Origin: a virus | Taxonomy: Duplodnaviria; Caudoviricetes | Virus record (IMG/VR): IMGVR_UViG_3300037424_000434 | Span: 64,001-128,000 of that record | DNA: 64,000 bases | Reading direction: 5' to 3' (one strand) | Part shown: positions 1 to 64,000 of the stretch, piece after piece | Layout: each line of letters starts with the position of its first letter | How positions within the stretch are numbered: the first letter of the stretch is position 1 | The notes under the pieces: model-generated | Seen by the model: only the letters and a program-made list of their open reading frames with translations | The model's database searches: none | What the model was told of the DNA's origin: nothing | Made by a program: the position numbers and the translations under genes

Positions 1-61
1 CAAAGAATTGTTCGTTTTATGAAAACGAATATCAAATATAATACTCCAAAGGAAACTATCC

Positions 62-262
62 ATGACCGAAAATGAAAAAATTCCCCTATCTGATAAAGTA
101 CATTACAATTGGCCAAAATCATCAACACACTGTATCGAATATGACATGTATGTCGATAGAGAACGTATGATGTCCGAATTATTAGCTCACCCAAAATCCG
201 TCACAAGAAACAAAGCCATTAATGTGCTCAAGGAAATTATCGAAAGATATGATAATCAATGA
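62..262 (+). CDS. Hypothetical protein
   Basis: ATG ORF of 66 aa on the same strand as its neighbours; no recognised motif. Confidence 0.5.
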   Translation: MTENEKIPLSDKVHYNWPKSSTHCIEYDMYVDRERMMSELLAHPKSVTRNKAINVLKEIIERYDNQ

Positions 263-456
263 TAATAACATCGATCCCCTCTGTCCACTCTCACCACGAC
301 TTGATTAATATGTTCAAAGAAAACCCCAATAAATCCAAGTAGTTAAATGTGCGTTTATGGAATCACTATAGGTCGAACTAATAGTTATACTCACGTCTTC
401 TATATATGTAGATAACTCCCATCACCATTCAAAAGACTTATGAGAATATAAGTCTT

Positions 457-747
457 TTGAACTTGACAATGACTTGTTTGTGTTGTAGAATAATACCATA
501 CACTCTTGCCCAAGGAGATATCCCTATGACGCACTGTGACCCCGAGACCTTCCTCGAAAGATCTCTGAAATGCCAAGAACTCGAATTCCATGCCAATAGA
601 TTACCAAAACTTCATGAGAATTTCTCCGGCTGGATCAATATGTACTGGGTTGAAGGCGTTGTTGTCGAAGTCTACTACGCCGGTTGGAACTCCTATGCTA
701 TCATTAAAACTGTAGATAATAATTTCTTCAAATATTATCCTATATGA
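457..747 (+). CDS. Hypothetical protein (start uncertain)
   Basis: 96-aa ORF; GGAG before internal ATG (MTHCDPE) suggests a later start. Confidence 0.45.
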   Translation: MNLTMTCLCCRIIPYTLAQGDIPMTHCDPETFLERSLKCQELEFHANRLPKLHENFSGWINMYWVEGVVVEVYYAGWNSYAIIKTVDNNFFKYYPI

Positions 748-795
748 AATCAAAAAATCAATTCGATAATATCCTCTTCTCAGTGGAATAATACC

Positions 796-1086
796 ATGAA
801 TACTGTTGATGAACATTTTACTAGATCCTCTATCTATAAAAATACCCCTCTGCCCCCCAATTCAAACCTCTTACTTGTGAAAATATTAATGGGTGAATCC
901 TATAACTATTCCAAACATGTGATCGGTGAAATTTGTGTTGTTACGCCTGCGCGAGATACTGTCTATTATCGTTTTGTTGATTCACATACTCTTACCCCAC
1001 TCAATGCATATGTTCATATATCTCACTGCAATATTATCCCACAAATTATCGCCTCTCTTCTCCCCGATGATTTATTCATCTTGTAA
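796..1086 (+). CDS. Small protein with C-terminal LPDDLFIL tail
   Basis: Ends in the family motif shared with several other ORFs in this window. Confidence 0.65.
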   Translation: MNTVDEHFTRSSIYKNTPLPPNSNLLLVKILMGESYNYSKHVIGEICVVTPARDTVYYRFVDSHTLTPLNAYVHISHCNIIPQIIASLLPDDLFIL

Positions 1087-1090
1087 TTAT

Positions 1091-1098
1091 TATAAATA
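1091..1098 (+). promoter_or_regulatory. T4-type late promoter TATAAATA
   Basis: Exact consensus 38 nt upstream of ORF 1136. The same octamer occurs at 2522, 4975, 34435, 35991, 36485, 44641 (+) and 23130, 29323, 30824 (-). Confidence 0.75.
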
Positions 1099-1135
1099 TA
1101 CATGTACTTAACCTCAATCTATTCACAGGTCTTTT

Positions 1136-1594
1136 ATGAAATTTAAACAATTTATTAATGAAAAATATCTTACCACCTTCTCCAATGCCGGAAATAACAT
1201 CGAAGTCTTCCTTAACCCCTCATCCAAAGAACTTAGAGATATTCCCTCCTTCCCCGCATATAGATTCTTGATCAATTTCAAAACTAAAGAATTCTATGCT
1301 TGGCATGTCAACACCTTCCACGATAACATTATGGACTTTGTCTCTTCCAAAAATCTTGCAAAATTTCCCAAGTTTAAAGAATATTGGTATGGTCACAAAA
1401 ATAATGACTACATCTTTACTGGTTCTGTTGACCCGGATGGCTCCGTTTACTCTGATCATATGTATACTCTGAAAAAAGATGGCGATAACCTCAAATTACT
1501 TAAACATGACTTCTCTTGGCTTAAACACTTCATTAATATCAACAAACTTAAAGATCTACTCCTTGCTGATGATATACATATTGTCGATGATTAA
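1136..1594 (+). CDS. Putative capsid-internal protein, paralogue family A
   Basis: N-terminus MKFKQFINE, late promoter upstream, core VFLNPSSKELRDIPSFPAYRFLINFKTKEFYAWHV shared with 2666..3118. Confidence 0.7.
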   Translation: MKFKQFINEKYLTTFSNAGNNIEVFLNPSSKELRDIPSFPAYRFLINFKTKEFYAWHVNTFHDNIMDFVSSKNLAKFPKFKEYWYGHKNNDYIFTGSVDPDGSVYSDHMYTLKKDGDNLKLLKHDFSWLKHFININKLKDLLLADDIHIVDD

Positions 1595-1755
1595 ATAATA
1601 CACTATTTTTTTATCTCTTATTCCTTTACTTTTCATACCCAATATGATATCCTCTTAGTAATCAATAGGAAACTTTCCTTTTTACACCACTAAAAAGCTT
1701 TGTATGAGAACCTTCGAACTGATCATTAAACCATTTACCCTAATAGAGAAACAAC

Positions 1756-2034
1756 ATGAAATATTCATTCAATATTGATGATAAAGTCAAACTGACTACC
1801 ATACAATATCATGACTCTGAATATAACCCTATATGGAACGGCATTCATGGCCAAATTGAGGGAACAATATCTGAAATCTATGAGTTTGTCTGCGGCATTA
1901 GGTATAGAGTTTTATGGGATAATAACATTGCCAATTCATATTATGCAGAAGACTTGTCTCTCATTAAACCTGTCAATATATTACTCTTTAATCCTGTCAA
2001 TATGTTACTGAATGAAGATCTATTCACTTTATAA
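1756..2034 (+). CDS. KOW/SH3-like small protein with LNEDLFTL tail
   Basis: FNIDDKVKL...G(T)I...RVLWDN...SY pattern resembles a KOW/SH3 barrel; family tail motif. Confidence 0.7.
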   Translation: MKYSFNIDDKVKLTTIQYHDSEYNPIWNGIHGQIEGTISEIYEFVCGIRYRVLWDNNIANSYYAEDLSLIKPVNILLFNPVNMLLNEDLFTL

Positions 2035-2186
2035 AATATATTTAAAATAGTGGGGCAAAATGCCCCACTAGTTCCTTTACATGTCCCATAATATATGTTA
2101 CCCTATATATACTCTTGCTCTGTAAAAGATAAAACAGTAAATAATGTTTTTTAATATTCACTCTTTAACAAAAGGCTCTATTCCAT

Positions 2187-2471
2187 ATGAATTTTAATAT
2201 AGGCGATAAAGTGGTATTATCCAAAGATGTCCTAGATGAAATATATTCACCGGGTTGCGATTATATCGAGGAATTCGTTGCTCATGTCAAATCTCAAGAA
2301 CATCCCATTTATACTATCACGGGGTTTGATGGTGGCATGTATCGTACCGATGCCAAACGTTCCATTCTCTTCTCCATTACCTTGTTTTGGCTATTTCATG
2401 AACACGAAATTGTTCATGTGTCGAAATATTTTGACACGGTTCATCTCCCGGATCATCTGTTTACTTTATAA
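2187..2471 (+). CDS. KOW/SH3-like small protein with LPDHLFTL tail
   Basis: FNIGDKVVL start; family tail motif. Confidence 0.7.
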   Translation: MNFNIGDKVVLSKDVLDEIYSPGCDYIEEFVAHVKSQEHPIYTITGFDGGMYRTDAKRSILFSITLFWLFHEHEIVHVSKYFDTVHLPDHLFTL

Positions 2472-2665
2472 TTCCTATGTATCAATATGGTACCATTACT
2501 TCTCCCTTCATATATTCTTTATATAAATACAAGTAACATAAATAAACTATATACACCAAAAAATATAAATGCTCTATTATCTCAAGGTTGGATATGGACT
2601 GATAACTATCTTGTTACTAAAACTATACTAAAAAATAATCAAAATAATCAAAACAAAGGCTTAAT

Positions 2666-3118
2666 ATGAGACTATATAACTATCTATATGAACGGTACCT
2701 AACATCTGTTGAAACTAACCACAATATGGAAATATTCCTTAATCCATCTGCGGAAGAATTAAGAAGTATACCCTCCTTCCCAGAGTATAGATTCTTAATC
2801 AATTTTAAAACTAAAGAATTCTATGCTTGGCATGTCCAAATGTTCCATGTATCTGCTATGGATTGGATACGACATGAACATCTCTCCTTATTGCCAGACT
2901 TTAATCAATACTGGAATGGTAAAAATAATGACTTTTTGTTCACTGGTTCTGTTGATCCAGATAAAACAATACACTCTGATCTCATAACTAGTGTTATAGA
3001 AAATGGCGATAATCTCAAATTACTTAAATTTGACTTCAAATGGATGAAACAATATATCGATATTAAAGAACTCGAATATCTATTGCTACATGGTGATAAA
3101 AAGAAAAAATGGCGATAA
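2666..3118 (+). CDS. Putative capsid-internal protein, paralogue family A
   Basis: N-terminus MRLYNYLYE; clear paralogue of 1136..1594; TATAAATA at 2522. Confidence 0.7.
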   Translation: MRLYNYLYERYLTSVETNHNMEIFLNPSAEELRSIPSFPEYRFLINFKTKEFYAWHVQMFHVSAMDWIRHEHLSLLPDFNQYWNGKNNDFLFTGSVDPDKTIHSDLITSVIENGDNLKLLKFDFKWMKQYIDIKELEYLLLHGDKKKKWR

Positions 3119-3174
3119 TCCCTTGTCTCTACCCCCCTTTTATGTTATCATTGTCTTTAATATAAACTATTTAC

Positions 3175-3450
3175 ATGGAGATTCCTTTGGATAACATATT
3201 CATAATAGGTGATAGAGTCATTCTTACTTCTAATACATATCCCGATAAAATTTCCAATCCCAGATGGAATGGATATTTTGGCCAAATTATTGGATCTGTA
3301 ACTCACTCTTTTACTCCAAGTATTAATGTTCTTACCGTTTTTGTTGAATGGGATAATGGAGCACATAACTCATATTATCCCTTTGACTTGTCTCTATATC
3401 AAAATATGTCCCCACCTATTCAGTTCCCTGAGGATCTATTCATTTTATAA
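3175..3450 (+). CDS. KOW/SH3-like small protein with FPEDLFIL tail
   Basis: IGDRVIL...NPRWNG...VEWDNGAHNSY; paralogue of 1756..2034. Confidence 0.7.
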   Translation: MEIPLDNIFIIGDRVILTSNTYPDKISNPRWNGYFGQIIGSVTHSFTPSINVLTVFVEWDNGAHNSYYPFDLSLYQNMSPPIQFPEDLFIL

Positions 3451-3915
3451 ACCCTTATTTGAAAATAATATATTCTACCTATTCCTTCTCTAGTCTACGG
3501 AACAATATTGCCCCATGTCAAAAAGTCTGTCTATACCCCCCCCCCACCTAAACCCTTTCTAATATGTCTAACTTATTAATATCATTAGAAAAATATCACA
3601 CTACATATGATATAAAATAATGGGGCATTTTGCCCCTATTCAATGAAGGTATCTATTCCTCTCCCACTCCTATGTACTCTTTGTTTATATATAACTAATA
3701 TTGTTGTATTATTTCCTGATGCCAATAAATTCTTTGATACCAAAGAATAAAATATCTGTTTTTTAATGATGATTTTATAATTCCTTTGATACCAAGGGGA
3801 AACAGTGTGTCAACTGTTATAAAGTTAAACGATCCCATCGAGTCCGAGTCATTTTGAAAAATATTTTTCTCTCAACCCTACATTTAAAACTAGACATTCA
3901 ATTTTTCATATACAC

Positions 3916-3981
3916 TGATATTTACTGGGTCAAGTGAGGTTTTGCACCTAGGCCGGATACAACTTTTAACCATATCTGGTA
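3916..3981 (+). repeat. 66-bp perfect direct repeat, copy 1
   Basis: TGATATTTACTGGGTCAAGTGAGGTTTTGCACCTAGGCCGGATACAACTTTTAACCATATCTGGTA, identical to 4882..4947. Confidence 0.95.
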
Positions 3982-4262
3982 TATTCATATCATTAAAAAT
4001 CTAGAAAATGGAGGTAAAAATATACCATGAATGGTTGATATCATTAGAAATTATCTTAATGAAAGTATAAATTAATGAAAGGAAAGAGGGGTTAAGTGAG
4101 GTTTTCCCCTAGGGAAAGTATGATACATATATGGTATATTATAACATAGAAGGTAGAGGAAATATAAATATAGGAGAGAGAGAGAGAGAAAATTAATAGA
4201 AGTTGTGAACCTCGGAAAAGCTGGGGGCAGGAGAATTAATGAATATATAAGGGGGAAAGAGA

Positions 4263-4493
4263 ATGCCACATAGAGAAATGACCAGTATGAGGAAATATTA
4301 TGTATATTGGAAACCGATCTTATCTGAAGAAGATTGGGTAATGATACCAATACCCTTTTATACAACCCTCGAAGAAGCATGGAAACGTGCTAGACGTTGT
4401 AATGAATTATTCCCCCAGAATGAACATGTAGCAAGTTTTGCTAATGAGCCTCCTAGACGCAGCTCCTATCTGGATTTAGATATTTTTGATTAA
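4263..4493 (+). CDS. Hypothetical protein
   Basis: 76-aa ORF with purine-rich leader. Confidence 0.5.
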   Translation: MPHREMTSMRKYYVYWKPILSEEDWVMIPIPFYTTLEEAWKRARRCNELFPQNEHVASFANEPPRRSSYLDLDIFD

Positions 4494-4535
4494 AGATAAA
4501 TACATATAACATTAACACAAGGAGAACATATCCCA

Positions 4536-4703
4536 ATGAAATTCAATGAATATCTTACTGAAGGGTATAATAGAAGAACGGTTGACAAGGCGATCAACAT
4601 GTTTTTTGATATGTTGGATAAAAAGGAAACGTCAAATCAAGACATACAAGATCATATCGAATGGATAGTTGCTGAACTAAAATTACAAGCAAAACATAGA
4701 TAA
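4536..4703 (+). CDS. Putative capsid-internal protein (55 aa, below the ORF-track cutoff)
   Basis: AGGAG RBS; translation MKFNEYLTEGYNRRTVDKAINMFF...QAKHR; GATAAATA upstream. Confidence 0.65.
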   Translation: MKFNEYLTEGYNRRTVDKAINMFFDMLDKKETSNQDIQDHIEWIVAELKLQAKHR

Positions 4704-4727
4704 TAAACATTCTCATAGGTCACTTAT

Positions 4728-4778
4728 AAACCGAATGAAGTATATGTCTTCTCTAAAAGAAACATTCTCATTCGGTTT
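4728..4778 (+). terminator. Long hairpin followed by T-tract
   Basis: AAACCGAATGA/TCATTCGGTTT 11-bp arms downstream of ORF 4536; homologous to 5276..5327. Confidence 0.65.
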
Positions 4779-4881
4779 TTTCTTCTACAACCTCAAATAA
4801 GCTTTCTTAATATCAACCATACACTATATATAGTATGCCCCCCATTCTATCTAATTAATACATATAAAAAAACATATACAT

Positions 4882-4947
4882 TGATATTTACTGGGTCAAG
4901 TGAGGTTTTGCACCTAGGCCGGATACAACTTTTAACCATATCTGGTA
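4882..4947 (+). repeat. 66-bp perfect direct repeat, copy 2
   Basis: Identical to 3916..3981. Confidence 0.95.
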
Positions 4948-5011
4948 AATCTATATCACAGAAAATCGAGAAAATATAAATATACAAGAGAACAGAATAC
5001 AGGAGAACGCA

Positions 5012-5245
5012 ATGATTAATGAAACAGTAGAGAAGTATTTGGTCGAAGGAAATGATCCTACAGGTGATTTCCATGGAACAGCGAGAAATGGTGTGTGGAG
5101 ATATTATGGGATGAATAACCAACAAATAGAATTTAAGTCCATGAATGGGGAACATTACCCAGAGAAGATGACAGCAAAAGAATTGATTGCATTAAAAGGT
5201 AAAGTAAAGAACTGGGAGTATTCCCCTAGAGGAAGTTTGTTCTAA
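5012..5245 (+). CDS. Putative capsid-internal protein
   Basis: AGGAG RBS, TATAAATA at 4975, N-terminus MINETVEKYLVEG. Confidence 0.65.
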   Translation: MINETVEKYLVEGNDPTGDFHGTARNGVWRYYGMNNQQIEFKSMNGEHYPEKMTAKELIALKGKVKNWEYSPRGSLF

Positions 5246-5275
5246 ACAGAACAATCATCTGACAAACAAGACATT

Positions 5276-5327
5276 GACCGAACAGTGTATGTATTCTCCC
5301 TAGAGGAAATACATCATTCATTCGGTC
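5276..5327 (+). terminator. Long nested hairpin followed by T-rich tract
   Basis: GACCGAA/TTCGGTC outer arms, ATGTATT/AATACAT and CTC/GAG inner arms. Confidence 0.6.
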
Positions 5328-5377
5328 TTTTCTTTATCTCACCGAACAAAATTATTTTGATTTGTGTACGATTTTGT

Positions 5378-5411
5378 TTGACTGAGCTGGACGTTGCGTG
5401 GTATAATGGAA
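5378..5411 (+). promoter_or_regulatory. Sigma70-like promoter, left arm of a 34-bp inverted repeat
   Basis: TTGACT-N18-TATAAT with TG extension; reverse complement (2 mismatches) of 5734..5767. Confidence 0.7.
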
Positions 5412-5430
5412 TTGACGACCTAAAATTTTT

Positions 5431-5720
5431 ATACCATATCTTATGTATTATCTATAGTTAGATATTACAATTATAAATCATGCCAAAAGTTATTCACACC
5501 CTATAACACATAACGTCGTATAACGTATATTATGTAAACTAGAGAAAATTAATTTAAATCACAAACCCGCATAAACACTGGGCTAGCGAGGACACATTAT
5601 ATGGTATATAATAATATACATAGCTCATATTGAATATGTTGATATCTTTTGGTGTATTATTAGAGCATTACTCTATATGGTATACTCATGATATGGTATA
5701 TACATACTATATATGGTATC
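5431..5720. repeat. Iteron-like (T/G)ATATGGTAT repeats
   Basis: Copies at 5598, 5674, 5690 and 5710 (+) and 5431 (inverted), all between the two convergent promoters. Confidence 0.7.
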
Positions 5721-5733
5721 AATAATCATTCAC

Positions 5734-5767
5734 TTCCATTATAACACACAACGTCCAGCTCAGTCAA
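5734..5767 (-). promoter_or_regulatory. Sigma70-like promoter, right arm of the 34-bp inverted repeat
   Basis: TTGACTGAGCTGGACGTTGTGTGTTATAATGGAA on the minus strand, converging on the 5378 copy. Confidence 0.7.
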
Positions 5768-6451
5768 TCATTCAATGATTATAATCCTTTAATGTGATAT
5801 CATGCCAACTATGATTAATATATAGTTATAATAATCTCATTAAGAGACTAAAGCTACGCCTTGGGGGCCAATAACATATATGAGAGAAAATACCACAAAA
5901 AACAGAGAAAATGAAGATATTTTGTATATGTGAGCTATGGTATAGACTATCATACAAGGTAATAAGATAATATATACAAGAAGTTGTATGAATATATGCA
6001 AGAAATGGACTAGACATTGAACTAGACATTACATATAGGGTAAAAACGCATCATATAGGGGTGGAAGGGGTGTATAGGGGGTATATCGTTCAAAAACGAA
6101 ACAGAACCCTGTTAATTGAGGACGAATAGGGGTCCCATGTGGTATACTCAATGTATGTCAACTTTTTTGACTTCATCTCTCAAAACTTTTTTTGATACAT
6201 CTAGAACACAAGAGGCATCCACAGGGTTTATAGGTAACCCATACTTTTTAAAAACAGATTAGTGTTCATATATAAAAACGTATTCTAATCTAGGATATTA
6301 AAAAATTTTTTGGGGGGATTTTTTTCATTGAAAACCCTAAAACTTTTTCTGGAAAAACACCAGTTTTTCTAAAAGAATAACCCTATAACTACCCGGAATC
6401 ACTAGGGTTATAGGGTTAAGAAAAAAAAAAGGGGGGGGGGGGGGGGAGGTT

Positions 6452-6943
6452 TTATTTCACCTTAGTCAAGACCCGAAGGTGGAGGCATTGCACGTTATAG
6501 CCGCCCGCGCGAATGGTGTTAATCGTTACGCGCTTTGTACCGGCATTGGTATTCACCTCAAACACGCCGTTGAAGCCGTCATGGGTATGCGTGAATTCTT
6601 CGCTTAAGACTTCGGTAACGCCAGCTTTGTTAAGTTTGGCGGCAATGCTGGCATTGCGTTTATTGGCAATTGCTTTGCAATTTTTGGTTACGAATTCTTC
6701 AATCATTGCGGCGTTACAACCGTTGAAAGCCTTGTACCAAGTCTTACCGCCCGCGATAGCATGAAGTTTGCTGTAATAAGACCATTGGTCGCCGCGCAAA
6801 TTTTGGCCTTCTTCCGACGCTTTGAATTCGCGAATTGCCTGAACCCGACCCTTTGCCCATTCTTGTGAAGCGGTCAAAACTTCGGCATCCATCGGGGCGA
6901 AGACTTCTGCAAGTTTAGTGATAATTTTTGTGGAAGCGGTCAT
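6452..6943 (-). CDS. Conserved phage early protein (AGGYNxQxLHxR C-terminal motif)
   Basis: GGAG RBS before MTASTK; C-terminal TIRAGGYNVQCLHLRVL resembles a widespread phage hypothetical family; visibly higher GC than the flanks. Confidence 0.7.
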   Translation of the reverse strand: MTASTKIITKLAEVFAPMDAEVLTASQEWAKGRVQAIREFKASEEGQNLRGDQWSYYSKLHAIAGGKTWYKAFNGCNAAMIEEFVTKNCKAIANKRNASIAAKLNKAGVTEVLSEEFTHTHDGFNGVFEVNTNAGTKRVTINTIRAGGYNVQCLHLRVLTKVK

Positions 6944-6980
6944 ATTCGTTTCTCCTTCGCTGTATTGTCTCGATAATTGA

Positions 6981-7008
6981 ATTATATCATATAACGAAAC
7001 CATGTCAA
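6981..7008 (-). promoter_or_regulatory. Sigma70-like early promoter
   Basis: TTGACA-N16-TATAAT with TG extension upstream of 6943. Confidence 0.7.
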
Positions 7009-7405
7009 GAACTTTTTAAAGTCGGGCAAAAACCCCACCCGAGTTCTGTTTCTGATTTCACCAATTGTTTATGTGTCATAATTCAAGCATCCACTGGGGA
7101 TATGGGGATATGCGGTTCCAATGAGGCTATATAGAATACCCTTATTTGTGTCACTGGAAAATTTTTCATAAGAATATTTAATATTACCAACAGTCCCCTT
7201 GAGGACAATGCCAGTTAACGAATCAGCCAAAATATGAGCAACAACAAATGAATCGACATTATATTCATATACAGGCAGGTATTTGGTTGGCAGGGTACCA
7301 GAGATCCAGAGGCAGGCGGGACTTTCAAGAAAACAAGCGTTATATGGTTAAATACTTTTTTGACACGAACAAAACTTTTTGAAAGTTTTTATGGAATATC
7401 AACAA

Positions 7406-7774
7406 TTACGTGGGTTTTTTTAATGTTTCCGTGATATGCCTTACGAGGGACCAGCGCAACCTTCCATATACAGTTTGACGACTGAAGGTTTCGCCTTTTC
7501 TAGCGGCGTCACAGAAAGAGATATTGGCTCTTTGAATCCCCGGAAATTTTATTGGATACAAATAGTTGCCTGAAAATTTATCCCAGCTTTGATAGGTACT
7601 ATCAATCATTCTCAAAACACCCCCACACGAGACAATATCAAAATACTTTTCGAGATTTCCGCAAATACCTGTATGGGGATTTGGAGAGACTTCACCGGAC
7701 AACCATGACTCTAAAATCTTGATCACAAGTGTTTTCTGTTGTATATCGAATATATCAAATGGGGATTTGCTCAT
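7406..7774 (-). CDS. Hypothetical protein
   Basis: 122-aa ATG ORF in the leftward early array. Confidence 0.6.
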   Translation of the reverse strand: MSKSPFDIFDIQQKTLVIKILESWLSGEVSPNPHTGICGNLEKYFDIVSCGGVLRMIDSTYQSWDKFSGNYLYPIKFPGIQRANISFCDAARKGETFSRQTVYGRLRWSLVRHITETLKKPT

Positions 7775-7873
7775 TCGTATTTTTCAGGCTCCCCGCAAAA
7801 TCTGCATTTTCGTTGTCCATGTGGGTCGAACTGGTTCTCAAAAAAGTGTCCGTATACCCAACATAATTTAGCT

Positions 7874-8101
7874 CTAGCCCTGCTCCATTTGCTTGCCATC
7901 CCTATCTCCTTTGTCCGCCGCCAGCATTGACCTATTGGTTGTCTTATTGGGATCATCAGGGTGATAGTTATCATACCCGTGCCGCAAAATTTTACCGATG
8001 ATTTGTTGGGCTTCGCCCAACTCTTCGAGAAGGTGCGCCAGCCGCTCTGTTTCTGCTGGCGTCAATTTGTTGTAATGATCCATTTTGCTTCCTTTCGTCA
8101 T
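7874..8101 (-). CDS. MazG-like nucleotide pyrophosphohydrolase, probably C-terminally truncated
   Basis: ERLAHLLEELGEAQQIIGKILRHG matches the phage MazG-like EExxE helix; a second acidic motif is not seen. Confidence 0.5.
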   Translation of the reverse strand: MTKGSKMDHYNKLTPAETERLAHLLEELGEAQQIIGKILRHGYDNYHPDDPNKTTNRSMLAADKGDRDGKQMEQG

Positions 8102-8337
8102 TTATTTAATACGAAGTTCTTCTTCCAGTAGACAGAACTGATGCTGAATTTGGTTGAAGTCCTCTGCAACATAAGCCATAAACTGGCCAGCGTGTTCACG
8201 CTGCTTGTTCTCAGCAACCATCCCCTCGCGGGTGGTGATCAACGCTTCAAATTTACAACGGAACATCAATTCTTGACGAGCGGCCTTCAACTCTTTTTCT
8301 TTTTGAAATTCAACCAGTGCCAATTCTTTTTAAGCAT
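8102..8337 (-). pseudogene. Early gene with a -1 A in its 5' A-run relative to paralogue 9610..9843
   Basis: Leader and first codons match 9819..9862 but with A5 instead of A6; restoring one A gives MLKKELALVEFQKEK. Confidence 0.55.
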
Positions 8338-8389
8338 GACTTTCTCCTATTGGTTGTGAGAGCAAGCTCTCTCGGTATCCTTTAACTAA

Positions 8390-8418
8390 AGCATACATCA
8401 ATATAAATTTAATGTCAA
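8390..8418 (-). promoter_or_regulatory. Sigma70-like early promoter
   Basis: TTGACA-N17-TATGCT. Confidence 0.7.
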
Positions 8419-8476
8419 CAAAAAATAAGAGGTTCGTCGTCCATGTTGTTTTCCCGGTGTATCAGGCTCAGTTATC

Positions 8477-8833
8477 TCAATCATTTATTTCTTGCCCATG
8501 TTCGCAGAATCTGCATGGGAACTCGTTGGTTTCTGTATTGTTATGTTTGCAGTCAATACATTGCCCCCATATCCCCTCGTCATAGGAACCCTCATTATGG
8601 AAACCAAACGGTTCGTGTCTATTTTTGTATTTAATTCTATGGTGACAACAGGGGCATTCTCTATATTGAGTTGTTTGTGGGGAGACACTGGATGTCATTG
8701 CGGTGATAGCGGCATCGGCCACAAGGGCATAGTCCTGCCATCGTTTTTCGTTGCCCCTAGCATCACCAGCGGTATCTGGTGATTCGTCACAGGCAATACA
8801 TATCGCTCTCGCCACGGCTTCTCTTGTTTCCAT
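8477..8833 (-). CDS. Hypothetical Zn-ribbon protein
   Basis: Start METREA; CPCC, CIDC and CRFC motifs. Confidence 0.55.
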   Translation of the reverse strand: METREAVARAICIACDESPDTAGDARGNEKRWQDYALVADAAITAMTSSVSPQTTQYRECPCCHHRIKYKNRHEPFGFHNEGSYDEGIWGQCIDCKHNNTETNEFPCRFCEHGQEIND

Positions 8834-8844
8834 TTTTCTCTCCT

Positions 8845-9126
8845 TTACATATAAGTAACAGTGGTTACTGTGCATCCGGGGAACATTTTCCTTGCAATCT
8901 TTTCAGCTTTTTTGTGGTTACATTTTTCTTTTGCGCCGTTTTTAATTTCAATCGTTATCACTTCGATATGTGATTGAACCCAATAACCATCATTCCCCCG
9001 GTAATTTAATTTGACTTCGTATGATTCACGGAGAACAATTTCTTTATGTTTTTTCATTATGGGTATATCAGTGCTCCTCTTGTGTCGGTCTATATAGCAA
9101 CTTAAAATATTGTTGAGCTTTTTCAA
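8845..9126 (-). CDS. Hypothetical protein
   Basis: ORF in the leftward array. Confidence 0.5.
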   Translation of the reverse strand: MKKLNNILSCYIDRHKRSTDIPIMKKHKEIVLRESYEVKLNYRGNDGYWVQSHIEVITIEIKNGAKEKCNHKKAEKIARKMFPGCTVTTVTYM

Positions 9127-9141
9127 GTGCTTTTAATACGG

Positions 9142-9306
9142 TCATAATTCCTTATGATTTACCGTAAAAGTAATATCTTCGAGAAATTTTTTGAATTCGG
9201 GATTGGTGAAATATTCGCGGCAAATTTCTATATTTGCTATCTGGTCCGCATTTTTCGAATTTTTTATTGCGTTGTTAAAAATTTCTTTTGCTTGTTCTGT
9301 TGTCAT
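9142..9306 (-). CDS. Small hypothetical protein (54 aa)
   Basis: GGTGAG RBS; MTTEQAKEIFNNAIKNSKNADQIANIEICREYFTNPEFK. Confidence 0.5.
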   Translation of the reverse strand: MTTEQAKEIFNNAIKNSKNADQIANIEICREYFTNPEFKKFLEDITFTVNHKEL

Positions 9307-9609
9307 GATTCTCACCTATTTTATGGGGGCAATGTTATATGATTTCGTTGTCTGCGATAAATTCCGATCCGCAAGGGGTCCATAGAAGGTCGTCCAAGTT
9401 GTTATAGTCAATCACAACAGAACCTGTCAAGCAACTATCGCAAACCCAATTCCTCAATTCCTCAACCAGTTCCACCTCGCTATCGAATCTCTTCGACCAT
9501 CCGGGGTTGGAGCATTTATGCAAACATAGTCTTTCCACTGAACCTCCAAAACACAACAATTACTTCTGTGGGATTGTTGACCGTTCAACCAATCCTTTAC
9601 ATGGTTATT

Positions 9610-9843
9610 CTAACTTCTGTGCAAATTTCCGTGCAACCCACAGTGATCAGCCCAGCAAGTGCAACAGCCATTACTTTGAGCGACCTTCAACGCTTTTTCG
9701 TGAAATTCAACCAGCTCCAGTTTTCCTCTTTTGAGGAGAGCGATATATTCACCGTGACCTCGTTCTGCGAGTGCTACGGCTTGGCTACGGCTCAGGTGGT
9801 TCATCACAGTAAAGATATCCAGTGCCAATTCTTTTTTAAGCAT
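9610..9843 (-). CDS. Early hypothetical protein (MLKKELAL cassette)
   Basis: AGGAG RBS; promoter TTGACA-N17-TATAGT at 9893..9921. Confidence 0.65.
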   Translation of the reverse strand: MLKKELALDIFTVMNHLSRSQAVALAERGHGEYIALLKRGKLELVEFHEKALKVAQSNGCCTCWADHCGLHGNLHRS

Positions 9844-9993
9844 GTCTTTCTCCTATTGGTTGGGGGATTGTCTTGTCGTTTACTATACACAAACTATACA
9901 CCAATAACTATTTGATGTCAACACAAAACAACCAAAGTGGTTTAGATCCACGAACATCAATGATGTCCGTGATGCATTCCTCGTTATTAAAGG

Positions 9994-10335
9994 CTAGTTA
10001 TTTGGACGCGATAGTTCTATACGATCATATAGGTCTTCTAGACTGTTTGTTTGGTCTCTTAGTCTAGTAGATATATAATCAATATCCGAGGCCAGTGGTG
10101 TAAGAAAACCGTTTTCACCTGCTGCATCTTCTTCCGTAGAAACCGGAAGTGCGGGCCTAGTCACGCTTGTTAAAATGTCATTCAGGTGTCTGATAATGGT
10201 TTCATTTCGTTCCAGAGCGGAATAGAGATTGCCCATCGCCTGTGTAATTTCTGCTGTTTTGTTGTTTGTAACTTCCCCTGCCGGGGAGTGGTTTTGTTTT
10301 GTCTTCACGATGCTGTTAGGATCTAGCGTATACAT
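9994..10335 (-). CDS. Hypothetical coiled-coil protein
   Basis: GGAG RBS; 113 aa. Confidence 0.6.
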   Translation of the reverse strand: MYTLDPNSIVKTKQNHSPAGEVTNNKTAEITQAMGNLYSALERNETIIRHLNDILTSVTRPALPVSTEEDAAGENGFLTPLASDIDYISTRLRDQTNSLEDLYDRIELSRPNN

Positions 10336-10359
10336 AAAATTTTCTCCTCTCTAAATATA

Positions 10360-10560
10360 TTAATTAATTTCTTCAAAATTGTCAATAAAATATTGACGTG
10401 CGACATACCACAAATCGGAATGGTTCTTTGGATTCCGGGCTATCATTCCCATATCAGTTTCAGGGAAATCAACATCAGACACAGAAATACCGGTCATATT
10501 CTCTCCCTGAACATACTCTCTCATTTCTGCTACATTGGTCCTTCGATATTTTTTATACAT
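10360..10560 (-). CDS. Conserved small phage protein
   Basis: GGAGG RBS; KYRRTNVAEMREY...MIARNPKNHSDLWYVARQYF resembles a common phage hypothetical family. Confidence 0.65.
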   Translation of the reverse strand: MYKKYRRTNVAEMREYVQGENMTGISVSDVDFPETDMGMIARNPKNHSDLWYVARQYFIDNFEEIN

Positions 10561-10648
10561 ATTTGTACCTCCTTTGTTATTTTCTTTGTCATTAAAGCAA
10601 TCCTTTTGATAACAACATTAACCAAGACACATGTTTTATTGCTATGGT

Positions 10649-10948
10649 TTATTCAGAATCGTCTTCATGTACATATAATGTTTGTTCTAGATACGATCCA
10701 ACACGGTGCTTTAGACCACATGTACAAGTTTTGTCATAATACCCAAAATCACACGAAGATGGATGTTCAAACTCAAAATGGTTAGGCATGTCCAGTATGG
10801 CTTTTTGTAGTTTTTCGTTTTGTTTTTGAAGAACGTCCAGCTCATCCAAGGCCATAGCAATAGCTTCACTTGAAGTTGCCGAATGACCTTCACCGCAGCA
10901 CACCATGGAACTTAGCATACCTATAGCCGTGCGTATTTTGTCTCTCAC
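10649..10948 (-). CDS. Hypothetical protein
   Basis: GGAG RBS; 99 aa. Confidence 0.55.
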   Translation of the reverse strand: MRDKIRTAIGMLSSMVCCGEGHSATSSEAIAMALDELDVLQKQNEKLQKAILDMPNHFEFEHPSSCDFGYYDKTCTCGLKHRVGSYLEQTLYVHEDDSE

Positions 10949-11036
10949 GTTTCAATCTCCTTTAATGTTTTTTGATAACAATCTTTTAATAAAAAACAAA
11001 ACCTACTCTTTTTCTGTTTATCAACAAATTAGAAAC

Positions 11037-11549
11037 CTAAACTCCCGCACGGTGCTTCTCGATCCGGTCGAAAATCTCATAAACAAACGCCTCGTGTTCG
11101 TCTTTAAGATTTATTTTTGCTTTATTGAATTCATAGTATTGTTGGGCTGTATTTCCGAACTTGTAGCCCATCGCTGTCCAGTCAATAACCATATGGATAA
11201 CATCCATATAATTTTCAGCGGTTTCGTGGTGGTGGTGATTCTTCTCTTTGTGATTTTTCCACGCAGAATCAAAGCCACTGGATCTCTTGTCTTCGTCATT
11301 CACTGGGGAGAATGATGCCCTATACTGGACAAATTCTTCCTTACTGAATTTCGATAAATCGTGCGCTATCACTTCGGCCCGAAGAGTATGCCAACCACAA
11401 TCATCCCCAACCCACAACATGTCACCACAAGCGTTTGATATTTCAATAAACGCTAATCGCACATTTTCAAGATGATCTTCGAGGTAGTCTAAATACTGCC
11501 GTGTTTTGTCGATATAGTCTTGTCCTGCCATCCGATCTATAAAAGCCAT
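11037..11549 (-). CDS. HD-like (DUF5662-type) protein
   Basis: AHDLSKFS..EF..YR...AWKNHKEKNHHH..MVIDWTAM; GGAGG RBS. Confidence 0.65.
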   Translation of the reverse strand: MAFIDRMAGQDYIDKTRQYLDYLEDHLENVRLAFIEISNACGDMLWVGDDCGWHTLRAEVIAHDLSKFSKEEFVQYRASFSPVNDEDKRSSGFDSAWKNHKEKNHHHHETAENYMDVIHMVIDWTAMGYKFGNTAQQYYEFNKAKINLKDEHEAFVYEIFDRIEKHRAGV

Positions 11550-11616
11550 AATTCCTCCTTTCTGGTATCAAATATTCAGTCCATTTTCGTGTTATTGAAT
11601 TTGCTTGTCTCGGGGT

Positions 11617-11841
11617 TTATCGATCTTTTCCTTTGGTTCCCTTGATATAAGCTTCTTTGTTGAGCCTGATTTGTTCTACTGTTGCTTGTTCAGATCCGCA
11701 GTAATCACAGACAGCATAATGAAGATCCACAACAATAGGAATCCCATCAATCGTCTCATCCAATACATGTTTAGTTACCAAGTAGTCTACGTAACCTATA
11801 AAACAGATTGGGCATTTGGTTGACTCTGTTTGATTATTCAC
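11617..11841 (-). CDS. YgiT/MqsA-type zinc-finger protein without an HTH
   Basis: CPIC...DGIPIVVDLHYAVCDYCGSEQ matches the YgiT-type Zn-finger layout. Confidence 0.55.
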   Translation of the reverse strand: MNNQTESTKCPICFIGYVDYLVTKHVLDETIDGIPIVVDLHYAVCDYCGSEQATVEQIRLNKEAYIKGTKGKDR

Positions 11842-12093
11842 CGAAGTTCCTTTGGGGTTTAGTTTGTCTTGCTTGGCATGGAGACGGTTGATTGTGTTGC
11901 ACCCGAGGGAATTTAGATAAAGCCAAGTGACGCTACCCCGAATTCATATGCAGACCGCCATCCACACCACGCATCTTGAATTGACGGCAACACATAATCG
12001 CCATGTTCGTTGCGTCTCATTGTATGCTTGTTTCCCCTGAGATGGTACATTTCGAAATCCTCGCGAATTTTTGCTTCATCCATTACTATCTCC

Positions 12094-12297
12094 TTATATC
12101 TTGAACAAATCGCCATCAAAATATTCCACAACACTACTCTTTTTATGTTTGGCCAAACATCTTTTACAGGTTATATTGTCAACAACAAGCGTAAGTTTCA
12201 AGCCCTTGCCTCTTGCTCGTTTTGTTTTGCAGAGGGCTTCGTTTATGCCGTAATGTATCACCGGAACATACTCTCCGAATTTTCTCCATAAATACAT
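12094..12297 (-). CDS. Small Zn-binding protein with FDGDLFKI tail
   Basis: HY...ALC...ITCKRC motif; tail variant of the EDLF family. Confidence 0.55.
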   Translation of the reverse strand: MYLWRKFGEYVPVIHYGINEALCKTKRARGKGLKLTLVVDNITCKRCLAKHKKSSVVEYFDGDLFKI

Positions 12298-12326
12298 AAC
12301 TCTCTCGTCTCTGTCATGAACAATGG

Positions 12327-12536
12327 CTAATCGTTTTTTCGTCTATCCCCACCAATATCTTCGGTTCTGGAATATCGGCGTTTAAACGCATAACAATCAT
12401 CCCACTCATCAAGTTCCCATTTCTGAATGACCCGAACTCCCTCCCAATGTCCTTTTGAACACCAAGCCCATGGGCTACTCAAATTATACTCAGTTAGTTC
12501 TTCGCCCATTCTATACATGCATTCATCACATTTCAC
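12327..12536 (-). CDS. Cys-rich hypothetical protein
   Basis: CDEC...WCSKGHW...DC motif. Confidence 0.5.
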   Translation of the reverse strand: MKCDECMYRMGEELTEYNLSSPWAWCSKGHWEGVRVIQKWELDEWDDCYAFKRRYSRTEDIGGDRRKND

Positions 12537-12592
12537 AAATTTTTCTCCGTTGTTTGGTGATATCCAATCCTATTGTCAGCGAAAAGGGGGAA

Positions 12593-13165
12593 TCACACAA
12601 TTTGGCAATGGGAGGGCACTAAACAAACAACACCTTTCTTTTTTATAAAAAGAGCTTGTCGGTTGAAATTCCAAACAAACAATGTACTGTTATTTGGTTT
12701 ATCTGTGAGTACATCCATAACCCAAGTGTATGGCACTCCACAATCAAGATCGTCAATGTAATTATTAATATGGGCTGGTTGTGGTTCGGGGTCAGGTTCC
12801 TCTTTGTTTCCACAGGTACAATTCCCCCCACATCCCTGCCCTCCAGAATTGTTGGGTGGTGTGTTTACTTGCTCCCCTGTTGACGAGGTAAAACCTGATG
12901 GTGGGGTTTTGTGAAGAGTAGAGTCATTAGTTTCGATGTTTTTCCTATCACTTTCTGTACATGGTGATTTTATTTGTTCCTCAAAAATGTATTCTTCTTG
13001 ATTACTCGGTTCCACCTCAATCCCAAACTCTGACAATTTGCTTTTCAGTCGGGAAATATAAGATAGCTGGTCTTGCACCAAGGCATCCAGACTTTCGTTG
13101 AGTTTTCGGGATTCTTTGAGTCCGGCTAATAGTTTGCGGATTGTTGCGGTTTGGTCAATAGACAT
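12593..13165 (-). CDS. Hypothetical protein (coiled coil plus disordered linker)
   Basis: AGGAG RBS; 190 aa. Confidence 0.65.
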   Translation of the reverse strand: MSIDQTATIRKLLAGLKESRKLNESLDALVQDQLSYISRLKSKLSEFGIEVEPSNQEEYIFEEQIKSPCTESDRKNIETNDSTLHKTPPSGFTSSTGEQVNTPPNNSGGQGCGGNCTCGNKEEPDPEPQPAHINNYIDDLDCGVPYTWVMDVLTDKPNNSTLFVWNFNRQALFIKKKGVVCLVPSHCQIV

Positions 13166-13277
13166 TTGTTTCTCCTAAGCAGGATTAAGGACATAGTTAA
13201 TGGTCGTAAAAATTATATCATAACATTTCCGGGTTCTACATGTCAACAAGTTTTTGTAGATTTTTCGACATATCACA

Positions 13278-13538
13278 TTAAAGAAATAAAATCAGCCAAG
13301 CTAGAAGCTTGCACACGATATATGATCCAGTCAGCGCCGTTGGCACAGAAATCAGCCACACCACCAAATCACTCCGAAACAAACGTTGAAGTTTAGAAAA
13401 AACAAATACGAAAATAGGGACTGCAATGAAAAGAAATACCAAAAATTCAAACACAGAACTATCTCCGCTCCAGAGAAGTTTGTCCAACTCCATTTCAGTA
13501 CGTGACCTATATAAAATTATCGATCCACCATTTTGCAT
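13278..13538 (-). CDS. Putative membrane protein
   Basis: Two hydrophobic stretches. Confidence 0.5.
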   Translation of the reverse strand: MQNGGSIILYRSRTEMELDKLLWSGDSSVFEFLVFLFIAVPIFVFVFSKLQRLFRSDLVVWLISVPTALTGSYIVCKLLAWLILFL

Positions 13539-13676
13539 TTTGTTTTCTCCTTTTCTGTCTGTGTTTGTTTGTATTGACGAAGTTCTTTTTTTAATTGTTT
13601 ACCGGCGATGCAAGGCTTTTTGCATTCTCCCCCACATGAACAATCAGATTGATAGTTCATAATAAATCCTTTCTAA

Positions 13677-13949
13677 TCAATGTAAGGTTTTCAGGAAAAC
13701 CTCTCCTTTGCCTGAGAGGTAATAATAAGGGGTAAAAGATTTATGAGCATATGACCATCTCAGATCTTCTGCCAGATATCCTTCAGAAACGGCGACATGG
13801 ATGCTAGTTGATTTGAAACCATGATATTCAAGTGCTGGTCCGAAATTACATCCACCTTTACTGATGGTTTGAAGCAAGTCAACAAGATCCCTGTATGCCT
13901 TGATTTCGGTAATATTTTCTTTCCGTTTTTCTTGACTCAGTGTATTCAT
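13677..13949 (-). CDS. Hypothetical protein
   Basis: GGAG RBS; 90 aa. Confidence 0.55.
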   Translation of the reverse strand: MNTLSQEKRKENITEIKAYRDLVDLLQTISKGGCNFGPALEYHGFKSTSIHVAVSEGYLAEDLRWSYAHKSFTPYYYLSGKGEVFLKTLH

Positions 13950-14997
13950 ATGTAGTATCTCCTACCAAAGTTGGGGCCAAAAGTCAAACACAATCTAAAA
14001 TTTTTGCTTGCAGCACATCAACCCATTGTTCTGTATCCATATCGTTCAACCGATACACCATGACCATGCTGTCATCTAGCATGGGAACAGATTTGTGAAG
14101 TGGGTGAAAATAAAAGTATCCACATCCACGAACCAACTCATATCCTATGTCGGCTATTCGGTCGTTGATTTTTTTGAGTGTTAATTTCATGGATACTCCA
14201 TTGTTTCCTTTCAACAATATACCACCACGCCCTCTAAAAGTCAAGCCAAAAACGAATAACCCTCTCACATAAGTGGTGAGAGGGTATTTTTCTATTAAGT
14301 TATATGTTTATTATGTTATATTAGGGGGTTATTTAACGGGCCATCTCTGATACTATTTGTTTTTGACCGGTGTTGATGCATTTGATGTTCCTTTGGCAAA
14401 GTAAAGTTTTATTAAGTAACGTTATTGACCGTCAATACTTCAAATCATCCGCAACAAAACCACAGCTATTTGCAGAATACCCAAAATCATTATCACAAAG
14501 TCTTGCTTGTATAAAGTTGATTTGTTCCATCATGGTCTCCTATCACACGCGGGATTATATGGACACTATATCATATGTATTTTTATCAGTCAAGCTTTTT
14601 TGTTTGAACAAGAACGTTTTGTATTTGATTTTAATGCAATCAGTCCACGCCAAATCCCATACCAGAAACCACCAAAGATGGCTGTATCTTCAACGACAAT
14701 CTTTGTCGTGTCTGTCCTGACTACACAAACAGCTTCTCTAGATTCTGTCTGTTCGTTTAACTTTTTTAGTGTTTCAAGACCGTGCATACTTTTATCCTTT
14801 TTTTATAAAATAGAGGGTATAGTAAAAATAGGGAGGTACTGGCCGAGTCGGCACATATACTCCACAAAATAGATGAATCAAAATGTATGGCACACAATAT
14901 CCATATTATATTGACCAAAGATGCTTTCGCCAAAAGGTTCATTTGTCGTTAAATTCGTTGTCCAGTGAGAGTCTTGTTACGGGATATTTATATTTAT

Positions 14998-15026
14998 ATG
15001 CTACCAAGGTTACCTATGAATGTCAA
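14998..15026 (-). promoter_or_regulatory. Sigma70-like promoter containing an AGGTTACCT palindrome
   Basis: TTGACA-N17-TAGCAT with the palindrome in the spacer. Confidence 0.6.
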
Positions 15027-15070
15027 GCAAGTTTTTGAACTGATATCGAAACAGTAAGTTTACGAAGTAA

Positions 15071-15268
15071 TCAGTCCTTCCATTTCTGTTTATAGGTGTC
15101 TTTTATTTCTTGGATATTAGCGGTTGTCGTGGGCATCATAACAACATTTAATATGTATATTATGTGATCAATTAGACACGGACCCATACCAACATCTGGA
15201 TTAGAATCATCATATAATTTCCGGTATCTTGTGGCAACAGCCAAAGCTCTCACCAACTCATCAGTCAT
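15071..15268 (-). CDS. Hypothetical protein
   Basis: 65-aa ORF. Confidence 0.5.
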   Translation of the reverse strand: MTDELVRALAVATRYRKLYDDSNPDVGMGPCLIDHIIYILNVVMMPTTTANIQEIKDTYKQKWKD

Positions 15269-15495
15269 TGTATTTCCTGTTAACTCTCATTGCTTCATAC
15301 ATTTCTTCGAGAAGTTTACGGCGAGGGCATCTATAGCACTCAGCAAAAGTTTTGTCCACACATTTATCAAATGGTCTGTTTTCCGTTGGACAAAATACTC
15401 TTCTTCGCATCGACCCCCCCCTTTTTTATTTTTGAGTCATCTTCCCGTATAGATATCTGGTACAATTTACCGCAATGCCAGATTCCACGTTATCC

Positions 15496-15843
15496 TCATT
15501 TGTCCAAAAATCTCTCAAGCTCGTGTATATCCTCGATGGACCAGTCACGAAGATTAAGTTCTTTAAACATTTTTGTCACGTGATAAATAGCCAAGTTTTT
15601 TTCTTTTTCCTTGACCAGCAATGCAACCATTGACGGCGTAACATGTTCTATGGATTCTCTAAACCAGACAGAATCGCCGATCCGTATCCCTGATGTTTTG
15701 TTGTACCGTGACGCCCCGATGATCACTTGCGTCTTTGTGGTTCGATCCACAATTTTTAGTTGTTTAGAGTTTCCCGCATTGGTTGTGACAACAACATAAT
15801 CTCCGGCCACCAAATCCTTTGTCTCTTTTTGCCCATCTTTCAT
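15496..15843 (-). CDS. Hypothetical protein (SH3-like N-terminus)
   Basis: AGGAG RBS before MKDGQK; DLVAGDYVVV...VDRTTKTQVIIG..RYNKTSG. Confidence 0.6.
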   Translation of the reverse strand: MKDGQKETKDLVAGDYVVVTTNAGNSKQLKIVDRTTKTQVIIGASRYNKTSGIRIGDSVWFRESIEHVTPSMVALLVKEKEKNLAIYHVTKMFKELNLRDWSIEDIHELERFLDK

Positions 15844-16071
15844 AACAACTCTCCTTTGGTTATATTCTCTTAGATCTACATAAAAATCCACACACAACAT
15901 TACACCCGATAGACACGGTTAAATATAAAACAACAATGAATGTGGAAAACAGCATAGGAGCTCCAAAACAAGCCAACGAGGCGTTTATTATCACACACGC
16001 TACCGACCATACCCATGAGACATATGAGCCCGCCAAAAAGCCTCTCAGGAGGCTTTGGCGTATATTTGGAA

Positions 16072-16287
16072 TCATAGTGTAAATAGATCCTCGGTTAAAC
16101 TTATTTTTCTTTGTTCCCCTACCATAACTTTCCACTCAATCCTATATGCGGATTTGTTACAATGCAAGCAAGGCATTGGTAGAAAGTCACAAGAGCTTAT
16201 ATTACCATATCGACCCATGAAATGTTTATCAAGGTCCGTTTGGGACACCGGGCGTTTACAATGCGGGCATATCACGAATTTGATCAT
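16072..16287 (-). CDS. Zn-ribbon protein with LTEDLFTL tail
   Basis: CPHC, CLHC; family tail. Confidence 0.65.
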   Translation of the reverse strand: MIKFVICPHCKRPVSQTDLDKHFMGRYGNISSCDFLPMPCLHCNKSAYRIEWKVMVGEQRKISLTEDLFTL

Positions 16288-16633
16288 TTATGTATCCTAC
16301 ACCAAAAATGTTAGGCGTTACTTTATCCTGAACCACTTACAGGCCAGCATCACTATAATGCACAGCACCGGCCCTCCAATGAGTGTCATAAAAATAAACC
16401 ATATTTGAAATTCGCGGCTATATTCCATAGCGTTTGTAAAACTCCATAATCGAAATCTCAGCCCTACCACCACACTCGCTATCCCGGTATCTTGCATATT
16501 TAAAATACAGTGATTTCAATTCGTCCACGCTTAAGTGTTCCATTAGTAATTAGCCCCCACTGTAAACATTATTTCATCAAACCGTTTATGCGTTCTCAAA
16601 TAGATTTTTGTTGATCTGAAAATCCGTTTTCGA

Positions 16634-16945
16634 CTAAACCTCAAACAAGTCTTCTTGGTCAACAAAAGCATTGCTGGCAACAAGCTCGAACCAATCTTCG
16701 TGCCACTTTTGGTCACATGGATCAGTGTGTAAAGTTACAACGGGAATGTCTCCCAAATCATAGCTCAATGCAGTGACTCGCATTAAACCCAGTCCTACCA
16801 TATTACAGATCCATTCTCTAGGCCCACCCCATTGACTGTACAACCTGAAGATTTGTTTGTGGTTGATGATGCGTTCTTGGAGATTGCTTTTCAGTCTAAC
16901 CAAATCTCCCACAGCAAATTTATGTTTTTTGGGTTTAGTTGTCAT
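16634..16945 (-). CDS. KOW-like protein with DQEDLFEV tail
   Basis: KFAVGDLVRLKS...WHEDWFELV; family tail. Confidence 0.7.
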   Translation of the reverse strand: MTTKPKKHKFAVGDLVRLKSNLQERIINHKQIFRLYSQWGGPREWICNMVGLGLMRVTALSYDLGDIPVVTLHTDPCDQKWHEDWFELVASNAFVDQEDLFEV

Positions 16946-17012
16946 GTCGAATCCTTTGGGTGCAAAACATATAACTTACCATACACCACCTCGGCTCGGT
17001 AGTCAACAAAAA

Positions 17013-17441
17013 TTATATTAACTGTTTTTGTGGTTCAGACCTTGTTGGCGGCGTACTTTCTTTTTCCTGTCTCAACCGTTCCATAGCGTATTCATTTCTG
17101 GCATTATCAAGAAGAATTTTTACATCATTATACACTTTTTTGAGAGTGTCGTTGACCTCATCTTTCGTTGCACCCAGTTCAACCAAATGATTTGCTAACA
17201 AAGTAACGGCAGGTTCACACGGCTTTAGCGAAGAATCCAAAGAGAACTCAGTGGTGAAGCCATATGGGATATATGCTGTGGCCCACTTGATCAAACATAG
17301 ACCAAGAATATTGACATCCAATTGCAGGGATTCCGATTGTTCGGGGGTCAGATCAGGTAGAATCTCTACTTTTGCCATAACAGACTGGACAAACATGAAC
17401 GACAACACCAACAGCACAACAAAAATCTTAATGCTTTTCAT
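17013..17441 (-). CDS. Secreted/exported protein
   Basis: GGAGG RBS; Sec-type signal MKSIKIFVVLLVLSFMFVQSVMA. Confidence 0.7.
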   Translation of the reverse strand: MKSIKIFVVLLVLSFMFVQSVMAKVEILPDLTPEQSESLQLDVNILGLCLIKWATAYIPYGFTTEFSLDSSLKPCEPAVTLLANHLVELGATKDEVNDTLKKVYNDVKILLDNARNEYAMERLRQEKESTPPTRSEPQKQLI

Positions 17442-17628
17442 ATAAACCTCCTTTAATGTTTGGTTAATGATCAGAATCAGCGGAGATTTTAATGCACTTT
17501 TTTAAGATCTGCGCCTTTTCCTTATCTGAAAGCCTAGGGAAATTTTTATTGACTAGCTCAATTATTTCGCTGAATTGCTTAACTGCTCCAAACGTAGTTT
17601 TCATATAAAACTCCTTTAATGTTTGTGT

Positions 17629-17994
17629 TTAAAATGGTATATCATCATCTAATAAAAATCTTCGTGCTTGTATTGGGGTAGGAGAGATTCTGGGTCGAGA
17701 ATTTCGCCCAGACCTAGCTGGTGTGGGCTGTCGCGCTGGTTCAGCAGAAGAACCGACCGACATGTCTTTGATCTGATTTTTCGTGAATCCAAGACGCAAC
17801 AATGCCTCATCATCAAGACCCGTATCTTCTCCCTTCTCAATAAAATCAAGATAGTCATATATTTCTTGGATATGCATAACAAGTTTGTGTATAACAGCAC
17901 CCTCGGAAGGTCTTGTTATTTTAATCTTTTCAGAAAGTTCTAATATTTTGTTGTATTTTTCGTTAGATATTCTTGTCGGTTTATCCATCACCAA
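17629..17994 (-). CDS. Hypothetical protein with SSB-like C-terminal DDDIPF
   Basis: Helical N-terminus, Pro/Arg-rich linker, terminal LLDDDIPF. Confidence 0.7.
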   Translation of the reverse strand: MVMDKPTRISNEKYNKILELSEKIKITRPSEGAVIHKLVMHIQEIYDYLDFIEKGEDTGLDDEALLRLGFTKNQIKDMSVGSSAEPARQPTPARSGRNSRPRISPTPIQARRFLLDDDIPF

Positions 17995-18416
17995 TATTCC
18001 TCTCGGTCATCTCCTTGACCAAATGTATCTTTCTTGTGACATGCGCCAAACAACCACTAGCTGGCTTTTTTGACCTTGAGCTTGAACCCGATAGTGAACC
18101 TACCACCCGAGTTCCATTTAACCAAAGCTTTGGCTTGGGCAATCTTTATAGGAGCATCTTTGGTAGTCGTAACGGTTCCCAGAAACTCGCCTCTTGATGT
18201 TTCGACATTCCAGACCTGTAATTCCAACATAGCGTTCTCCTTTGCTGTTTAGTTAACCCACTACCACATCTTATCCCAGACAACACACAAAGTCAAGCCA
18301 TAAATAATTGAGATATTCTTTTCCCACAAAGTCTACAAACATAACTTGATTTACCGTTTTTGATCTTGTTGTGTTTGGTGGATGATAACACATGAACACG
18401 ACATGCGCACCGGTAT

Positions 18417-18848
18417 TCATGTTGTTTTTTGCTTCGTATTTTGACCGGGGGTGCCTGTAATTTTACCCAATTTCATGAGAGCATTGGAAAGATCCATCGA
18501 GTGACATCGATCTGGTTTGGCCCCAAAGGATTTCATTACATTTTTCCATTCACGTCCATGGGATCTTGTTTCTCCCCAAACAAGATCTTGCACCAGATGA
18601 GCGAATTCGTGAACCACAGTTTCTTCAATATAATTCTCACTATATTCCAAAAGAGCGGCTTCGTGTAGATGCATGATGAATTTCTGTTGTTCTACTATTG
18701 TAACCGCCATTCCCGCAACCCTCGTACCCGCGAGATCATATTTTACTTCTACATTCGGAATCACAACACCGTAAATAACTGTGGTTTTTTTATTCAGTTC
18801 ATGTATACGATCCCAAACCTTCATCTTCAGATCATCAAGTCGCTTCAT
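18417..18848 (-). CDS. SprT-like zinc metalloprotease
   Basis: ETVVHEFAHL (HExxH), HGREWKNVM and RCH motifs of the SprT family. Confidence 0.85.
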   Translation of the reverse strand: MKRLDDLKMKVWDRIHELNKKTTVIYGVVIPNVEVKYDLAGTRVAGMAVTIVEQQKFIMHLHEAALLEYSENYIEETVVHEFAHLVQDLVWGETRSHGREWKNVMKSFGAKPDRCHSMDLSNALMKLGKITGTPGQNTKQKTT

Positions 18849-19062
18849 TTTGGAATCCTTTCTGTTGACGTATATACTATATCAAAAGGATGAATGAATG
18901 TCAAACAAAAAGGGATGAGCAAAAACCTATCCCCCCCCTAGTTCACTATTTGTATATCTTGAATTTTTTGAAGAATTTCCTGTTATCACCATAAAATCGG
19001 TTCTATGGCTAGTGCGGGTCGTGCTGCCGGGGGACTTCCGGTCCCCTCTCTTTTTCCGGCTT

Positions 19063-19305
19063 TCATACGTCCAACCCTCTGTTTCTGAGCCAGAGCAGTT
19101 CGTTTTCCTTTTTCTTTTCTCGGTTAGTCGGGTGGGCCATTTCGGCGGATACCAACTCGCGGCGGGCAACGGTTAGGAAGGCGTCCGCCGCCTCCCATTC
19201 CTGCAAATTTTCGTTTTTTTCGGCGATGCGTACCGCTTTTAGGGCTTCTTCGTATCTCTTTTTAGCTTGGATTCTTTGTGCGATCATTGTCTTGTCTCCT
19301 TGCAT
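19063..19305 (-). CDS. Hypothetical basic helical protein
   Basis: GAGG RBS; 80 aa; follows a TTGACA...TATACC-type promoter region. Confidence 0.55.
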   Translation of the reverse strand: MQGDKTMIAQRIQAKKRYEEALKAVRIAEKNENLQEWEAADAFLTVARRELVSAEMAHPTNREKKKENELLWLRNRGLDV

Positions 19306-19613
19306 TGATTTGCCCTCAATATAGGTATACTATAAACCCCCTTTGGTTTATTGTCAATAAAAAACACAAATAAGTGATTATCAATCTTTTACTTTTTAAA
19401 AAACTTTTCTTTTAAAAGATCCACAATTTTTGTTTGAATCTCTGTTAAATTTTTTCCAAAGTTCGGAAATATCGCATAAACAACAGCCGTTCCCACGAAA
19501 CCTAATACCAGAGTACCTAAATATGATAACATAAACTACCTCCTACAAAAAAATAAGTCCAAAATTATTTATGTTTTATTTAGGTTTTTGGCTACAACAT
19601 AATCGACTTCAAC

Positions 19614-19975
<362 letters not shown>

Positions 19976-19979
<4 letters not shown>

Positions 19980-20191
19980 GAAAACACCTTCCAGTTGATT
20001 ATAGTCACATCACACACCCGTTTTAATGTTTTTCTGTCTACTACAAGTTCATCTATTATTTGTTCTTGTAACGCCCGAATATCATCCATTCCCGAAATTT
20101 CTGGGTAATATATTTCTATGTTTCCTAAAAATCTATTGCCATTGGATTCTATTGCTTCATATGAAACGAAATATTTACAATATGGCAACAT
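19976..20191 (-). CDS. Hypothetical protein
   Basis: 71-aa ORF in the operon. Confidence 0.5.
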
Positions 20192-20378
20192 AGACGCCCT
20201 CTTCGTTTGGAGTCAATACGATGATCCCAACAGGGGCATATTCATTTCCGATAAAAGACGAATAATCAAATCCATCATATTTCAGATACAATGCAAGCTC
20301 GGGGTCAACATATCCAATAAACTCTTCCATGATAATCTCCTTTGTTTTTCGTTACGGTATCATAAATGATTCTATACG

Positions 20379-20675
20379 TCAAGGTAGTTTTCTGTTTTGG
20401 GGTTTCATCGTTTCCATGGTATCATATTGTGTTGGCCCAGTTTTCCTCTTATTCCAAGGAATGACAGCACGGGCATACAACCTAGACCACAACCTATTAA
20501 AACCTTTGCTGTAATAGGTGGGTAGTTCAACCCGAGGGCCACATGAATGACATTCGTCACATTGCACGGCATAGACTCCCCCACTATATATACCGAAATA
20601 GGCTTGTCCTCCGCAATGAGGGCATGGTTTTACTCCCTTAGTGAATCGAAACACTTTAATTCCTATCCCAAACAT
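20379..20675 (-). CDS. Lar-like restriction-alleviation family Zn-finger protein
   Basis: KPCPHCGG...VQCDECHSCGP...AVIPWNKR pattern. Confidence 0.6.
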   Translation of the reverse strand: MFGIGIKVFRFTKGVKPCPHCGGQAYFGIYSGGVYAVQCDECHSCGPRVELPTYYSKGFNRLWSRLYARAVIPWNKRKTGPTQYDTMETMKPQNRKLP

Positions 20676-29666: not shown

Positions 29667-30274
29667 TATAGAGCGTCCACTTTTTTGTAATCTTTATCCA
29701 ATCCCACCAGAGATATGATGCCTTTCATGTGATGTATTAATTTGTTTTTGATTTCTGGTAAGGCGTTTTTTGCAACATCAATTAAGTTTTCTATTGCTTT
29801 GGATGCTTTATCCACACTAGCTCCGGCAGCTTCTTTGACATTTGCCCACAAGTGCCATCCGGTGATAGCGTCAATGGTATGGATCGGGCCTGTAATTACA
29901 TGTAGAGTAGCCATATCCAAGTTTAACAAAAAAGCCAACACATCTTCTTTTTTTATTTCAGTATTAGCCAGTTCTTTGACTTTGGCTATCGCCTCTTTAT
30001 CCCCTGTGGCGGATTTTAGAGCATACCAAACAAACTTTGCTAATACAGTGCCACCCTTCATTGCTTGTTGGACAAGACCGTCTCCTTTATGTAGATGTAG
30101 ACCTGCTTTAGATAATAACTTCCCAGCGGTATCTGCTAGGTCTTTCAGTCCAAAAGCCTCATCCAATCGATTAATATCCGCTTCCATAAACATAGAAAGC
30201 TCCAACAAAGCGGTCATATCTCTAAGTTCTTCGATGGTATACTGGTATTGTGTTAATTTATGTATAATGTCCAT
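29666..30274 (-). CDS. Hypothetical late protein
   Basis: GAGG RBS; MDIIHKL...LDEA; coupled to the next gene. Confidence 0.7.
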   Translation of the reverse strand: MDIIHKLTQYQYTIEELRDMTALLELSMFMEADINRLDEAFGLKDLADTAGKLLSKAGLHLHKGDGLVQQAMKGGTVLAKFVWYALKSATGDKEAIAKVKELANTEIKKEDVLAFLLNLDMATLHVITGPIHTIDAITGWHLWANVKEAAGASVDKASKAIENLIDVAKNALPEIKNKLIHHMKGIISLVGLDKDYKKVDAL

Positions 30275-30297
30275 TACAATCCTCTAATTAATTATTT

Positions 30298-30783
30298 TTA
30301 TGGGTATATTTCAATGACTTTCTCGCCAGCAACATAATCTTGAGACGCAACGGCGGAATTTGTGTCGGGAATTCGGCCAACAACTCTATATGCTTCACCT
30401 GAAACCACGTCCGGGGTGTTTGTTACAAATACAGTATATAGGTTGGTGGATACGTCATAGGTAACATCCGATACTTCACAAAAAACCCCACCAATATCCA
30501 GAACAAAAATACCATGACCTGTATCCATTCTTGCTTGTCCATCAAAATTTACGGTTTTGGATGCAAACGAAGCTACCGCAGATGCTGTTTCTGATGCATA
30601 CACGTATAATCCGGCATTCTTAAACTCGGTGAATTCAAGCGGAACCGCGCCGACAACCCCCACGAACTGTACAGGAGCTATCACAGACAAGGCCGCTCCG
30701 TTTGCAATGGTTGCTCCGGTAGGGCAAATAAAAGGTTCTGTGTACCCTGTATATGAATATCCGTTCTTTGGTACTATTGCCAT
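30298..30783 (-). CDS. Putative virion structural protein
   Basis: GGAGG RBS, TATAAATA at 30824; beta-rich composition. Confidence 0.7.
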   Translation of the reverse strand: MAIVPKNGYSYTGYTEPFICPTGATIANGAALSVIAPVQFVGVVGAVPLEFTEFKNAGLYVYASETASAVASFASKTVNFDGQARMDTGHGIFVLDIGGVFCEVSDVTYDVSTNLYTVFVTNTPDVVSGEAYRVVGRIPDTNSAVASQDYVAGEKVIEIYP

Positions 30784-30891
30784 TATGTTAATCCTCCATC
30801 ATATATTGCATGATCTTCATATGTATTTATAAAAACATAAATACCAGTAACCATGACTGGTTTGAAGAAAATTAAGTAACGAGGTGGTAAT

Positions 30892-31227
30892 ATGGACATT
30901 ATAGAAAAGATAGATTTATTGGTAGGAGAAGATATCAATGAGAGTCAGGCACTGCAAGCGATGTCAAACATTTTAGCTGACATTAACTCTTCATCAACAG
31001 ATGCTCAATTGACTGCCGCAGCAATGAAAGCAGAAGACCTTATAAATAAATTTGGAAAGAAGAGTTTGAGTTTATCTATTGCTCGTTTTTTTGGTGGGAA
31101 AAAGAACAACCCAAACGCAGAAGAAATGTTTTCTAGGTTCGAAAAAGCCGTAGCACGAAGACGTGGAGACTTGGACGCAAGAGAAATGAGAAAAAATTAT
31201 GAAAAGTTCAAGTATGATAATCTATAA
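30892..31227 (+). CDS. Putative capsid-internal protein
   Basis: GAGG RBS, CATAAATA upstream; MDIIEKIDLLVGEDINES. Confidence 0.7.
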   Translation: MDIIEKIDLLVGEDINESQALQAMSNILADINSSSTDAQLTAAAMKAEDLINKFGKKSLSLSIARFFGGKKNNPNAEEMFSRFEKAVARRRGDLDAREMRKNYEKFKYDNL

Positions 31228-31484
31228 TGGATATATTAGACCGCATTAATATGGTATTGGAGGCAGAAAATAAGCCTGACTCCCGTACCGATAAATTGAA
31301 ATTAAAGATTCAAGGTCTTCAGAAGGATCTGGTTGATCAGAACGAGCGAATGGGGTACATGAACTCAAAAAAAGAAAATGCTGATGAAAAAGAGATAAAC
31401 CATCTTGACCAAGAGATTGCAAGGATGGCACAGAAAGCGGATAGAATCAAAGAAGAGATTGCAAGACTTAAAGGAAAGCTATGA
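31227..31484 (+). CDS. Putative capsid-internal coiled-coil protein
   Basis: MDILDRINMVLEAE; overlapping TAATG junction. Confidence 0.7.
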   Translation: MDILDRINMVLEAENKPDSRTDKLKLKIQGLQKDLVDQNERMGYMNSKKENADEKEINHLDQEIARMAQKADRIKEEIARLKGKL

Positions 31485-31717
31485 ATCTTGATGATGTTTG
31501 TGTTCAATTGGACAAAGAAAGTGATGGGGTCATGGATATATCCGAGTGTACAAAAAAGATTCTTTTGTTATTAGCTGAACAGGATTTAATAGAAGAAGGT
31601 ACATGTGAATTGATCGATGGATAGACGTTCGATAAAAAGACATATCAGGAAATCCGATATACTATACACCCCGGTATATTATGAAAAATATGTAGGGAAA
31701 CCATTAGGAGAATGTAT

Positions 31718-32533
31718 ATGAAGTGTGAAATATGTAATCGAGATGTTAAATCTTTTGGTTCTCTTGCGCAACATGTAAACAAGACACACAACATATTATC
31801 GGAAGAATATTACAAAAAATATCTTTTGGTTGATTGTTTGTGTGTTGTTTGTTCCAATCCAACACCTTTTATAAATCTATCAAAAGGATACCAGAAAACG
31901 TGTTCCAGAAGTTGTTCGATTAAATATACTAGAAAAAAATTAAAAGAAAATCCTGAACTGCACAAAAAGTTTACCGAAAAAGTTTCATGTAATATGAAGG
32001 AATTGTGGAAAGGGGATGAGATTGGAAGAATTAACCGAATGACAAAAACAAAACAGGTAACCATATCAAATATGTCAGTGGAAGAAAGAAGTGAAAAGTT
32101 TGGTTGGTTGAACAGTGTTCCAGATAATAAAAGGGAATATTATATAGACAGAATTCAAGTGGGGTTAAAACAATGGCATAAAGATGCGTCTGATTCTGAT
32201 TTAAAAGAATTATATGAAAAGGTACGAAGAACAAAATTGGGTGATAGATATTGTGATGAAGTTATGAGTAGATTTTATATGTATAGACAAGAGGTAAGAT
32301 ATTTGACCGAAAAAACATACAAAGAATATAAAGCCATAATAAACCCAAACAACCACGCACGAAGTAAGAATGGTTGGCAATTAGACCATAAATATAGTAT
32401 TGTTAAAGGTTTTGATAACAAAATAGAACCAGAGATTATGGCATCAGTTACAAATCTACAAATATTATCAGCACTTGATAATAACAAAAAGAGTGTTAGA
32501 TGTGATATATCTATAAAAGAGTTATTGTTATGA
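31718..32533 (+). CDS. Free-standing HNH-type homing endonuclease with an N-terminal C2H2 finger
   Basis: CEICNR...LAQHVNKTH; C-terminal LDHKYSI...NLQIL...NNKKS. Confidence 0.75.
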   Translation: MKCEICNRDVKSFGSLAQHVNKTHNILSEEYYKKYLLVDCLCVVCSNPTPFINLSKGYQKTCSRSCSIKYTRKKLKENPELHKKFTEKVSCNMKELWKGDEIGRINRMTKTKQVTISNMSVEERSEKFGWLNSVPDNKREYYIDRIQVGLKQWHKDASDSDLKELYEKVRRTKLGDRYCDEVMSRFYMYRQEVRYLTEKTYKEYKAIINPNNHARSKNGWQLDHKYSIVKGFDNKIEPEIMASVTNLQILSALDNNKKSVRCDISIKELLL

Positions 32534-32997
32534 TAGGTAATATAAAAAAACAGCCATCACATTGTGGATATTATACCCCAGTTTATTATGAAAAATATAC
32601 AGGAAAATTACCGATTAGGATAATGTCATCTTGGGAGGCGGCGTTTTGCCGTTGGGCTGACTATTCTCAGGCAATTGTGAGATGGGCCAGCGAAGATATT
32701 ATTATTAAATTCCAAGATCCCATTGAGCCAGTAAAATACGGAAAACCTCACTGGAGGAGCTATTACCCAGATTTTACAATAGAAACAGAGAAAGGTGAAA
32801 TATTTTTAATAGAAGTAAAACCATTAAAGCAAACAAAACCGCCAGTACGTAGTTCAAAAAAAAGTCAGAAGACATTGTTGTTAGAAATAAAAACATGGAG
32901 AACGAATCAGGCAAAATTTGCTGCCGCCGAAAACTATTGCAAACGCCGGGGCTGGAAATTTAAAATAATAACCGAGAAGGAGTTATTCGGAAAGTAA
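32530..32997 (+). CDS. gp4: Head completion nuclease (T4 gp4-like)
   Basis: SSWE..FC.W.D, WASE, YYPDF, IEVKP..QT..P, NQAKF.AA...C...GWKFKIITEKEL. Confidence 0.9.
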   Translation: MIGNIKKQPSHCGYYTPVYYEKYTGKLPIRIMSSWEAAFCRWADYSQAIVRWASEDIIIKFQDPIEPVKYGKPHWRSYYPDFTIETEKGEIFLIEVKPLKQTKPPVRSSKKSQKTLLLEIKTWRTNQAKFAAAENYCKRRGWKFKIITEKELFGK

Positions 32998-33857
32998 TGG
33001 CGCTAATTTCGGATAGAGATAAGGGGAAATCGACAGCACAGTTTATATGTGATGAATGCTCATCTGTCTTTAAAGGGAACTATTATGTGTTAACAAAAAA
33101 GTATACATTTGTGCAGGAGTTGTTCGTGTAAAAATGGATGGAATCTCAAACATCACAAAAATGGAAAATATTTAACAGAAGAACAGAAATCGTTTATTGT
33201 ATGTTTATATGGAGACAACCAACTAGATGAACATTTTCCTAAAACAAAAACAAATAAACTGAGAATCAAGTGTGGCAAATGTAGTTTGGAGTATGACACC
33301 AATAACTATGATTTTCTTGAAAAATTTCCAAACAATATATGTTCATCGTGTATACAGAAGAGGGTGTGGGTGGAGAATTATGATCAATTTTGTATCACAA
33401 GAAATACCCCGGAATATAAAATCAATATATGTGATTCAGTAAAGACCTCATTAAAACATATTGCATCAAGAAAAACTCTGCCGCAAAAGCCGTTGAGTAT
33501 TGGAATAACGTTAGAGGGTTCACTCGTGAAGAATTGTGGAGTGAATATATGTTGTATAAAAAAATTACTTATAATATGACAGAAAGAGTATACAGACAAT
33601 ATATAAATAAGATAAACCCGAATAACCTAAACAGAACTGACTATCATCTCGATCACATATATTCAATATTAGAGGGGTTTAAAAATAACATACCACCATA
33701 CATTATATCTGATTTATGTAATTTGCAGATGATACCTCGAATTGATAATATCAGAAAAAACTGTAGATGTGATATGACAAAGGAGGAATTGATGATCAAA
33801 ATTTTTGATAAGGAGGACGCGATGGTAGCGGAACAATATAATGGCCTTAAGTGTTAA
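32997..33857 (+). pseudogene. HNH-type endonuclease gene broken by two compensating frameshifts
   Basis: MALISDRD...CDEC (frame 0), shift in the A-run near 33095, CRSC...CGKC (33109 ORF), shift back in the A-run near 33470, LDHIYSI...NLQMI...NIRKN (33534 ORF). Confidence 0.6.
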
Positions 33858-34375
33858 TTACGACAAAAGATTCAAAGGGATTAACTGGAAGTCGGGGCAT
33901 ATTTATAAGTTCCGCTACTCTTGAGTCTGCTTGGGCGCATGACCCTGAGCCTGTTATTATATTAATGTACTCTTTTAGTGGAACTCACCCAAAGACAATG
34001 CATGAATGGCATTTTTTTCAGGGCATCAATTTCACATACATACCTAGGAAAGATAGGGCACAATTTGCTCAAAGATGGATGCAGGTGTGGCAAAAATCAA
34101 ACGGCAACATACAGTTTACTTGGGGAACAGTTCTACAGGAATATCCATATCTCAAACACGCTGTAAGACGCTATTTTTACAAACCAAATTATTATATATC
34201 AAACCCTATAGAAGTTCCCATGGAGGACATGGATAAAGTTGTGGTAAGCACATGGTCCAAGGACTTCAGTAAGAAACTGAGAACCAGTCTGGTCCAAAAG
34301 TTCAAAAAAGCCAAACAGGGCATAGACCGAATGAGAGATTCTATTTCCCCTAGAGGAAAGAAGATGAAAAAATAA
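33851..34375 (+). CDS. gp2: DNA end-protector (T4 gp2-like)
   Basis: GHIYKFRY...HDPEPVI...GINFTYIP...R...KHAVRRY; next to gp4 as in T4-like phages. Confidence 0.7.
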   Translation: MLITTKDSKGLTGSRGIFISSATLESAWAHDPEPVIILMYSFSGTHPKTMHEWHFFQGINFTYIPRKDRAQFAQRWMQVWQKSNGNIQFTWGTVLQEYPYLKHAVRRYFYKPNYYISNPIEVPMEDMDKVVVSTWSKDFSKKLRTSLVQKFKKAKQGIDRMRDSISPRGKKMKK

Positions 34376-34502
34376 TAATTAACAATACCAAACATAAATG
34401 TATATAGAAATCAATATGTTCTTTTTGTATAAAATATAAATACATGTAACCTGTTTCGGTATAGTCGAAACGGTTACCAAATACAATACTTAGGGGTTTC
34501 GC

Positions 34503-34877
34503 ATGTCGGATAGGAATCAGATAGATTCTGGTCGTGCAGGTTGGGATGCATGGGGAAACCACGTCTTAACCACACTCGAAAAACTGGAAAAAAAAGTAGA
34601 CGTACTTGAGGATAAAGTAGGGCTCCATAGAGAACAGACACTTGTAGACATAGCTACATTGAAAGCAAAAGCCGGGGTATGGGGGTCTGTTGCGGGGGTC
34701 ATTGCCTCCTTGATAACGTCTTTGATAGTGGGTTTATTGGTATATCAACTAACACATAATACTATGGATAAAACAACACCTCAACCACGCATCCCTGTTA
34801 CAGGAGAAAGCGTGATACTCCCAAAAGATGATCTATTGGGGGAGTTTCGTCTAAATGTTCATGAGGGGGATGTATGA
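34503..34877 (+). CDS. Single-pass membrane coiled-coil protein (holin/XhlA-like candidate)
   Basis: Coiled coil then the hydrophobic AGVWGSVAGVIASLITSLIVGLLVY; TATAAATA at 34435. Confidence 0.65.
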   Translation: MSDRNQIDSGRAGWDAWGNHVLTTLEKLEKKVDVLEDKVGLHREQTLVDIATLKAKAGVWGSVAGVIASLITSLIVGLLVYQLTHNTMDKTTPQPRIPVTGESVILPKDDLLGEFRLNVHEGDV

Positions 34878-35983
34878 AATGGATTGATAATCTGTCAGAG
34901 AAATTGGCTTCTCATATCGTAAAACATGGGAGTGATCATGTCAAAGACATTAAGATGGAAGGTATTTCTCAAGAAATTGACATATTACGAGAGTTGAAAG
35001 ATGAACTTATCCGAAAAGAATCCGAGCTCGAGTTGTCAAGAATTGAGTGGGATAAAACGTTCGATTCTATAGTAGATCATATAGTCATAATAGACTCTGA
35101 CCTGACCATATCAAAGGCAAACAAATCGTTTATCCAGTACGTCAAAGAACGCGGGGGACCATGGGAGACTTTACTGGGAACTTCTTGGTCAGAGTTCAAG
35201 AAGCACATGGAACTTCCTGATGATATATGCGTTGTGTCTGATTGTTTCGATACCGGCCATCCCATAACAAACAAAATAGAAACCAATGGAACCGTATTCT
35301 TAGTTACGGCTAATCCCATTTTTGGTGACAGTGTTGATGGTCTCGTAGGGGTGGTAAGAATATCTCGAAACATCACAAATTCTGAACAACAATCAAAAAA
35401 ATTAGAACGACGTTCAAGAATATATCATGCTATCTCAGAGATGAGCAAAACACTTGTTAATCATGCGAACTGGAACGATGCGGTTAAACAGATTTTGCGT
35501 GACCTTGGATTGGCTATAGGCGCTAGTCGCGTTTATATATATAGAAATATTGATAGAGAGACAAGAGTATGTTCTGTTTTACAGCACTGTTTCCATAATG
35601 ATAAATATCGTGATTGCACAGCAGGGACCATAAACGAGTGTCTGAATTATGATATGATCCCTGAATGGGAAAAATTAATGACAAAAGGCCAGTCCGTGAC
35701 CGGCACTTTGGTTGAATGTCATATATGTCCGCTAAAACACAATTGCACCTGCACAGATGATGTTGTCGTGGAAGCCGTGCCTATATTTGTTGATGGCAGG
35801 TGGTGGGGTTTTATTGGGTTTGATTATATGAATGGAACCCGTAAATGGAAAGATGATGATGAGACTCTTCTTCGAATAGCGGCTGATGTGCTGGGCGGGG
35901 TGATCTACCACCGGGGCAGATATTGGGATACCATAGCAGAACTTGAAGGATGTGAAGAACAGCTAGAAGTAATAAAAGAATAA
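34874..35983 (+). CDS. PAS-GAF sensor protein without an output domain
   Basis: PAS start EWDKTFDSIVDHIVIIDSDLTISKANKSF; GAF ILRDLGLAIGASRVYIY...AVPIFVDGRWWGFIGFD...W...E..LLRIAADVLG; stops after a short helix. Confidence 0.85.
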   Translation: MKWIDNLSEKLASHIVKHGSDHVKDIKMEGISQEIDILRELKDELIRKESELELSRIEWDKTFDSIVDHIVIIDSDLTISKANKSFIQYVKERGGPWETLLGTSWSEFKKHMELPDDICVVSDCFDTGHPITNKIETNGTVFLVTANPIFGDSVDGLVGVVRISRNITNSEQQSKKLERRSRIYHAISEMSKTLVNHANWNDAVKQILRDLGLAIGASRVYIYRNIDRETRVCSVLQHCFHNDKYRDCTAGTINECLNYDMIPEWEKLMTKGQSVTGTLVECHICPLKHNCTCTDDVVVEAVPIFVDGRWWGFIGFDYMNGTRKWKDDDETLLRIAADVLGGVIYHRGRYWDTIAELEGCEEQLEVIKE

Positions 35984-36075
35984 AAAATATTATAAATAAC
36001 TAAACTTTTATCGTTTACATATTACCATATATGTATTAAGATGTAACATAAATTAAACTGTTGGAGGTATATTAT

Positions 36076-36429
36076 ATGAAATTTCAACTCGGAGAAATCC
36101 GTAACATGAAAGACCCGCTTATCAAACTATTGGAGAAAGAGATTCCAATCAAATCTGCATGGAAACTAAACAAACTGGTCAAAGAGTTTGATAAAGAGTT
36201 ACAAGAAATCGAAGAATTTCGTGTTGGTCTTGTTAAAAAACTAGGAGTAGCCGACGAAGAAGGAAACGTACAAGTCCCCGAAGGAGCAATGAAACAGTTT
36301 GTCGATGAGTTTAATGAACTGTTGGTGGCAGAGGTGGAGATAGGTTATGAACCTATTGAGATTGATAGCATCGGCGATATCCAAGTCAGTGCAAAAGAAC
36401 TTTTGATATTGGACAGGCTTTTCAAATAA
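36076..36429 (+). CDS. Conserved phage protein (DUF1617-like)
   Basis: GGAGG RBS; IPIKSAWKLNKLVK...F..E.NELL..EVEI...I; terminator at 36456..36485. Confidence 0.7.
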   Translation: MKFQLGEIRNMKDPLIKLLEKEIPIKSAWKLNKLVKEFDKELQEIEEFRVGLVKKLGVADEEGNVQVPEGAMKQFVDEFNELLVAEVEIGYEPIEIDSIGDIQVSAKELLILDRLFK

Positions 36430-36530
36430 ACACATTTTTAATTATAACGGAATATAAGGGATACCATCTTGGTGTCCCTTTTTTTATAAATACACTATAG
36501 ATAATAAAATATTATTTGGAGACATATCAC

Positions 36531-37208
36531 ATGGCTGACACCGATTACAAATTTTTTGTGCGAAATACCGACAACACAGGTTGGATAAACGTACTACAAG
36601 ATACTTATATGGCGGTAGATGACCCTGATAATTACTTTATAGGTAACCGTTTAGATGAAATTCTGTACGAATTAAAGGATGCTATTACCGATGTTGGGGG
36701 AGGTGGTCCCGGTTATCTAGGAGAAGCTATTCACGTTCTAGACACAAATGATTCAAGCGCGGCCAACGATGAGACAAGTTCGTTTTCAACTCGGGGTGGG
36801 ATGTCTATCGCAAAGTCTTTGTTTGTTGGTGTTGATTTGGTCGTTGACGGCAACTTCTCAATTGTTGGTACTTTTTCTTCCACAGCAGGCAACTTTGCGT
36901 CATCGTTGATTTCCGGGGCTGTCGCTTCGGTGTCAAAGGATACGGGTGCCCTAATAGTAACACAGGGCGGATTAGGGGTGGAGGGTGATGTTTTTGCTGG
37001 AGGTTCTGGAAATTTTGATACATTAAATATCACTAATGGGATAGCGCTAAGTGGAGGCATCACTATTTCTTCTGGTGTGGGTTCTCCTGAGGGGGTTGTT
37101 AGCTCTCCTATTGGATCTTTTTACACAGACAGTAATGGTGGGGCTAACACAACCCTTTACATTAAAGAATCTTCTCCCACAGCTTCGACGGGTTGGGTTG
37201 CTAAATAA
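36531..37208 (+). CDS. Tail-fibre-associated virion protein
   Basis: Late promoter at 36485; GALIVTQGGLGV repeat and GVGSPEGVVSSPIGSFY...LYIKES.....GW module typical of fibres. Confidence 0.7.
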   Translation: MADTDYKFFVRNTDNTGWINVLQDTYMAVDDPDNYFIGNRLDEILYELKDAITDVGGGGPGYLGEAIHVLDTNDSSAANDETSSFSTRGGMSIAKSLFVGVDLVVDGNFSIVGTFSSTAGNFASSLISGAVASVSKDTGALIVTQGGLGVEGDVFAGGSGNFDTLNITNGIALSGGITISSGVGSPEGVVSSPIGSFYTDSNGGANTTLYIKESSPTASTGWVAK

Positions 37209-37242
37209 ATAAAAGTTATAACGTGTCTTCGGAGAAAGAATT

Positions 37243-38673
37243 ATGAAGTATTATGGGATAGATATGCAGGGATCACTTCTTGTAGAAGAAAAGGCCACCT
37301 TATCATGGGTAACAGGTGATGATAGAAGACTTGTCAGGAATTCAGTGACTGATAGATTGTATATCGGATCATCCTCTTCTTTCAAAGAGTTATTACAAGA
37401 TATTAATTATGTTACGGGTGGAGGGTTTCCTGCAAACTTCAAAACAGCATTGGACACAACATACCATCCATTAGAAGATCAAAATGTTAGTACCACAGAT
37501 ACCCCCACCTTTACCGGAATAGCAGGAGTGTCAAGAACTGGCGTTGTTGGTGATATCCATATAGGGGTGTCTGCGGGTGCGAGTTCCACAAATACATTTG
37601 GAAGTAATGTTGTTATTGGGTGGGAAGCAGGTGAATTACAAAGCGGTAGTAATGGCGGAAATGTCTTTCTTGGGTACAGGGCAGGGAGACTGTGCTCTAA
37701 TGGAGACAATACTGTTACAACTGGATGCAATGTGGCTATAGGCAGGCTTGCTGGATACAATCTACATGATAGCACTGGAAACTTTTTTGTTGGATCATAT
37801 GCTGGATATTCAAGTGCGGGATCTAATAATATTGGCATTGGATTTAATAATTTAAGTTATAGTTCTTTTAGTGGATCGAATAATATTTCTATTGGCAAAA
37901 GTTCAGGAAAAATATTATCAACCGGGTATGACAACGTTATAATAGGGGATAATGCAGGCACGTTTATGACCACGGGTTACTCCAATACGTTGGTGGGCCG
38001 TTATACTGGTATTAACATAATATCCGGAAGCAAAAATATATGCATAGGTTATGGTGCTAAACCATCATCGGCAACATCATCCAACCAATGTATTATAGGT
38101 GGAACTGGGGCTGATGTAGTGAATGTGGGGATCGGTGGAAACGATAATCCGGCTTTTGCTCTTGATGCCACGGGCGACGTGAATGTGTCCGGTACTTTTA
38201 GAATACTTGGGGTTGATGTGATTGGTTCTTTAGGGGTGTCAATTGTTCCGACAGCGGCTGTCATGGCATTTGCTACAGTGACAGTCCCTTATGGTTGGTT
38301 GCCATGTGATGGGGGGACATACTCCAACACTACTAGTGGTGGTCTATACAATGCTCTGTGGTTAAAAATTGGAACAACATATGGTGGTACTGGGGCAACA
38401 AATTTTAAAGTTCCTGATCTCAGAGGATACTTTGTGAGGGGATCTGACGCAGGCAGAGGAGTTGATACAGGTAGAACTTTTGGGTCAAACCAGACGGATG
38501 GATTTAGAGCACATACACATACATATCAAGACATCAGTACCGGTCCTGCAGGGGGATATGATGTAACATCAAGTTCTCCTACTCAAGGACTGAAAATACT
38601 TGCAACCAGTAGTGCTGGTGGTACAGAAACAAGACCGTATAACATTGCATTACAGTATTGTATAAAATATTAA
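37243..38673 (+). CDS. Tail fibre protein with a C-terminal tail-collar domain
   Basis: N(V/I)xIGxxAG repeats; PTAAVMAFA...GWLPCDG...FKVPDLRGYFVRG...ETRPYNIALQYCIKY. Confidence 0.88.
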   Translation: MKYYGIDMQGSLLVEEKATLSWVTGDDRRLVRNSVTDRLYIGSSSSFKELLQDINYVTGGGFPANFKTALDTTYHPLEDQNVSTTDTPTFTGIAGVSRTGVVGDIHIGVSAGASSTNTFGSNVVIGWEAGELQSGSNGGNVFLGYRAGRLCSNGDNTVTTGCNVAIGRLAGYNLHDSTGNFFVGSYAGYSSAGSNNIGIGFNNLSYSSFSGSNNISIGKSSGKILSTGYDNVIIGDNAGTFMTTGYSNTLVGRYTGINIISGSKNICIGYGAKPSSATSSNQCIIGGTGADVVNVGIGGNDNPAFALDATGDVNVSGTFRILGVDVIGSLGVSIVPTAAVMAFATVTVPYGWLPCDGGTYSNTTSGGLYNALWLKIGTTYGGTGATNFKVPDLRGYFVRGSDAGRGVDTGRTFGSNQTDGFRAHTHTYQDISTGPAGGYDVTSSSPTQGLKILATSSAGGTETRPYNIALQYCIKY

Positions 38674-38739
38674 CAATTTAAACATAAATATATATGTGAA
38701 CATGTGATCAAAAAATTGTAAAACGTATACGGAGAGAAT

Positions 38740-40317
38740 ATGGCAAAATGGTATGATAATTTGTTTGGAAATCAACCACATAGGATTGACGAGCAAATAG
38801 AAGCTTTTAAAAAAGTAGGAGATAACAAGAATCAATCCAAAGCAAGACAAGGCGAAGGGTTTGAGGATATTGATTTCATTCTCCATGGTCAATACAATTC
38901 TCTTGGGTTTAATAGTTTTTACAACACATATATTAATAAGTCTTTCGAAAATGAACTACAAAGACTTAAAGCATATCGCGAAATGTCTGCTTATCCAGAA
39001 ATCGCTGATGTTATTGAAGACGCGGCTATGGAATCCACCCAAGAAGATATGAATGGCAGGGTGGTAGAACTTCAAATAGTTGATGAGGATCTACTATCAA
39101 ACAAAAACGTTGTCAGTAATGTACAAAAAGAATTCCGTGAATTGTTCTACAGAAAGACAAAGATTAAATGGGAAATATGGAATCTAATGTACAACTATTT
39201 CGTTGATGGTAAAGTATATTTCGAACATTTAGTTGACCAAAATAATCCAAAGGGAGGGTTAATTGGGATAAAAAGGTTACCTTCGGAGACGATGGATTTT
39301 GAATATGATCCTATAACAGGTAACATTGTTGCATATTATCAATATCTGGCACAACGTCCTAGACAGAGACCACCGACAGTAAAAGATGCTAACGAAGATC
39401 CCACCATAATAGTATTTTACCCTGAACAGATAAGTCTGGTTCATTATGGATATCAAGGAGCAACTAAAAGAGAATTTCTAGGTTACCTTGAAAAAGCAAA
39501 ACAACCATACAACAATTTACGATTATTGGAAACATCTGTTGTGATTTATAGGTTGATTCGTGCTCCCGAAAGATTCGTGTTTCGTATTGACACGGGGAAC
39601 ATGCCCAAAGATAAAGCCATGAAGTACGTGGAAAAAATTAAACAAAAGTTTCAAAAAAGGCAAACGTATGACGCGGAAACTGGTCGTTTGACCAATGATC
39701 CTGAGGTATTTTCCATACTTGAGAACTTTTTTTTGCCACAGTCTGCTGATGGTCGTGGGTCTCAGGTCGATAGTGTTGGTGGTAATCCCAGTGGATTTGC
39801 CGAGCTTGACGATCTTTACTATTTCCAACGGAAGTTATACAAATCACTTAAATATCCGGCATCTCGGGTGTCATCCCTACAAGAACGTGCTGAGTCCGAC
39901 ATTATGTTTAACAGCGGACAGATGGGGGAAATAACTCGTGATGAGATTAAATGGGCCAAATTTTTAGAGCGCCAACAAATGCGATTCTGTGATGCCTTTC
40001 TGAAAATGTTTCTGACCCACTTAGAGCTGATAGGAATGAAGAAACAATATGACTTGGATGAGGACAAACTACGTATAATCATGACATCCCCTAACAACTA
40101 TAGGGACCACATGAAACAGAAATTACTCGAACAAAATTTCACCAACTATCAATCATTGTCAAGAGAGGAAGAATTCTCTAAATACTATCTAATGAAGAAA
40201 TATCTTGGATGGAATGATGATGAAATTGAGGCGAATATTGCTGGATTCAAGATGGACAAAAAACTTAAACCAGAGGAACCGGAAGGGGATGGTGAGGGTA
40301 GTAAGTTCAATTTTTAA
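38740..40317 (+). CDS. gp20: Portal protein (T4 gp20-like)
   Basis: YREMSAYPEIADVIED, VIYRLIRAPERFVFRIDTGNMP, LENFFLP...GRGSQVDSVGG, YFQRKLYKSLKYP.SR, ITRDEIKW.KF. Confidence 0.96.
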   Translation: MAKWYDNLFGNQPHRIDEQIEAFKKVGDNKNQSKARQGEGFEDIDFILHGQYNSLGFNSFYNTYINKSFENELQRLKAYREMSAYPEIADVIEDAAMESTQEDMNGRVVELQIVDEDLLSNKNVVSNVQKEFRELFYRKTKIKWEIWNLMYNYFVDGKVYFEHLVDQNNPKGGLIGIKRLPSETMDFEYDPITGNIVAYYQYLAQRPRQRPPTVKDANEDPTIIVFYPEQISLVHYGYQGATKREFLGYLEKAKQPYNNLRLLETSVVIYRLIRAPERFVFRIDTGNMPKDKAMKYVEKIKQKFQKRQTYDAETGRLTNDPEVFSILENFFLPQSADGRGSQVDSVGGNPSGFAELDDLYYFQRKLYKSLKYPASRVSSLQERAESDIMFNSGQMGEITRDEIKWAKFLERQQMRFCDAFLKMFLTHLELIGMKKQYDLDEDKLRIIMTSPNNYRDHMKQKLLEQNFTNYQSLSREEEFSKYYLMKKYLGWNDDEIEANIAGFKMDKKLKPEEPEGDGEGSKFNF

Positions 40318-40357
40318 TAAAAAATGTGAAAACATAAATACTAGGAGGTAAACTGTT

Positions 40358-40564
40358 ATGCCGATTGACAACACAGAAATTAAAAAAGCTTTAGATGACT
40401 TTGAGAAAGAGGATTTTCTTGCGGCAAAGGATCGTATTGGTAAAGAAGTTAAGGGTGCTATAAGCGATTATTTTAAAGACAAACTTGAATTAAAAAATGA
40501 TTTGGTGCCAAAACCCGATGTGGTGGATACTAAAGTTGCTGCCGAGGTTGGTGCTGAAGATTAA
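40358..40564 (+). CDS. Prohead core protein (gp67/68 position)
   Basis: Small acidic protein between portal and protease, with a GGAGG RBS. Confidence 0.65.
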   Translation: MPIDNTEIKKALDDFEKEDFLAAKDRIGKEVKGAISDYFKDKLELKNDLVPKPDVVDTKVAAEVGAED

Positions 40565-40576
40565 TAGGAGAAACAA

Positions 40577-42289
40577 ATGAAAAAAGGTTATCTTATCACA
40601 GAATGTTCTCATGATCTAGAAATCAATGAGGATGGAAAAGATGGGAAGAGTTTGTATATTACAGGGATCTTTTCCTCTTATGGTCTTCGTAACAATAATG
40701 GTCGAGTCTATGAAGAAAAGACCATGAAACGTGAAGTAAATAAAATTTTAGAAAAGATCGGAAAATCTTCTTTGTGGGGGGAACTTGGCCATCCACCCTG
40801 TGTTTTAGGGGATACCGAAATTTTGACCAATAATGGATGGAAACAGATACAAGATATTGATGATGACGAAATAGTTGCAACTCTTAACCCCGATACTAGA
40901 TTAATAGAATATAACCAAATCACAAAAAAGGTTATAAATCCTTTCAATGGTAAAATGGTTAGATTTAAAAACAGGCAAATTGATATTGCGTTTACACCTG
41001 ATCATAGACACTTGTTGTTTGATAAGTATGACAAGCCTTATTTTGAAACCACGGATAATATCAAAAATTCGGAAACACTTAAAATAAGAAAATCGTATAT
41101 ACCTAAAACGGGTATATGGTTAAGTAGTGAACAAGATGATTCCACTATAACATTGAAAGGTCTTGATAGTGTGTCTTCATCTAACTACAATCATTCTGTA
41201 GATGTGGTTGTGGATTTGATGACGTATGTAAGGTTTTTTGGTATATGGTTGGCTGAAGGTAATGTCACAAAAAATAACAGAAACCGTGTCACCATATATC
41301 AAAATGAAGGCCCTACTGCCGATATGATTCGGGAAATGTTAAGCGGATTCCCAGAAGAAATGGAATGGGGAGAAACAAATGATAACGGAAAAATATCTTT
41401 TAGTTTATCTGATGGTAGATTGGCACAACATCTAAAACCACTGGGTACATGCTACACAAAATATATACCAGAGTCGGTGAAATGTCTTGGTATAGAGTAT
41501 CTTGAGGAATTGTTGTATTGGTTTGGTCTTGGAGATGGTCGAGGTTTTTTGAATAACGACACAAAAAAAGACATTTTCTCTGTATCAGAAAAATTGGTTG
41601 ATGATTTTCATGAGGTCGCATTTAAATGTGGAATGTCTGCTAGAAAAACGGTTAGTCATTGTACTAACGATTATATTTTTGCAGGGAGAGTTATAGAGTC
41701 AATCAATAAATCTCCTTTGTACCATCTAAAAATATATACAACAAGTCGTATATATACCGATGATAGATTTATGGGATTTGAAGAGGAGGAATACGAAGGG
41801 CTTGTTTATTGTGTACAAGTACCCAATCAAAACTTCTATATAAGAAACAATGACAGTGTATCATTTTTTACGGGTAACTGCCCCGAAGTGAATATGGATA
41901 AGATTGCCATCAAACTTGAATCCCTTGAGTGGCAGGGAAAGGATCTATACGGAAAGGCAAAAATTCTTGATACTCCTATGGGTAATATTGCAAAGACTTT
42001 GGTTAGAGAGGGTAATATTGGTATATCCTCACGTGGCCTCGGAACCGTAGCAGAAGATGGAACCGTCAATGAGGATTATAATCTTTTAACATGGGACTTG
42101 GTGACAGACCCATCGAATAACCCTAGTTGGGTAAAAGGTATATATGAATCAAAGACTTGGGATATGGGTGATCGATTTGGCGAGGCTGTAGTCGAACAAG
42201 AAGAAGAGACTATATCAGAGCAATACGCAAAGAATGAATATTACAAATATATTCTTGAGAATATCAGGAAAATAGAAAAGAACTTGTAA
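40577..42289 (+). CDS. gp21: Prohead protease (gp21-like) containing an intein
   Basis: RNNNGRVY, WGELGHP, GKAKILDTPMG, GISSRGLG, DLVTDPS; spliced product 210 aa. Confidence 0.95.
   Translation: MKKGYLITECSHDLEINEDGKDGKSLYITGIFSSYGLRNNNGRVYEEKTMKREVNKILEKIGKSSLWGELGHPPCVLGDTEILTNNGWKQIQDIDDDEIVATLNPDTRLIEYNQITKKVINPFNGKMVRFKNRQIDIAFTPDHRHLLFDKYDKPYFETTDNIKNSETLKIRKSYIPKTGIWLSSEQDDSTITLKGLDSVSSSNYNHSVDVVVDLMTYVRFFGIWLAEGNVTKNNRNRVTIYQNEGPTADMIREMLSGFPEEMEWGETNDNGKISFSLSDGRLAQHLKPLGTCYTKYIPESVKCLGIEYLEELLYWFGLGDGRGFLNNDTKKDIFSVSEKLVDDFHEVAFKCGMSARKTVSHCTNDYIFAGRVIESINKSPLYHLKIYTTSRIYTDDRFMGFEEEEYEGLVYCVQVPNQNFYIRNNDSVSFFTGNCPEVNMDKIAIKLESLEWQGKDLYGKAKILDTPMGNIAKTLVREGNIGISSRGLGTVAEDGTVNEDYNLLTWDLVTDPSNNPSWVKGIYESKTWDMGDRFGEAVVEQEEETISEQYAKNEYYKYILENIRKIEKNL
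40799..41878 (+). mobile_element. 360-aa LAGLIDADG intein in the prohead protease
   Basis: Begins CVLGDTEILTNNGW, ends VYCVQVPNQNFYIRNN...TGN followed by Cys; FGIWLAEG and FGLGDG motifs. Confidence 0.93.
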
Positions 42290-42323
42290 GAATCGCGATT
42301 GCATAACTCCTTGTAAACAAAGA

Positions 42324-42360
42324 GAAAACGTGAAGTCAATTAGAATGACTTCACGTTTTC
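42324..42360. repeat. 15-bp perfect inverted repeat before the scaffold gene
   Basis: GAAAACGTGAAGTCA/TGACTTCACGTTTTC. Confidence 0.85.
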
Positions 42361-42418
42361 CTAAATATATGTAGGGATTAAGGCAAAGTTTTACTATTTT
42401 ATAGGGAGGAATTAATTA

Positions 42419-43204
42419 ATGGGTATTAAACAAATTCTTGAAATGCTCGGAGTCGAAAAAATTGACGAGTCCAAGCAAACCGAAATCAAAGATACGCTCA
42501 CAACTATTATTGAAGCAAAAGCACAAGAACTTGCTGCTAGTAAAGTTGAGGAATCTTTGAACGCGGAAAAAACTAAACTGGTCGAGGAATTTGAGGCTAA
42601 ATTCGAAGACTATAAAGAAGATGTCACCTCAAAATTTTCTAATTTTGTTGACGGTATTCTTGAAGAAGAAATGGTTATTCCAGAAAAAATTGTACGATTT
42701 GCTCGTTTGGGTGAATTGTATGAAGACCTTATCGAGCAGTTCAAGGTTCGCCTTGCAATTGATGAAGGTCTGCTTAACAACGAAGTCAAGGAAATGTTGA
42801 AAGAAGCAAAAGAAGAAATTCAACACTTGCGTACTCTTTGTAATGAATCCACTGGAAAAACTCTGGAGCTAGAAAAAGATGCCCGCGAAATGGCCAACCA
42901 CATATATCTTCGTCAGAAAACTGATGGATTGACCGAATCACAAAAGAAATCGGTTCTTGGTATTCTCGAAGGGGCCAGCAAAGAACAGATCGACAAAAAG
43001 TTCGACATTGTACTTGAGTCTTTGAATGTCGAAAGTCAAAAAGAAACAGTTGTTGTCGCGGAAGCGGTTGTAACTGTTCCTGCAAAAGTAGTAGTAACAG
43101 AGTCTGTTACTGAGGCATCGACCACAGTGCAGAAACAAACCCTTGGTGAAAACAACATCATGGACACATGGAAAAGAATGATTCGCGAGAATCGTATCAG
43201 TTAA
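42419..43204 (+). CDS. gp22: Prohead scaffolding protein (gp22-like)
   Basis: Acidic coiled coil between gp21 and gp23; TIIEAK, VDGILEE. Confidence 0.88.
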   Translation: MGIKQILEMLGVEKIDESKQTEIKDTLTTIIEAKAQELAASKVEESLNAEKTKLVEEFEAKFEDYKEDVTSKFSNFVDGILEEEMVIPEKIVRFARLGELYEDLIEQFKVRLAIDEGLLNNEVKEMLKEAKEEIQHLRTLCNESTGKTLELEKDAREMANHIYLRQKTDGLTESQKKSVLGILEGASKEQIDKKFDIVLESLNVESQKETVVVAEAVVTVPAKVVVTESVTEASTTVQKQTLGENNIMDTWKRMIRENRIS

Positions 43205-43231
43205 GACATTTAATTCTAGGAGGAATGAATA

Positions 43232-44545
43232 ATGAGTAAATACGTTGATCAACTCGTCAAAAAGTGGGACGGAATTCTCGCAGAAGGCGAAAGTATTGGT
43301 AATAAAAAGGTAAAAAAAGCTACTGCTATTATGCTTGAAAATCAGATGAACTATCTGACCGGTAATGCTGGTGGTAGAGACTCCATGAACGAGACTACCG
43401 CTTCCGGTGGTATTATGGGTGGTGGAGATGCATACAGTTCTGATGTGTTTGGCGCTGGTAATGCAGGAGATTATAAATCTAATGGTGAATTCCACAAGAT
43501 CGCTATCCCTATGGTTCGTCGTACTTTCCCCGAGCTTATTGCTCACGACATCGTAGGTGTTCAGCCATTGACTGGGCCTGTTGGTTTGGCGTTCGCGTTG
43601 CGTTTCCGTGCTGATCAATCTTATGCTGGTGTGGCTGGACAAGAAGTAGGGTACAACACTGTTGATCCTTACTACACAGGCGACGGTACAAAACAGTCAG
43701 CCATGGACATGACTCAAGGCGAAGCCCTTGGTTCCCGTGCATCTGACACCACTACTAATGGGTATCTAACTCAAGGTGGATCAGTGCAAACTGCTGGTGA
43801 CCGTGGTATTGGTATCGGGACCGGTAAACAAATCAAAGAATTGAGCATGACCGTTGAAAAAGCCCAAGTAGAAGCGGGAACACGTAAGTTGCGTTCACGT
43901 TGGAGCATTGAGGTAGCACAAGACCTTAAAGCTATGCATGGTCTTGACCTCGAAGAGGAAATGATGGACGTTCTTGCATACGAGATTACGGCAGAAATTG
44001 ACCGTGAACTTATCAACGTTATTCGTAGCGTTGCATCTACAAACGCATCGTCTGCTGTGTGGGATTATGCTGTTGCTGATGGCCGTTGGGAAGCTGAGAA
44101 GTACCGCAACTTCTACAACTTGATTATCCGTAAGGCTAATCGTATCGCAGTTGACACTCGCCGTGGCGCTGGCAACTTTGTTGTTGCTGCTCCTTCCTTG
44201 TGTGCTGCATTGGAAACCACTTCTTCTTTCACTATTCAGCCTGTGAATGCTGACGTGAACACAGCAGTAACCGGTGTTTCCAAAATTGGTTCACTTGATG
44301 GTCGCATGGCTATCTATCGTGATACTTTTGCTACCCTTGATGATATCGTCATCGGCTACAAAGGCCCCAGTGAATATGACACTGGTATCATCTACCTACC
44401 ATACATTCAGTTGTTGGTATCCAAAGCTGTATTTGAAGATTCTTTTAATCCTACTGTTGGTTTGATGAGCCGCTATGCAATCCATCAACACATCTTCGGA
44501 GCCGAGAATTATTACATTCAAGTGGCAGCTCAGAACCTACCTTAA
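43232..44545 (+). CDS. gp23: Major capsid protein (gp23-like)
   Basis: IPMVRRTFPELIAHDIVGVQPLTGPVGLAFALR, KAQVEAGTRKLRSRWSIEVAQDLKAMHGLD, EITAEIDRE, YLPYI. Confidence 0.98.
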   Translation: MSKYVDQLVKKWDGILAEGESIGNKKVKKATAIMLENQMNYLTGNAGGRDSMNETTASGGIMGGGDAYSSDVFGAGNAGDYKSNGEFHKIAIPMVRRTFPELIAHDIVGVQPLTGPVGLAFALRFRADQSYAGVAGQEVGYNTVDPYYTGDGTKQSAMDMTQGEALGSRASDTTTNGYLTQGGSVQTAGDRGIGIGTGKQIKELSMTVEKAQVEAGTRKLRSRWSIEVAQDLKAMHGLDLEEEMMDVLAYEITAEIDRELINVIRSVASTNASSAVWDYAVADGRWEAEKYRNFYNLIIRKANRIAVDTRRGAGNFVVAAPSLCAALETTSSFTIQPVNADVNTAVTGVSKIGSLDGRMAIYRDTFATLDDIVIGYKGPSEYDTGIIYLPYIQLLVSKAVFEDSFNPTVGLMSRYAIHQHIFGAENYYIQVAAQNLP

Positions 44546-44574
44546 TAGTAATATTAGGTAGTTAGATTGAATTT

Positions 44575-44608
44575 AAAGGGTGGACTTTCGGGTTCACCCT
44601 TTTTTTTA
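44575..44608 (+). terminator. Intrinsic terminator after gp23
   Basis: GGGTGGACT-TTCG-GGTTCACCC followed by a T run. Confidence 0.9.
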
Positions 44609-44677
44609 TTAAGTCATTAGACCAATACATTTACATTTTATATAAATATCTATATAATAAAAGTATAGGGGATTATA

Positions 44678-45526
44678 GTGTCTAATATCACATCAAAACA
44701 AGAAGCATCTAATAAGTTCAACGAGACTCTATTATTTAAAAAATGTAAACTTCTATCTACATATAAAAATAATAGAACACCTGTTGATTTGGAATGTATA
44801 AACGGTCACATATTCAAGAAAACCCCTTCTGATTTTAGACGAGGGAGTGGGTGTCCTAAATGTTCCGGTAAATGTCCCGAACAGGCTAAAATCAATTTCG
44901 TTGAATTATTAAACAAAGAAGGTTATGATTTGATCTCTCCTTATGTAAAAGCATTATCATGTGTCAGTGTTAGATGTTCAGTTGGTCATATTTTTGATAT
45001 GAGGCCTAATAACTTTAAAATGGGTCATAGATGTCCTAAGTGTGCGGGACTGTGTTCAGAACAATCAAAAGAACATTTTATCATAAATTTAAAAGATAAT
45101 GGATATGAATTACTATCAAAATATATAAACATTTCAACTAAAGTGAACCTGAAATGTCCAGAGGGTCATATATGGAAGGTTACACCTAATGATTTCAAAA
45201 ATGGTAACAGGTGTCCTCATTGTTCTGGTTCTACCGGACAAAGAATGTTACAAGAAATGTTATTAGGTCACATCAAAAGTCCAGTAATCTACAATGACCG
45301 TAAGACATTAAATGGTTTGGAATTGGATATCTATTATCCAGAATTAAATATAGCTATAGAATACCAAGGTAATTACTGGCACAACTTACCAGAAAAAAGA
45401 GAAACAGACAGAAGAAAGAAAAGTATATGCAAAGAAAAGGGTATAAAATTATTGGAAGTATGGGATAGTGATTTTTTAAAAAACAAGGATGTTGTTGTTG
45501 ATAATATAATTAAGGAGATATTATGA
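44678..45526 (+). CDS. Free-standing endonuclease: tandem Zn-ribbon repeats plus a Vsr/DUF559-like domain
   Basis: Three CxxGH...RCPxC repeats; LELDIYYPELNIAIEYQGNYWH; own late promoter at 44641. Confidence 0.8.
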   Translation: MSNITSKQEASNKFNETLLFKKCKLLSTYKNNRTPVDLECINGHIFKKTPSDFRRGSGCPKCSGKCPEQAKINFVELLNKEGYDLISPYVKALSCVSVRCSVGHIFDMRPNNFKMGHRCPKCAGLCSEQSKEHFIINLKDNGYELLSKYINISTKVNLKCPEGHIWKVTPNDFKNGNRCPHCSGSTGQRMLQEMLLGHIKSPVIYNDRKTLNGLELDIYYPELNIAIEYQGNYWHNLPEKRETDRRKKSICKEKGIKLLEVWDSDFLKNKDVVVDNIIKEIL

Positions 45527-46926
45527 TATTAGGAGTTGTTGATGGTACCTCCATAGAGAAACTTACAAATGGTAGCCAGAAAAAAATTATATTTGAGTGT
45601 GATGTTTGTCATGATAAAGTAGAACAATCATACCGTAATTATTTAAAACAAAATAACGGAAAATTTTGTAGAACCTGTAGAAATACACATACATCCAATA
45701 GACCAGATGTGAAGAAGAAGATATCTGATAATAGTACAAAAATGTGGTTAAATCCCTCTCATAGGAAAAAAATGGTTGAAGATGGTCTTATATCAAGGGC
45801 CGTTAAAAAATCTTGGAATAATGGCAGGAAACCAATAAATAATATTTTTGTAGAGAACACCACAAAAAAACGGGAATTGATTGAATTGGTTAATGGACTT
45901 GGATATGAATATATTAATTCATATATTAGAAAAAATAATGGAACGTGTATTAAAGTAAAATGCAAAGAAGGTCATATAACAATAAAAAGATTGTGTTCCA
46001 TTAGATCAGGCAAAATATTATGTGTTGAATGTTGTAAACATTTTTCTCAAGCAGAACGAGATTTATCTAATTATATAAAATCTCTTGGTTTTGTTGTAGT
46101 GGAAAACGATAGGACAATCATCAAACCATTAGAGTTGGATATTGTTATTCCTGAAAAGAAAATAGCGATTGAATATTGTGGTTTGTTTTGGCATGGAGAA
46201 ACCAAAGGCAAACACAATAAATATCATCTTAACAAATTGGGGAAATGTGAGTCGGAAGGATATCGACTAATAACCATATTTGAAGATGAATGGGCTAATA
46301 AACAAGATATTGTTAAGTCTAGATTGAAGTATATATTAGGTCAAGGTGGGAGAACGGTATATGCTAGACAATGTGTTGTCAAGGAGATATCACCAAAGAT
46401 AGCCAATACATTTATCAACAAATACCATTTACAAGGTTCAACGGGTAGTTCTATTAAATTAGGTCTTCATCACAACGGTGAACTGATTGCTGTTATGACA
46501 TTTGCAAAACCATCAATATCAAAAGGCAAAAAGTCATTTAATGATATATATGAATTATCAAGGTTTTGTTCTTCCTGTCAGGTTGTTGGTGGGGCGTCAA
46601 AATTATTATCCCATTTCAAGAAAAATTATGAATGGAATGAAATATTTACTTTTGCTGATTTAAGATGGTCGGAAGGTAATCTATATAAGCAGATAGGGTT
46701 CAATCACACAGGGGAGACAAAACCTAATTATTGGTATTTCAACACACAAAAACTAGGTGTGAGTAGGAAGCACAGATTTAATTACAGAAAAGACAGATTA
46801 CCATCTCTGTTTGGTAATGTTGATATGTCTATGACCGAATGGCAAATCATGCAGTCTCAGGGATTTGATAGAATATGGGATTGTGGAAACTTACGATATA
46901 AAATAACCAATAATGTGATTGGATGA
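45523..46926 (+). CDS. Putative homing endonuclease: Zn ribbon, Vsr-like domain and C-terminal conserved phage domain
   Basis: CDVC...CRTC; LELDIVIPEKKIAIEYCGLFWH; YARQC...ELSRFCS...GGASKL...FADLRWS...RIWDCG. Confidence 0.75.
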   Translation: MILGVVDGTSIEKLTNGSQKKIIFECDVCHDKVEQSYRNYLKQNNGKFCRTCRNTHTSNRPDVKKKISDNSTKMWLNPSHRKKMVEDGLISRAVKKSWNNGRKPINNIFVENTTKKRELIELVNGLGYEYINSYIRKNNGTCIKVKCKEGHITIKRLCSIRSGKILCVECCKHFSQAERDLSNYIKSLGFVVVENDRTIIKPLELDIVIPEKKIAIEYCGLFWHGETKGKHNKYHLNKLGKCESEGYRLITIFEDEWANKQDIVKSRLKYILGQGGRTVYARQCVVKEISPKIANTFINKYHLQGSTGSSIKLGLHHNGELIAVMTFAKPSISKGKKSFNDIYELSRFCSSCQVVGGASKLLSHFKKNYEWNEIFTFADLRWSEGNLYKQIGFNHTGETKPNYWYFNTQKLGVSRKHRFNYRKDRLPSLFGNVDMSMTEWQIMQSQGFDRIWDCGNLRYKITNNVIG

Positions 46927-46934
46927 ACTGACGC

Positions 46935-46964
46935 AAAAAGGAGCCTCGAAAGGCTCCTTTTTTT
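46935..46964. terminator. Bidirectional terminator between convergent units
   Basis: AAAAGGAGCC-TCGAAA-GGCTCCTTTT. Confidence 0.85.
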
Positions 46965-47015
46965 ATGTAATGTTTTTATGGAAATAAATAGTTGTTATAT
47001 TAGGTGTTTAGACGA

Positions 47016-47330
47016 CTAATTCTCAACACGGTCAAAAACTTTGATCATACTGTGATCATAACCGCAAAGATTTTTGACAGCGTTGCCGAAGCGAGAGTCA
47101 CAGGTTCCCGCGTAATTTCCGCCAGACATTACCCAGTCATCCTGATTTTTAACAGGAACTAATCTCATACTATTCATTGGGCCAACCCGTAATTCGACCG
47201 CAGGATAATCTTCACTGGGTTCAAACGGCCCATCAACGTTGATAACAGTAAGACCTTTGGCATATTTGGAAACGCCATTGTTCGTACAGTCCCCGAGTGG
47301 ATTACGGTAGATCGAAAGATGTAAACCCAT
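47016..47330 (-). CDS. Conserved phage hypothetical protein
   Basis: GGAG RBS before MGLHLSIYR; DCTNNGVS...GGNYAGTCDSRF; promoter TTGATT-N17-TATGGT upstream. Confidence 0.7.
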   Translation of the reverse strand: MGLHLSIYRNPLGDCTNNGVSKYAKGLTVINVDGPFEPSEDYPAVELRVGPMNSMRLVPVKNQDDWVMSGGNYAGTCDSRFGNAVKNLCGYDHSMIKVFDRVEN

Positions 47331-47400
47331 GATTAACTCCTTTGTTTGGTTGATTGTAAATACACCATACCACAGATTCCTCGACGAATCAAGCACAAAA

Positions 47401-47721
47401 TCAAAATCCTTCGATGATCAATACTTTTTGTTCATCTGTTAGTTTGGATCTACTCCTATCTGCACATTCATATATTGGATATTTTTTTATTGTGACAAAA
47501 ACACAGGTAGCGGGTAGATCGACTTCGTACATATACGAAGCATCTAAATAGTACGTCCAACTTCTCCAACCTTTACTGTTCATCATTTTATACACTGTCC
47601 CTTTATATGCGGGACAGGTTACCTGCTCAAGTTCTATTGGATACCAAAAATAATCCACTCTTGATGTATTATCAGGAGCACATCCAATCACCAACAACAC
47701 AAAAAATATTAAAAATTTCAT
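47401..47721 (-). CDS. Putative lipoprotein
   Basis: GGAG RBS; MKFLIFFVLLVIG-C lipobox-like signal. Confidence 0.6.
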   Translation of the reverse strand: MKFLIFFVLLVIGCAPDNTSRVDYFWYPIELEQVTCPAYKGTVYKMMNSKGWRSWTYYLDASYMYEVDLPATCVFVTIKKYPIYECADRSRSKLTDEQKVLIIEGF

Positions 47722-47732
47722 ATTTTCTCCTT

Positions 47733-47948
47733 TTAATATTTTTTCCCAAACAACTTGTTGTATTCGGTCATGTGGGCGATAGAAAAGTCTTCGCATGATC
47801 TATTCTCATCTAACGCATCAAAGTCATAGGCGATGGACCACATACATTTTAGATCAATAAACGAATCAAGATAAGAAACAGCCTCCGCGTGATCCTCTAT
47901 ATTGGCAATCAACTTCACTTCATCCAGAACTTCCTCATAGCTTCTCAT
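47733..47948 (-). CDS. Hypothetical protein
   Basis: GGAGG RBS before MRSYEEV. Confidence 0.6.
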   Translation of the reverse strand: MRSYEEVLDEVKLIANIEDHAEAVSYLDSFIDLKCMWSIAYDFDALDENRSCEDFSIAHMTEYNKLFGKKY

Positions 47949-47961
47949 GATTCCCTCCTTT

Positions 47962-48867
47962 TTAAATTCCATTAGATTCGACAGGCGTATTTTCAGCCTG
48001 ATTTTTCTTCTTTCTACCACCTCTTGCACCGTAAGCATTGAAACAATCACTGAACTTTTGTTTTTTTCTATCCAAAAACAAAGTAGAATTACTTGAATAA
48101 ATGTAATTGAAGAATGCTTTTAATTTTTCTACCCCATGAACCCTCAACTTAAAAACTTTTCCATACGGTATGATTTTTCCCTCAACACAGCTATACTCAA
48201 CAATCTTTGACAAAACGTCTTCTGTCCCTACAATAACAATTTCACTTGAATATGAATCCTTACGATTATCTTTTGAATAGCTGACACAACCATCTCCATC
48301 AAAATAACCTCTAATGAAATCAGAATAAAACTCCGACTTTAGGTTATGTGGAAATTGATTTGTAAAAGTTTTTCTCTCCGTTAATCCATACTCTAATGGC
48401 GTAACAGAAAAATTACTAAGCGAAACTCGAAGCTGGTAATTCTCTAAACCGCTCATATTTTTACCCGCCTTGCAAATACTTAGGTCAGAACACATCGAAC
48501 TTTTTATCTTTTCAAGTATATCTTTATCAATCAATTTTAACGATACCTGACCTTTTGTTATACAACCGTCAGCACTCAACAATCCCAAAACATAAGCCAT
48601 ATCGCTTGATTGAATTTTAAAATAGTCCTTATTGATTTCAATTCTTGGATTGCCCTGACACCCTCTTGAACAGTAACTTCCACGATTGGGGTTTTGATTC
48701 AATCGCCACTGTGGAATATAAAACTCCCTTCCGCATGATAAACAAGTTTTTAAAATACCACTCAACGGACGACCCCCTTTTTTGCCATTCTCACGAGAAG
48801 AATTTGCTTTTTTATTGGTCTTTATAGAACCTAAATATGACATTGTTTTTTTAATTTCATTATTCAT
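47962..48867 (-). CDS. LAGLIDADG homing endonuclease, C-terminally fused to the displaced tnpA tail
   Basis: YVLGLLSADG and FIRGYFDGDG motifs; N-terminal CLSC...CSRGC finger; ends YGARGGRKKK. Confidence 0.85.
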   Translation of the reverse strand: MNNEIKKTMSYLGSIKTNKKANSSRENGKKGGRPLSGILKTCLSCGREFYIPQWRLNQNPNRGSYCSRGCQGNPRIEINKDYFKIQSSDMAYVLGLLSADGCITKGQVSLKLIDKDILEKIKSSMCSDLSICKAGKNMSGLENYQLRVSLSNFSVTPLEYGLTERKTFTNQFPHNLKSEFYSDFIRGYFDGDGCVSYSKDNRKDSYSSEIVIVGTEDVLSKIVEYSCVEGKIIPYGKVFKLRVHGVEKLKAFFNYIYSSNSTLFLDRKKQKFSDCFNAYGARGGRKKKNQAENTPVESNGI

Positions 48868-48873
48868 ACACAT

Positions 48874-48902
48874 AGTATAACCTATCTGTTAGGTTTTGTC
48901 AA
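48874..48902 (-). promoter_or_regulatory. Sigma70-like promoter of the inserted LAGLIDADG gene
   Basis: TTGACA-N17-TATACT; ATG at 48867 lies 7 nt downstream. Confidence 0.8.
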
Positions 48903-49460
48903 GTCTTTTTTGTAATATCTTGCTGAATAACAGGTGAGTATTTTCATAATATCCTCTGCTAATTCTTCTTCATATTTCTTCTCTTTGGTTTCTATTATCT
49001 CAACTTCAATTTCAAGATTCGTAAAAATTGCATCAAGGTATTCATAACCAAATCGTGCAAGTCTGTCTTTATATTCAATCAATACTCGTTCAACCTTACC
49101 TTCAAAGCACATCTTGATTAACTTGTGTATGCCGTTCCGCTTCTCATTTATGCCGCTGGCAATCTCATCAATCAAAACGTACTTATAATCTTTGGTTTCT
49201 GCGTGTTTTCTTAACCTGTCTTTCTGCCGTTCAAGATTCTCTTTTTGTTTTGCCGTTGAACATCTTGCGTAAATCACAGTCAACTTTTCTTGCTTCTCTT
49301 TCTCGACCCCCATGTAAGCATCTAAATCTTCTTGGCGAAAACGCCGATGCTCACCAGTAGTCTTGAAAGACTTTATCTTTCCGTTGTTAGCAAGCGTCTT
49401 GAGAGTGTTTATTGACACCCCAAGATAATCGCTTGCTTCTGTGATTTTATAGATTTTCAT
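48882..49460 (-). mobile_element. tnpA: IS607-family serine recombinase TnpA, 3'-interrupted, no tnpB
   Basis: MerR-like HTH (ASDYLGVSINTL...GEHRRF), VIYARCS...QKENLERQ, DEIASG, EYKDRLARFGYE, EELAEDIM.I...YSARYY. Confidence 0.9.
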
Positions 49461-50155
49461 ACGCTATACCTAAACAACTTTTCTATTGCCTTTTTACTTC
49501 CTGTGTTTTTAGTAAGGCTACTATTCACTTTTTTTTCCCAAACACATTTAAAATCATTCGGGGCATTATATTCACTTACAAATACAATGTGTCCTTCATT
49601 TTCTCTATCTCTACACCACTGCCAAAATTCCACATGATTAAAATCCATAGCGTATTTAGTAACCCCACCATACGGTGGGTCGCAATAAATCAAACTATTT
49701 TCAGGTATTTGTAAATTTAAATAACTTTCATTTACCAATCTAACACCATTCAATCGTGGGCTTTGGTTTATTGCATTTTTATAGCTTTCCTTCACATAAT
49801 CTCGTTTATTTAAACTATCCCTACACCATCCTCCAAGCCATTTACCACTATAACTGAAAGCAAACCCAGCATAGCCTTTGTATTTGTAATTATCGCTTTT
49901 TCGCAGCTCCTTATAGTTTTCTTCAGTAAACTCTTTGTTGTTTTTAGGTAGTTGAGTCACACAATCTCTAATTGCAATCAAGGCATCAATTAAATAAGGG
50001 TTAATGTCAGCCCCTATTCGTTTGCCTTGCACTTTGTCAATCATGTTTGCGCCGCCTACAAAAGGCTCCACCCAGAATTGTTCAGGGTTTCTTTCCGCAA
50101 GCATGATTGGCAGAATGTGCTTCGCTATTCTATTTTTGCTTCCCATGTATTTCAT
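49457..50155 (-). CDS. DNA adenine methyltransferase (Dam/D12 class)
   Basis: YMGSK, EPFVGG, DIN, IYCDPPY, FVSEY. Confidence 0.9.
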   Translation of the reverse strand: MKYMGSKNRIAKHILPIMLAERNPEQFWVEPFVGGANMIDKVQGKRIGADINPYLIDALIAIRDCVTQLPKNNKEFTEENYKELRKSDNYKYKGYAGFAFSYSGKWLGGWCRDSLNKRDYVKESYKNAINQSPRLNGVRLVNESYLNLQIPENSLIYCDPPYGGVTKYAMDFNHVEFWQWCRDRENEGHIVFVSEYNAPNDFKCVWEKKVNSSLTKNTGSKKAIEKLFRYSV

Positions 50156-50787
50156 TGTCTTTCAACTCCTTAATTAATTTCTCGTTTGCATCCACAATCT
50201 TCTGCATATCCTCAACAGATATTTCTTTTTCCAAAGGCTCGAAGAAATAAACCTTTTCGTCCTCTGTCTGGAAATACTCTTTCGTTACGTTGATGACTTT
50301 CATATTTCACTCCTTAAGTATACACTATTTCTGGTTAAAAAAGCAAGTGATTTTAACCGATTTCTTTTGATTTTGTTGGATTTTCATAAGCAGTTAAAAC
50401 CTCCTTTTTGTTTTTGTATTATTAGAAAATACTCAATAATTCTTTAAACGCTCTTCGTATTTTAATAGTTGGTTTGTGTAATTTCTTCTCTGACAATACC
50501 AACACTCATAGATGACTCATTGTTTGATGTGTTCCTTATTACAGTTACATAGTACTATAGGTTACTTATAAAATCAATAGAAAAGAATTAAAAAATAGCT
50601 TCACATCATCTTTTATCCTACGGAGAAAGAAAGGACTCCTCAACTACGTTTCGTCATCCTTTCTTTCAATTAATTTTCTTAAATTTACATAAATATGAAT
50701 GAAGGTGAAAAGATAATAGGCAAAAAAAGAGCTTAAATGGGTGTATAGGTAACTTCAACATATATTCAACTTTTCATATATGTTATA

Positions 50788-50851
50788 CTATTATTAATCT
50801 ACCTTTGTCGTTTATAAACGATAGTCTACACCAAAAAACTCAATATGTCAA
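50788..50851 (-). promoter_or_regulatory. Sigma70-like promoter plus conserved 40-nt element, copy B (antisense to the terS leader)
   Basis: TTGACA-N17-TAGACT then ATCGTTTATAAAC..CAAAGGTAGATTAATAATAG; matches 21471..21536. Confidence 0.7.
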
Positions 50852-50867
50852 CTAGGAGAATCATAAA

Positions 50868-51404
50868 ATGTCGGAATACGGTGAAGACCGAGCTAACTCA
50901 CAAGTCAACGAATCCATTCTTGAACAAGAGTTTAATTTGAATACAGCAGATAGAAGACAAGACGAACTTGATCAGATACGGGCTATGAGATTGCAGTTGG
51001 ATGCAATTGACGGAGAAGACCCCGATGATATCCTATATAAAAACATCGAGAGGGCTAACACCCTACTGGATACCGCACAACAAGCAACTGAAAGAGGGGG
51101 TGAAACTAATGCTCGTCTATACGAGGTCTGCGCTCAGCTTATCAATGCAATCACTACCGCTGCAAGTTCAATACAGACAGGTGCCTTTGGAAATTTAAAA
51201 CATGAGTATAATATGAAGATGCTTGAGGTCAAAGAAAAAGAACTCGTTGTCAAACAAGCCATTGCCCAAGGAAAACTCATGGGCGCAGTACCCTCCACGG
51301 GGGGTGTTGTTGTTATGAGTCGGGAAGACTTGTTGAAGATGATTGACGAAGATGTAAAGGAGGTTCAAATAGATTCTGCTACACAAAATACTAACGAAAA
51401 TTAA
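50868..51404 (+). CDS. terS: Terminase small subunit (gp16-like)
   Basis: AGGAG RBS; NARLYEVCAQLINA and MSREDLLKMI resemble T4-like gp16; upstream of terL. Confidence 0.75.
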   Translation: MSEYGEDRANSQVNESILEQEFNLNTADRRQDELDQIRAMRLQLDAIDGEDPDDILYKNIERANTLLDTAQQATERGGETNARLYEVCAQLINAITTAASSIQTGAFGNLKHEYNMKMLEVKEKELVVKQAIAQGKLMGAVPSTGGVVVMSREDLLKMIDEDVKEVQIDSATQNTNEN

Positions 51405-51424
51405 GGAAAAAGGAGTCCCTCTAT

Positions 51425-52609
51425 ATGAAGAAAAATTATGTTCTGGATACAAATGTACTATTAGAAAATGAGAATTGTATTAAGATTTTAAGGAATGGAG
51501 AAGAGAATGGTATATACATTCCTGCCACAGTTATTGAGGAACTGGACACCCTAAAGAGAGACAAAAGAAAGAGACATCAGGTCATGAGAGCTATACACGC
51601 TCTCAGTGAATACAAAGACTATATCACCATTATACATAATGGCACTAAACATGAATCCCCTGATAACTTTATCCTAAAAGAAATTCAAGCCAATATCGAT
51701 AAGATAGAGAATCCCATATTCGTGACAAATGATAATCTTCTACGGTTTAAAGCAGAAAAAATGAACATACCCTCCGAAGATTTTAAAGATAGCAACCCAT
51801 TCCAATCAGAATCCCAGAGATATACAGGGTTTGTTAATGTAGATGACGGTGAAATCTTGGAAAAGAACTGTTACTATTGGAAAGAAGGAAAACTGCATTT
51901 CAACAATCATTACGGTGAAGAGAGTTTGGTTGTTGACAGAGAAGTATGGAAGGTCGCTCCTCGCAGCCAATACCAAAAAGCAGCAATGGATCTGATCATG
52001 AATGATGATATTGATCTAGTAACAATCCAATCTGAGGCAGGCTTTGGGAAAACATATTTGACCCTTGCTGCAATGTTTGATCAGGTGTTTGAAAAGAAAA
52101 AATTTAAAAAGATTTTTGTATTCAAAGCAAACATCGAAATTGGAAATGAGCTTGGATTTTTGCCGGGAGATGTGGGGGCAAAAATGTATCCATATTTTCG
52201 ACCTATCCAAGATTTAATGGAAAAGCTCCATGATCTTCGACCAGCCAATAGAGCATGGGAAGACCCAACAGAAAACACTCCATTACTTAATCGCAAATGT
52301 GTTGAGATGTTGCCGATCAATTTCTTGAGGGGCATGAATATCGATAACGCTATTGTTCTTATAGACGAAGTTCAAAATCTAAGCAGAGACGAATTGAGAA
52401 CAGTTCTTTCTCGTATGGGGGAGAATGTTAAGGTCATTTGTACAGGTGACGTTAGACAAATAGATAATATCCATTTAAATCAAGAGAATAATGGATTGAA
52501 TTGGATGGTGAGACTGTTTAAAGGGCAAGATAATTATGGTCATATAGTGCTTGGAGGCAGTAAATCAAGGGGTCCAATAGCAGATTTAGTGCGCGAAACA
52601 AAATTATAA
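51425..52609 (+). CDS. phoH: PIN-PhoH protein
   Basis: PIN YVLDTNVL; AGFGKT, GFLPGD, INFLRG, LIDEVQNL, VICTGDVRQID. Confidence 0.93.
   Translation: MKKNYVLDTNVLLENENCIKILRNGEENGIYIPATVIEELDTLKRDKRKRHQVMRAIHALSEYKDYITIIHNGTKHESPDNFILKEIQANIDKIENPIFVTNDNLLRFKAEKMNIPSEDFKDSNPFQSESQRYTGFVNVDDGEILEKNCYYWKEGKLHFNNHYGEESLVVDREVWKVAPRSQYQKAAMDLIMNDDIDLVTIQSEAGFGKTYLTLAAMFDQVFEKKKFKKIFVFKANIEIGNELGFLPGDVGAKMYPYFRPIQDLMEKLHDLRPANRAWEDPTENTPLLNRKCVEMLPINFLRGMNIDNAIVLIDEVQNLSRDELRTVLSRMGENVKVICTGDVRQIDNIHLNQENNGLNWMVRLFKGQDNYGHIVLGGSKSRGPIADLVRETKL
52515..52573 (+). repeat. phoH 3' segment, duplicated at 53656..53714
   Basis: 53/59 nt identical by manual alignment. Confidence 0.9.
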
Positions 52610-52619
52610 TATCACACGA

Positions 52620-53708
52620 TTGGATCAATGTCTAGATATGAAAATAGATTATTCGCATAGATTCAGGGATAACGTTGAACTTGTTGGATACGAAATGATA
52701 GGAGAATATGTTAATAGTAGTGTTCTTGTGAAATTAATATGTGATAGTGGTCATATATTTTCAATTAGACCAAATAACTTTAATAATGGACAACGTTGTT
52801 CTGTGTGCTCAGGGAAGAACAGAGAATATGCAAAATCCTCTATGGTCGAGTTGTTATATAAAGAGGGATATATGCACAAATCTGAGTATATAAACTCCAA
52901 TACAAAAATGAAATTACTTTGTCCAGAAAATCATGAATGGAACGTAACCCCGAACGATTTCAAAAAAGGAATTAGATGTCCTAAGTGTGGGAACAAGTGC
53001 AAAGAACAATCTAAACAAGATTTTATTAATTTGGTGGAGGAGTGTAGTTATACATTGCACGAAGAATATACTGGAGTGATGAATCGAGTGCTATTAGAAT
53101 GTGATAGAGGCCATAAATATAGAACAAGACCAAACGATTTTAAAAAAGGTTATAGGTGTAAAAAATGTTATACCGAAAACGTTATACAAAAATCCTTTGA
53201 AGGTTTTAAATTTATATTAAATGAGAATGGATATAAATTGAAAGATGATTATATAAATTCGACGACAAAAATATACATCATATGCCCCGAAGGTCATGAT
53301 TGGTATGTAGCTCCAAATGATTTTATTAACCACAATACACGTTGTCCCCATTGCCAAGGAAGTTCTGGTCAGAGAAGATTACAAGAATTTCTGACAAAAC
53401 ATATAGACAGAGATGTAGTATACAATGACCGCAAGACACTAGATGGATTGGAATTAGATATATACTATCCTGATCTAAAAATAGCAGTGGAATATCAAGG
53501 TGATTATTGGCACACACTACCAATGGCCCTAATAAGAGATAAAAGAAAAAGAATGTTATGCGAGAAAAAGAACATAAAACTAATAGAAGTATGGGAAAAA
53601 TATTATGTTACAGATGAAGATAATATAAACAATGAAGTGTTGGAGAATATAAAATTGTTTAAAGGTCAAGATACTTATGGTCATATAGTGCTTAGAGGCG
53701 GTAAATAG
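52620..53708 (+). CDS. Free-standing Zn-ribbon-repeat/Vsr-like endonuclease ending in a PhoH-derived tail
   Basis: Four CxxGH/NH...RCxxC repeats; LELDIYYPDLKIAVEYQGDYWH; ends LFKGQDTYGHIVLRGGK. Confidence 0.8.
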   Translation: MDQCLDMKIDYSHRFRDNVELVGYEMIGEYVNSSVLVKLICDSGHIFSIRPNNFNNGQRCSVCSGKNREYAKSSMVELLYKEGYMHKSEYINSNTKMKLLCPENHEWNVTPNDFKKGIRCPKCGNKCKEQSKQDFINLVEECSYTLHEEYTGVMNRVLLECDRGHKYRTRPNDFKKGYRCKKCYTENVIQKSFEGFKFILNENGYKLKDDYINSTTKIYIICPEGHDWYVAPNDFINHNTRCPHCQGSSGQRRLQEFLTKHIDRDVVYNDRKTLDGLELDIYYPDLKIAVEYQGDYWHTLPMALIRDKRKRMLCEKKNIKLIEVWEKYYVTDEDNINNEVLENIKLFKGQDTYGHIVLRGGK

Positions 53709-53805
53709 AGGGGTAGACGGTAGACGGTTTTTAATAGAGAACATACAAAATAAAATAAAATAAAATAAAATAAAGTATTAGGGAAGGTGTGTTATTGCAG
53801 GTAAT

Positions 53806-54138
53806 GTGAGATATGACGAATATGTTAAACGACCAAACGAAGAACATGAATACACAGAAGAACAGATTCGAGAGGTTGTTAAATGTAAAACCGATTTGAT
53901 GTATTTTATACGCAACTATATATATATTGTACATCAGGATTCGGGCGTACAGTTGTTTGATCCATATGACTATCAGATAGATTTGTTAGAAAAATTTCAA
54001 AATCATAGATTTAACGTATGTCTATTATCTCGACAATCGGGTAAATGTTTAGAGGGTGATACTGTCATAAAACTTCGTAATAAGACCACGGGCGAAATCA
54101 AAGAAATAACAATGGAAAATTTTTTTAACCAAACATAA
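53806..54138 (+). CDS. terL: Terminase large subunit fragment 1: extein 1 (80 aa) plus IntN-1 (30 aa)
   Basis: YFIRNYIYI...YDYQ..LL...RFNVCLLSRQSGK then CLEGDTVIKLR...; IntN at 54046..54135. Confidence 0.93.
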   Translation: MRYDEYVKRPNEEHEYTEEQIREVVKCKTDLMYFIRNYIYIVHQDSGVQLFDPYDYQIDLLEKFQNHRFNVCLLSRQSGKCLEGDTVIKLRNKTTGEIKEITMENFFNQT

Positions 54139-54239
54139 ACCCGATTACTAGGCTAATAAAAATACAGTAAATTTTGGTATTATTGGTTATTGAGAGATAG
54201 ACAAAGAAAGTGTGATTAAAGAATGTTTGGAGTATTTGA

Positions 54240-54947
54240 ATGGCAGAATTTGTTGAAGAAAAATATAGTGATGAATGGGAAGTAGAAACACCCGATGGAT
54301 GGAAAGATTTTGGGGGTATAGGGAAAACAATAGAATATCAAGTATATGAGGTTTGTTTTACTGACAACACTTCTATTAAATGCGCCGATACTCATATTTT
54401 TATATTAAATGGAGTCGAAGTTTTCTGCAAAGATTTGGTATCAGGTAATGTAATAGATTCCATTGAAGGAACCTGTAAAGAAATATCACATATTATCAAA
54501 ACAAAAGATTGTGATAATATGTATGACTTGTTGGGTGTTGATGGTTCAATATATTATACTGACAATGTTGCTTCTCACAACTCAACTATTGTTGCCGCTT
54601 TTGCTTTATGGTATGCATGTTTTCACGGACACAAAAATATCGGTATAGTCTCGAACAAAGAAGAATCAGCAAAAAACTTTCTACATCGATTAAAGTATAT
54701 GTATGAACTAATGCCGGGTTGGTTGAAGCCCGGTGTACCCGGTTGGGCGCAAAAGACTGTTGAATTCGACAATCATACGAAAATTTATACTGCTGCAACA
54801 TCCAAAGATTCATTCCGTGGTGAGCCGATGGGGATGTTGATTTGTGTGACTGGAGATAACACCGTGAAATTACGGGATAAAATCACTGGTGAAGAGGTGA
54901 CAATGACAATGGAAGAACTGGCCAATGACCTGAGAATGGATTCATGA
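54240..54947 (+). CDS. terL: Terminase large subunit fragment 2: IntC-1 (114 aa), extein 2 (87 aa), IntN-2 (34 aa)
   Basis: ...YYTDNVASHN|STIVAA (junction 54581/54582); ...FRGEPMGMLI|CVTGDNT (54843). Confidence 0.93.
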   Translation: MAEFVEEKYSDEWEVETPDGWKDFGGIGKTIEYQVYEVCFTDNTSIKCADTHIFILNGVEVFCKDLVSGNVIDSIEGTCKEISHIIKTKDCDNMYDLLGVDGSIYYTDNVASHNSTIVAAFALWYACFHGHKNIGIVSNKEESAKNFLHRLKYMYELMPGWLKPGVPGWAQKTVEFDNHTKIYTAATSKDSFRGEPMGMLICVTGDNTVKLRDKITGEEVTMTMEELANDLRMDS

Positions 54948-55807
54948 CTACATACAAAAGAGACTACAAAGAAGAGTTCAACGATTTGGTTGAAAGTGAA
55001 GGTTATGTCCTTTTATCTGAGTACAAAAAAGACAAAGAACGTGTTGGTATAAAGTGTCCGAATGGTCATATCTATAAAATAAAACCAAATACTTTCAAAA
55101 ATGGTTGTAGGTGTTCATCTTGTCCTACAAAAAGACAAGTAAAATCAAAACAAGAATTTTTTGATATGTTATATGTTGATGGTTATGTTATCACAACAGA
55201 ATACGTTGATGTAAGAACAAGGGTGGGTCTGATGTGTCCAAAAGGTCACGAATGGACCACTACCCCTCATGGATATAAAAAGGGGTATAGGTGTTCGATA
55301 TGTGCAGGAAATAATCATAGTTACGCTAAAGACGAATTTTTAGGGATGATAGAGGAAGAGGGTTATAGTTTAATATCAGATTATATCAACTCAACAACAA
55401 GAATAAAAATTAAATGTCCAAATGGACATGAATGGGATGCAATACCATCCGAATTCAAACATCAATATTTTAGATGTCCTATATGCGCGGGTAGTTCTGG
55501 CCAAAGATTATTACAGGAAATGTTATCAGAACATATTGATGATGAAGTGGTTTATAATGACCGCAAAATTCTTGGTGGACTTGAGTTGGATATATACTAT
55601 CCAAAATTGAATATTGCAATAGAATATCAGGGTAATTATTGGCATTCATTGCCAGAAGTTGTTAAACGAGACGAAAGAAAACGACAATTATGTGGTAATC
55701 TTGGTATCAAGTTAATAGAGGTATGGGATACTGATTTTTTAAACGACAAACAAACTGTTATTAAATATGTTAACGAGGAAAGGTGTTTATGGAACAGGAA
55801 TTCATAA
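54944..55807 (+). CDS. Free-standing Zn-ribbon-repeat/Vsr-like endonuclease between IntN-2 and IntC-2
   Basis: CPNGH/CPKGH...RCxxC repeats; LELDIYYPKLNIAIEYQGNYWH; overlaps both flanking terL ORFs. Confidence 0.85.
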   Translation: MTTYKRDYKEEFNDLVESEGYVLLSEYKKDKERVGIKCPNGHIYKIKPNTFKNGCRCSSCPTKRQVKSKQEFFDMLYVDGYVITTEYVDVRTRVGLMCPKGHEWTTTPHGYKKGYRCSICAGNNHSYAKDEFLGMIEEEGYSLISDYINSTTRIKIKCPNGHEWDAIPSEFKHQYFRCPICAGSSGQRLLQEMLSEHIDDEVVYNDRKILGGLELDIYYPKLNIAIEYQGNYWHSLPEVVKRDERKRQLCGNLGIKLIEVWDTDFLNDKQTVIKYVNEERCLWNRNS

Positions 55808-57813
55808 AGAATAGTAGGTATGAGATATATGGGGAGTCTGGTTGGGAGAATTTTGATGGTGTTGTTGTTAATACAGGAGACTTTGATATTTATGAAATAA
55901 AAACCGATAACCATTCAATAAAATGTACAGATAAGCACAAAATATATACCAGCGAGGGCGTGAGTACAGCCGATGAGGTGGAAAGGGGTGACATTTTATT
56001 TATACAGGGTGGCATTACCGAAGAGGTTATATCAACACAATATACAGGCAAACAAAACACTACATACGATATATTCAACAGTGATTCACATAAAGTCCAT
56101 ATAAATCAAATACTTACGTCTAATTGTGACGAATTTGCGTTTGTTGAGCCGAGCTGGAAAGCAGAAGAATTTTGGGCATCAAACTACCCAACCATTTCAG
56201 CCGCAGAGACTTCTAAAATTATTATCATCTCATGTGTTGCGGGGGATACCTATGTTTACACAGATAATGGCGTAAAACAAATATCCAATATTATCGGTGA
56301 TAGATGTGTTGGTGGCCATGAAATAGAATCCTATGGGGTATTGGGTAAAGATAAGATAAGAGGTGGCCGTTTAATCGTCAATAGCGGTATTACAAAAACC
56401 AGAAAAATCATCACAACAAATTCGGAATTGGAGGGCAGTTTAGACCATAAACTATGGTCATCAAAAGACGGTGTTATTGGTTGGCATAAAATATCTGAAC
56501 TAAATGAAGGAGATTATGTTTCACTGCAATATGGAATGAATGTATGGGGTAATAATGATCATATTGGATATGTATCACAGAAGAGAAGAAATAAACAAGG
56601 GAAAAGTTTAAATGTCGAAAATATAACAGAGGATTGGGCATATTTATTTGGATTATATATATCAGAGGGGTGTGCTGATAAGTACAGACTCAATATTTCA
56701 TGTGGCGATGATATATCGGATATTTTTGATAGACTGGGGCTTTCATATTCATGCAGTGATGGTATGCATTATGTTACAAGCAATCTATCATTAATAGAAT
56801 TATTAGAGCACGTTGGGTTCGATATAGCTAAAAACGCACCAGATAAAATAATACCAGACAGATTGATGTGTATGTCAAAAGAAAATATAGCGGCAATGTT
56901 GAGTGGGATTTTTGATGGTGATGGCTTTTCTCGAAAGGACAAAGGAACCATAGGAATAGGATTGTCTTCAAAAAAACTCGTTCAACAGATACGAGTGTTG
57001 TTAATGAACATGGGTATGTTGGGTGAGTGGTATGAGGTGGAATCAAAACCAACAGATAAGGTCAAAGTCCATTCAATACAACACAGATATCATTTGGATA
57101 AATCTTCATCTAAGAAGTTTTATGAAGAAATTGGTTTTAGACTAAAAAGAAAACAATTAAATGAGAACATTTTAGGTAAGGTCAATGAACCAAAAAATGA
57201 CATTATACCATATTCAAAAACTTTTATTGACGGTAAAGGTATAGTCAAGGATGTCGAACAAGTTTTGGGTTCATATGTATATAATAGAGGATTGTCTGAT
57301 AACATTTCAAGAGGATTGATGATTAGGATAAAGGAATCCCTTGGTGATACATTCAGCGAAGAGATTCATGAATATTTTAACAGGAATGTATCAGAAAACA
57401 TCAAGTGGTGTAAAATAAAAAGCATAGAAGAATCAAAAAATACGGTTTATGATTTCTCATTACCCGATAATATCGATGATGAGTGGTGCCATTCAGTTAT
57501 ATATAATGGATTTATAGGTCATCAGACACCTAACGGTCTGTATAATAAATTTCATGAAATATACAAAAACGCAGACGAAAAAACCAACTCATTCATAGCA
57601 ACTCGATATGATTATTCAGCCGTTCCGGGCAGGGATGCTGAGTGGGCTAAAGTTCAGAGAATGAACCTAGGGCCAATCAAGTTCCAACAGGAATTTGGAT
57701 GTTTTTTTCAAGATACTGTAATCACTATACAAAATGAAGAAACAGGTTTAATCGAAAATATTACCATAGGGGAACTAAATAAACGAATGGGGCAAGAGAT
57801 TGGTCATGAATAG
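55783..57813 (+). CDS. terL: Terminase large subunit fragment 3: IntC-2, extein 3, contiguous intein 3, extein 4, IntN-4
   Basis: ...ILTSN|CDEFAFV (56124/56125); KIIIIS|CVAGDT (56233); FIGHQ|TPNG (57525/57526); FQQEFG|CFFQDT (57700). Confidence 0.93.
   Translation: MFMEQEFIKNSRYEIYGESGWENFDGVVVNTGDFDIYEIKTDNHSIKCTDKHKIYTSEGVSTADEVERGDILFIQGGITEEVISTQYTGKQNTTYDIFNSDSHKVHINQILTSNCDEFAFVEPSWKAEEFWASNYPTISAAETSKIIIISCVAGDTYVYTDNGVKQISNIIGDRCVGGHEIESYGVLGKDKIRGGRLIVNSGITKTRKIITTNSELEGSLDHKLWSSKDGVIGWHKISELNEGDYVSLQYGMNVWGNNDHIGYVSQKRRNKQGKSLNVENITEDWAYLFGLYISEGCADKYRLNISCGDDISDIFDRLGLSYSCSDGMHYVTSNLSLIELLEHVGFDIAKNAPDKIIPDRLMCMSKENIAAMLSGIFDGDGFSRKDKGTIGIGLSSKKLVQQIRVLLMNMGMLGEWYEVESKPTDKVKVHSIQHRYHLDKSSSKKFYEEIGFRLKRKQLNENILGKVNEPKNDIIPYSKTFIDGKGIVKDVEQVLGSYVYNRGLSDNISRGLMIRIKESLGDTFSEEIHEYFNRNVSENIKWCKIKSIEESKNTVYDFSLPDNIDDEWCHSVIYNGFIGHQTPNGLYNKFHEIYKNADEKTNSFIATRYDYSAVPGRDAEWAKVQRMNLGPIKFQQEFGCFFQDTVITIQNEETGLIENITIGELNKRMGQEIGHE
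56233..57525 (+). mobile_element. 431-aa LAGLIDADG intein with C-terminal Gln
   Basis: CVAGDTYV start, LFGLYISEG and LSGIFDGDG motifs, VYDFSL...NGFIGHQ end, +1 Thr. Confidence 0.92.
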
Positions 57814-58906
57814 CATGACAGAAGTAATTAGCAACACAAAATATAAAATTCTAACCCCCACAGGATTTCAATATTTTTCTGCAATACAAAAACTAAAGAA
57901 ACCAACCATTAGGTTTATATTTGAAGATGATTCTGATTGTACCGTGTCCACAGGCCATAAATTCTATATTGATGGTAAAATATTATTGTCTGATGACGTG
58001 GTGATTGGTGATAGTCTCTACCACCAAGATAAATGGTATACCAAAGTTGTTGGTATAGAGTATTTAGGGGAATCAGATGTATATGATTTAATGGACGTAT
58101 CCAATGGTAACTTGTATTACGGAAATGGTATTTTGTCTCATAATTGTGAGTTTATAGGATCAAGTAACACTGTCATTGATGGAAAAACTCTTGAGAGGCT
58201 TATGAAGCACCGTAAAGAGCCCGAGTCGTTGGATATGGGGGGTAAGCTGCGTATATGGGAGAAACCCAAGCAGGGGGCAACCTACGTCCTTGGAGTGGAT
58301 ACATCCAAGGGTATTGGTGGTGATTCGAGTGTAATTCAGGTAATAAAGATATTAGGTGTCAATCCAATCCAAATGCGACAGGTGGCGGTGTGGGAAGATA
58401 AATTTACAGATGTTTACAAATTTGCCGAAGTTGTCAATAAAATGTCGTATTATTATAATGATGGATATTTGATGGTTGAGAATAACGCCGAGGGGTCAGT
58501 AGTTGTTCAGAGACTGTGGTGGGAATACGAGAACCAAAATTTGATAAATACAGGTGGTAAAGTCAAAGACCTTGGTATTCGCGCTACAGGTAGCACCAAA
58601 CCTCGGGCCGTTCTTCTCATGAAGAAAGTTCTTGAAGACAGAATGATCGAAATATATGACGAAAGAACTGTTGCCCAGATATCAGACTTTCAAGACTTGG
58701 GTGGCAATAAGTTTGGTGGCGTTAATATAAACGACGATTTGGTTACCTCTTTGTATTGGGCTATATATGTCATTGAGATGCAAGTATTCGACGAGTCATT
58801 TACTTTTTCGGAAGAACAGGACGAGGAAGATGATTTCTGGGGGGATTTTTTGAGCGACTGGGAAGACGAGGCCCGCGAGGTTGATTGGTCATGGCTTCAT
58901 GATTAA
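57806..58906 (+). CDS. terL: Terminase large subunit fragment 4: IntC-4 plus extein 5 (nuclease domain, 253 aa)
   Basis: KILTPTGF...YYGNGILSHN|CEFIGSS (58144/58145); YVLGVDTSKGIGGDSS, MVENN, NDDLVTSL. Start may be 57806 or 57815. Confidence 0.93.
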   Translation: MNSMTEVISNTKYKILTPTGFQYFSAIQKLKKPTIRFIFEDDSDCTVSTGHKFYIDGKILLSDDVVIGDSLYHQDKWYTKVVGIEYLGESDVYDLMDVSNGNLYYGNGILSHNCEFIGSSNTVIDGKTLERLMKHRKEPESLDMGGKLRIWEKPKQGATYVLGVDTSKGIGGDSSVIQVIKILGVNPIQMRQVAVWEDKFTDVYKFAEVVNKMSYYYNDGYLMVENNAEGSVVVQRLWWEYENQNLINTGGKVKDLGIRATGSTKPRAVLLMKKVLEDRMIEIYDERTVAQISDFQDLGGNKFGGVNINDDLVTSLYWAIYVIEMQVFDESFTFSEEQDEEDDFWGDFLSDWEDEAREVDWSWLHD

Positions 58907-58933
58907 TGATAAATAATAACAGAGGAATTGGAA

Positions 58934-59239
58934 ATGAAATTTAAGGATTTTTTGAAAGAAGGCGTCTATAAAACAGATAACTGGAATCTCGAAGACATTA
59001 CTTTCCGGTTGGAACAGGCCCGCGCTCAGCTCAAATTCATTGAAGCCGAAATGAAGGTTCTTTCAAAAAAACCTATACCTCCCGGTGACATGAACAAGAA
59101 ATTGGCGTGGGATAATAAAACAGAGGCACTTGAGGCCAGATATGAAGCAACAAGAACAAAAATCAAAAACTTCTCAGAAAAGTTGGCTAGACACCAAGAG
59201 AAAATGAGGGGTGGTTCTGACCGGAGGGCGAGTCACTAA
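58934..59239 (+). CDS. Putative capsid-internal protein
   Basis: MKFKDFLKEG; GATAAATA at 58908. Confidence 0.65.
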   Translation: MKFKDFLKEGVYKTDNWNLEDITFRLEQARAQLKFIEAEMKVLSKKPIPPGDMNKKLAWDNKTEALEARYEATRTKIKNFSEKLARHQEKMRGGSDRRASH

Positions 59240-60984
59240 TGGGAATTTCACGTAGTCAACTTATAGGCAAAGTTCGCAGACGTTTAGGTGAGCCTATGGT
59301 GAAGGTCGAGCTTTGTGATGTGCAAATTATCGATCATATTAATTATGCCCGCCAGAAGTGGCTGAAATGGGCGACCAGTAATGCCACACAGGACGTATAT
59401 TTTACTGTTCTGCTTCAGGCAGGGAAAAAGTTTTATGATCTTCCTGCGGGTATTCTTGATGTTATTGCTTATGATGATGAACCTATACAGTCAGGTGGAA
59501 TCAATACTCTATTCACAATAGACAATATGATGTTCTCAAGTGGGTTTTATGGGAACATGTTTTGGGGTGGATATGATTTAGTGAGTTATCATTTGGTTCA
59601 GGATTTCATGAAGACCATGAGAAAATACCGTGCAACCCCATATAATTGGAGATACCATAAATCAACAAATCAATTGGAGATCAATCCGACTCCCGGCACA
59701 AGCAATGGATTATTGGATGTGCAGTGGACAAATCCCAGCACAGGTATAGTTGATACAGTGGCTGTTGATTCTCCGGGATGGATTATGCTCCGTTGTTTTA
59801 CTGCATCAGGGGCTACTCTCCCTAATTATTCTCCCGCATGGAGTGATGTGCTTAAGGAAAAAAAGGTTATAGTCGAATCCATCACAGTATCAGCACAAGA
59901 CGTGGTTAACAAATATGTTACATTAAAACATACTCCAGCACCATGCCCAAGTGATACCACTGATTATAATATAATAGAAGATACGAGTGTTTCTGTTGGT
60001 GGTCTCACTAGAACAAAAACCATAGAATGGGATTTTTATACAAAAAATCTTCGGGTTATCACATGGGATGGGTTTACTCTTGATGGTGAAATTTCTGCGG
60101 GTGATATAATCAATGTCAAATATCCCGTAATATTTCAATCACAACTATACCAAGACGAGGATTGGACGAGTGTTTCTGAAACGTGTGTTGAAACAGAACA
60201 CTATCAATTATATCCAAATGATATTGTCGCAAAGGAAATCACCTTGCAGCGTACTGTTTGGGAAGATAATATAAGAGTCTCTGTCGGAAAAGTTGATCAT
60301 GTATATTCTGTTGATTATATAGTAAACCCTTATGACAAAAAAACTATATCATGGGCAGATCTTGGACTAGAAAATATTGTTGTCGAGGGTGATATTATAG
60401 AGATAACATATGTTCATGCTACAGGAACGGTCATAACAGATCCGTCATATACTGGCGGGCAGTCAATGATAAAACAATATGTCACAAAAATAGAAAATCT
60501 CACAGTATCCGCTCAGAATGTTATTGATGGGTATTTGACCGTTCTTGATGATACTGTTGCGGTGGGAGATGGGGTTAAACTTTCTATCGGCGGGATGAGC
60601 AAAGTCTACAACAAAGACTACACAATAGTTAACGATGAAATAAACAACAAGTTCACTGTTAGGTGGGTTGGATATGCCATGGCACCCCTTGTCGCAGAAA
60701 ATGATTCTATAATCATGACATACACTTCATCTGTTCCCATTATGTCAGAGCTTGATGAGTCACTGTACGACGAAGATTGGATTTTTGATTATGTAACAGC
60801 GATGTCTAAGATATCTCTAGGGTTGATTAGACGTAAATTTTCTAATTTTAGTTCTTTGGGAAATCAAGGAATTACAATGGATGGTGATTCACTGGTGAGC
60901 GAGGGAAACACAGAAAAAGAGTATCTGGAACAGACCCTTAGAGACGAAGAACCTTTCGAGGGGTATGGGATTGAACTTGCTTGA
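59239..60984 (+). CDS. gp13: Neck protein (gp13-like) with three inserted repeat domains
   Basis: RRLGEPMVKVEL...I..A; DEDWIFDYVTAMSK..LG..RRKF...G.GITMDGD.L..EG..E...L. Confidence 0.85.
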   Translation: MGISRSQLIGKVRRRLGEPMVKVELCDVQIIDHINYARQKWLKWATSNATQDVYFTVLLQAGKKFYDLPAGILDVIAYDDEPIQSGGINTLFTIDNMMFSSGFYGNMFWGGYDLVSYHLVQDFMKTMRKYRATPYNWRYHKSTNQLEINPTPGTSNGLLDVQWTNPSTGIVDTVAVDSPGWIMLRCFTASGATLPNYSPAWSDVLKEKKVIVESITVSAQDVVNKYVTLKHTPAPCPSDTTDYNIIEDTSVSVGGLTRTKTIEWDFYTKNLRVITWDGFTLDGEISAGDIINVKYPVIFQSQLYQDEDWTSVSETCVETEHYQLYPNDIVAKEITLQRTVWEDNIRVSVGKVDHVYSVDYIVNPYDKKTISWADLGLENIVVEGDIIEITYVHATGTVITDPSYTGGQSMIKQYVTKIENLTVSAQNVIDGYLTVLDDTVAVGDGVKLSIGGMSKVYNKDYTIVNDEINNKFTVRWVGYAMAPLVAENDSIIMTYTSSVPIMSELDESLYDEDWIFDYVTAMSKISLGLIRRKFSNFSSLGNQGITMDGDSLVSEGNTEKEYLEQTLRDEEPFEGYGIELA

Positions 60985-61048
60985 TATGGCCCTCCAATAA
61001 AAGAGCACAGGATTTGGATAGTAATAGATCGGGTAGAGGAGTTATGAC

Positions 61049-61282
61049 ATGACACAATTAGATCCCAAATGGATAAAATTAGACGACACCAAACTTGCGT
61101 TGTTTGATAACAATGGGGTTAACGAACTTTCACTGAAAGATGATATTATTCTTGCTGGTATTAACGTTGAGTTGGTTAACAGTGGCAAAATACAGGTCAG
61201 ATATCTATCAGAAGGTGCCCCCACAGAAGATGTCAGGGACATGTCCAGAGACTTCTGGATTCAAGTGCCCGATCAAGTATAA
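61049..61282 (+). CDS. Hypothetical late protein
   Basis: GAGG RBS; 77 aa between gp13 and gp14. Confidence 0.55.
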   Translation: MTQLDPKWIKLDDTKLALFDNNGVNELSLKDDIILAGINVELVNSGKIQVRYLSEGAPTEDVRDMSRDFWIQVPDQV

Positions 61283-61292
61283 GGAGTGTTGA

Positions 61293-62726
61293 ATGGCTAT
61301 TAGTTGTCCACCAAATTGCATTAAAGGCACACCTCTCTGGAGTCTGTATGATGTAACAGACACCAATCCAGAGTTTTGTCTTTTTGATTCTGTGATAGGT
61401 GAGTATACTGATATTGCCGGTTTCCCTGTATTATATTATAGAGCAAAATCCAAGCTAGACAGGCTGTACGGGGAAGATGCCAATCAAGATTTTTATGAGC
61501 CCCAGAAAACCAAATTATACTATCAACCAACAGAAGAGCCAAACATTATAGACGGTATGGGTATTCGATCTGATGAGACCCTGCAATACTCGTTATTGCC
61601 CAAATCAACCTTTTCAAGGGACATTGGGGGTTCGGTCTCGGGTGTACCAGCGTCAATTAATAATGCTTACGGTGGGACCAGTTACTCTACAAGACAATCA
61701 GTGTTAACAACAGGTGGGAGCGGAACAGGTCTACGTGTTGATATTGTCACTGGAAGTGGAACCATAACCAAGATAACAATCAATGCATATAATCCCGGTA
61801 GTGGATATATGGTTGGGGATACTATATCAATAGTCGGTGGGGATTCAAACTCTACATTTGACATTGCTAGCGTAAAGACCGTGGATATTGGGCCTATGCC
61901 CGGTGATGTTATAAAAACATTGTGGAACAATAGAAATTATGAAGTGGTTGATATCGGCGCAGAACAATCCATTTTTATGGGCAGAAAATTAATATGGGAA
62001 TTTATTCTTAGACCATTTAGATTCAGCGAACAATCACTTAAAGCAGAAGAGATTTACCGCAGCAAGGTTACTTGGAACATGGTTTATATATATCCTGATG
62101 GACTTACTGCTGATGTAACGTATGCAGACGGTACGGAAGTATTGGGCGTTCCTTTCGATGAGTTGGGTATAGACGCAAGTGAACTTGCATGTGGATCAAC
62201 ATATCACAGAAATTCAGATGGCAGCTTCGACATAATGACTCCTTCGGTTGATGTTGAAGAAGACTATTTCCCACACCCTACATATGAACTGACAGCCAAG
62301 CCAGTGGAGGACAAACTTATAACATCATTTGGAGATAATGAATTCGTGGAAACAGAATCAAACAGAATTGATGGATACGATAATATAGACGATATAATGT
62401 TTAGCTATGCCAACTCCACACCTGTTGTGTATGGTACATCTGTTAATGCGGTTATAACACAAACTGATATAAATGGTTTCTCTCAATTCAACTCAATTGA
62501 AGGAGAGAAATACACCCTTGAGTTCATATTGGATGCTAGTTATCTTTATATAGTTACTCCAGTATCTGTTAATTTGTATGAATATATAATCAATGGTCTT
62601 GCAGTGGTATTCGAAGAAACAACAGATAACTTTTTGTTTGATGGAGAGGCCTATACTTGTACAATACACAAGTCTCAATATAAAATAAACGGTAGAGTCG
62701 TTCTAGATTTGATACCGGTAGGGTAA
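61293..62726 (+). CDS. gp14: Neck protein (gp14-like) with an inserted GxGY module
   Basis: E.TDIAGFPV.YY...D.LYGED...F; MGIRSDE; PMPGDVI; position after gp13. Confidence 0.75.
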   Translation: MAISCPPNCIKGTPLWSLYDVTDTNPEFCLFDSVIGEYTDIAGFPVLYYRAKSKLDRLYGEDANQDFYEPQKTKLYYQPTEEPNIIDGMGIRSDETLQYSLLPKSTFSRDIGGSVSGVPASINNAYGGTSYSTRQSVLTTGGSGTGLRVDIVTGSGTITKITINAYNPGSGYMVGDTISIVGGDSNSTFDIASVKTVDIGPMPGDVIKTLWNNRNYEVVDIGAEQSIFMGRKLIWEFILRPFRFSEQSLKAEEIYRSKVTWNMVYIYPDGLTADVTYADGTEVLGVPFDELGIDASELACGSTYHRNSDGSFDIMTPSVDVEEDYFPHPTYELTAKPVEDKLITSFGDNEFVETESNRIDGYDNIDDIMFSYANSTPVVYGTSVNAVITQTDINGFSQFNSIEGEKYTLEFILDASYLYIVTPVSVNLYEYIINGLAVVFEETTDNFLFDGEAYTCTIHKSQYKINGRVVLDLIPVG

Positions 62727-62728
62727 AT

Positions 62729-63169
62729 ATGGCCAACTTAATAGGAACCAGAGTAGTTCAGCCAATAGTACCCAATAATTCAGCAGATACTTATCCTACA
62801 CATTACGATGAGTATGGAAAAGGTGGGTATCAGAGTGTAGACACTTTATATGACAGAGACAATATACCAATAGATCGACAGAAACTGGGTATGGGTGTAT
62901 TCGTTAATGCCACCCAAAAATTGTACATACTTATTTCCAAATCAGAAACATTATCAGATTTAAATTGGTTTATTTTTGTTAGTAGTAGCGGTACCGGTAT
63001 TATTATATCAGAAACCGAGCCACTAAATCCAGAAATAGGGGCACTATGGCTCAACTCTTTGACAAACGATATGTCATTGTATATTGGTGGATCATGGGTT
63101 CTGTTTGTATACAAAAGCACTATGGCATCCGATACAGGAGATCTAGTGTTGAATGGTGGATACTTTTAA
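62729..63169 (+). CDS. Virion/fibre-associated protein
   Basis: GGYQSV....RDNIP..RQKLGM.VFV module; ISETEP....GALW.NS; ends LNGGYF. Confidence 0.65.
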   Translation: MANLIGTRVVQPIVPNNSADTYPTHYDEYGKGGYQSVDTLYDRDNIPIDRQKLGMGVFVNATQKLYILISKSETLSDLNWFIFVSSSGTGIIISETEPLNPEIGALWLNSLTNDMSLYIGGSWVLFVYKSTMASDTGDLVLNGGYF

Positions 63170-63214
63170 TAAATATAATTAATGAAATGTGATGTGATGT
63201 AAAGGGAAAAATGA

Positions 63215-64000
63215 ATGGCTAATACTATTAAAATCAAAAGATCGTTGGTTACTGCTTCTCCGGCAACTCTGGCAGAAGGCGAACTAGCATATTCAGAAGT
63301 ATCCGGAACTTTGTTTATCGGTACAAGTGGTGATAATATAGCCGCTATAGGCGGAACCGGGGCTTTAGGAACATCATTTAATACCATATCAGTTTCGGGT
63401 CAAAATGATGTGGTTGCTGACACGTCCTCTGACACCCTGACCCTTATAGCCGGAACAAATGTCACCATTGCAACAAACGCCACAACCGATACTATAACAA
63501 TATCATCAACTGATACAACATATACTGCGGGGACCGGTATTACATTGACAGCGGGGCAGTTTGATGTAGATCTGTCAGAACTGTCAATCTCTGTTACTGA
63601 TGCTGATGGCGCATTTTTTGTGGTGGTCGATTCTATAGGGGATCAACGTAGATTAACAAAGGCTAATGTAAATTTAACAGGATTTAATAATGATGGTGGA
63701 TGGACTTCCAACACAGGAACCGTTACATCTATCGCTGCGGGTAATGGTCTTGATTTTACCACAATTACCACTTCTGGATCAATAACACTGGGAACCCCAA
63801 GCACCGTATCAGATATCACTACCAACTCATTGTCGTTGAACAGTCACACTCACGCTGTTGCCGGGTTTGTACCGTCATCATATCTTGATACAGATGTAAC
63901 TCTTGCGGCCAACTCTGATACCAAAGTTGCCACTCAAAAAGCAATCAAAACATATACCGATAACATAATTGCCGCTGCTAATGCAACGATATATAAAGGG
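63215..64000 (+). CDS. Tail-fibre-like protein, truncated by the window end
   Basis: MANTIKIKRS...PATLAEGELAYSE; ADTSSDTLTLIAGTNVTI; YTAGTGITL; Thr/Ser-rich; open to 64000. Confidence 0.8.
   Translation, partial: MANTIKIKRSLVTASPATLAEGELAYSEVSGTLFIGTSGDNIAAIGGTGALGTSFNTISVSGQNDVVADTSSDTLTLIAGTNVTIATNATTDTITISSTDTTYTAGTGITLTAGQFDVDLSELSISVTDADGAFFVVVDSIGDQRRLTKANVNLTGFNNDGGWTSNTGTVTSIAAGNGLDFTTITTSGSITLGTPSTVSDITTNSLSLNSHTHAVAGFVPSSYLDTDVTLAANSDTKVATQKAIKTYTDNIIAAANATIYKG

Follow-up and report, generated by a model that had tools for sequence, protein, structure and literature searches.

A recurrent acidic-hydrophobic C-terminal tail in an uncultured T4-like phage: a putative docking motif, possibly for the sliding clamp

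Tail-bearing genes and their products

The window considered here, i.e. the whole stretch of 64,000 nucleotides that was analysed, belongs to the 235,765-bp genome of an uncultured T4-like phage and contains a series of open reading frames (ORFs) whose products end in similar acidic-hydrophobic tails (Table 1). Seven of these ORFs had been listed in the initial annotation, and all of them were found exactly where it had placed them and with exactly the endings it had given. Their number, however, was understated. An eighth ORF was overlooked because it crosses the window edge, and at least 21 tails, including these eight, are present in the whole genome.

Table 1. Tail-bearing ORFs of the window (window positions unless stated otherwise)
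Feature	Position	Strand	Length (aa)	C-terminal ending	Tail codons	Remarks
Eighth tail ORF, 3' end	1..22	+	88	N-K-E-L-F-V-L		genome 63756-64022; pattern match at genome 64005-64022
Tail ORF	796..1086	+	96	LPDDLFIL	1060-1083	no Pfam or PHROG family matched
Tail ORF	1756..2034	+	92	LNEDLFTL	2008-2031	phrog_11307, phrog_9469
Tail ORF	2187..2471	+	94	LPDHLFTL	2445-2468	second acidic residue replaced by His
Tail ORF	3175..3450	+	91	FPEDLFIL	3424-3447	paralogue of ORF 1756
Tail ORF	12094..12297	-	67	FDGDLFKI	12097-12120	one CxxC pair
Tail ORF	16072..16287	-	71	LTEDLFTL	16075-16098	two CxxC pairs (zinc-ribbon-like)
Tail ORF	16634..16945	-	103	DQEDLFEV	16637-16660	
D12-class N6-adenine DNA methyltransferase, possible weak member	49457..50155	-		E-K-L-F-R-Y-S-V		outside the strict pattern

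The bodies preceding the tails had been described as unrelated, which does not apply to ORFs 1756 and 3175, paralogues with 44% identity and the same PHROGs; the others revealed no detectable similarity to one another in sequence comparison. They had been assigned to KOW/SH3-like or zinc-ribbon types. The product of ORF 1756, the sole body modelled, is predicted by AlphaFold2 to consist of an SH3-like barrel (residues 1-72) and a disordered linker with the tail (residues 73-92), for which the pLDDT values are 74-87 over the greater part of the body, fall locally to 61 and stay under 50 from residue 73 onwards. Its Foldseek matches, all weak, were with PetP, Tudor, PWWP and KOW domains, which have SH3-like folds. 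Zinc-ribbon Pfam matches of ORF 16072..16287 were weak and remained below the cut-off. According to this model, a disordered linker carries the tail at its end. The stop codon of ORF 12094..12297 is followed by the ribosome-binding site of the next gene.

Comparison of terminal and internal occurrences of the motif across the genome, proposed together with the initial annotation, demonstrated an enrichment at the termini. Using the fixed pattern [DE]-x(0-2)-[LM]-F-x-[LIVM], placed at most three residues from the end, 15 matching termini were found among 380 genes (crude calls in the whole 235,765-bp genome) versus 0.75 expected from 35 internal matches in 71,312 residues (Poisson P ~5e-15). 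Further carriers include the UvsW helicase, a DUF932 protein, a metallophosphoesterase, a P-loop protein and a SLOG-like protein, and, where a domain can be recognised, the carrier is mostly a DNA enzyme. Most carriers are small proteins whose genes lie in clusters of early appearance, without a late-promoter motif upstream.

Composition of the tail and its flavours in relatives

The consensus of the tail comprises a hydrophobic residue (F/L/I), P/D/E, D/E, D/E/G/S, L/M, F, any residue and L/I/V/M. All tails contain the element [DEGSH]-[LM]-F, and the hydrophobic residue at position -5 (five before the Phe) is also conserved and often followed by Pro. In 20 of 21 tails the motif is trailed by 0-3 residues and in UvsW by 10; such extensions include E-N, W-E, S, F-P and E-S-R. 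In the seven ORFs lying entirely within the window, Leu of the tails is encoded by TTA, CTA, CTG or TTG and Phe by TTC or TTT, while TAA, TGA and TAG are all used as stop codons after tails. This synonymous variation means that the conserved object is the peptide and not a DNA element: selection on the tail acts at the peptide level.

Distant uncultured relatives have the same tail system, each in its own flavour. The flavour is L-F-x-[LIV] in the present genome, mostly L-F-[EK]-I in the relative G004, P-x-E-L-F-E-[LI] in six of seven tails of the metagenome locus L086 (with Gly for Glu in one) and I-P-E-x-[LM]-F-x-M in G022 (204 kb). It is uniform within each relative over unrelated proteins. 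Met two residues past the Phe occurs in 12 of 17 G022 tails versus one of 20 in the present genome (Fisher 5.7e-5), and the G022 homologue of the SH3-like ORF 1756 retains its tail in the flavour of G022. Tails are retained among phages with core proteins just 33-47% identical; orthologues of UvsW, the DUF932 protein and the phosphoesterase exist both with and without them. The per-genome flavour points to one co-evolving receptor in each phage.

It might be supposed that the tails have no common function and result from common descent, from a DNA element repeated at the ends of genes or from chance, the more so as two of the seven ORFs are paralogous and several bodies may share an SH3-like fold. 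We regard the probability of this as negligible, and the supposition is contradicted by the codon variation, the above Poisson value, the retention in distant phages and the diversity of carriers, among which are helicase, DUF932, phosphoesterase, P-loop and zinc-ribbon proteins. The earlier idea of a modular docking tag for one hub is supported indirectly by the terminal enrichment, peptide-level selection, disordered linker, unrelated folds and flavours. From these features we infer one common reader of the tails.

Candidate receptors of the tail

The tail may be considered as a short linear docking motif that is portable from protein to protein and, carried by a disordered linker, would tether at least 21 proteins (small SH3-like and zinc-ribbon proteins, UvsW, P-loop, DUF932 and phosphoesterase proteins) to one receptor. 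In our opinion, held by analogy, tentatively and at somewhat under an even chance, this receptor is most likely the gp45-type sliding clamp encoded by the phage itself, in whose hydrophobic pocket the tails would dock. Along with this clamp (phrog_223, genome 4680-5483), the genome encodes the clamp-loader proteins gp44 and gp62, detected by phmmer with the T4 proteins. Three T4 proteins, namely the polymerase gp43 and two late-transcription factors (gp33 and gp55), attach to the clamp through C-terminal peptides of acidic-hydrophobic type. Their endings, L-D-F-L-[FYL] with 0-4 extra residues, have the same architecture as the tails. The gp45-binding peptides of T4 and RB69, like the tails, are short and acidic-hydrophobic, lie at most four residues from the C-terminus and follow a flexible linker; they are found on unrelated proteins with variable flexible linkers and are interchangeable (PMC2988020). 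RB69 gp43 ends S-L-F-D-M-F-D-F, and its five final residues agree exactly with the tail core [DE]-[LM]-F-x-hydrophobic; this peptide is the one co-crystallised with the RB69 clamp (PMC2988020). Since it ends D-M-F-D-F, the phage clamp is the best fit among the receptors initially proposed, i.e. a phage clamp, RNA polymerase or a protease adaptor.

Polymerases of the clade end in F-N-x-F-F-G, F-D-M-F-F-G, F-D-I-F-F or I-D-L-F-F and have a D/N-hydrophobic-F core in common with the tails, although the consensus differs. Endings of UvsW orthologues grade from E-S-D-L-F-I-V-E through E-E-T-L-F-G to S-S-L-F-G-E, that is, between these two classes. The tail of UvsW itself and the prevalence of DNA enzymes among carriers with an assignable domain likewise speak for the clamp. 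The T4 principle would be expanded in the present phage into a "tool-belt" of about 20 clients on replicating DNA. PCNA clients follow the same tool-belt logic, dozens of them using a PIP box, often C-terminal in archaea. Unlike the PIP box, the tails have another spacing, other key residues and no Gln, and the pattern Qxx[LIM]xx[FY][FY] fits none of them.

Several observations stand against the clamp. About 21 clients are predicted here versus three in T4, and we know of no precedent for some 20 clients competing for three clamp pockets. The tails are similar to the T4 motif in kind and differ from it in the additional conserved -5 residue, often followed by Pro. Unlike T4 and RB69, the phage has a polymerase with a distinct ending, Q-A-F-N-F-F-F-G-G, which is another variant than the approximately 20 stereotyped tails, and the gp55 homologue of the clade has no C-terminal clamp peptide. 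The polymerase of G022, ending F-D-I-F-F, does not follow the F-x-M flavour of the G022 tails. Moreover, no tail expansion was found in the clamp-bearing relatives G002 (171 kb), G005, G010, G024, G017 and G028, so the clamp alone does not explain the distribution of tails.

A ubiquitin-like (Ubl) conjugation set, composed of a small Ubl candidate, a conserved 299-aa protein, a ThiF-type E1 and a JAB peptidase, adjoins the clamp genes in every case, and it is conceivable, though unlikely, that the tails are read by this set. They could be Ubl-interaction motifs of the SIM/LIR type, docking sites turning the carriers into substrate adaptors or substrates, or readers of a Ubl-modified clamp; the Srs2 tail, for example, reads SUMO-PCNA. 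With the same low probability, the set would mark a target, perhaps the clamp, as happens to PCNA in eukaryotes, and the tailed proteins would be the reader or adaptor half, recruited or selected via the tail. The set occurs in each of the five tail-rich lineages (the present genome, G004, G022, G023 and L086); the G002 group, G005 and G010, three lineages in which the syntenic site is devoid of it, have no tails. Two of these contrasts fall within sister pairs in the tree of clamp, gp44 and gp62, namely G022-G005 (100% SH-aLRT) and G023-G010 (97%). Among the G000 genes present in G022 and missing from G002, G005 and G010, only the three genes of the set also occur in every other set-bearing relative. 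However, with the set present in about two thirds of the clade, the coincidence in five of five lineages could be due to chance (about 0.1). Four contigs, G024 (63 kb), G017 (58 kb), G028 (120 kb) and G003 (89 kb), contain the set and few or no tails, the G024 homologues of two tail-bearing proteins being tailless, and the contigs compared are fragments. As to the motif itself, SIM and LIR sequences, including the SIM of Srs2, likewise combine an acidic run with a hydrophobic core, occur in many unrelated proteins and are sometimes located at the extreme C-terminus, but the tails have F-x-hydrophobic instead of the aromatic-x-x-aliphatic spacing, and a terminal residue of Leu, Ile, Val or Met does not suit the chemistry of an E1. 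The link of the tails to this gene set is only suggestive.

Second in probability after the clamp, and still rather unlikely, is another phage protein of replication or recombination, or an uncharacterised one, for example the single-strand-binding protein gp32, whose basic cleft might accommodate amphipathic acidic tails in the manner of eukaryotic RPA70N. The presence of tails on UvsW, SLOG-like and P-loop proteins is consistent with this, and positions -5, -1 and +2 would share one face if the tail were helical. The gp32 proteins of the present phage and of T4 likewise end in an acidic amphipathic peptide. T4 UvsW has a different acidic tail with a terminal Phe, and UvsW tails, therefore, need not be clamp peptides. 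The SSB tip (D-D-D-I-P-F) and the acidic tails of T7 gp2.5 and gp4 are similar to the tails considered here in combining an acidic run with an aromatic or hydrophobic plug for a basic-rimmed pocket. In these known systems, however, one hub, the SSB, bears the tail and many partners read it, while here many proteins bear it, and no case of many proteins sharing one gp32 motif is known. In a small phyletic screen, the ubiquitin-like set was the only group of phage genes whose occurrence followed that of the tails.

The tails might instead address a conserved host protein, e.g. the beta sliding clamp or RNA polymerase, which small early proteins would reach by the tail during take-over; such a host hub is improbable to about the same degree as the ubiquitin-like set. 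The early-looking clusters without late promoters agree with it, and different hosts could account for the lineage flavours. Mimicry of host tails does occur in this genome, since the product of a neighbouring gene terminates in D-D-D-I-P-F, the tip of the host SSB. Beta-clamp clients (Pol II, III, IV and V, MutS, Hda) also share one motif, QL[SD]LF or QLxLxL, often C-terminal and directed to a ring-shaped hub, and its [SD]-L-F core is identical to that of the tails; D-L-F is established as the core of the bacterial pentapeptide. The QEDLF ending of ORF 16634..16945 had been compared with the beta-clamp motif, a resemblance not supported by the full set of tails. This ORF is the only one of about 21 with Gln at the first position, and Leu at the second is replaced by Asp, Glu, Gly or Ser. 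With Gln in a single tail, the argument for the host beta clamp is weak. In addition, the conserved positions -5 and +2 of the tails lie outside the motif, the beta-clamp pocket is highly conserved among bacteria and poorly compatible with lineage flavours, and the phage, unlike the beta-clamp system, brings its own unrelated trimeric clamp.

The tail could also be a C-terminal degron providing timed removal of early proteins by host ClpXP, ClpAP or Lon or by the phage ClpP. The phage does encode a ClpP, the tail end is non-polar as in C-terminal degrons, and many carriers are early-looking, yet we consider this very improbable. At least seven tails have 1-10 extra residues past the motif, often charged, so that a free carboxylate at a fixed distance is not required; with these extensions, the tails do not show the non-polar end with free carboxylate typical of ssrA-like degrons (ClpXP, ClpAP, Tsp). 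A protease adaptor built on phage genes, suggested at the outset, also looks unlikely. The "ATP-dependent protease" of the phage is a ClpB without N-domain (full-length alignment to Thermus thermophilus ClpB), in which no ClpP-docking tripeptide was found, and G022 has 17 tails and neither ClpP nor ClpB. UvsW, a repair helicase, is tailed as well.

Meaning of the tails for the phage

If the phage clamp is indeed the receptor, about 6% of the proteins encoded by a whole clade of uncultured T4-like jumbo phages would have it as their hub, far beyond the three known clients of T4. The tail would then assign replicating phage DNA as the workplace of about 20 otherwise uncharacterised proteins, many of which are probably host-takeover or anti-defence factors. 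Should the ubiquitin-like gene set or a host protein be the receptor, the finding would be still more surprising. The motif itself provides a simple key for genome-wide searches and a ready-made affinity tag for the receptor.

The C-terminal tail and its carriers

A real and strongly selected C-terminal docking peptide, an acidic tail with Leu-Phe at its core, is carried by about 6% of the proteins of G000, the phage under study. The seven ORFs listed in the initial annotation exist and their C-termini read exactly as written there; across the genome at least 21 carriers were found, one of them ending at window base 22. The tail consensus is a hydrophobic residue (F/L), P/D/E, D/E, D/E/G/S, L/M, F, any residue and L/I/V, followed by 0-3 further residues. 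The proposed comparison of terminal and internal occurrences bore out the enrichment, with 15 matching termini versus 0.75 expected (Poisson 5e-15), by a single fixed pattern applied to a crude set of genes, the expectation being taken from the internal frequency. A D12-class N6-adenine DNA methyltransferase has the tail-like end E-K-L-F-R-Y-S-V, which falls outside the strict pattern.

In the seven ORFs, the stop and the six codons before it differ synonymously, and a repeat or promoter at gene ends on the DNA level was thus ruled out. Because the codons vary in this manner, the conserved object is the peptide, not a DNA element.

Describing the tail as a modular tag carried by unrelated bodies is essentially correct. 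With the tail removed, the carriers have no mutual BLAST similarity except for two pairs, namely the paralogues 1756 and 3175 and another pair with a common linker. The reservation is that two of the seven ORFs are these paralogues and that the modelled body of 1756 is SH3-like. AlphaFold2 predicted for this protein a small beta-barrel at residues 1-72 (pLDDT 74-87, with one dip to 61) and disorder from residue 73 to the end, and Foldseek related the barrel, with weak scores, to the SH3-like folds PetP, Tudor, PWWP and KOW. Recognisable domains of the carriers include those of UvsW helicase, a DUF932 protein and a metallophosphoesterase, while a P-loop protein, a SLOG-like protein and Cys-rich proteins were distinguished by eye. 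No description of such a tail was found in the literature search.

The phage and its relatives

The phage record is a single IMG/VR contig of 235,765 bp, 98% complete according to CheckV, of which the window covers bases 64001-128000. The phage is a very distant relative of T4; its family-B polymerase shares about 27% identity with cyanomyovirus gp43, and gp43, gp44, gp62, gp46, gp47, gp55, gp32 and RNase H were detected by phmmer with T4 queries. The 267-aa ORF after gp62 matches the PHROG of the polymerase processivity factor; with the gp44 and gp62 matches, this means that the phage encodes a clamp and a clamp loader of its own. Megablast against phage records gave no match, and a search of IMG/VR with one anchor protein gave no relatives.

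At least 11 tails occur in G004, a 51-kb fragment that is the closest relative in IMG/VR (polymerase 74% identical). In G022 (204 kb, clamp only 33% identical) there are 17, with Ile/Val-Pro before the acidic pair; in 12 of these 17 tails, versus 1 of 20 in G000, Met is the second residue after Phe (Fisher 5.7e-5). Three tails were found in the 13-kb fragment G023, and seven small genes of L086, a locus from a 205-kb metagenome contig, end with P-x-E-L-F-E-[LI] or a close variant. The G022 homologue of 1756 and 3175 is SH3-like and bears a tail of the G022 flavour; Pfam gave one weak SH3 match and nothing else for ten G022 tail proteins. The UvsW orthologues of G005, G002, G022 and L086 are devoid of the tail, as are the DUF932 and phosphoesterase orthologues of G024. 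Uniform in each genome, different between genomes and gained or lost by orthologues, the tail behaves as expected of a docking motif that co-evolves with a single receptor.

Neighbouring genes and elements

A second common end is found at N-termini: 7-11 proteins begin with M-[KR]-[LF]-x-x-[YF]-[LI]-x-E (11 of 380 genes, 0.6 expected), and their genes alternate with tail genes. This start resembles the capsid-targeting sequence of T4 internal head proteins, M-K-T-Y-Q-E-F-I-A-E. The motif TATAAATA lies 38 nt upstream of one such gene (1136), and three paralogues with a start of this type occur in L086.

Adjacent to the tail genes grouped on the minus strand is the gene of a 121-aa protein with no family match, which ends with L-L-D-D-D-I-P-F. 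In bacterial SSB, an end of the D-D-D-I-P-F type forms the conserved C-terminal tip, and the 121-aa protein may be a mimic competing for, or recruiting, host SSB-binding proteins. The phage encodes a Ro60/Rsr homologue of 544 aa, with TROVE and Ro60-type vWA domains, which G022 has as well (E 1e-165). Two FG-GAP repeat proteins match G022 with E about 1e-296, which is extreme for two phages with core genes only 33-47% identical; either repeat-driven scores or a recent exchange would account for this.

Between the plus- and minus-strand gene blocks, in an ORF-poor stretch, a 41-nt inverted repeat (90% complementary, arms 314 nt apart) has in each arm a near-consensus sigma-70 promoter (TTGACT, 17 nt, TATAAT), the two promoters facing each other. 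A 103-nt direct repeat, 92% identical, is also placed in the ORF-poor region, and a terminator-like GC-rich hairpin with the core GGGGCAAAATGCCCC is present in two copies. No tRNA and no Rfam match were found in window positions 1-20000.

Positions of the features discussed (window or whole-record coordinates)
Feature	Coordinates	Position	Strand	Remark
Tail ORFs of the initial annotation	window	796, 1756, 2187, 3175, 12094, 16072, 16634
M-[KR]-[LF]-start genes	window	1136-1594, 2666-3118, 4536-4703	+
M-[KR]-[LF]-start gene	window	22197-23093	-
M-[KR]-[LF]-start genes	genome	10620, 56830, 221616
Terminator-like hairpin	window	2048-2070, 3622-3636
103-nt direct repeat	window	3907-4009 / 4873-4975
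41-nt inverted repeat	window	5375-5415 / 5730-5770
121-aa SSB-tip protein	window	17629-17994	-
Ro60/Rsr homologue	window	27352-28986	-
D12-class methyltransferase	window	49457-50155	-
gp45-type clamp	genome	4680-5483
Ubl candidate	genome	5483-5692
Proteins between Ubl candidate and ThiF-type E1	genome	5697-6185, 6605-7504
ThiF-type E1	genome	7640-8239
JAB protein	genome	8265-9335
ClpP, separate gene	genome	43114-43656		outside window
FG-GAP repeat protein	genome	48829-50088	-	outside window
FG-GAP repeat protein	genome	147075-147977	+	outside window
gp55 homologue	genome	173854-174486		outside window
ClpB without N-terminal domain	genome	191777-193987		outside window
gp32	genome	220571-221539		outside window

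Candidate receptors of the tail

By analogy, the best-supported receptor would be the phage clamp, a tentative assignment to which we give slightly less than an even chance. T4 gp43, gp55 and gp33 bind the clamp through C-terminal peptides, which in the T4 record are L-D-F-L-[FYL] plus 0-4 residues, and the C-terminus of RB69 gp43 is S-L-F-D-M-F-D-F. The latter peptide, whose final five residues match the tail core exactly, was crystallised on the RB69 clamp (PMC2988020). Polymerases of the clade end with F-N-x-F-F-G, F-D-M-F-F-G, M-S-L-F-F-G-E, F-D-I-F-F or I-D-L-F-F, so that D/N-hydrophobic-F is common to these ends and the tails. Nearly all of the 25 closest UvsW homologues, among 120 in a large protein collection, end with [FY]-[ED]-x-x-L-F plus 0-3 residues, and the C-termini of UvsW homologues grade from tail-like to polymerase-like.

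Several findings, however, speak against the clamp. The tail of the phage's own gp43 is a distinct variant departing from the lineage flavour, and there is no tail excess in T4 or in the clamp-bearing relatives G002 (171 kb), G005, G010, G024, G017 and G028. In T4, gp55 has a C-terminal clamp-binding peptide; the late sigma gp55 homologue of G000 is devoid of it, as are those of G001 and G002, and gp55 was rejected as a bridge to the clamp; gp33 was rejected in the same role since no homologue of it was found. The gp55 homologue has seven E-E-I-D-I repeats in an N-terminal run and a Lys run at its end. A neighbour of the RNase H gene encodes a 72-aa protein that ends with E-G-L-F-F and has no similarity to gp33.

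The host beta-clamp, suggested by the initial annotation, fared worse, as only the D-L-F core fits its motif and Gln-1 occurs in a single tail. The tail could alternatively be a degron, but several tails have charged extensions after the motif. The 736-aa "ATP-dependent protease" of the phage is ClpB without the N-domain, aligning full-length with ClpB of T. thermophilus (E 7e-260), and neither ClpP nor ClpB was found in the tail-rich G022; these two findings also speak against a degron, and on account of them a phage Lon or ClpA was rejected as the tail reader. Late, virion-packaged tail proteins were rejected too, no T4-type late promoter TATAAATA being present upstream of any tail gene; overall, this motif is weakly enriched (49 observed, about 35 expected).

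Genes of a ThiF-type E1, a JAB peptidase and a conserved 299-aa protein adjoin the clamp. This ubiquitin-like set is present in all five tail-rich lineages, and no tails occur in three lineages in which it is missing from the syntenic site. In the clamp, gp44 and gp62 tree, two of these contrasts are sister pairs. An unbiased screen singled out the three genes of the set as the only ones of G000 found in G022 and every other set-bearing relative, yet absent from G002, G005 and G010. The association is only a lead and not a result, because four set-bearing contigs, all fragments (G024, G017, G028 and G003), have few or no tails and the set occurs in roughly two thirds of the clade. Comparison of clamps from set-bearing and set-less genomes revealed no convincing lysine or pocket difference.

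In docking tails, a known principle is newly and much expanded here, and the tail system is conserved among uncultured T4-like phages that make up a deep clade.

What the first reader, a model, noticed from the sequence alone, without database searches (positions are those of the whole stretch)
34435..35983. Late-promoter operon: membrane protein coupled to an orphan PAS-GAF sensor
TATAAATA (34435) and a 5' hairpin (34446..34477) precede a single-TM coiled-coil gene that overlaps (ATGA) a coiled-coil-PAS-GAF gene with no kinase, GGDEF or HTH output. The GAF has a Cys/His-rich stretch (ECHICPLKHNCTC). Such input modules are normal in bacterial and archaeal histidine kinases but unusual among phage morphogenesis genes. 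Inference: a ligand- or redox-sensing lysis-timing switch acting on a holin-like partner, or a dominant-negative decoy for host two-component sensors.
Basis: partly seen in the sequence, partly recalled or inferred. Interest (0 to 1): 0.68.

Follow-up and report, generated by a model that had tools for sequence, protein, structure and literature searches.

The report
Phage membrane protein coupled to sensor
An uncultured 236-kb T4-like sediment phage, like its relatives, carries two tightly coupled late genes, one for a small membrane protein and one for a cysteine-rich sensor-type protein with no output part, which probably lets the phage tie a late membrane event such as lysis to the state of its host.

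Summary
A TATAAATA late-promoter motif at 34435 precedes a 124-aa single-helix membrane protein (34503-34877). Its stop overlaps (ATGA) the start of a 369-aa coiled-coil-PAS-GAF protein (34874-35983). The whole phage genome has no kinase, receiver or GGDEF domain. The 5' hairpin exists but is neither significant nor conserved.

About 40 metagenomic phage homologues have the same length (352-383 aa, 41-64% identity), so this is not a decaying kinase. Eight cysteines are conserved in them. The cellular relatives (27-32% identical, all multidomain kinases or sigma-54 activators) have none of these cysteines. The histidines of the noted stretch are not conserved.

The membrane protein always accompanies the sensor. 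It belongs to a much wider phage family (short forms 67-88 aa, including phrog_1103). In at least four other lineages that family sits beside unrelated output-less PAS proteins, in either gene order. In about 35 marine contigs it sits alone between terminase and portal.

Best reading (0.4): a membrane-anchored redox or metal sensor module that controls its membrane partner, most likely in lysis timing. A role in membrane-bound head assembly is a serious rival; a decoy for host kinases is unlikely. No function was tested. The scan found the same kind of pair earlier in another genome.

The parts
34435..34442 (+). TATAAATA, a T4-type late-promoter-like motif 61 nt upstream of the membrane-protein ATG
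   Evidence: 17 copies in the window against 7.4 expected; genome-wide, 49% of copies lie within 150 nt upstream of a same-strand gene, against 17% for permuted motifs. Not found within 120 nt upstream of the membrane gene in the relatives examined.
34446..34477 (+). Imperfect hairpin in the presumed 5' leader
   Evidence: -14 kcal/mol, z -1.22, and 27 of 200 shuffles fold as well. No T-run follows it. Not conserved. Probably of little significance.
34492..34496 (+). Shine-Dalgarno-like AGGGG for the membrane-protein gene
   Evidence: Read from the sequence.
34503..34877 (+). 124-aa bitopic membrane protein. It has a conserved N-terminal helix (GWxxWxxHVLxxLEKLE), a TM helix at about residues 57-84 with the ladder G61-G65-S69-S73-G77, and a variable disordered 40-aa tail.
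   Evidence: Invariant residues are W14, W17, K54, K56, G61, G65 and G77. It is the long form of a wide phage family whose short forms include phrog_1103.
34863..34877 (+). Coupling junction: GAGGGGG Shine-Dalgarno sequence, then ATGA (start and stop overlap by 4 nt)
   Evidence: The same 4-nt or 1-nt overlap is seen in all relatives examined.
34874..35983 (+). 369-aa cytoplasmic protein: N-terminal helix (residues 2-18), coiled coil (31-65), PAS (about 66-168), linker helix (168-196), GAF (about 200-345), C-terminal helix to residue 368. No output domain.
35069..35377 (+). PAS domain, with conserved C119 (35/40) and C124 (40/40) at the start of and within a helix (residues 120-127)
   Evidence: Z 12.7, rmsd 2.1 A to 3a0v; profile match to 3lyx, E 1.6e-3.
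35471..35908 (+). GAF domain, with conserved C233, C248, C256, C282, C285, C291 and the motif AVPIFVDxxWWGFIGFD
   Evidence: PF01590, 27.9 bits; Z 15.1.
35717..35752 (+). Cys-rich loop CHICPLKHNCTC (residues 282-293), modelled with low confidence
   Evidence: The cysteines are conserved and the histidines are not. The cellular homologues have no cysteines here.
35991..35998 (+). Next TATAAATA, 8 nt after the PAS-GAF stop codon; it starts the following late unit (gene at 36076)

Best explanation
The two genes encode a two-protein, membrane-anchored sensor module that is made late in infection.

Shown: the pair is conserved and translationally coupled. The membrane protein belongs to a family that recurs next to different PAS or GAF proteins. 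The PAS-GAF protein has no output domain and carries a family-specific set of eight cysteines.

Inferred, input side: the PAS-GAF protein is cytoplasmic, having no signal peptide or TM helix. It probably dimerises through its long helices. Its cysteines, six of them in the loops between the GAF strands, would hold a metal or iron-sulfur centre or act as a thiol redox switch. That centre would read the redox or energy state of the anaerobic host.

Inferred, output side: the sensor docks on the long cytoplasmic helix of the small membrane protein. That protein's TM helix carries a conserved small-residue ladder suited to self-association. The sensor's state would set whether the membrane protein oligomerises, and so time a late membrane event. 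The most likely event is membrane permeabilisation or lysis, with the pair working like a holin and its cytoplasmic antiholin.
For: Pairing. The membrane gene lies immediately upstream, with a 4-nt or 1-nt overlap, in every relative with enough flank. This covers six lineages: the window, L001, L005, L010, L181 and the TGA=W-recoded L147. Nineteen contig lengths recur in both homologue lists.

Recurrence with other sensors. Short-form relatives of the membrane protein sit next to unrelated output-less PAS proteins:
- L172: 74 aa followed by a 455-aa protein with about three PAS domains, 4-nt overlap.
- L174: a 397-aa PAS protein followed by 78 aa.
- L177: a 135-aa PAS protein followed by 70 aa.
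- L200/L209: a 134-aa PAS protein followed by 79 aa.
The partners share little beyond their N-terminal coiled coil.

Not a decaying kinase. The 40 homologues are 330-383 aa long, and there are no output domains anywhere in the genome.

Cysteines. C124 and C285 are conserved in 40/40, C291 in 39, C248 and C282 in 38, C233 and C256 in 37, and C119 in 35. The cellular homologues, which do share the GAF core, have none of them. P0032 and P0033 lose C233, C256 and C282 together. The Cys loops are the low-confidence parts of the model.

Precedents. A GAF domain that binds a redox-active [3Fe-4S] cluster is described in PMC6949291. Phage GAF-fold proteins that are mostly membrane-anchored are described in PMC12481020. 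T4 holin T is regulated by the cytoplasmic RIII and the periplasmic RI (PMC8385771).

Membrane partner. The TM ladder G61/G65/S69/S73/G77 is invariant or nearly so.

Timing and lysis-like contexts. A late-promoter motif precedes the pair. Two short-form contexts resemble lysis regions: L177 has a lysozyme gene 0.7 kb away, and in L176 the gene follows a large tail-like gene.
Against: In this genome the pair is far from the endolysin (genome 211108-211683). It is also far from a spanin-like pair that has its own adjacent small membrane protein (genome 9434-10454).

No holin model matches the partner.

About 35 of the 53 IMG/VR loci of the membrane family that were examined place it between terminase and portal, with no sensor beside it. 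Here and in L001, L147 and L174 the pair lies within 3 kb of the portal gene. Both facts fit a head-assembly role as well.

The membrane topology (N-terminus inside) is inferred only from the invariant K54 and K56 and the lack of a signal peptide.

The cysteines could be structural zinc sites. The L147 homologue lacks the cysteine set, so the cysteines are not essential to the module as such.
Confidence: 0.4

Rival explanations
1. Head-assembly module. The small membrane protein anchors or initiates portal and prohead assembly at the inner membrane, doing the job annotated for T4 gp40. The PAS-GAF protein is an accessory regulator or chaperone of that step.
For: The family sits in a tight unit between Terminase_6N and Portal_T4 genes in L178/L179, and about 35 IMG/VR loci show the same size pattern. 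The gene order is gp2-like, membrane protein, PAS-GAF, then portal within 3 kb, in the window, L001 and L147; in L174 the order is portal, PAS protein, membrane protein. T4 gp40 is annotated as a membrane-associated initiator of head vertex assembly.
Against: There is no similarity to gp40, which has no TM helix. In the relatives with 78% portal identity the pair lies about 14 kb from the portal. The contexts of L172 (after the DNA polymerase III alpha gene), L176 and L177 are not head regions. I know of no case where a sensor domain gates capsid assembly.
Confidence: 0.2
2. Non-sensing scaffold. The PAS-GAF fold has been reused as a structural or adaptor protein at the membrane, and the cysteines are structural zinc sites with no signalling role.
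For: The L147 homologue keeps the module without the cysteine set. No ligand can be named. PAS and GAF folds are common protein-protein interaction modules. The closest GAF structures are a mixed set of GAF domains with unrelated roles.
Against: The membrane family repeatedly pairs with diverse PAS proteins from different PAS subfamilies. That pattern suggests the sensor function is what is being selected. The cysteines lie in the loops between the GAF strands, which are the low-confidence parts of the model rather than the strands and helices.
Confidence: 0.15
3. A protein acting on the next host or on superinfecting phages. The pair is made late, then either packaged and injected or left in the membrane to block superinfection.
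For: It is expressed from a late promoter next to a gp2-like DNA-end protector gene, and gp2 is a packaged, injected protein. T4 superinfection-exclusion proteins are small membrane proteins (the Imm and Sp annotations).
Against: There is no conserved L-x-E cleavage or targeting signal at the N-terminus: LSE here is LSR in many homologues. A membrane partner argues against packaging. The T4 exclusion genes are early genes, not late ones (general knowledge of T4).
Confidence: 0.08
4. Dominant-negative decoy that forms heterodimers with host PAS-GAF kinases and silences them.
For: It keeps the coiled-coil linkers that mediate dimerisation in kinases. The cellular relatives are multidomain kinases and sigma-54 activators of sediment anaerobes.
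Against: The best cellular identity is 27-32%. The cysteine set is phage-specific. The constant, co-translated partner is a phage membrane protein. Late expression leaves little time to rewire host transcription.
Confidence: 0.07

Closest known systems
PAS-GAF input modules of cellular multi-sensor histidine kinases and sigma-54 activators (for example REC-PAS-GAF-PAS-HisKA-HATPase in CAFBRK010000137.1, Olavius symbiont Delta 3; PAS-GAF-PAS-AAA-HTH in a Thermodesulfobacteriota MAG)
   Same: They are homologous over the coiled coil, PAS, linker helix and GAF (residues 31-347, 24-32% identity). They share the GAF core motif AVPIFVDxxWWGFIGFD.
   Different: The phage protein ends after the GAF helix with no kinase, AAA or HTH output. 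It has eight conserved cysteines that the cellular proteins lack. It is always paired with a small membrane protein.
T4 holin T with its antiholins RIII (cytoplasmic) and RI (periplasmic) (PMC8385771, PMC12162936)
   Same: It works alike in outline. Both involve a late, single-TM membrane protein (N-terminus predicted inside here) whose behaviour would be set by a soluble phage protein that carries information about conditions.
   Different: There is no sequence relationship: PF11031 is absent from the genome. The partner has only a short, variable external tail instead of T's globular domain. The regulator is a 369-aa PAS-GAF protein. No link to endolysin is seen in this genome. Lysis function was not tested.
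Viral cyanobacteriochrome-like GAF-fold proteins with an N-terminal TM helix (PMC12481020)
   Same: These are phage-encoded GAF-fold proteins without output domains that are predicted to sit at the host membrane. Several of that paper's BFVD entries appear among the Foldseek hits of this model.
   Different: Those proteins are single polypeptides of about 190-260 aa (TM plus GAF) with no PAS domain. Here the anchor is a separate, co-translated protein of a distinct family, and the sensor is PAS-GAF with a cysteine set. There is no sequence homology to those proteins.
CSK/Hik2 GAF domain with a redox-responsive [3Fe-4S] cluster (PMC6949291); also the thiol-based GAF-fold enzyme fRMsr (PDB 3mmh)
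   Same: They set a precedent for GAF domains that use cysteines for iron-sulfur or thiol redox chemistry. fRMsr is among the best structural matches (Z 14.1), tied with other GAF domains.
   Different: The cysteine positions and number are unrelated. The cofactor here is purely inferred. CSK is a kinase and fRMsr is an enzyme.
T4 gp40, the membrane-associated initiator of head vertex assembly
   Same: It is a small phage protein acting at the membrane near the portal, so it is a functional analogue for the rival reading.
   Different: gp40 has no TM helix and shows no similarity (hhalign probability 0.1%).

Membership tests
GAF domain (Pfam PF01590) | Profile match above the curated threshold, and the GAF fold | tested here: met
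   27.9 bits against a cut-off of 22.4, residues 202-342. Z 15.1, rmsd 3.0 A over 159 residues to 3k2n.
PAS fold | Five-stranded antiparallel sheet with flanking helices, and a significant profile or structure match | tested here: met
   Pfam PAS_9 and PAS_4 are sub-threshold for this sequence alone (17.6 and 16.7 bits). The family profile matches PAS structure 3lyx (E 1.6e-3). The model gives Z 12.7, rmsd 2.1 A over 92 residues to 3a0v. Some homologues carry PF08448 or PF13426 hits.
Two-component sensor histidine kinase | HisKA/DHp phospho-acceptor domain plus HATPase_c catalytic domain | tested here: not met
   Neither is present in the protein. There is no HATPase_c anywhere in the 236-kb genome, and no receiver domain.
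Diguanylate cyclase or other enzymatic sensor | GGDEF or another catalytic output domain | tested here: not met
Holin (functional class), for the 124-aa partner | Small membrane protein with at least one TM helix | tested here: met
   One hydrophobic helix at residues 57-84.
Holin (functional class), for the 124-aa partner | Genetic linkage to endolysin or spanin genes | tested here: not met
   In this genome the endolysin is at 211108-211683 and a spanin-like pair at 9758-10454, while the gene is at 98503. Among the short-form relatives examined, only one locus has a lysozyme gene nearby (L177).
Holin (functional class), for the 124-aa partner | Match to a described holin family model (including T4 holin T, PF11031) | tested here: not met
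   No holin family in Pfam or PHROGs. PF11031 is absent from the genome. XhlA matches in 1 of 18 members at E 0.22 only.
Holin (functional class), for the 124-aa partner | Timed, lethal hole formation that releases endolysin | not testable with these tools
   Needs expression and complementation assays.
Wide phage family of small coiled-coil/TM proteins (short forms include phrog_1103) | Shared core GWxxWxxxVLxxLxxL ... IATLKVKAGVWGxxxG detected by profile search | tested here: met
   A profile built from the long forms finds 554 proteins at E<=0.01. The short forms score E 1e-13 to 1e-7 and align throughout. Short form P0245 matches phrog_1103 at E 1.3e-6. The window protein itself matches no PHROG.
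Iron-sulfur or metal-thiolate sensor (NreB-like or CSK-like) | Three to four conserved cysteine ligands grouped in space, and a bound cluster | tested here: inconclusive
   Eight cysteines are conserved in 35-40 of 40 homologues, and three are lost together in two homologues. Distances within the model could not be read with these tools. The cofactor needs biochemistry.
Phytochrome / cyanobacteriochrome | Bilin-binding cysteine and pocket residues, and light-dependent chemistry | not tested
   Phytochromes are among the top Foldseek hits only because they share the PAS-GAF arrangement (10-15% identity, rmsd 18-20 A over both domains). There is no evidence for bilin binding.

The most novel reading that the evidence does not exclude
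Many phages share one small membrane effector, the coiled-coil/TM family that includes phrog_1103. Different lineages have plugged different output-less PAS or PAS-GAF sensor proteins onto it. This would give strictly lytic phages a modular decision circuit in which a late, irreversible membrane event (lysis, or the start of head assembly) depends on the host's redox, energy or metabolite state. In this clade the sensor would have evolved its own cysteine-bound metal or redox centre inside a GAF domain.
Probability: 0.25. Interest if true: 0.8.

Novelty: new variant of a known kind. Interest (0 to 1): 0.6.

Why it matters
The best-studied case of a lytic phage adjusting lysis timing is the T-even lysis-inhibition system. 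If this pair works as proposed, a cytoplasmic sensor reading host physiology and acting through a dedicated membrane partner would be a second, mechanistically different route. It would also be widespread in uncultured T4-like phages of sediments and groundwater.

Three further points follow. The pair gives a concrete partner, and so a testable hypothesis, for a large phage membrane-protein family of unknown function; that family is conserved between terminase and portal in many marine phages. It offers a candidate cysteine-based redox or metal centre in a GAF domain, for which I found only one precedent. And it shows that sensor domains captured from cellular kinases can be kept for long periods as stand-alone proteins, here even across a change of genetic code.

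Tried and rejected
- blastn and tblastn of the region and of the PAS-GAF protein against 50,697 GenBank phage records found nothing. tblastn of two short-form membrane proteins also found nothing.
- Sequencing runs: three sediment metagenomes hold the stretch and no RNA holder is listed. I did not lay reads.
- The 5' hairpin as a regulatory element: not significant and not conserved.
- A programmed frameshift fusing the two ORFs, which would place the PAS-GAF protein outside the cell: there is no slippery site, a strong Shine-Dalgarno sequence and an ATG are present, and both 1-nt and 4-nt overlaps occur in relatives. Rejected.
- An N-terminal L-x-E capsid-targeting or cleavage signal: not conserved.
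- One JGI name for the partner, 'tetrahydromethanopterin S-methyltransferase subunit B', has no Pfam support.
- The ESM Atlas lead to DUF7201 was not confirmed by hmmscan on long or short forms.
- Weak generic 'coiled coil plus TM' hits (CorA, ZapG-like, DUF5849, XhlA at E 0.22, DUF2730) are all below threshold.
- T4 gp40 homology: none.
- The 131-aa gene after the membrane gene in L176 has an H-x6-D ... H-x-H pattern that made me suspect a cell-wall peptidase. Pfam, PHROGs and PDB sequence searches give no support, so I do not claim it.
- Presence or absence of the pair in 80 portal-centred loci was uninformative. In the closest relatives (78% portal identity) the pair lies about 14 kb from the portal, beyond the 10-kb flank.
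- Foldseek hits to 'class III holin' entries in BFVD (E 4e-4 to 1e-3) are weak fold-level resemblances to the GAF half. They are not evidence that this protein is a holin.
Full report
**What is there.** The window is part of a 235,765-bp IMG/VR virus record, 98% complete, found in sediment metagenomes. It is a distant T4-like phage. Around the finding lie a gp2-like DNA-end protector gene (33851-34375; phrog_429, E 8.7e-7), a short-tail-fibre-like gene with a Collar domain (37243-38673) and a T4-type portal gene (38740-40317; PF07230, E 8.6e-94).

- TATAAATA at 34435-34442.
- A 6+7-bp hairpin at 34446-34477.
- AGGGG at 34492-34496, upstream of the first start codon.
- A 124-aa ORF at 34503-34877.
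- A 369-aa ORF at 34874-35983 whose ATG overlaps the upstream TGA (ATGA) and is preceded by GAGGGGG.
- A second TATAAATA at 35991, 8 nt after the second stop codon, heading the next gene.

**Promoter and hairpin.** TATAAATA occurs 17 times in the window against 7.4 expected, and none of 100 shuffles reaches 17. Over the whole genome, 24 of 49 copies (49%) lie within 150 nt upstream of a same-strand gene start and 55% are intergenic. Permuted versions of the motif give 17% and 21%, in a genome that is 88% coding. TATAAATA is the established T4 late-promoter consensus, so late expression is a fair inference for this phage.

The hairpin folds at -14 kcal/mol but is not exceptional (z -1.2; 27 of 200 shuffles fold as well). 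It has no T-run. Neither the hairpin nor the motif appears within 120 nt upstream of the membrane gene in the relatives I examined; there the pair follows other genes. What is conserved is the gene pair, not its leader.

**The PAS-GAF protein.** Pfam finds a GAF domain above threshold (27.9 against 22.4 bits) and PAS_9 and PAS_4 just below threshold. An AlphaFold2 model built from 30 homologues has mean pLDDT 81. It shows, in order:
- a short N-terminal helix (residues 2-18);
- a long helix (31-65);
- a PAS domain (strands between 69 and 166);
- a linker helix (168-196);
- a GAF domain (200-318);
- a long C-terminal helix (327-368).

Domain by domain, the GAF part matches solved GAF domains at Z 13-15 (3k2n: rmsd 3.0 A over 159 residues). 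The PAS part matches solved PAS domains at Z about 12.7 (3a0v: rmsd 2.1 A over 92 residues). Foldseek puts phytochrome PAS-GAF modules and DosP on top. The protein has no TM helix or signal peptide. The genome has no HATPase_c, receiver or GGDEF domain, and this gene is its only PAS match. It is therefore a truly output-less input module.

**Not a decaying kinase.** A search of 5.8 billion proteins returns about 38 metagenomic proteins of 330-383 aa that are 41-64% identical over 94-100% of the query. Then comes a gap, followed by multidomain signalling proteins. The exhaustive profile-free search gives the same picture: four family representatives and three fragments, then very long multi-GAF proteins at 24-28% identity over the GAF domain only.

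In one genome per species of 185,579 prokaryotes, the best relatives are 27-32% identical. They come from Desulfobacterota, Calditrichota, Chloroflexota and other MAGs. The four I examined are REC-PAS-GAF-PAS-HisKA(-HATPase) kinases, a further PAS-GAF kinase with HisKA_3 and HATPase_c, and a PAS-GAF-PAS-sigma54-AAA-HTH activator.

**The cysteines.** In 40 family members, conservation is as follows:

| Residue | Conserved in |
|---|---|
| C124, C285 | 40/40 |
| C291 | 39/40 |
| C248, C282 | 38/40 |
| C233, C256 | 37/40 |
| C119 | 35/40 |
| C293 | 27/40 |
| H283, H289 | 8/40 and 7/40 |

Two cysteines lie at the start of and within a PAS helix (residues 120-127). Six lie in or beside the loops between the GAF strands, and these loops are the low-confidence parts of the model. 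Two homologues (P0032, P0033) have lost C233, C256 and C282 together while keeping the others, which hints at two separate sites.

The cellular homologues align through the whole PAS-GAF unit and share AVPIFVDxxWWGFIGFD, but they have none of these cysteines. For a cytoplasmic protein, the simplest readings are metal or iron-sulfur ligation, or a thiol redox switch. A GAF domain carrying a redox-active [3Fe-4S] cluster is documented for CSK/Hik2 (PMC6949291). The thiol enzyme fRMsr is one of the tied best structural matches. All of this is inference; no cofactor can be shown here.

**The membrane partner.** The 124-aa protein is modelled as one long helix (residues 8-89) with a disordered tail. 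Close homologues (120-130 aa) conserve four things:
- GWxxWGNHVLTTLEKLE near the N-terminus;
- the invariant K54 and K56 just before the hydrophobic stretch;
- a ladder of small residues on one face of the TM helix (G61, G65, S69, S73, G77, all invariant or nearly so);
- little else in the 40-aa tail.

I infer an N-terminus-inside topology from the lysines and the lack of a signal peptide. I infer self-association from the ladder. Neither was tested.

**Pairing with the sensor.** The membrane gene sits immediately upstream of the PAS-GAF gene, with a 4-nt or 1-nt overlap, in every related locus with enough flank. That covers L001-L003, L005-L011, L181 and L147. Nineteen contig lengths occur in both homologue lists.

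L147 is a T4-like phage that reads TGA as tryptophan. Read that way, it has the order gp2-like (45% identical to the window's), membrane protein (113 aa), PAS-GAF (352 aa, 24% identical, without the cysteine set), portal. The module is therefore old. The cysteine set is a later addition within one branch.

**The wider membrane family.** A profile of the long forms finds 554 proteins at E<=0.01, mostly 67-88 aa. These consist of the same N-terminal helix and TM helix without the tail, and share the signature IATLKVKAGVWG. One of them matches phrog_1103, a family of unknown function. Their neighbourhoods are informative:

| Locus | Arrangement |
|---|---|
| L172/L173 | 74 aa, then a 4-nt overlap into a 455-aa protein with about three PAS domains; follows a DNA polymerase III alpha gene |
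| L174/L175 | portal, 397-aa PAS protein, 78 aa |
| L177 | tail-fibre-like gene, 135-aa PAS protein, 70 aa; lysozyme gene 0.7 kb away on the other strand |
| L200/L209 | 134-aa PAS protein, then a 4-nt overlap into 79 aa |
| L176 | 756-aa tail-like gene, then 76 aa |
| L178/L179 | terminase, 71 aa, T4-type portal, tightly packed |

About 35 of the 53 IMG/VR loci examined show the same size pattern as L178/L179.

The PAS partners in these lineages share hardly anything with each other or with this PAS-GAF protein beyond the N-terminal coiled coil. In yet another T4-like phage (L157), a GAF-only protein of 234 aa overlaps an unrelated 214-aa coiled-coil protein with a C-terminal TM helix, 3.4 kb upstream of the portal. 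The recurring theme is an output-less PAS or GAF protein next to a small coiled-coil membrane protein, in either order and in different genomic settings. This is the strongest evidence that the two proteins work together.

**What it does.** The evidence supports a membrane-anchored sensor module. It does not settle which membrane event the module controls.

For a lysis-timing role:
- the pair is expressed late;
- the TM helix looks built to oligomerise;
- two short-form contexts resemble lysis regions (L176, L177);
- T4 offers the precedent of a single-TM holin controlled by soluble antiholins, one of them cytoplasmic (PMC8385771, PMC12162936).

Against a lysis-timing role:
- in this genome the endolysin (GH108-like N-terminal motif, genome 211108-211683) is 112 kb away;
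- a gene pair with classic spanin architecture lies at genome 9758-10454, a TM-plus-coiled-coil protein overlapped by a lipoprotein gene, directly preceded by a 103-aa membrane protein that is a more conventional holin candidate (no PHROG support);
- no holin model matches the partner.

The frequent position beside terminase, portal and gp2-like genes supports the rival that the family acts in membrane-bound head assembly. T4 does this with gp40, which is unrelated. The decoy idea fits poorly with the low identity to any cellular protein and with the phage-encoded partner.

I put the sensor-plus-membrane-effector reading with lysis timing as the output at 0.4. Head assembly is at 0.2, a non-sensing scaffold at 0.15, and the rest are lower.

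**Novelty.** I found no paper describing a phage PAS-GAF protein: a search for bacteriophage, PAS domain, GAF domain and phage-encoded together returned nothing. The nearest report is of GAF-fold phage proteins that mostly carry their own N-terminal TM helix (PMC12481020). Several of those BFVD entries are among this model's Foldseek hits, as are two entries named class III holin.

The scan had already noted the same kind of pair on another genome and reached a similar reading (e1-5379833). I re-derived its claim that the membrane family recurs with other sensors. I found only weak support for its claim of linkage to a lysis enzyme. I rate this a new variant of a known kind, namely stand-alone sensor modules and holin-antiholin-like control, of moderate to high interest.

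Noticed in passing
L147:1498-4991: This distant T4-like phage contig (portal 52% identical) reads TGA as tryptophan. The PAS-GAF, gp2-like, membrane-protein and portal genes are all open only under code 4, and the in-frame TGAs fall where relatives have W. Gene order is the same as in the window.
   Followed up: partly
Own genome outside the window: G000:C1:9434-10454 (L240:435-1455): A likely lysis cluster. It holds a 103-aa membrane protein, then a 143-aa protein with an N-terminal TM helix and a coiled coil, overlapped by a 105-aa lipoprotein gene (lipobox LSGC). That is the classic overlapped i-spanin/o-spanin architecture. PHROGs gives no functional name.
   Followed up: partly
L157:5871-7200: Another T4-like phage has a stand-alone GAF protein (234 aa, PF01590). 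It overlaps by 20 nt a 214-aa coiled-coil protein with a C-terminal TM helix that is unrelated to the family studied here. That second protein has a sub-threshold DUF2730 hit, which I recall (not checked here) to be the family of the phage Mu releasin gp25 described in PMC9239132.
   Followed up: partly
BFVD hits of model m301fb74fedc0: Entries named 'Holin' and 'Class III holin' (Proteus phages phiP4-3 and Stubb, about 207-218 aa) and many of the 'viral cyanobacteriochrome-like GAF fold' entries of PMC12481020 fall in the same Foldseek neighbourhood. Some of those N-terminal-TM GAF-fold proteins might be T4-type holins.
   Followed up: no
L001:10448-12457 and L174:854-4834: The portal genes of related phages are interrupted by inteins (Pfam Intein_splicing inside Portal_T4; one protein is 1326 aa with two inteins). 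This adds to the intein load already noted for this phage group.
   Followed up: no
L182:1863-2978 (also L005): In the relatives with 78% portal identity, the gene directly upstream of the membrane gene encodes a 371-aa protein. Its GIGLDVGTGF motif looks like an actin/Hsp70-fold ATPase.
   Followed up: no
window:31712-33857: A 273-aa ORF and a 107-aa ORF share a C-terminal block (LDH.YSI..GF.N.I.P ... N...C.CD). They flank a TnsA-like endonuclease gene (32530-32997). They look like repeated homing-endonuclease-type genes just upstream of the gp2-like gene.
   Followed up: no

Follow-up and report, generated by a model that had tools for sequence, protein, structure and literature searches.

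One ORF in the genome of an uncultured phage appears to encode a LAGLIDADG homing endonuclease that ends in the C-terminus of a serine recombinase, while the recombinase ORF beside it ends in codons of foreign origin. The question raised by this locus is how the two genes came to end in this way, and whether the cause was the insertion of a selfish gene, a spliced element or a rearrangement. The locus lies in a 64-kb window, the whole stretch of DNA that was analysed, which covers positions 64001-128000 in an IMG/VR virus record that is 235,765 bp long (the 236-kb genome). The source is an uncultured jumbo phage, and the record is rated 98% complete. When a cultured-phage collection was searched, matches to the locus were confined to its methyltransferase part, and the locus therefore has no cultured relative in that collection. 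The features are collected in Table 1.

Table 1. Features of the interrupted recombinase locus, in coordinates of the window.
Feature	Coordinates	Strand	Remarks
Next downstream gene, start MRSYEE...	47733..47948	minus	AAGGAGG ribosome-binding site directly after the recombinase/endonuclease stop
Last 22 recombinase codons and stop, now endonuclease residues 280-301	47962..48030	minus	tail identical to that of uninterrupted P0003
LAGLIDADG ORF	47962..48867 (listed 47962..48873)	minus	301 aa from the homologue-supported ATG at 48867
Endonuclease proper, residues 1-279	48031..48867	minus	N-terminal module 1-80 and double-motif LAGLIDADG core ~80-280
881-bp insert	48031..48911	minus	deletion restores the 205-aa ORF; absent from 60 uninterrupted viral loci
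Promoter-like TTGACA-N17-TATACT	48874..48902	minus	ends 6 nt before the endonuclease ATG
Nine foreign codons KKDLTKPNR and TAG stop	48882..48911	minus	from the insert 5' end; ends the truncated recombinase
Truncated recombinase ORF, 192 aa	48882..49460	minus	183 native residues, 9 foreign codons and stop
Native recombinase part, codons 1-183	48912..49460	minus	HTH_17/MerR domain PF12728 and Resolvase catalytic domain PF00239
D12-class N6-adenine DNA methyltransferase gene, upstream	49457..50155	minus	PF02086, TIGR00571

The truncated recombinase reads ...TCYSARYY up to the break and then KKDLTKPNR, its stop being the TAG at 48882-48884; the first-pass annotation had described this ending correctly. 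The LAGLIDADG ORF reads ...FNAY and then GARGGRKKKNQAENTPVESNGI followed by the stop at 47962, so that its C-terminus as a whole is ...FNAYGARGGRKKKNQAENTPVESNGI. The annotation had proposed that this ORF carries off the tail of the recombinase and that removal of the insert would rebuild the gene, and both proposals were borne out. Deletion of the insert gave an ORF whose tail is one residue off that of a second uninterrupted metagenomic recombinase, P0001, and identical to that of P0003. Judged by its sequence, the captured 22-residue tail is thus the recombinase's own C-terminus. The direct repeat at the two edges needed correction from TAC to four nucleotides, TTAC on the minus strand (GTAA on the plus strand, at 48031-48034 and 48912-48915). 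The edge of the insert can be placed anywhere in these 4 nt, in five registers that all give the same result. The insert is 881 bp long (2 mod 3) and shifts the frame by +2; 44 of its bases lie ahead of the endonuclease ATG, outside the ORF, and the remainder is all ORF.

Uninterrupted alleles are common, the gene being intact in 60 of the 79 related viral loci. In blastn alignments with these loci, position 48912 abuts 48034 with a 3-4-nt overlap, and homology resumes at the captured tail and ends at ~47954, just past the stop. A protein search returned 535 recombinase relatives with a modal length of 205 aa. The continuation ...SAR[YF]YG[AR]RGGRKKK was present in more than 90 of the 120 homologues listed, most of which end in ...ESNGI, in agreement with the annotation's statement that IS607 TnpA proteins continue SARxYGxR plus a basic tail. 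The annotation's reading would have fallen had uninterrupted homologues lacked the YGARGGRKKK ending, and it withstood this check. The insertion point falls between codons 183 and 184, within the nearly invariant motif SARYY/GARGGRKKK (the slash marks the break).

The uninterrupted recombinase scored 187 bits against the NCBIfam model NF033518 (transpos_IS607; cut-off 110), with the model reaching residue 190, and its best PDB relatives are IS607-family catalytic domains. Like the IS607-family TnpA proteins of IS607, IS1535 and ISC1926 (6DGB, 6DGC; PMC6188088, PMC4058570), it has a winged-helix/MerR-like HTH followed by a serine recombinase domain with helix E, in the domain order of IS607 TnpA, an equivalog score well over the cut-off and a conserved YG-x-R turn motif. 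In IS607-family structures, GMRS/GRRG forms a four-residue turn that splits helix E (PMC6188088). Because the YGARG of the phage recombinase aligns with the YGMRS of ISC1926 TnpA (6DGC) at this turn, the insertion lies exactly at the helix-E turn, the most conserved motif of the C-terminal region. What follows the turn is, unlike in those proteins, a short basic tail and not a second helix. The gene also differs from IS607-family tnpA in being single-copy in the genome, without tnpB, translationally coupled to the methyltransferase gene and set in an upstream neighbourhood that is conserved across many phage contigs.

The surroundings of the gene bear on whether it belongs to a transposon. The TGA stop of the methyltransferase gene overlaps the recombinase ATG in an ATGA at 49457-49460, and this coupling leaves no left end for an element; no transposon ends were identified for the recombinase. 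In related loci the methyltransferase segment is a variable cassette between two conserved blocks, and the ~250-bp block upstream of it (50158-50405) is conserved in most related phage contigs. Homology around the recombinase nevertheless breaks off only a few bases outside its start and stop codons, and the genes on both sides vary. Downstream, the stop is followed by TAAAAAGGAGG both in L021, which is uninterrupted, and in L171 and L172, which bear the endonuclease, while the uninterrupted L006 has TGAAAAGGAAG instead; the coding sequence past the ribosome-binding site is not conserved between loci. No match to PF07282, the tnpB-type domain, was found in the whole 235,765-bp genome, although controls responded, and the annotation's observation that no tnpB follows was therefore accurate. 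Since tnpB is dispensable for transposition (PMC6188088), its absence by itself does not exclude membership of the IS607 family. In ten sampled uninterrupted loci, the downstream ORFs likewise included no TnpB and the downstream genes differed among loci.

The annotation had further suggested that the endonuclease is a selfish gene parasitising another and sits where tnpB normally lies. The insertion of a homing endonuclease gene into an IS607-family recombinase gene held up, but a parasitised transposon and a tnpB slot were not supported: the endonuclease lies inside the recombinase ORF rather than behind it, the ten sampled uninterrupted loci have no tnpB downstream, and the single-copy, ATGA-coupled recombinase gene keeps a conserved upstream block in most related contigs. 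The case gives no support to the idea of an endonuclease standing in for TnpB. We filed the gene as a solo recombinase gene of these phages, IS607-type by sequence; nothing here shows it to be part of a transposon in this phage.

The start of the endonuclease was placed at the ATG at 48867 and not at 48873 because homologues support the former. Pfam PF14528 (LAGLIDADG_3) matched two stretches of the protein, and the catalytic Asp residues are intact, D100/G101 and D192/G193 being invariant in an alignment of 48 homologues. Residues 1-80 comprise an N-terminal helix, a basic GGRP stretch and a Cys4 zinc-ribbon-like hairpin. The AlphaFold model has a mean pLDDT of 84, exceeding 88 over residues 80-280, and together with Foldseek it revealed the pseudo-dimeric alpha-beta-beta-alpha-beta-beta-alpha fold. 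The best Foldseek matches were I-Tsp061I and I-AniI (probability 1.00), with E-DreI and the I-OnuI family also at 1.00; no match for the endonuclease was found in the PDB by sequence. The modelled protein resembles the monomeric double-motif enzymes I-Tsp061I (2DCH), I-AniI (1P8K) and the I-DmoI-derived E-DreI (1MOW) in its fold, its two helices and its catalytic Asp. It differs from them in sequence (14-18% identity), in its extra 80-residue N-terminal module, in being free-standing rather than intron- or intein-encoded and in its host-derived C-terminus. The endonuclease core has a dN/dS of 0.07-0.11 at a dS of 0.9-1.7 across four lineages, which argues that the endonuclease is a working protein long associated with this site.

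Distant LAGLIDADG relatives end 5-15 residues past an RKKxKF motif, approximately where the endonuclease proper ends here, and the gene is therefore considered to be without a stop of its own and to borrow that of the host gene. The 3' recombinase fragment, in turn, lacks a start codon and is translated only as part of the endonuclease. The last helix of the model (residues 266-282) crosses the junction; the remaining captured tail was modelled with low confidence, the pLDDT of the tail being 41-53.

The insert also carries a promoter-like leader, TTGACA-N17-TATACT, as the annotation had noted. It agrees with the consensus at 11 of 12 positions and may serve as a promoter. No other TTGACA-N17-TATAMT occurs in the 64-kb window, where 0.03 would be expected. 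L171 (with TATATT) and L163 have retained both hexamers, the spacer of 17 nt and the distance of 6 nt to the ATG, making three lineages with that of the window. In contrast to this conservation, the junk peptide at the end of the recombinase is not conserved, reading RKNLTKPN in L171, KKDIDKT in L163 and KKILDKS in the recombinase P0009. The 6-nt gap suggests that transcription would start at or next to the ATG and give a leaderless mRNA.

Close relatives of the endonuclease are few. They form seven protein clusters only (P0121-P0127) at 76-100% identity, the next relatives being at 40%, and all came from the protein collection; a scan of viral contigs with the endonuclease gave nothing above 36% identity. 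Those at 76-86% identity make up five lineages and share the captured tail. Where the C-terminus is present, P0121-P0127 end in YGARGGRKKK plus the tail variant of the local recombinase allele; P0126, which is cut short at the C-terminus, was left out of this comparison. L171, from a different JGI sample, reads ...SARFY/RKNLTKPN, followed by the same leader and then the endonuclease. On one 2,713-bp JGI contig, P0009, a 190-aa recombinase ending in YYKKILDKS, lies directly upstream of P0125. The window, L171 and the P0009/P0125 contig thus share one junction.

P0009 is identical to the uninterrupted P0013 at 179 of 183 residues, and the tail of P0013 is one residue off that of P0125. Two separate allele lineages therefore include both an occupied and an empty form, the window with P0001/P0003 and P0009 with P0013. 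Such coexistence is the pattern that would be expected of homing or of cycles of gain and loss. The endonuclease is rare, with ~26 cluster members compared to thousands of uninterrupted recombinase sequences, and by cluster membership it is present in ~1% of alleles. No shared co-conversion tract was visible in the flanks of occupied alleles, which are as diverged as the endonucleases themselves; long vertical co-descent with occasional loss is therefore inseparable from repeated homing.

Some related loci are rearranged. In L163-L170 a Dam domain stands in place of the recombinase core, so that the gene encodes an HTH_17-Dam protein of 253 aa; it is followed by a 120-nt remnant of the recombinase 3' end and the leader, with an N6_N4 methyltransferase gene between the leader and the endonuclease ATG. 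In L172 another ORF abuts the endonuclease ATG. The captured tail is kept on the endonuclease in all of these loci, which suggests that endonuclease plus tail also moves or persists as a unit by ordinary recombination at gene boundaries. Such persistence fits the marking of exchange boundaries by nuclease genes in phages, as described in a published report (PMC10448857).

These results are very probably explained by an 881-bp free-standing LAGLIDADG homing endonuclease gene that inserted into the coding sequence of a phage IS607-family recombinase and spread by intron-less homing. The insert is neither an intron nor an intein and brings its own promoter-like leader. Its first 30 bases supply the recombinase with nine junk codons and a stop, and the endonuclease ORF, having no stop, runs in frame into 22 recombinase codons and uses theirs. 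During mixed infection, the enzyme would cut uninterrupted alleles at or near TTAC/GG, and repair from an occupied allele would copy the gene in. Copying of this kind would keep the same junction, and hence the same captured tail, in every lineage. An occupied allele would be immune because its site is split. Among the empty alleles, the 28-bp site occurs in 36 variants in 58 loci, varying at synonymous positions, so that the enzyme may be unable to cut many of them.

The window's truncated recombinase shares 98% identity with the uninterrupted P0001 and has a dN/dS of 0.02-0.04 relative to uninterrupted alleles. Compared to its nearest empty relatives it shows 3-4 residue differences (dS 0.30-0.54, dN/dS 0.02-0.03), with a dN/dS of 0.03 at dS 0.30 for the nearest empty allele, and only two of its residues are unusual. 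What the insertion costs the host gene is a nearly invariant tail, GARGGRKKK, but no decay is seen in the truncated gene. Either the insertion into the window allele is recent, or the truncated recombinase is still constrained.

In the strongest of the alternatives, the endonuclease no longer homes and either has been domesticated by the phage or has had its captured basic tail put to use. One version has the tail tethering the endonuclease to the truncated recombinase, giving a split recombinase of two polypeptides. The strong purifying selection on the endonuclease core across deep divergence and the undecayed recombinase would both agree with this. The in-frame fusion is moreover kept in all five lineages, even across a one-codon indel beside the junction in P0125, and also in L163-L170, where the recombinase core is destroyed. 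The segments before and after the turn pack against each other in solved IS607-family structures (PMC6188088), and in phage Aeh1 the tails that arose from the mobE insertion assemble a split NrdA (PMC3045599). However, presence in ~1% of alleles is unlike a useful, fixed gene, and the tail is short and of low model confidence. Occupied tails are identical or nearly identical to those of nearby empty alleles, so that their intactness needs no selection in the endonuclease, and homing alone would preserve the junction. We therefore regard domestication as unlikely. It is just as doubtful that the fusion is no accident, the captured basic tail, which is the part after the helix-E turn, pairing with the 183-residue recombinase or binding the same DNA. 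If it did, the two-protein complex would be either a split recombinase that a selfish gene holds together or an endonuclease guided by part of its host protein, and both the undecayed recombinase and the in-frame tail in every lineage would be explained.

A by-product of illegitimate recombination, with one chance landing in a rearrangement-prone region and only vertical inheritance afterwards, is still less probable than domestication. The region does rearrange: both flanks are variable, the junction has 4 nt of microhomology, and in other contigs the recombinase gene is broken elsewhere (after residues 57-75, 122, 131, 147, 159, 171 and 178). A single landing does not account for occupied and empty forms in two allele lineages that are each 98% identical internally, which points to repeated gain or precise loss. 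Like a typical homing site, the insertion point also falls in the gene's most conserved motif, and selection keeps the endonuclease functional.

Group I introns have a U before the 5' splice site and a terminal G, and group II introns begin with GUGYG. Scans against Rfam, which covered 46500-51000 with E up to 1 and 47940-48960 with E up to 10, found no intron family, only chance matches to microRNA, snoRNA and sRNA families. A self-splicing group I or II intron with an endonuclease ORF, whose spliced mRNA would encode the full 205-aa recombinase, might be suspected from the frequency of such introns in phage genes (PMC3943268), from the insertion at a conserved motif and from the low dN/dS of the truncated recombinase, but it is barely credible here, since no Rfam family matched the insert even at E up to 10, the 44 of 881 bases outside the ORF leave no space for a ribozyme core, none of the five registers of the TTAC repeat ends in G as a group I intron requires, the insert does not start with the GUGYG of group II, and the ORF continues into what would be the 3' exon. 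An intein was ruled out by the TAG stop, the frame shift and the lack of a Hint/intein domain in Pfam. An assembly artefact was likewise ruled out, as JGI and Logan assemblies made independently contain the junction, and with 60 loci the uninterrupted alleles are themselves unlikely to be artefacts.

The insertion of a free-standing homing endonuclease gene in a coding sequence is a known kind of event, and the locus is a clean example of it with no new mechanism. Among the cases described so far, mobE, which splits nrdA in Aeromonas phage Aeh1 ('genes in pieces'; PMC3045599, PMC2988022), comes closest. There, as here, a free-standing endonuclease gene with no intron or intein splits a phage coding sequence and short new tails arise at the break. 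In contrast, mobE encodes an HNH enzyme and not a LAGLIDADG enzyme, and it leaves two separately translated NrdA halves that are reassembled via their new tails. In the recombinase locus, 22 codons are severed and fused to the endonuclease; the endonuclease gene thus sits in a coding sequence without a splicing element, but the 3' host fragment is not made as a polypeptide of its own. Fractured genes, in which a free-standing endonuclease gene lies between split-intein halves (PMC2677866), likewise interrupt phage or environmental coding sequences and have their own expression signals. They retain intein halves, whereas here there are none and nothing rejoins the host protein.

A literature search turned up no paper in which a homing endonuclease of this kind is connected to an IS607-family recombinase gene. 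The locus would be a very clean natural example of intron-less homing inside a coding sequence, one whose empty site has been defined to the base within the shared repeat. The empty alleles, dozens in number and with natural site variants, and the several diverged endonuclease lineages at one junction make up a test set for LAGLIDADG specificity, and this for an enzyme without a close solved relative.

In fungal mitochondria, endonuclease genes insert near the 3' end of a host gene and bring a replacement tail. In the phage genome analysed here, the endonuclease ORF at phoH (window 52515..53714) likewise ends in the displaced 3' end of the host gene, and the recombinase locus is the second example in this one jumbo-phage genome of an endonuclease ORF ending in host-gene codons. 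In the fungal mitochondrial and phoH cases, however, the element supplies a recoded tail and the host protein stays whole, whereas the recombinase receives nine junk codons only.

Related phage contigs share a 250-bp block, which holds a 57-aa ORF, and the gene for the IS607-family serine recombinase. The segment between the two is occupied by a D12 methyltransferase in the window and by other sequences of 540-1250 bp in the related contigs. From this arrangement, the segment adjoining the recombinase looks like a methyltransferase cassette site. In seven contigs, the recombinase HTH (residues 1-62) is part of a 253-aa protein in which a Dam (PF05869) methyltransferase domain has replaced the serine recombinase domain. 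Thus, a single DNA-binding head is joined to two different enzymes.

A methyltransferase gene was also found with the LAGLIDADG homing endonuclease that is inserted in the recombinase. In L163-L170, the interval from the conserved promoter-like leader to the endonuclease ATG is filled exactly by an N6_N4 methyltransferase gene, whose stop overlaps that ATG. This position suggests that the endonuclease cassette can carry a methyltransferase as cargo, or that one has been lost from the version in the window. In contig L172, the endonuclease is preceded by a different ORF and still has the recombinase tail attached; this contig lacks both the recombinase and the leader.

Many other contigs have a recombinase gene that stops short and is followed by unrelated sequence. 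Breakpoints are concentrated at residues 57-75, where the catalytic domain starts, with others scattered later. They could mark a rearrangement hot spot, or they could reflect chimeric assembly of a gene that is widely shared.

Features in and around the recombinase and phoH loci
Feature	Location	Remarks
Conserved block to recombinase	window 49457..50405	250-bp block at 50158-50405
HTH-Dam protein	L163:1419-2180	also in L164-L169
N6_N4 methyltransferase gene	L163:2299-3087	also in L164-L170
ORF with CxxC Zn-ribbon (…CKDCGRKFW…)	L172:1-213
Broken recombinase genes	L076-L082 (from position 4001 in each)	also protein clusters P0046, P0057, P0063, P0089, P0103, P0106
phoH region	window 52515..53714	3'-end copies at 52515-52573 and 53656-53714
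362-aa ORF with Zn-ribbon array	window 52620..53708	follows phoH
467-aa ORF	window 45523..46926	Cys-rich repeats; Vsr/REase-like and Mom-family matches

A second tail capture was observed in the same genome, where the 3' end of phoH recurs as a 59-nt copy (90% identical) at the end of the 362-aa ORF. PhoH keeps its own tail intact and a replacement end was therefore supplied, in contrast to the recombinase case. Elsewhere in the window, the 467-aa ORF, with its Cys-rich repeats at the N-terminus, has weak Vsr/REase-like matches at residues 178-268 and a Mom-family match at residues 285-410 (score 30.6 bits; cut-off 27.1), and may be a fusion of a nuclease and a Mom-like DNA-modification domain.

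Follow-up and report, generated by a model that had tools for sequence, protein, structure and literature searches.

The window analysed here is a stretch of 64,000 nucleotides (positions 64,001 to 128,000 of the IMG/VR record IMGVR_UViG_3300037424_000434) from an uncultured T4-like phage with a genome of about 236 kb. It contains four co-oriented ORFs that, once listed and parsed into exteins (E) and intein parts, read E1-IntN1, IntC1-E2-IntN2, IntC2-E3-(LAGLIDADG intein)-E4-IntN4 and IntC4-E5 (Table 1). The large terminase (TerL) of the phage, an essential DNA-packaging enzyme, is thus encoded as four separate polypeptides, and joining them would need three split inteins and one cis intein. 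A preliminary description made from the sequence alone had proposed this architecture, and the parsing bears it out to the residue.

Table 1. Features of the terL locus, in window numbering.
Feature	Position	Strand	Content
ORF1	53806-54138	+	E1 80 aa + IntN1 30 aa (CLEGDT start)
Extein E1	53806-54045	+	80 aa; TerL N-terminus up to Walker A SRQSGK; aligns to residues 1-81 of intein-free L008 TerL
IntN1	54046-54138	+	30 aa, Cys-initiated (CLEGDT...); block A only, then TAA stop
Gap 1	54139-54239	+	101 nt, non-coding; GGAG precedes ORF2 ATG
ORF2	54240-54947	+	IntC1 114 aa (SHN end) + E2 87 aa (ST start) + IntN2 34 aa (CVTGDN start)
IntC1	54240-54581	+	114 aa; block B CADTH, block F YDL, block G SHN, +1 Ser
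Extein E2	54582-54842	+	87 aa; Walker A Ser-Thr to Walker B strand GMLI; Pfam Terminase_6N; aligns to L008 TerL residues 78-168
IntN2	54843-54947	+	34 aa (CVTGDN...) + TGA stop, which overlaps endonuclease ATG as ATGA
Endonuclease-like gene, gap 2	54944-55807	+	287 aa, free-standing
ORF3	55783-57813	+	IntC2 (TSN end), E3 36 aa (CDEFAF), cis intein 431 aa (CVAGDT...GHQ), E4 58 aa (TPNG), IntN4 37 aa (CFFQDT)
IntC2	55789-56124	+	112 aa from ATG 55789; block B CTDKH, block F YDI, TSN end, +1 Cys of CDEFAF
Extein E3	56125-56232	+	36 aa; Walker B CDE to KIIIIS
Cis intein 3	56233-57525	+	431 aa; LAGLIDADG endonuclease domain; first residue Cys, HQ then Thr
Extein E4	57526-57699	+	58 aa; TPNG to QQEFG
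IntN4	57700-57813	+	37 aa (CFFQDT...) + TAG stop; overlaps ORF4 start by 8 nt
ORF4	57800-58906	+	IntC4 (SHN end) + E5 253 aa (CEFIG start)
IntC4	57806-58144	+	113 aa from ATG 57806; SHN end, then Cys of CEFIG
Extein E5	58145-58906	+	253 aa; TerL nuclease domain; Pfam Terminase_6C

All three split pairs are divided between block A and block B, with the two halves in separate ORFs and a TxxH-type block B inside the IntC fragments. The preliminary description had put the Cys-initiated IntN stubs at 30-37 residues and the IntC parts at about 110-114 residues, ending in HN or SN before Ser or Cys; the lengths found are 30, 34 and 37 aa and, with the likely starts, 114, 112 and 113 aa. IntC1, IntC2 and IntC4 each have their own ATG and RBS. 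The true start of ORF3 is likely ATG 55789 (RBS GAGGAAAGG) and that of ORF4 is likely ATG 57806, while for E1 both GTG 53806 and the in-frame ATT 53794 are possible start codons. The terminal residue of intein 3 is Gln (HQ/T, where the slash marks the junction), not Asn.

The exteins sum to 514 aa (80 + 87 + 36 + 58 + 253), and the joined product is colinear with the uninterrupted terL of the related phages L002-L006, L008 and L009, with 70.7% identity. The intein-free L008 gene reads through SRQSGKST, GMLICDEFAF, IIIISTPNG and QEFGCEFIG, all unbroken. The total and the four rebuilt motifs are those given in the preliminary description. Because such homologues fix them, the extein junctions are known exactly. 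An intein-free homologue matches the T4-type gp17 structures 3EZK and 3CPE (E 5.5e-59) with the motifs aligned. On this alignment the cuts fall at GK/T, MIY/IDE, ITT/TPNG and QEHT/AAF, which are Walker A, Walker B, the TTT/coupling motif and the QEFG/CEF hinge of T4 gp17. By homology, the terL product is classed as a T4-type large terminase of the gp17 family, with a predicted N-terminal ATPase domain (Walker A, Walker B and C-motif) and a C-terminal RNaseH-like nuclease domain. E5 is 30-33% identical to annotated T4-like terminases and 65% identical to L002-L008. The genome, whose completeness is estimated at 98%, carries only one terL, as the five extein blocks. No second terL is present in it, which leaves protein splicing as the one evident way to obtain a terminase.

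The three IntC parts are Hint-fold fragments by sequence homology, and they lie nearest to CatC (PDB 6DSL), a consensus of the atypically split AceL and GOS TerL inteins. IntC4 matches 6DSL_B CatC with E 1.4e-16 and TIGR01443 intein_Cterm with 5.6e-4, and IntC1 matches CatC with 2.4e-8. IntC2 alone gives E 0.15 against CatC, and its family profile A4 gives 8.7e-14 together with about 30 other inteins. Further inteins matched by IntC4 and the IntC2 profile include gp41-1, DnaE, NrdJ-1, DnaX and VidaL. The sole PDB match for IntN1 is 6DSL_A CatN, and this match is weak (E 1.4). Intein 3 matches Pfam LAGLIDADG_3 (1.5e-11) and, on ORF3 residues 151-224, TIGR01445 intein_Nterm (4e-8).

All four elements have Cys as residue 1 and their endings are SHN/S, TSN/C, GHQ/T and SHN/C. 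The catalytic residues are kept, namely IntN Cys1, the block B His, the block F Asp, the terminal Asn or Gln and the +1 Ser, Thr or Cys. In IntC1, H52, D96, H113 and N114 are invariant (alignment A1), as are H50 and D94 in IntC2 (family alignment A4). IntC2 does not have the penultimate His, ending in SN here and in HQ, CQ or KN in relatives. In a predicted complex of pair 2, IntC2 residues 112/115 are at the interface and IntN2-IntC2 reaches an ipSAE of 0.67 (best control 0.00), a score that may stem from resemblance within the family and not from binding by this very copy. Among solved complexes, 51 of 78 attain this mark, as do 2 of 108 mismatched pairs, and the mark cannot tell which member of a family binds.

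Paralogous inteins of this terL share 27-32% identity, IntN1 and IntN2 are 47% identical, and in a tree each IntC of the window clusters with the same-site inteins of other phages (support 100/99 for site 4 and 86/93 for site 2). As the preliminary description had recognised from its CEF site, pair 4 belongs to the AceL/GOS-TerL (Cat) lineage, and the crystal construct of Cat has the same +1 Cys-Glu. This class likewise has a terL host, a short Cys-initiated IntN of 25-37 aa and a long IntC of 104-115 aa with blocks B, F and G (PMC11766414). Pairs 1 and 2 are, as had been proposed, further splits of the atypical kind, the first in Walker A and the second in Walker B. The AceL and GOS TerL inteins are single splits that give two pieces, whereas two more diverged lineages (27-32% identical to pair 4) and a cis intein are present here; because these additional splits are in the same protein, its product would need three trans reactions. 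IntC1 is also homologous (36% over 112 aa) to the cis mini-intein in the P-loop of Kuttervirus terL (Salmonella phage Maynard, annotated Cys110-Asn268), which is contiguous and cis-splicing, whereas IntC1 belongs to a split intein.

The split arrangement is not unique to this phage and recurs widely in metagenomes. An unrelated 217-kb contig from another project (L035) has the same four-piece terL, with the same split points that the preliminary description had suggested looking for in related loci, and the same cis intein with an HQ/T ending. There is a three-piece version in L038, and in L007 IntC4-E5 is located behind an endonuclease gene. In a survey of 50%-identity protein clusters, 98 of the best 150 representatives begin with IntC1 and 17 of the 150 are IntC-E2-IntN middle pieces. 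An xN junction followed by Ser or Thr is found in 146 of the 150, with HN in all but two. There is also a cultured example, Salicola phage SCTP-2 (MF360958.1, genes 534, 267 and 224), whose terL is split at the same Walker A (GK/C...SHN/T) and Walker B (LLY/C...SQ/CDEFAF) sites and carries one cis intein. It is in three pieces with the CEF site unsplit, whereas there are four pieces here. The SCTP-2 genes lie at about 429, 256 and 216 kb, 40 to 213 kb apart and on both strands, and no other terL was found in that genome. The record labels the pieces only as 'terminase large subunit', and our literature search found no paper describing them.

Gap 2 is occupied by a homing-endonuclease-like gene that was overlooked in the preliminary description. 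Zinc ribbons recur in its product, which ends in a Vsr-like/MTES_1575 nuclease domain (Pfam DUF4379, CapR and MTES_1575). It matches phrog_559 (5.7e-62), phrog_3339 ('homing endonuclease') and PDB 3R3P ('mobile intron protein', 1.8e-4), and it has paralogues at at least seven places in the genome. There is no endonuclease gene in gap 1 or in gap 3, the ORF3-ORF4 overlap, of this terL. L035 has endonuclease genes in all three gaps, with a 342-aa gene at the gap 1 position. With this gene in gap 2, the locus fits the 'fractured gene' category that Dassa, London, Stoddard, Schueler-Furman and Pietrokovski (2009) described for phage DNA-metabolism genes, where a free-standing endonuclease gene separates the halves of a split intein (PMC2677866). 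Gap 2 and all three L035 gaps match that layout. The same authors described a Vsr-like endonuclease family and a 'Terminase' locus with an unusually long C-part of 122 residues. Their loci have one fracture each, the sole multi-intein case being DnaE-1, which includes part of an additional in-frame intein (PMC2677866), whereas the present gene is fractured three times and lacks an endonuclease gene in two of its three gaps.

It is very likely that a single terL was invaded by four inteins, three of them atypically split, and that splicing of the four polypeptides gives TerL. This reading builds on what is observed, namely the layout of the locus, its homology, the precise junctions, the recurrence, the purifying selection considered below and the absence of another terL. 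The inteins would have entered the gene at four conserved motifs. The tightly packed ORFs are probably co-transcribed, and because three of the inteins are split, they would be translated as four polypeptides. Each short IntN would dock on the IntC of its own pair, giving a full Hint fold, whereupon the Cys1 thioester could form and be attacked by the +1 Ser, Cys or Cys of pairs 1, 2 and 4, respectively. Cyclisation of the terminal Asn would follow, with a peptide bond joining the exteins. The LAGLIDADG intein of the third piece would splice in cis through Cys1, its terminal Gln and the +1 Thr. In all, three splicing events in trans and one in cis would yield a 514-aa TerL that carries no scar and in which Walker A, Walker B, the coupling motif and the ATPase-nuclease hinge are whole again, and some 63% of the translated residues would be thrown away. 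The elements are presumably selfish DNA spread by homing endonucleases, with the Vsr-like gene persisting between IntN2 and IntC2, and with gaps 1 and 3 having no endonuclease gene here but possessing one in relatives.

We infer the occurrence of all four reactions, their order and the absence of cross-reaction among the three pairs. The IntN parts of GOS-TerL and AceL-TerL are reportedly interchangeable (PMC11766414), and this, together with the likeness of IntN1 to IntN2, makes cross-reaction possible. If there is any, it could cyclise E2 or skip it.

A different arrangement, in which the TerL pieces are held together non-covalently and the intein halves act as affinity domains that form no peptide bonds, at least at site 2, which looks degenerate, is improbable. 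There is a precedent in the Aeh1 NrdA, which is reported to be the product of an endonuclease-split phage gene reassembled through interaction domains (PMC3045599), and the variable terminal residues of IntC2 and its missing penultimate His would suit such a role. However, the cuts are within the P-loop, the Walker B strand and the coupling motif, where catalysis should not tolerate a free chain end together with some 145 additional residues. Moreover, Cys1, the block B His, the block F Asp, the terminal Asn or Gln and the +1 nucleophile are kept across 13-16 diverged homologues, which speaks against a mere affinity role because these residues are needed for chemistry only and not for binding.

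Even less probable is that terL is a decaying gene of a defective or non-viable phage genome overrun by selfish elements. The extreme element load, with the endonuclease paralogues and with helicase and Rad50-like genes that are split too, would fit such decay, and viability is unproven for a genome derived from a metagenome. Yet every frame is open, and comparison with L035 indicates that exteins and inteins alike are under strong purifying selection. E2 and E3 are 86% and 89% identical to their counterparts, with pN of 0.06-0.09 (0.06 for E3), and pN is far below pS across every intein part (0.23 versus 0.72 for IntC1 and 0.22 versus 0.64 for intein 3); for the gap-2 endonuclease the values are 0.35 and 0.67. 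In addition, the layout is shared with several independent metagenomes and the cultured phage, and this phage was detected in at least two samples.

The preliminary description had also advised that the stops and gaps be verified. When the source sample was re-assembled independently, 53783-59000 came out with 0 differences. Contigs from a second (sediment) sample and study have the same sequence over 54104-54278 (ORF1 stop, gap 1 and ORF2 start) and 54848-55031 (ORF2 stop and endonuclease start), and the ORF3-ORF4 overlap is backed by the source sample only. The ORF stops are real and the locus is no artefact. The terL locus was present in no RNA run. Sequencing or assembly errors, RNA-level joining by introns or ribosomal frameshifting are scarcely credible explanations for the stops and frame changes, for which the 8-nt overlap of different frames at the third junction might speak, given that junctions 1 and 2 recur unchanged in the second sample and study, that other assemblies have homologous splits at all three sites, in many cases with the two parts separated by an endonuclease gene, that no Rfam intron was found and that gap 2 holds a complete gene.

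This type of element is already known, but we came across no account of so many within a single protein. The preliminary description knew of no case of three trans-splicing junctions in one protein; similarly, our full-text literature search found no natural protein described with more than one. Engineered tandem trans-splicing (e.g. PMC12707363 and PMC7090010) likewise builds one polypeptide out of at least three segments, with middle pieces of the form IntC-segment-IntN. Those systems are laboratory constructs with unrelated inteins of tested orthogonality, whereas the arrangement here is natural and has three paralogous atypical inteins. The helicase and Rad50-like genes of the same genome are also split.

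The gene terL is spread over four ORFs, and the anatomy that the preliminary description gave for them, with exteins totalling 514 aa, is reproduced exactly by an ORF listing and by separate parsing. The TerL exteins are named E1 to E5, the halves of the split inteins IntN and IntC (pairs 1, 2 and 4), and the cis intein is intein 3. ORF3 most likely starts at the ATG at 55789, which lies behind GAGGAAAGG, and ORF4 most likely at the ATG at 57806. Gap 1, between ORF1 and ORF2, consists of 101 non-coding nucleotides. At gap 2, the ORF2 stop overlaps the start of an intervening gene as ATGA, and at gap 3 ORF3 and ORF4 overlap by 8 nt.

Features of the terL locus and its surroundings
Feature	Position	Length or content
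gp23-like capsid protein gene	43232-44545	matches 434-aa capsid ORF of relative L008
Endonuclease-like gene	44678-45526	free-standing
Endonuclease-like gene	45523-46926	free-standing
PhoH-like gene		directly upstream of terL
Zn-ribbon/Vsr-like endonuclease gene	52620-53708	362 aa; between phoH and terL
ORF1	53806-54138	E1 (80 aa, ends SRQSGK) + IntN1 (30 aa)
ORF2	54240-54947	IntC1 (114 aa, ends SHN) + E2 (87 aa, ST to GMLI) + IntN2 (34 aa)
Gap-2 gene	54944-55807	287 aa
ORF3	55783-57813	IntC2 (ends TSN) + E3 (36 aa, CDEFAF to IIIIS) + 431-aa intein (CVAGDT to GHQ) + E4 (58 aa, TPNG to QQEFG) + IntN4 (37 aa)
ORF4	57800-58906	IntC4 (ends SHN) + E5 (253 aa, starts CEFIG)

In seven related viral contigs (L002-L006, L008 and L009) terL is uninterrupted, and SRQSGKST, GMLICDEFAF, IIIISTPNG and QEFGCEFIG read through. 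These intein-free relatives fix the four extein junctions exactly. The TerL spliced in silico is colinear with an uninterrupted homologue, with 70.7% identity over 512 residues, and the uninterrupted homologue matches the T4-type gp17 structures 3EZK and 3CPE (E = 5.5e-59). Alignment with gp17 places the cuts at GK|T, MIY|IDE, ITT|TPNG and, in the segment preceding the nuclease domain, QEHT|AAF. The first three lie in Walker A, Walker B and the TTT motif of gp17. The genome has a single terL, whose five extein blocks together cover the reference, which leaves no evident way to a terminase other than protein splicing.

An intron-based explanation finds no support, as an Rfam search of 52500-59300 revealed no group I or group II intron and just two chance-level matches. 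A sequencing or assembly artefact is likewise rejected. In a second sample, from another study, contigs show no difference across two stretches: from the ORF1 stop through gap 1 to the ORF2 start, and from the ORF2 stop into the start of the endonuclease gene. When the source sample was re-assembled independently, the entire terL locus came out unchanged; for the ORF3/ORF4 overlap, this re-assembly is the sole support.

The inserts were compared with CatN and CatC (PDB 6DSL), the halves of a consensus engineered intein of the atypically split AceL/GOS TerL type. IntC4 and IntC1 match 6DSL_B, 'consensus engineered intein CatC', with E values of 1.4e-16 and 2.4e-8, respectively. As a single sequence IntC2 reaches 0.15 at best, though all four of its matches are inteins, and a family profile built from 13 metagenome proteins that begin with IntC2 matches CatC at 8.7e-14 along with some 30 other intein chains. 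IntN1 and IntN4 are too short for statistics: the sole PDB match of IntN1 is CatN (weak, E = 1.4), and IntN4 alone has none. An IntN+IntC fusion, being artificial and lacking a reference, was set aside; P0015, a protein that is a natural contiguous relative, was searched in its place together with the IntC fragments. Intein 3, which matches TIGR01445 (4e-8) and LAGLIDADG_3 (1.5e-11), is a bifunctional intein of the standard kind. Its terminal residue is Gln, as it is in the orthologue on the contig L035.

Block B (xxH) is located inside each IntC, which puts all three splits between blocks A and B. Conserved in diverged homologues are Cys1, the block B His, the block F Asp, a terminal Asn or Gln and the +1 nucleophile; the penultimate His is absent from IntC2. 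The predicted complex of IntN2 and IntC2 has both splice junctions in its interface and scores an ipSAE of 0.67 versus 0.00 for the best control. Of solved complexes, 51 of 78 attain this score, as do 2 of 108 mismatched pairs, and it does not distinguish the family member that binds. The CatC matches, the conserved catalytic residues and the exact junctions support the earlier proposal that terL carries three atypically split inteins and one cis intein. Within the Walker B-site IntC family (A3; P0189-P0216), the C-terminal residues vary among SN, HQ, CQ, KN and HN, and the +1 Cys of CDEF hardly varies. For a single intein allele, so much variation in block G is unusual.

The same split points, which the preliminary description had proposed to seek in related phages, recur in L035, L038, L007 and Salicola phage SCTP-2. 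On L035, a 217-kb contig from another project, the four pieces come in the same order, the cis intein is shared and all three gaps contain an endonuclease gene; the stretch read ends before IntC4-E5. In L038, terL is in three pieces; the breaks are at sites 1 and 2, and each gap contains an endonuclease gene. In L007 a Vsr-like endonuclease gene precedes IntC4-E5. An exhaustive search with ORF2 gave 2524 representatives. Among the best 150, an xN|S/T junction is present at Walker A in 146 (HN in all but two), 98 start with IntC1, 17 are IntC-E2-IntN middle pieces and 30 have an internal intein. Intein 1 is found in contiguous form in P0015, and a cis intein annotated in the cultured Kuttervirus phage Maynard is homologous to IntC1. 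Close relatives of the window phage have from zero to four terL inteins, and endonuclease genes are present in some of their gaps and absent from others.

Salicola phage SCTP-2 (440 kb; MF360958.1; records L046, L048 and L050) is also cultured, and its terL consists of genes 534, 267 and 224, whose positions are near 429, 256 and 216 kb; they use both strands and are 40 to 213 kb apart. These genes are annotated just as 'terminase large subunit', and no other terL was found in this phage. This terL has two atypical split inteins, placed at the Walker A and Walker B sites seen in the window, and one cis intein. Thus, a viable phage lives with a multi-split terminase, and SCTP-2 offers a cultured system for studying one.

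In L035, a 40-aa ORF after the gap-3 endonuclease gene (L035:10628-10750) repeats the IntN4 tail (ITIGELYERMEQEI versus ITIGDLYERLDREN). It is followed by an unrelated 423-aa gene and a NUMOD3 endonuclease gene, and therefore IntC4-E5 lies more than 2 kb away.

The gap-2 gene, which the preliminary description did not include, encodes repeated zinc ribbons (DUF4379, CapR) followed by a C-terminal MTES_1575-like nuclease domain. It matches the phage endonuclease families phrog_559 (5.7e-62) and phrog_3339 ('homing endonuclease'), as well as the 'mobile intron protein' PDB 3R3P (1.8e-4), which is I-Bth0305I of the Vsr-like family as defined by Dassa 2009. By these matches, gap 2 is a textbook 'fractured gene' (PMC2677866), in which a free-standing homing endonuclease gene lies between the halves of a split intein. 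Gap 1 holds no remnant of the endonuclease gene found at the same place in L035, and likeness there is confined to the RBS region.

The endonuclease gene between phoH and terL is about 48% identical to the gap-2 gene, and its last ~20 residues (LFKGQDTYGHIVL) are a copy of the PhoH C-terminal region (LFKGQDNYGHIVL). There is no gene at this place in L008, and so the gene looks like the footprint of an endonuclease-mediated insertion with a co-converted flank. Two more endonuclease-like genes, in the stretch 44641-46926, lie directly downstream of the gp23-like capsid gene.

Every intein part, compared with L035, has a pN much lower than its pS (IntC1 0.23/0.72, IntC2 0.37/0.65, intein 3 0.22/0.64), and the gap-2 endonuclease gene gives 0.35/0.67. 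These values are reported rather than dN/dS because dS is saturated for several exteins. The three IntCs of the window are 27-32% identical among themselves versus 43-67% to same-site inteins of other phages. In the tree, site-4 IntCs form a clade (support 100/99) and site-2 IntCs are grouped (86/93); for site-1 IntCs resolution is poor, and they group with P-loop inteins from the helicase and Rad50-like genes of the same genome. By the same-site likeness and the grouping, the three IntCs are old lineages, each specific to its site, and did not arise by recent duplication.

The source record, an IMG/VR virus entry of which the window covers bases 64001-128000, comprises 235,765 bp and is estimated to be 98% complete. 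DNA of this phage occurs in sediment metagenomes, and no GenBank phage matches the terL locus at the nucleotide level. The window encodes T4-like structural genes and, according to ARAGORN, no tRNA. A scan for sigma-70 promoters and terminators performed no better than on shuffles. The T4 late-promoter core TATAAATA is absent from the + strand near the terL pieces, and in the whole window it occurs 17 times versus 7.4 expected, a count reached by 0 of 100 shuffles. This excess is consistent with a T4-like late transcription system. Around the two endonuclease-like genes downstream of the capsid gene, the sole + strand copy is at 44641, just upstream of the first of them.

On this reading, an essential single-copy motor would need four self-catalysed splicing steps in succession, three of which join separate polypeptides. 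The earlier statement that no such case was known holds to the extent that a literature search, with many subscription papers beyond its reach, found no natural protein with more than one split intein. The kinds found were AceL, GOS and Cat TerL inteins, cis inteins in P-loops and engineered tandem trans-splicing, and the fractured-gene paper includes a terminase locus with a 122-residue C-part (PMC2677866). The multi-fractured terL is an extreme form of this known kind, and it raises the known limit to which selfish elements can break up a gene whose function is still needed. Relatives with zero to four inteins provide a natural series for the model in which an endonuclease fractures a mini-intein and is later lost.

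IntN1 and IntN2 are 47% identical, and cross-pairing of halves could cyclise or skip E2. GOS-TerL and AceL-TerL can reportedly exchange their IntN fragments, and atypical inteins are reported to need threading of the N-extein through IntC (PMC11766414), which makes the order of the three trans reactions a real question. One rather improbable scenario is that the three paralogous inteins are a naturally co-evolved, mutually orthogonal set whose trans-splicing, beyond being a burden that the phage tolerates, is ordered or conditional (dependent on temperature, redox or assembly) and times maturation of the active packaging motor, or that a limited degree of cross-pairing gives functional by-products, for example cyclised E2 or E2-skipped TerL. 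The IntC-extein-IntN middle pieces offer three candidate pairs, presumably kept from cross-reacting by selection. Tandem multi-segment ligation requires such pairs, and the many diverged homologues widen the pool. Atypical split inteins are valued because their short IntN can be made synthetically.

Other split genes are located in the source genome outside the window. A gp41/DnaB-like helicase (G000:C1:19047-23300) is in three pieces, with an atypical split at the P-loop (GFK|C...SHN|S) and a canonical one in which a Vsr-like endonuclease gene (21475-22587) separates a long IntN (IAE|CLHVDTD...) from a short IntC near 22593-22703. A Rad50/gp46-like ATPase (G000:C1:180418-183798) is cut at Walker A by an atypical split intein (NGAGK|C...SHN|SS), and an endonuclease-like ORF (180684-181790) lies between its halves.

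Follow-up and report, generated by a model that had tools for sequence, protein, structure and literature searches.

Organization of the large terminase locus

Are the middle fragments of a broken phage terminase gene natural cyclisation constructs, or are they segments of a longer chain, and can the related intein halves that they carry find their right partners? These questions are raised by a T4-type large terminase (TerL) whose coding sequence is split over four ORFs (53806-58906 of the window, i.e., the whole 64,000-nucleotide stretch analysed here) in the genome record of an uncultured jumbo phage (235,765 bp, 98% complete according to CheckV). A preliminary description had placed the C-terminal half of an intein (IntC) at the beginning of fragments 2 and 3 and the N-terminal half of an intein (IntN) at their end, and the analysis of the locus (Table 1) bears this out, with IntCs of about 113 aa and IntNs of 34-37 aa. 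Fragment 2 (54240-54947) consists of IntC1 (ending in ASHN/S), an 87-aa extein and IntN2, which follows GMLI/C. Fragment 3 (55783/55789-57813) is composed of IntC2 (LTSN/C), a 36-aa extein, a 431-aa LAGLIDADG intein, a 58-aa extein and IntN3. The region 54046-58144, previously singled out, has the first residue of IntN1 and the last residue of IntC3 as its exact limits. The endonuclease gene lying between the halves of intein 2 has its own ATG, overlapping the stop codon of fragment 2, and the likely ATG of IntC3 overlaps the end of fragment 3. When all the inteins are removed in silico, a 514-aa protein is obtained, whose alignment with T4 gp17 extends to either side of every junction.

Such a fragmented gene might be regarded as a decaying pseudogene or as an assembly artefact, a reading that no specific point favours and that can practically be set aside. 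The terminase nuclease domain occurs only once in the whole 235,765-bp record; the frames of the four ORFs are all open, with ribosome-binding sites and coupled start/stop codons; and the same layout is found in independent assemblies from ENA, JGI, Logan, and NCBI. Moreover, dN/dS is below 0.35 (the C-halves have 0.12-0.33, the contiguous intein 0.18), values indicating that the intein parts are under purifying selection.

Table 1. Parts of the TerL locus, with positions in the window; a slash marks a splice junction.
Feature	Positions	Strand	Remarks
Extein 1	53806..54045	+	TerL up to Walker A (SRQSGK); start uncertain, GTG at 53806 used
IntN1	54046..54135	+	30 aa, begins with Cys1; N-half of the Walker A-site split intein (s1)
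Spacer	54139..54239	.	101 nt, without ORF
IntC1	54240..54581	+	114 aa; block B ADTH, end SHN/S; opens fragment 2; GGAG 8 nt upstream of ATG
Extein 2	54582..54842	+	87 aa; ATPase core, Walker A to Walker B
IntN2	54843..54944	+	34 aa; closes fragment 2; N-half of the Walker B-site split intein (s2)
Free-standing endonuclease gene	54944..55807	+	Between the intein 2 halves; treble-clef zinc-finger repeats and MTES_1575/Vsr-like nuclease
IntC2	55789..56124	+	112 aa from likely ATG at 55789; block B TDKH, end TSN/C; opens fragment 3
Extein 3	56125..56232	+	36 aa, Walker B (CDEFAF) to IIIIS
Contiguous intein	56233..57525	+	431 aa, LAGLIDADG endonuclease domain, end GHQ/T
Extein 4	57526..57699	+	58 aa, TPNG to QQEFG
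IntN3	57700..57810	+	37 aa; closes fragment 3; N-half of the hinge-site split intein (s4)
IntC3	57806..58144	+	113 aa from likely ATG at 57806; end SHN/C; closest of the three to CatC
Extein 5	58145..58903	+	253 aa; TerL RNaseH-like nuclease domain

Identity of the inteins

All four inteins begin with Cys1 and are followed, in order, by Ser, Cys, Thr, and Cys at +1. Each of the three split inteins ends in Asn, and the contiguous one in Gln, so that the split pairs 1, 2, and 3 read Cys1/Asn/Ser+1, Cys1/Asn/Cys+1, and Cys1/Asn/Cys+1, respectively. Block A (C-x-x-G/Q-D-T/N) lies on the N-halves (30, 34, and 37 aa) alone; block B (ADTH, TDKH, STGH) and blocks F/G were located on the C-halves (112-114 aa), the two kinds of halves belonging to separate ORFs, each with a start codon and a ribosome-binding site. 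In a PDB search, the best solved-structure match of the C-halves was CatC (6DSL_B), with E-values of 1e-15 for IntC3, 7e-8 for IntC1, and a weak 0.15 for IntC2; IntN1 and IntN3, searched alone against the PDB, are too short as queries and gave no match. The comparison of profiles joined the three C-half families with 97-99% probability over their full length.

With their Hint blocks, their split near the N-terminus and their catalytic residues, the three split inteins have the features of atypically split class 1 inteins, and their sequences assign them to the family of AceL-TerL, GOS-TerL, and Cat (PDB 6DSL). As in these inteins, a short N-half (25-37 aa in the family) is combined with a C-half of more than 100 aa in the same host gene. 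However, the published cases are single splits, whereas three such inteins and a contiguous one share one gene here. The hinge-site IntC3, which best matches CatC, is located at the .../CEF[IL]GS junction, which we take to be the AceL-TerL site; the Walker A- and Walker B-site lineages are only 22-23% identical to the hinge lineage.

The dN/dS values of the C-halves, together with the fact that the essential terminase gene is single, lead us to predict that the pairs are active in trans-splicing. A different possibility is that the halves no longer splice and that they hold the four pieces together as non-covalent docking domains, as described for a phage ribonucleotide reductase that is likewise in fragments (PMC3045599). 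Pairs 1 and 3 have a penultimate His and pair 2 has a Ser, and the atypical TSN end of IntC2, together with the relatives of this site ending in Gln (NHQ, VCQ), would suit such a loss of splicing. On the other hand, no pair has lost its Cys1, its block B His, its terminal Asn or its +1 nucleophile; moreover, the P-loop and Walker B are themselves interrupted, and a bulky domain left at these places would block catalysis. Docking without splicing appears very improbable.

A layout for tandem trans-splicing rather than for cyclisation

In SICLOPPS (split-intein circular ligation of peptides and proteins), both halves of one intein are placed on one chain and cyclisation is the intended outcome. 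The middle fragments of TerL had been called SICLOPPS-like, which is appropriate as far as the order IntC-extein-IntN is concerned, but not for the halves themselves, since those found on one chain derive from different, anciently diverged inteins; IntN2 has its partner, IntC2, on the following fragment. As the halves of a fragment are non-cognate, cyclisation would here require a cross-reaction, and the descent of one chain's two halves from different inteins identifies the layout as that of tandem trans-splicing. The same arrangement, a segment flanked by halves of two different inteins, is shared by fragments 2 and 3 and by 20 distinct natural middle fragments of related uncultured-phage loci, in which all the site combinations occur.

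Tandem trans-splicing has been engineered with orthogonal split inteins (Shi and Muir 2005, as cited in PMC11766414; PMC12707363), where correct assembly depends on pairs that do not cross-react. The engineered middle segments likewise carry the C-half of one intein first and the N-half of another last; the TerL system differs in being natural, in having four pieces, and in using three related inteins of one family instead of unrelated ones. A second parallel is offered by the fractured genes of Dassa et al. 2009 (PMC2677866), where the halves of a split intein share a strand and enclose a free-standing endonuclease gene; one terminase, whose C-half is unusually long, is among the cases. Site 2 of the window (54944-55807) fits this layout, and the related locus L007 fits it at all three sites. 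However, those genes are fractured in two and TerL is in four pieces, and two of the three gaps of the window have lost the endonuclease gene, site 1 having a 101-nt spacer and site 4 overlapping ORFs. A literature search, with most subscription journals outside its coverage, found no natural gene needing at least two split inteins.

Recurrence in related phages

A DNA search against isolated phages gave no match, and a protein search matched only distant T4-like terminases, at less than 60% identity. Among the related loci, the terminase is uninterrupted in L003, and the Walker A intein is in contiguous form in L001 and P0010. The endonuclease gene occupies all three gaps in L007, the site 1 gap in L009, and the site 4 gap in L011; in L007 and L009 it encodes 342-374 aa where the window has the spacer. 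The genome of the window harbors two further split inteins of the family, in a gp41-like helicase gene and in a gp46/Rad50-like gene, the N-halves of the five co-resident split inteins being 26-37 aa long.

The distribution of these inteins also bears on the idea, put forward in the preliminary description, that mis-spliced terminase forms might tune DNA packaging. The products that it foresaw are correct: a reaction between IntN2 and IntC1 would cyclise or concatenate extein 2, and one between IntN1 and IntC2 would skip it. Nevertheless, nothing beyond this topology, which permits such products, speaks in favor of a deliberate use of exon-skipped or cyclic forms. Extein 2 is the stretch of the ATPase core from Walker A to Walker B, inside one Rossmann-type fold, so that forms without it, or extein 2 alone, would lack the active site and could not be motors. 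Moreover, the number of these inteins with which close relatives function varies from none (L003) through one (L005/L016) to two (L009), so that there is no conserved isoform programme, and we consider a regulatory role of mis-splicing hardly credible.

Divergence of the intein halves

The three C-halves of the window are mutually 22-23% identical (22% for IntC1 versus IntC2), and the mean identity of C-halves is 44% within a site and 25% between sites. When the five TerL site labels are mapped on a tree of 157 C-halves, 11 changes are required versus about 57 in shuffles, and the Walker A clade has an SH-aLRT support of 97. The C-halves fall in old clades, each of which is confined to one insertion site (Walker A, Walker B or hinge), and the three split inteins are not copies of each other.

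The N-halves are much more alike. The strong similarity of IntN1 and IntN2 noticed earlier is confirmed, the two being 47-48% identical (47% over 30 aa; 13/24 in the strings then quoted); each N-half matches a family model with E-values of about 1e-13 to 1e-14 among 14,004 ORFs, so that the likeness is due to homology and not to chance. Their consensus, C-[VL]-x-G-D-T-x-[IV]-x-[IV]-R-[ND]-K-x-T-G-E-I-x-x-I-T-I-x-[DE]-[LF]-Y, is near-uniform at every site. In natural pairings, C-halves that are 91-94% identical take N-halves that are only 44-63% identical, a range within which the 48% of IntN1/IntN2 falls.

The charges of the halves also differ among sites, with means of +0.9 (N-half) and -12.8 (C-half) in Walker A-site pairs and of -2.3 and -0.1, respectively, in hinge-site pairs. 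Over 62 pairs of three lineages, N-half and C-half charges are correlated (Spearman rho -0.60); within sites rho is 0.02, so that this signature depends on about three independent lineages and is weak evidence. Charge complementarity is kept here as a lead only.

Predicted orthogonality of the three pairs

The sequences point both ways as to whether the three pairs are mutually orthogonal, which is plausible and, we believe, a good prediction. In its favor are the strong divergence of the C-halves, the purifying selection on the intein parts, and the recurrence of the layout in many phages; against it stand the shared N-half consensus and the tolerance of the C-halves to N-half change, which make cross-docking a fair worry. 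Extra divergence of co-resident N-halves, which character displacement would produce, was not seen: the values are 34.9% for co-resident N-halves and 33.8% for the others (p = 0.47; with n = 15, a weak test). Structure prediction was also attempted. When cognate IntN1 and non-cognate IntN2 competed for IntC1, the predicted complex had a score of 0.02 and low pLDDT, and it counts as evidence for neither partner. In an AlphaFold2 model of natural fragment 2 (17-row alignment), the IntN2 tail forms a hairpin and a helix (pLDDT 77-87); this shape was dropped as a sign of docking into the empty IntC1, since the tail takes the same confident shape (pLDDT 80-89) in the P0010 control, whose IntC1 is filled by its own contiguous N-part, and thus says nothing on docking.

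It might be asked whether the three pairs, and the two further family pairs of the genome, cross-react appreciably, with cyclic extein 2, concatemers, and exon-skipped products tolerated as waste while enough correct terminase is made. The common N-half consensus, the acceptance of dissimilar N-halves and the lack of extra divergence among co-resident ones would all agree with this, as would the interchangeability of the GOS-TerL and AceL-TerL N-halves reported in a review (PMC11766414) and the finding of Pinto et al. 2020 (PMC7090010) that cross-talk is highest where the split leaves a short peptide and a large piece. However, the C-halves are only 22-32% identical and belong to separate clades; the terminase motor is an oligomer, so that truncated or mis-joined subunits could poison it; and many phages have retained the layout, under purifying selection. 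Appreciable cross-reaction is, on balance, rather unlikely, albeit a serious candidate.

A model for the assembly of the terminase

The reading that we prefer is that fragments 2 and 3 probably form the middle of a natural system of tandem protein trans-splicing with four pieces, in which three old site-specific lineages pair correctly often enough. Inteins have invaded the single TerL gene at four of its catalytic motifs (Walker A, Walker B, IIIS/TPNG, and the ATPase-nuclease hinge); three of them are atypically split, the N-halves measuring 30-37 aa and the C-halves about 113 aa, and one is a contiguous LAGLIDADG intein. Since the three split inteins come from three site-specific lineages, each middle fragment has the C-half of one and the N-half of another. 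Four splicing events would then rebuild the 514-aa terminase, the three related split inteins joining the pieces in the right order. The right partners should be favored by the strong divergence of the C-halves, by the charge of each lineage (a near-neutral N-half with a very acidic C-half at the Walker A site, an acidic N-half with a milder C-half at the hinge), and, kinetically, by the order of synthesis, each C-half emerging after its own N-half, encoded by the upstream cistron, and before the foreign N-half of its own chain. Cyclic extein 2 and exon-skipped products would be at most dead-end waste, not regulators.

A broader proposal, which we hold only tentatively, is that at least five co-resident atypically split inteins of one family are all mutually orthogonal in vivo, that their specificity resides in a handful of N-half positions and in lineage-specific charge, and that natural four-piece tandem trans-splicing might be a distinct and widespread mode of expression in large uncultured phages.

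Significance

Short-tag (atypically split) inteins are prized in protein engineering; to our knowledge, few have been characterised, and orthogonal sets are scarcer still. A phage relying on three related pairs in one essential enzyme, and on five family pairs genome-wide, represents a natural experiment on the specificity of inteins. If they prove orthogonal, these pairs would provide a toolkit as well as training data for rules of specificity, and, if this extends to all five, a natural, ready-made set of short-tag split inteins; if they are not, the system would show how cells live with mis-splicing. As for phage biology, the locus suggests that an essential late enzyme can hinge on four protein-splicing events, and that, in many large uncultured phages, selfish inteins accumulate at the motifs of the P-loop, Walker B, and the hinge.

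Organization of the Terminase Genes

Between 53806 and 58906, the plus strand carries ORFs for five pieces, i.e., four fragments of a T4-type large terminase (TerL) and a zinc-finger/nuclease protein (see the table; a slash marks a splice junction). When the inteins are removed at their boundaries, exteins of 80, 87, 36, 58, and 253 amino acids remain, which together give a 514-aa protein whose alignment with T4 gp17 covers the stretch from Walker A to Walker B, plus the hinge and the nuclease domain. Split inteins, with halves termed IntN1-3 and IntC1-3, occupy the Walker A, Walker B, and hinge sites, respectively, and a contiguous LAGLIDADG intein occupies the remaining one. Every TerL fragment possesses a plausible translation start: in fragment 2, a GGAG motif lies 8 nt upstream of the ATG, and the endonuclease ATG overlaps the fragment 2 stop codon; fragment 3 most likely starts from the ATG at 55789, and fragment 4 from the ATG at 57806, which overlaps the end of fragment 3.

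The preliminary description had noticed that the two middle fragments (2 and 3) are built in the order IntC-extein-IntN. This observation is confirmed, and the span to which it referred runs exactly from the start of IntN1 to the end of IntC3. The accompanying label "SICLOPPS-like" holds for the chain order and not for the mechanism, the natural analogue of these fragments being tandem trans-splicing. Literature searches for papers on natural genes needing several split inteins retrieved none. The additional proposal that mis-spliced terminase forms might play a regulatory role found no support.

Upstream of the terminase lies PhoH, whose gene has the ending ...LFKGQDNYGHIVLGGSK...; the zinc-finger/nuclease homing endonuclease gene following it ends ...LFKGQDTYGHIVLRGGK. 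Thus, the endonuclease holds a near copy of a stretch located near the PhoH C-terminus.

Features of the window, of the remaining phage genome, and of related loci
Feature	Position	Strand	Length	Remarks
ORF with contiguous LAGLIDADG intein	window 40577-42289	+	570 aa	intein after ...GHPP/C
PhoH gene and following endonuclease gene	window 51425-53708	+
Piece 1 (fragment 1)		+	110 aa	ends ...SRQSGK, then 30-aa tail, Cys first
Piece 2 (fragment 2)		+	235 aa	Terminase_6N by Pfam/NCBIfam
Piece 3		+	287 aa	zinc-finger/nuclease protein
Piece 4 (fragment 3)		+	676 aa	LAGLIDADG domain and intein N-terminal region by Pfam/NCBIfam
Piece 5 (fragment 4)		+	368 aa	Terminase_6C and intein C-terminal region by Pfam/NCBIfam
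Insertion point 1				SRQSGK/S, Walker A
Insertion point 2				GMLI/CDEFAF, Walker B
Insertion point 3				IIIIS/TPNG
Insertion point 4				QQEFG/CEFIGSS, start of nuclease half
IntC2	window 55789-56124
Last residues of IntC2	window 56122-56124
Last residues of contiguous intein	window 57523-57525
IntC2 counterpart	L011:1675-2013
Split helicase gene (L156)	own genome 18710-22018
Split gp46/Rad50-like gene (L157)	own genome 180328-183642
C-half opening a clamp-loader-like protein	L006:5953-7128
Split site directly after Walker B	L012:4902-5831; L065:2325-3497
Endonuclease fused before C-half	L014:7965-9833		620 aa
Two adjoining ORFs with Walker A-type C-halves	L084:7066-8723

Intein Halves and Their Lineages

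Among solved structures, the C-halves have their best relative in CatC (6DSL), the C-half of a consensus of the atypically split terminase inteins AceL-TerL and GOS-TerL; the E values are 1e-15 (IntC3), 7e-8 (IntC1), and only 0.15 (IntC2). The profiles constructed from same-site relatives for the three C-half families matched each other over their full length (97-99% probability, 21-25% identity); therefore, all three represent one family of atypically split inteins. Its members in the window are nevertheless distant from each other: pairs of C-halves share 22-23% identity, and the identity of the N-halves is 47% between IntN1 and IntN2, 37% between IntN1 and IntN3, and 21% between IntN2 and IntN3. 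Cys1, the block B His, the terminal Asn, and the +1 nucleophile are kept in all pairs. IntC2 ends in TSN, without the penultimate His, and the corresponding ends in relatives (L007 and L009 among them) are NHQ and VCQ. Both in the window and in L007, the last residues of the contiguous intein are GHQ, so that a terminal Gln stands in place of Asn.

A search with the fragment 2 protein disclosed eleven proteins with the IntC1-extein-IntN2 build (34-74% identity), as well as variants of other builds, and 153 related loci from assemblies and IMG/VR were scanned with the family models. The terminase is uninterrupted in L003 (70% identity to the spliced product), carries the Walker A intein as a contiguous mini-intein in L001 and P0010, is split once, at the hinge, in L005/L016, twice in L009 and L014, and three times, without the contiguous intein, in L011; L007 harbors the full intein set of the window and one endonuclease gene in each of three gaps. 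Altogether, 20 distinct IntC-extein-IntN middle fragments were found in the scanned loci, and the insertion points are grouped at positions 81, 163-168, 171-177, and 262 of the spliced protein.

In a tree built from 157 C-halves, 11 changes suffice to explain the five TerL site labels, compared with about 57 for shuffled labels (25 compared with 81.5 if the non-TerL "other" rows are taken as a sixth group), and the support of the Walker A clade is 97. On the basis of this clustering, the three split inteins of the window settled there independently, each from an old lineage specific for its site, and are not recent duplicates.

The Walker A clade contains 20 nested rows with non-terminase exteins, and in L006 a C-half of this lineage opens a clamp-loader-like AAA+ protein (SHN/TS...); evidently, this lineage passes from the P-loop site of one protein to that of another. 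An additional site at which splits recur lies directly after Walker B (L012 and L065). In L012, an 11-aa extein (CDEFAFVPKEF), the shortest natural middle extein seen, lies between IntC2 and another N-half, and unrelated genes (epimerase, PIG-L) are also located between the terminase pieces. L014 encodes a single 620-aa fusion protein in which a GIY-YIG endonuclease precedes, in frame, the hinge-site C-half, the order being endonuclease, IntC, nuclease domain. In L084, each of the two adjoining ORFs begins with a Walker A-type C-half, with the junction ILSHN/TSTAAGYL in both; the second terminase piece has apparently been duplicated in tandem.

Selection and Other Inteins of the Genome

In comparisons with relatives, the C-halves have a dN/dS of 0.12-0.33 and the contiguous intein one of 0.18. 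The genome record, which is 98% complete, contains one terminase nuclease domain; therefore, the phage must rebuild its terminase. The fragments are presumably spliced.

Two further C-halves of the atypically split family are present in the same genome outside the terminase, and the five C-halves are 22-32% identical pairwise; the pairing problem is thus wider than the terminase, to which it had at first been confined. In L156, a fourth intein of this type interrupts the P-loop of a gp41-like helicase (GFK/C...SHN/S). Its C-half opens the second helicase piece, at whose end lies a canonical long intein N-half (CLHVDT...SGKH). This piece thus adds to the natural middle fragments and combines two types of intein; the first piece continues for about 80 aa past its N-half. 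In L157, a fifth one (N-half of 26 aa, C-half of 122 aa) splits a gp46/Rad50-like gene at NGAGK/; the C-half again opens the second piece, and the gap holds a 358-aa endonuclease-like ORF. Near genome position 228.2 kb, an intein signal in a 1091-aa frame matched the N-terminal region only.

Cross-Reaction and Specificity of the Intein Pairs

The N-half consensus is nearly identical at every site, and MAFFT even put N-halves of the Walker A site into the columns of those from Walker B; mean N-half identity is 43% at the same site in different genomes and 34% between sites. The IntC2 of the window and that of L011 are 91% identical (dS 0.27), with saturated dS in the flanking exteins, partner N-halves only 58% identical, and unrelated gap genes, which looks as though only the downstream half had recently been replaced laterally. 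Hinge-site C-halves sharing 91-94% identity pair with N-halves sharing 44-63%. Since near-identical C-halves have very different N-half partners, the C-half reads a small conserved skeleton of the N-half, which is common to all three lineages. According to a review, GOS-TerL and AceL-TerL can exchange their N-halves (PMC11766414), and in a 24 x 24 matrix most cross-talk occurred between inteins whose split leaves a short peptide and a large partner (PMC7090010); these results agree in spirit with the risk of cross-reaction, which, judging from the sequences, is a real one for these pairs.

Other observations favor sufficient specificity. The C-halves are strongly diverged and fall into separate clades, and many phages, with every combination of sites, have retained the middle-fragment layout under purifying selection. 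Mean charges (N-half/C-half) are +0.9/-12.8 for the Walker A pairs and -2.3/-0.1 for the hinge pairs, and those of the three pairs of the window are -1/-15, -4/-11, and -5/-5; the correlation across 62 pairs (rho -0.60) falls to 0.02 within sites, so the charge pattern rests on very few independent lineages. Co-resident N-halves showed no extra divergence compared with other N-halves. The AlphaFold2 predictions for fragment 2 and for a control cancel each other out. The order of synthesis might favor the correct partner: the C-half of a middle fragment would be made first, and its cognate N-half, encoded by the preceding cistron and by then free, could meet it before the chain has been extended to the foreign N-half that closes it. 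Orthogonality of the pairs is a clearly framed prediction; in the strict biochemical sense, its chances are a little short of even, and it is rather probable that their preference for the correct partners would be sufficient in vivo.
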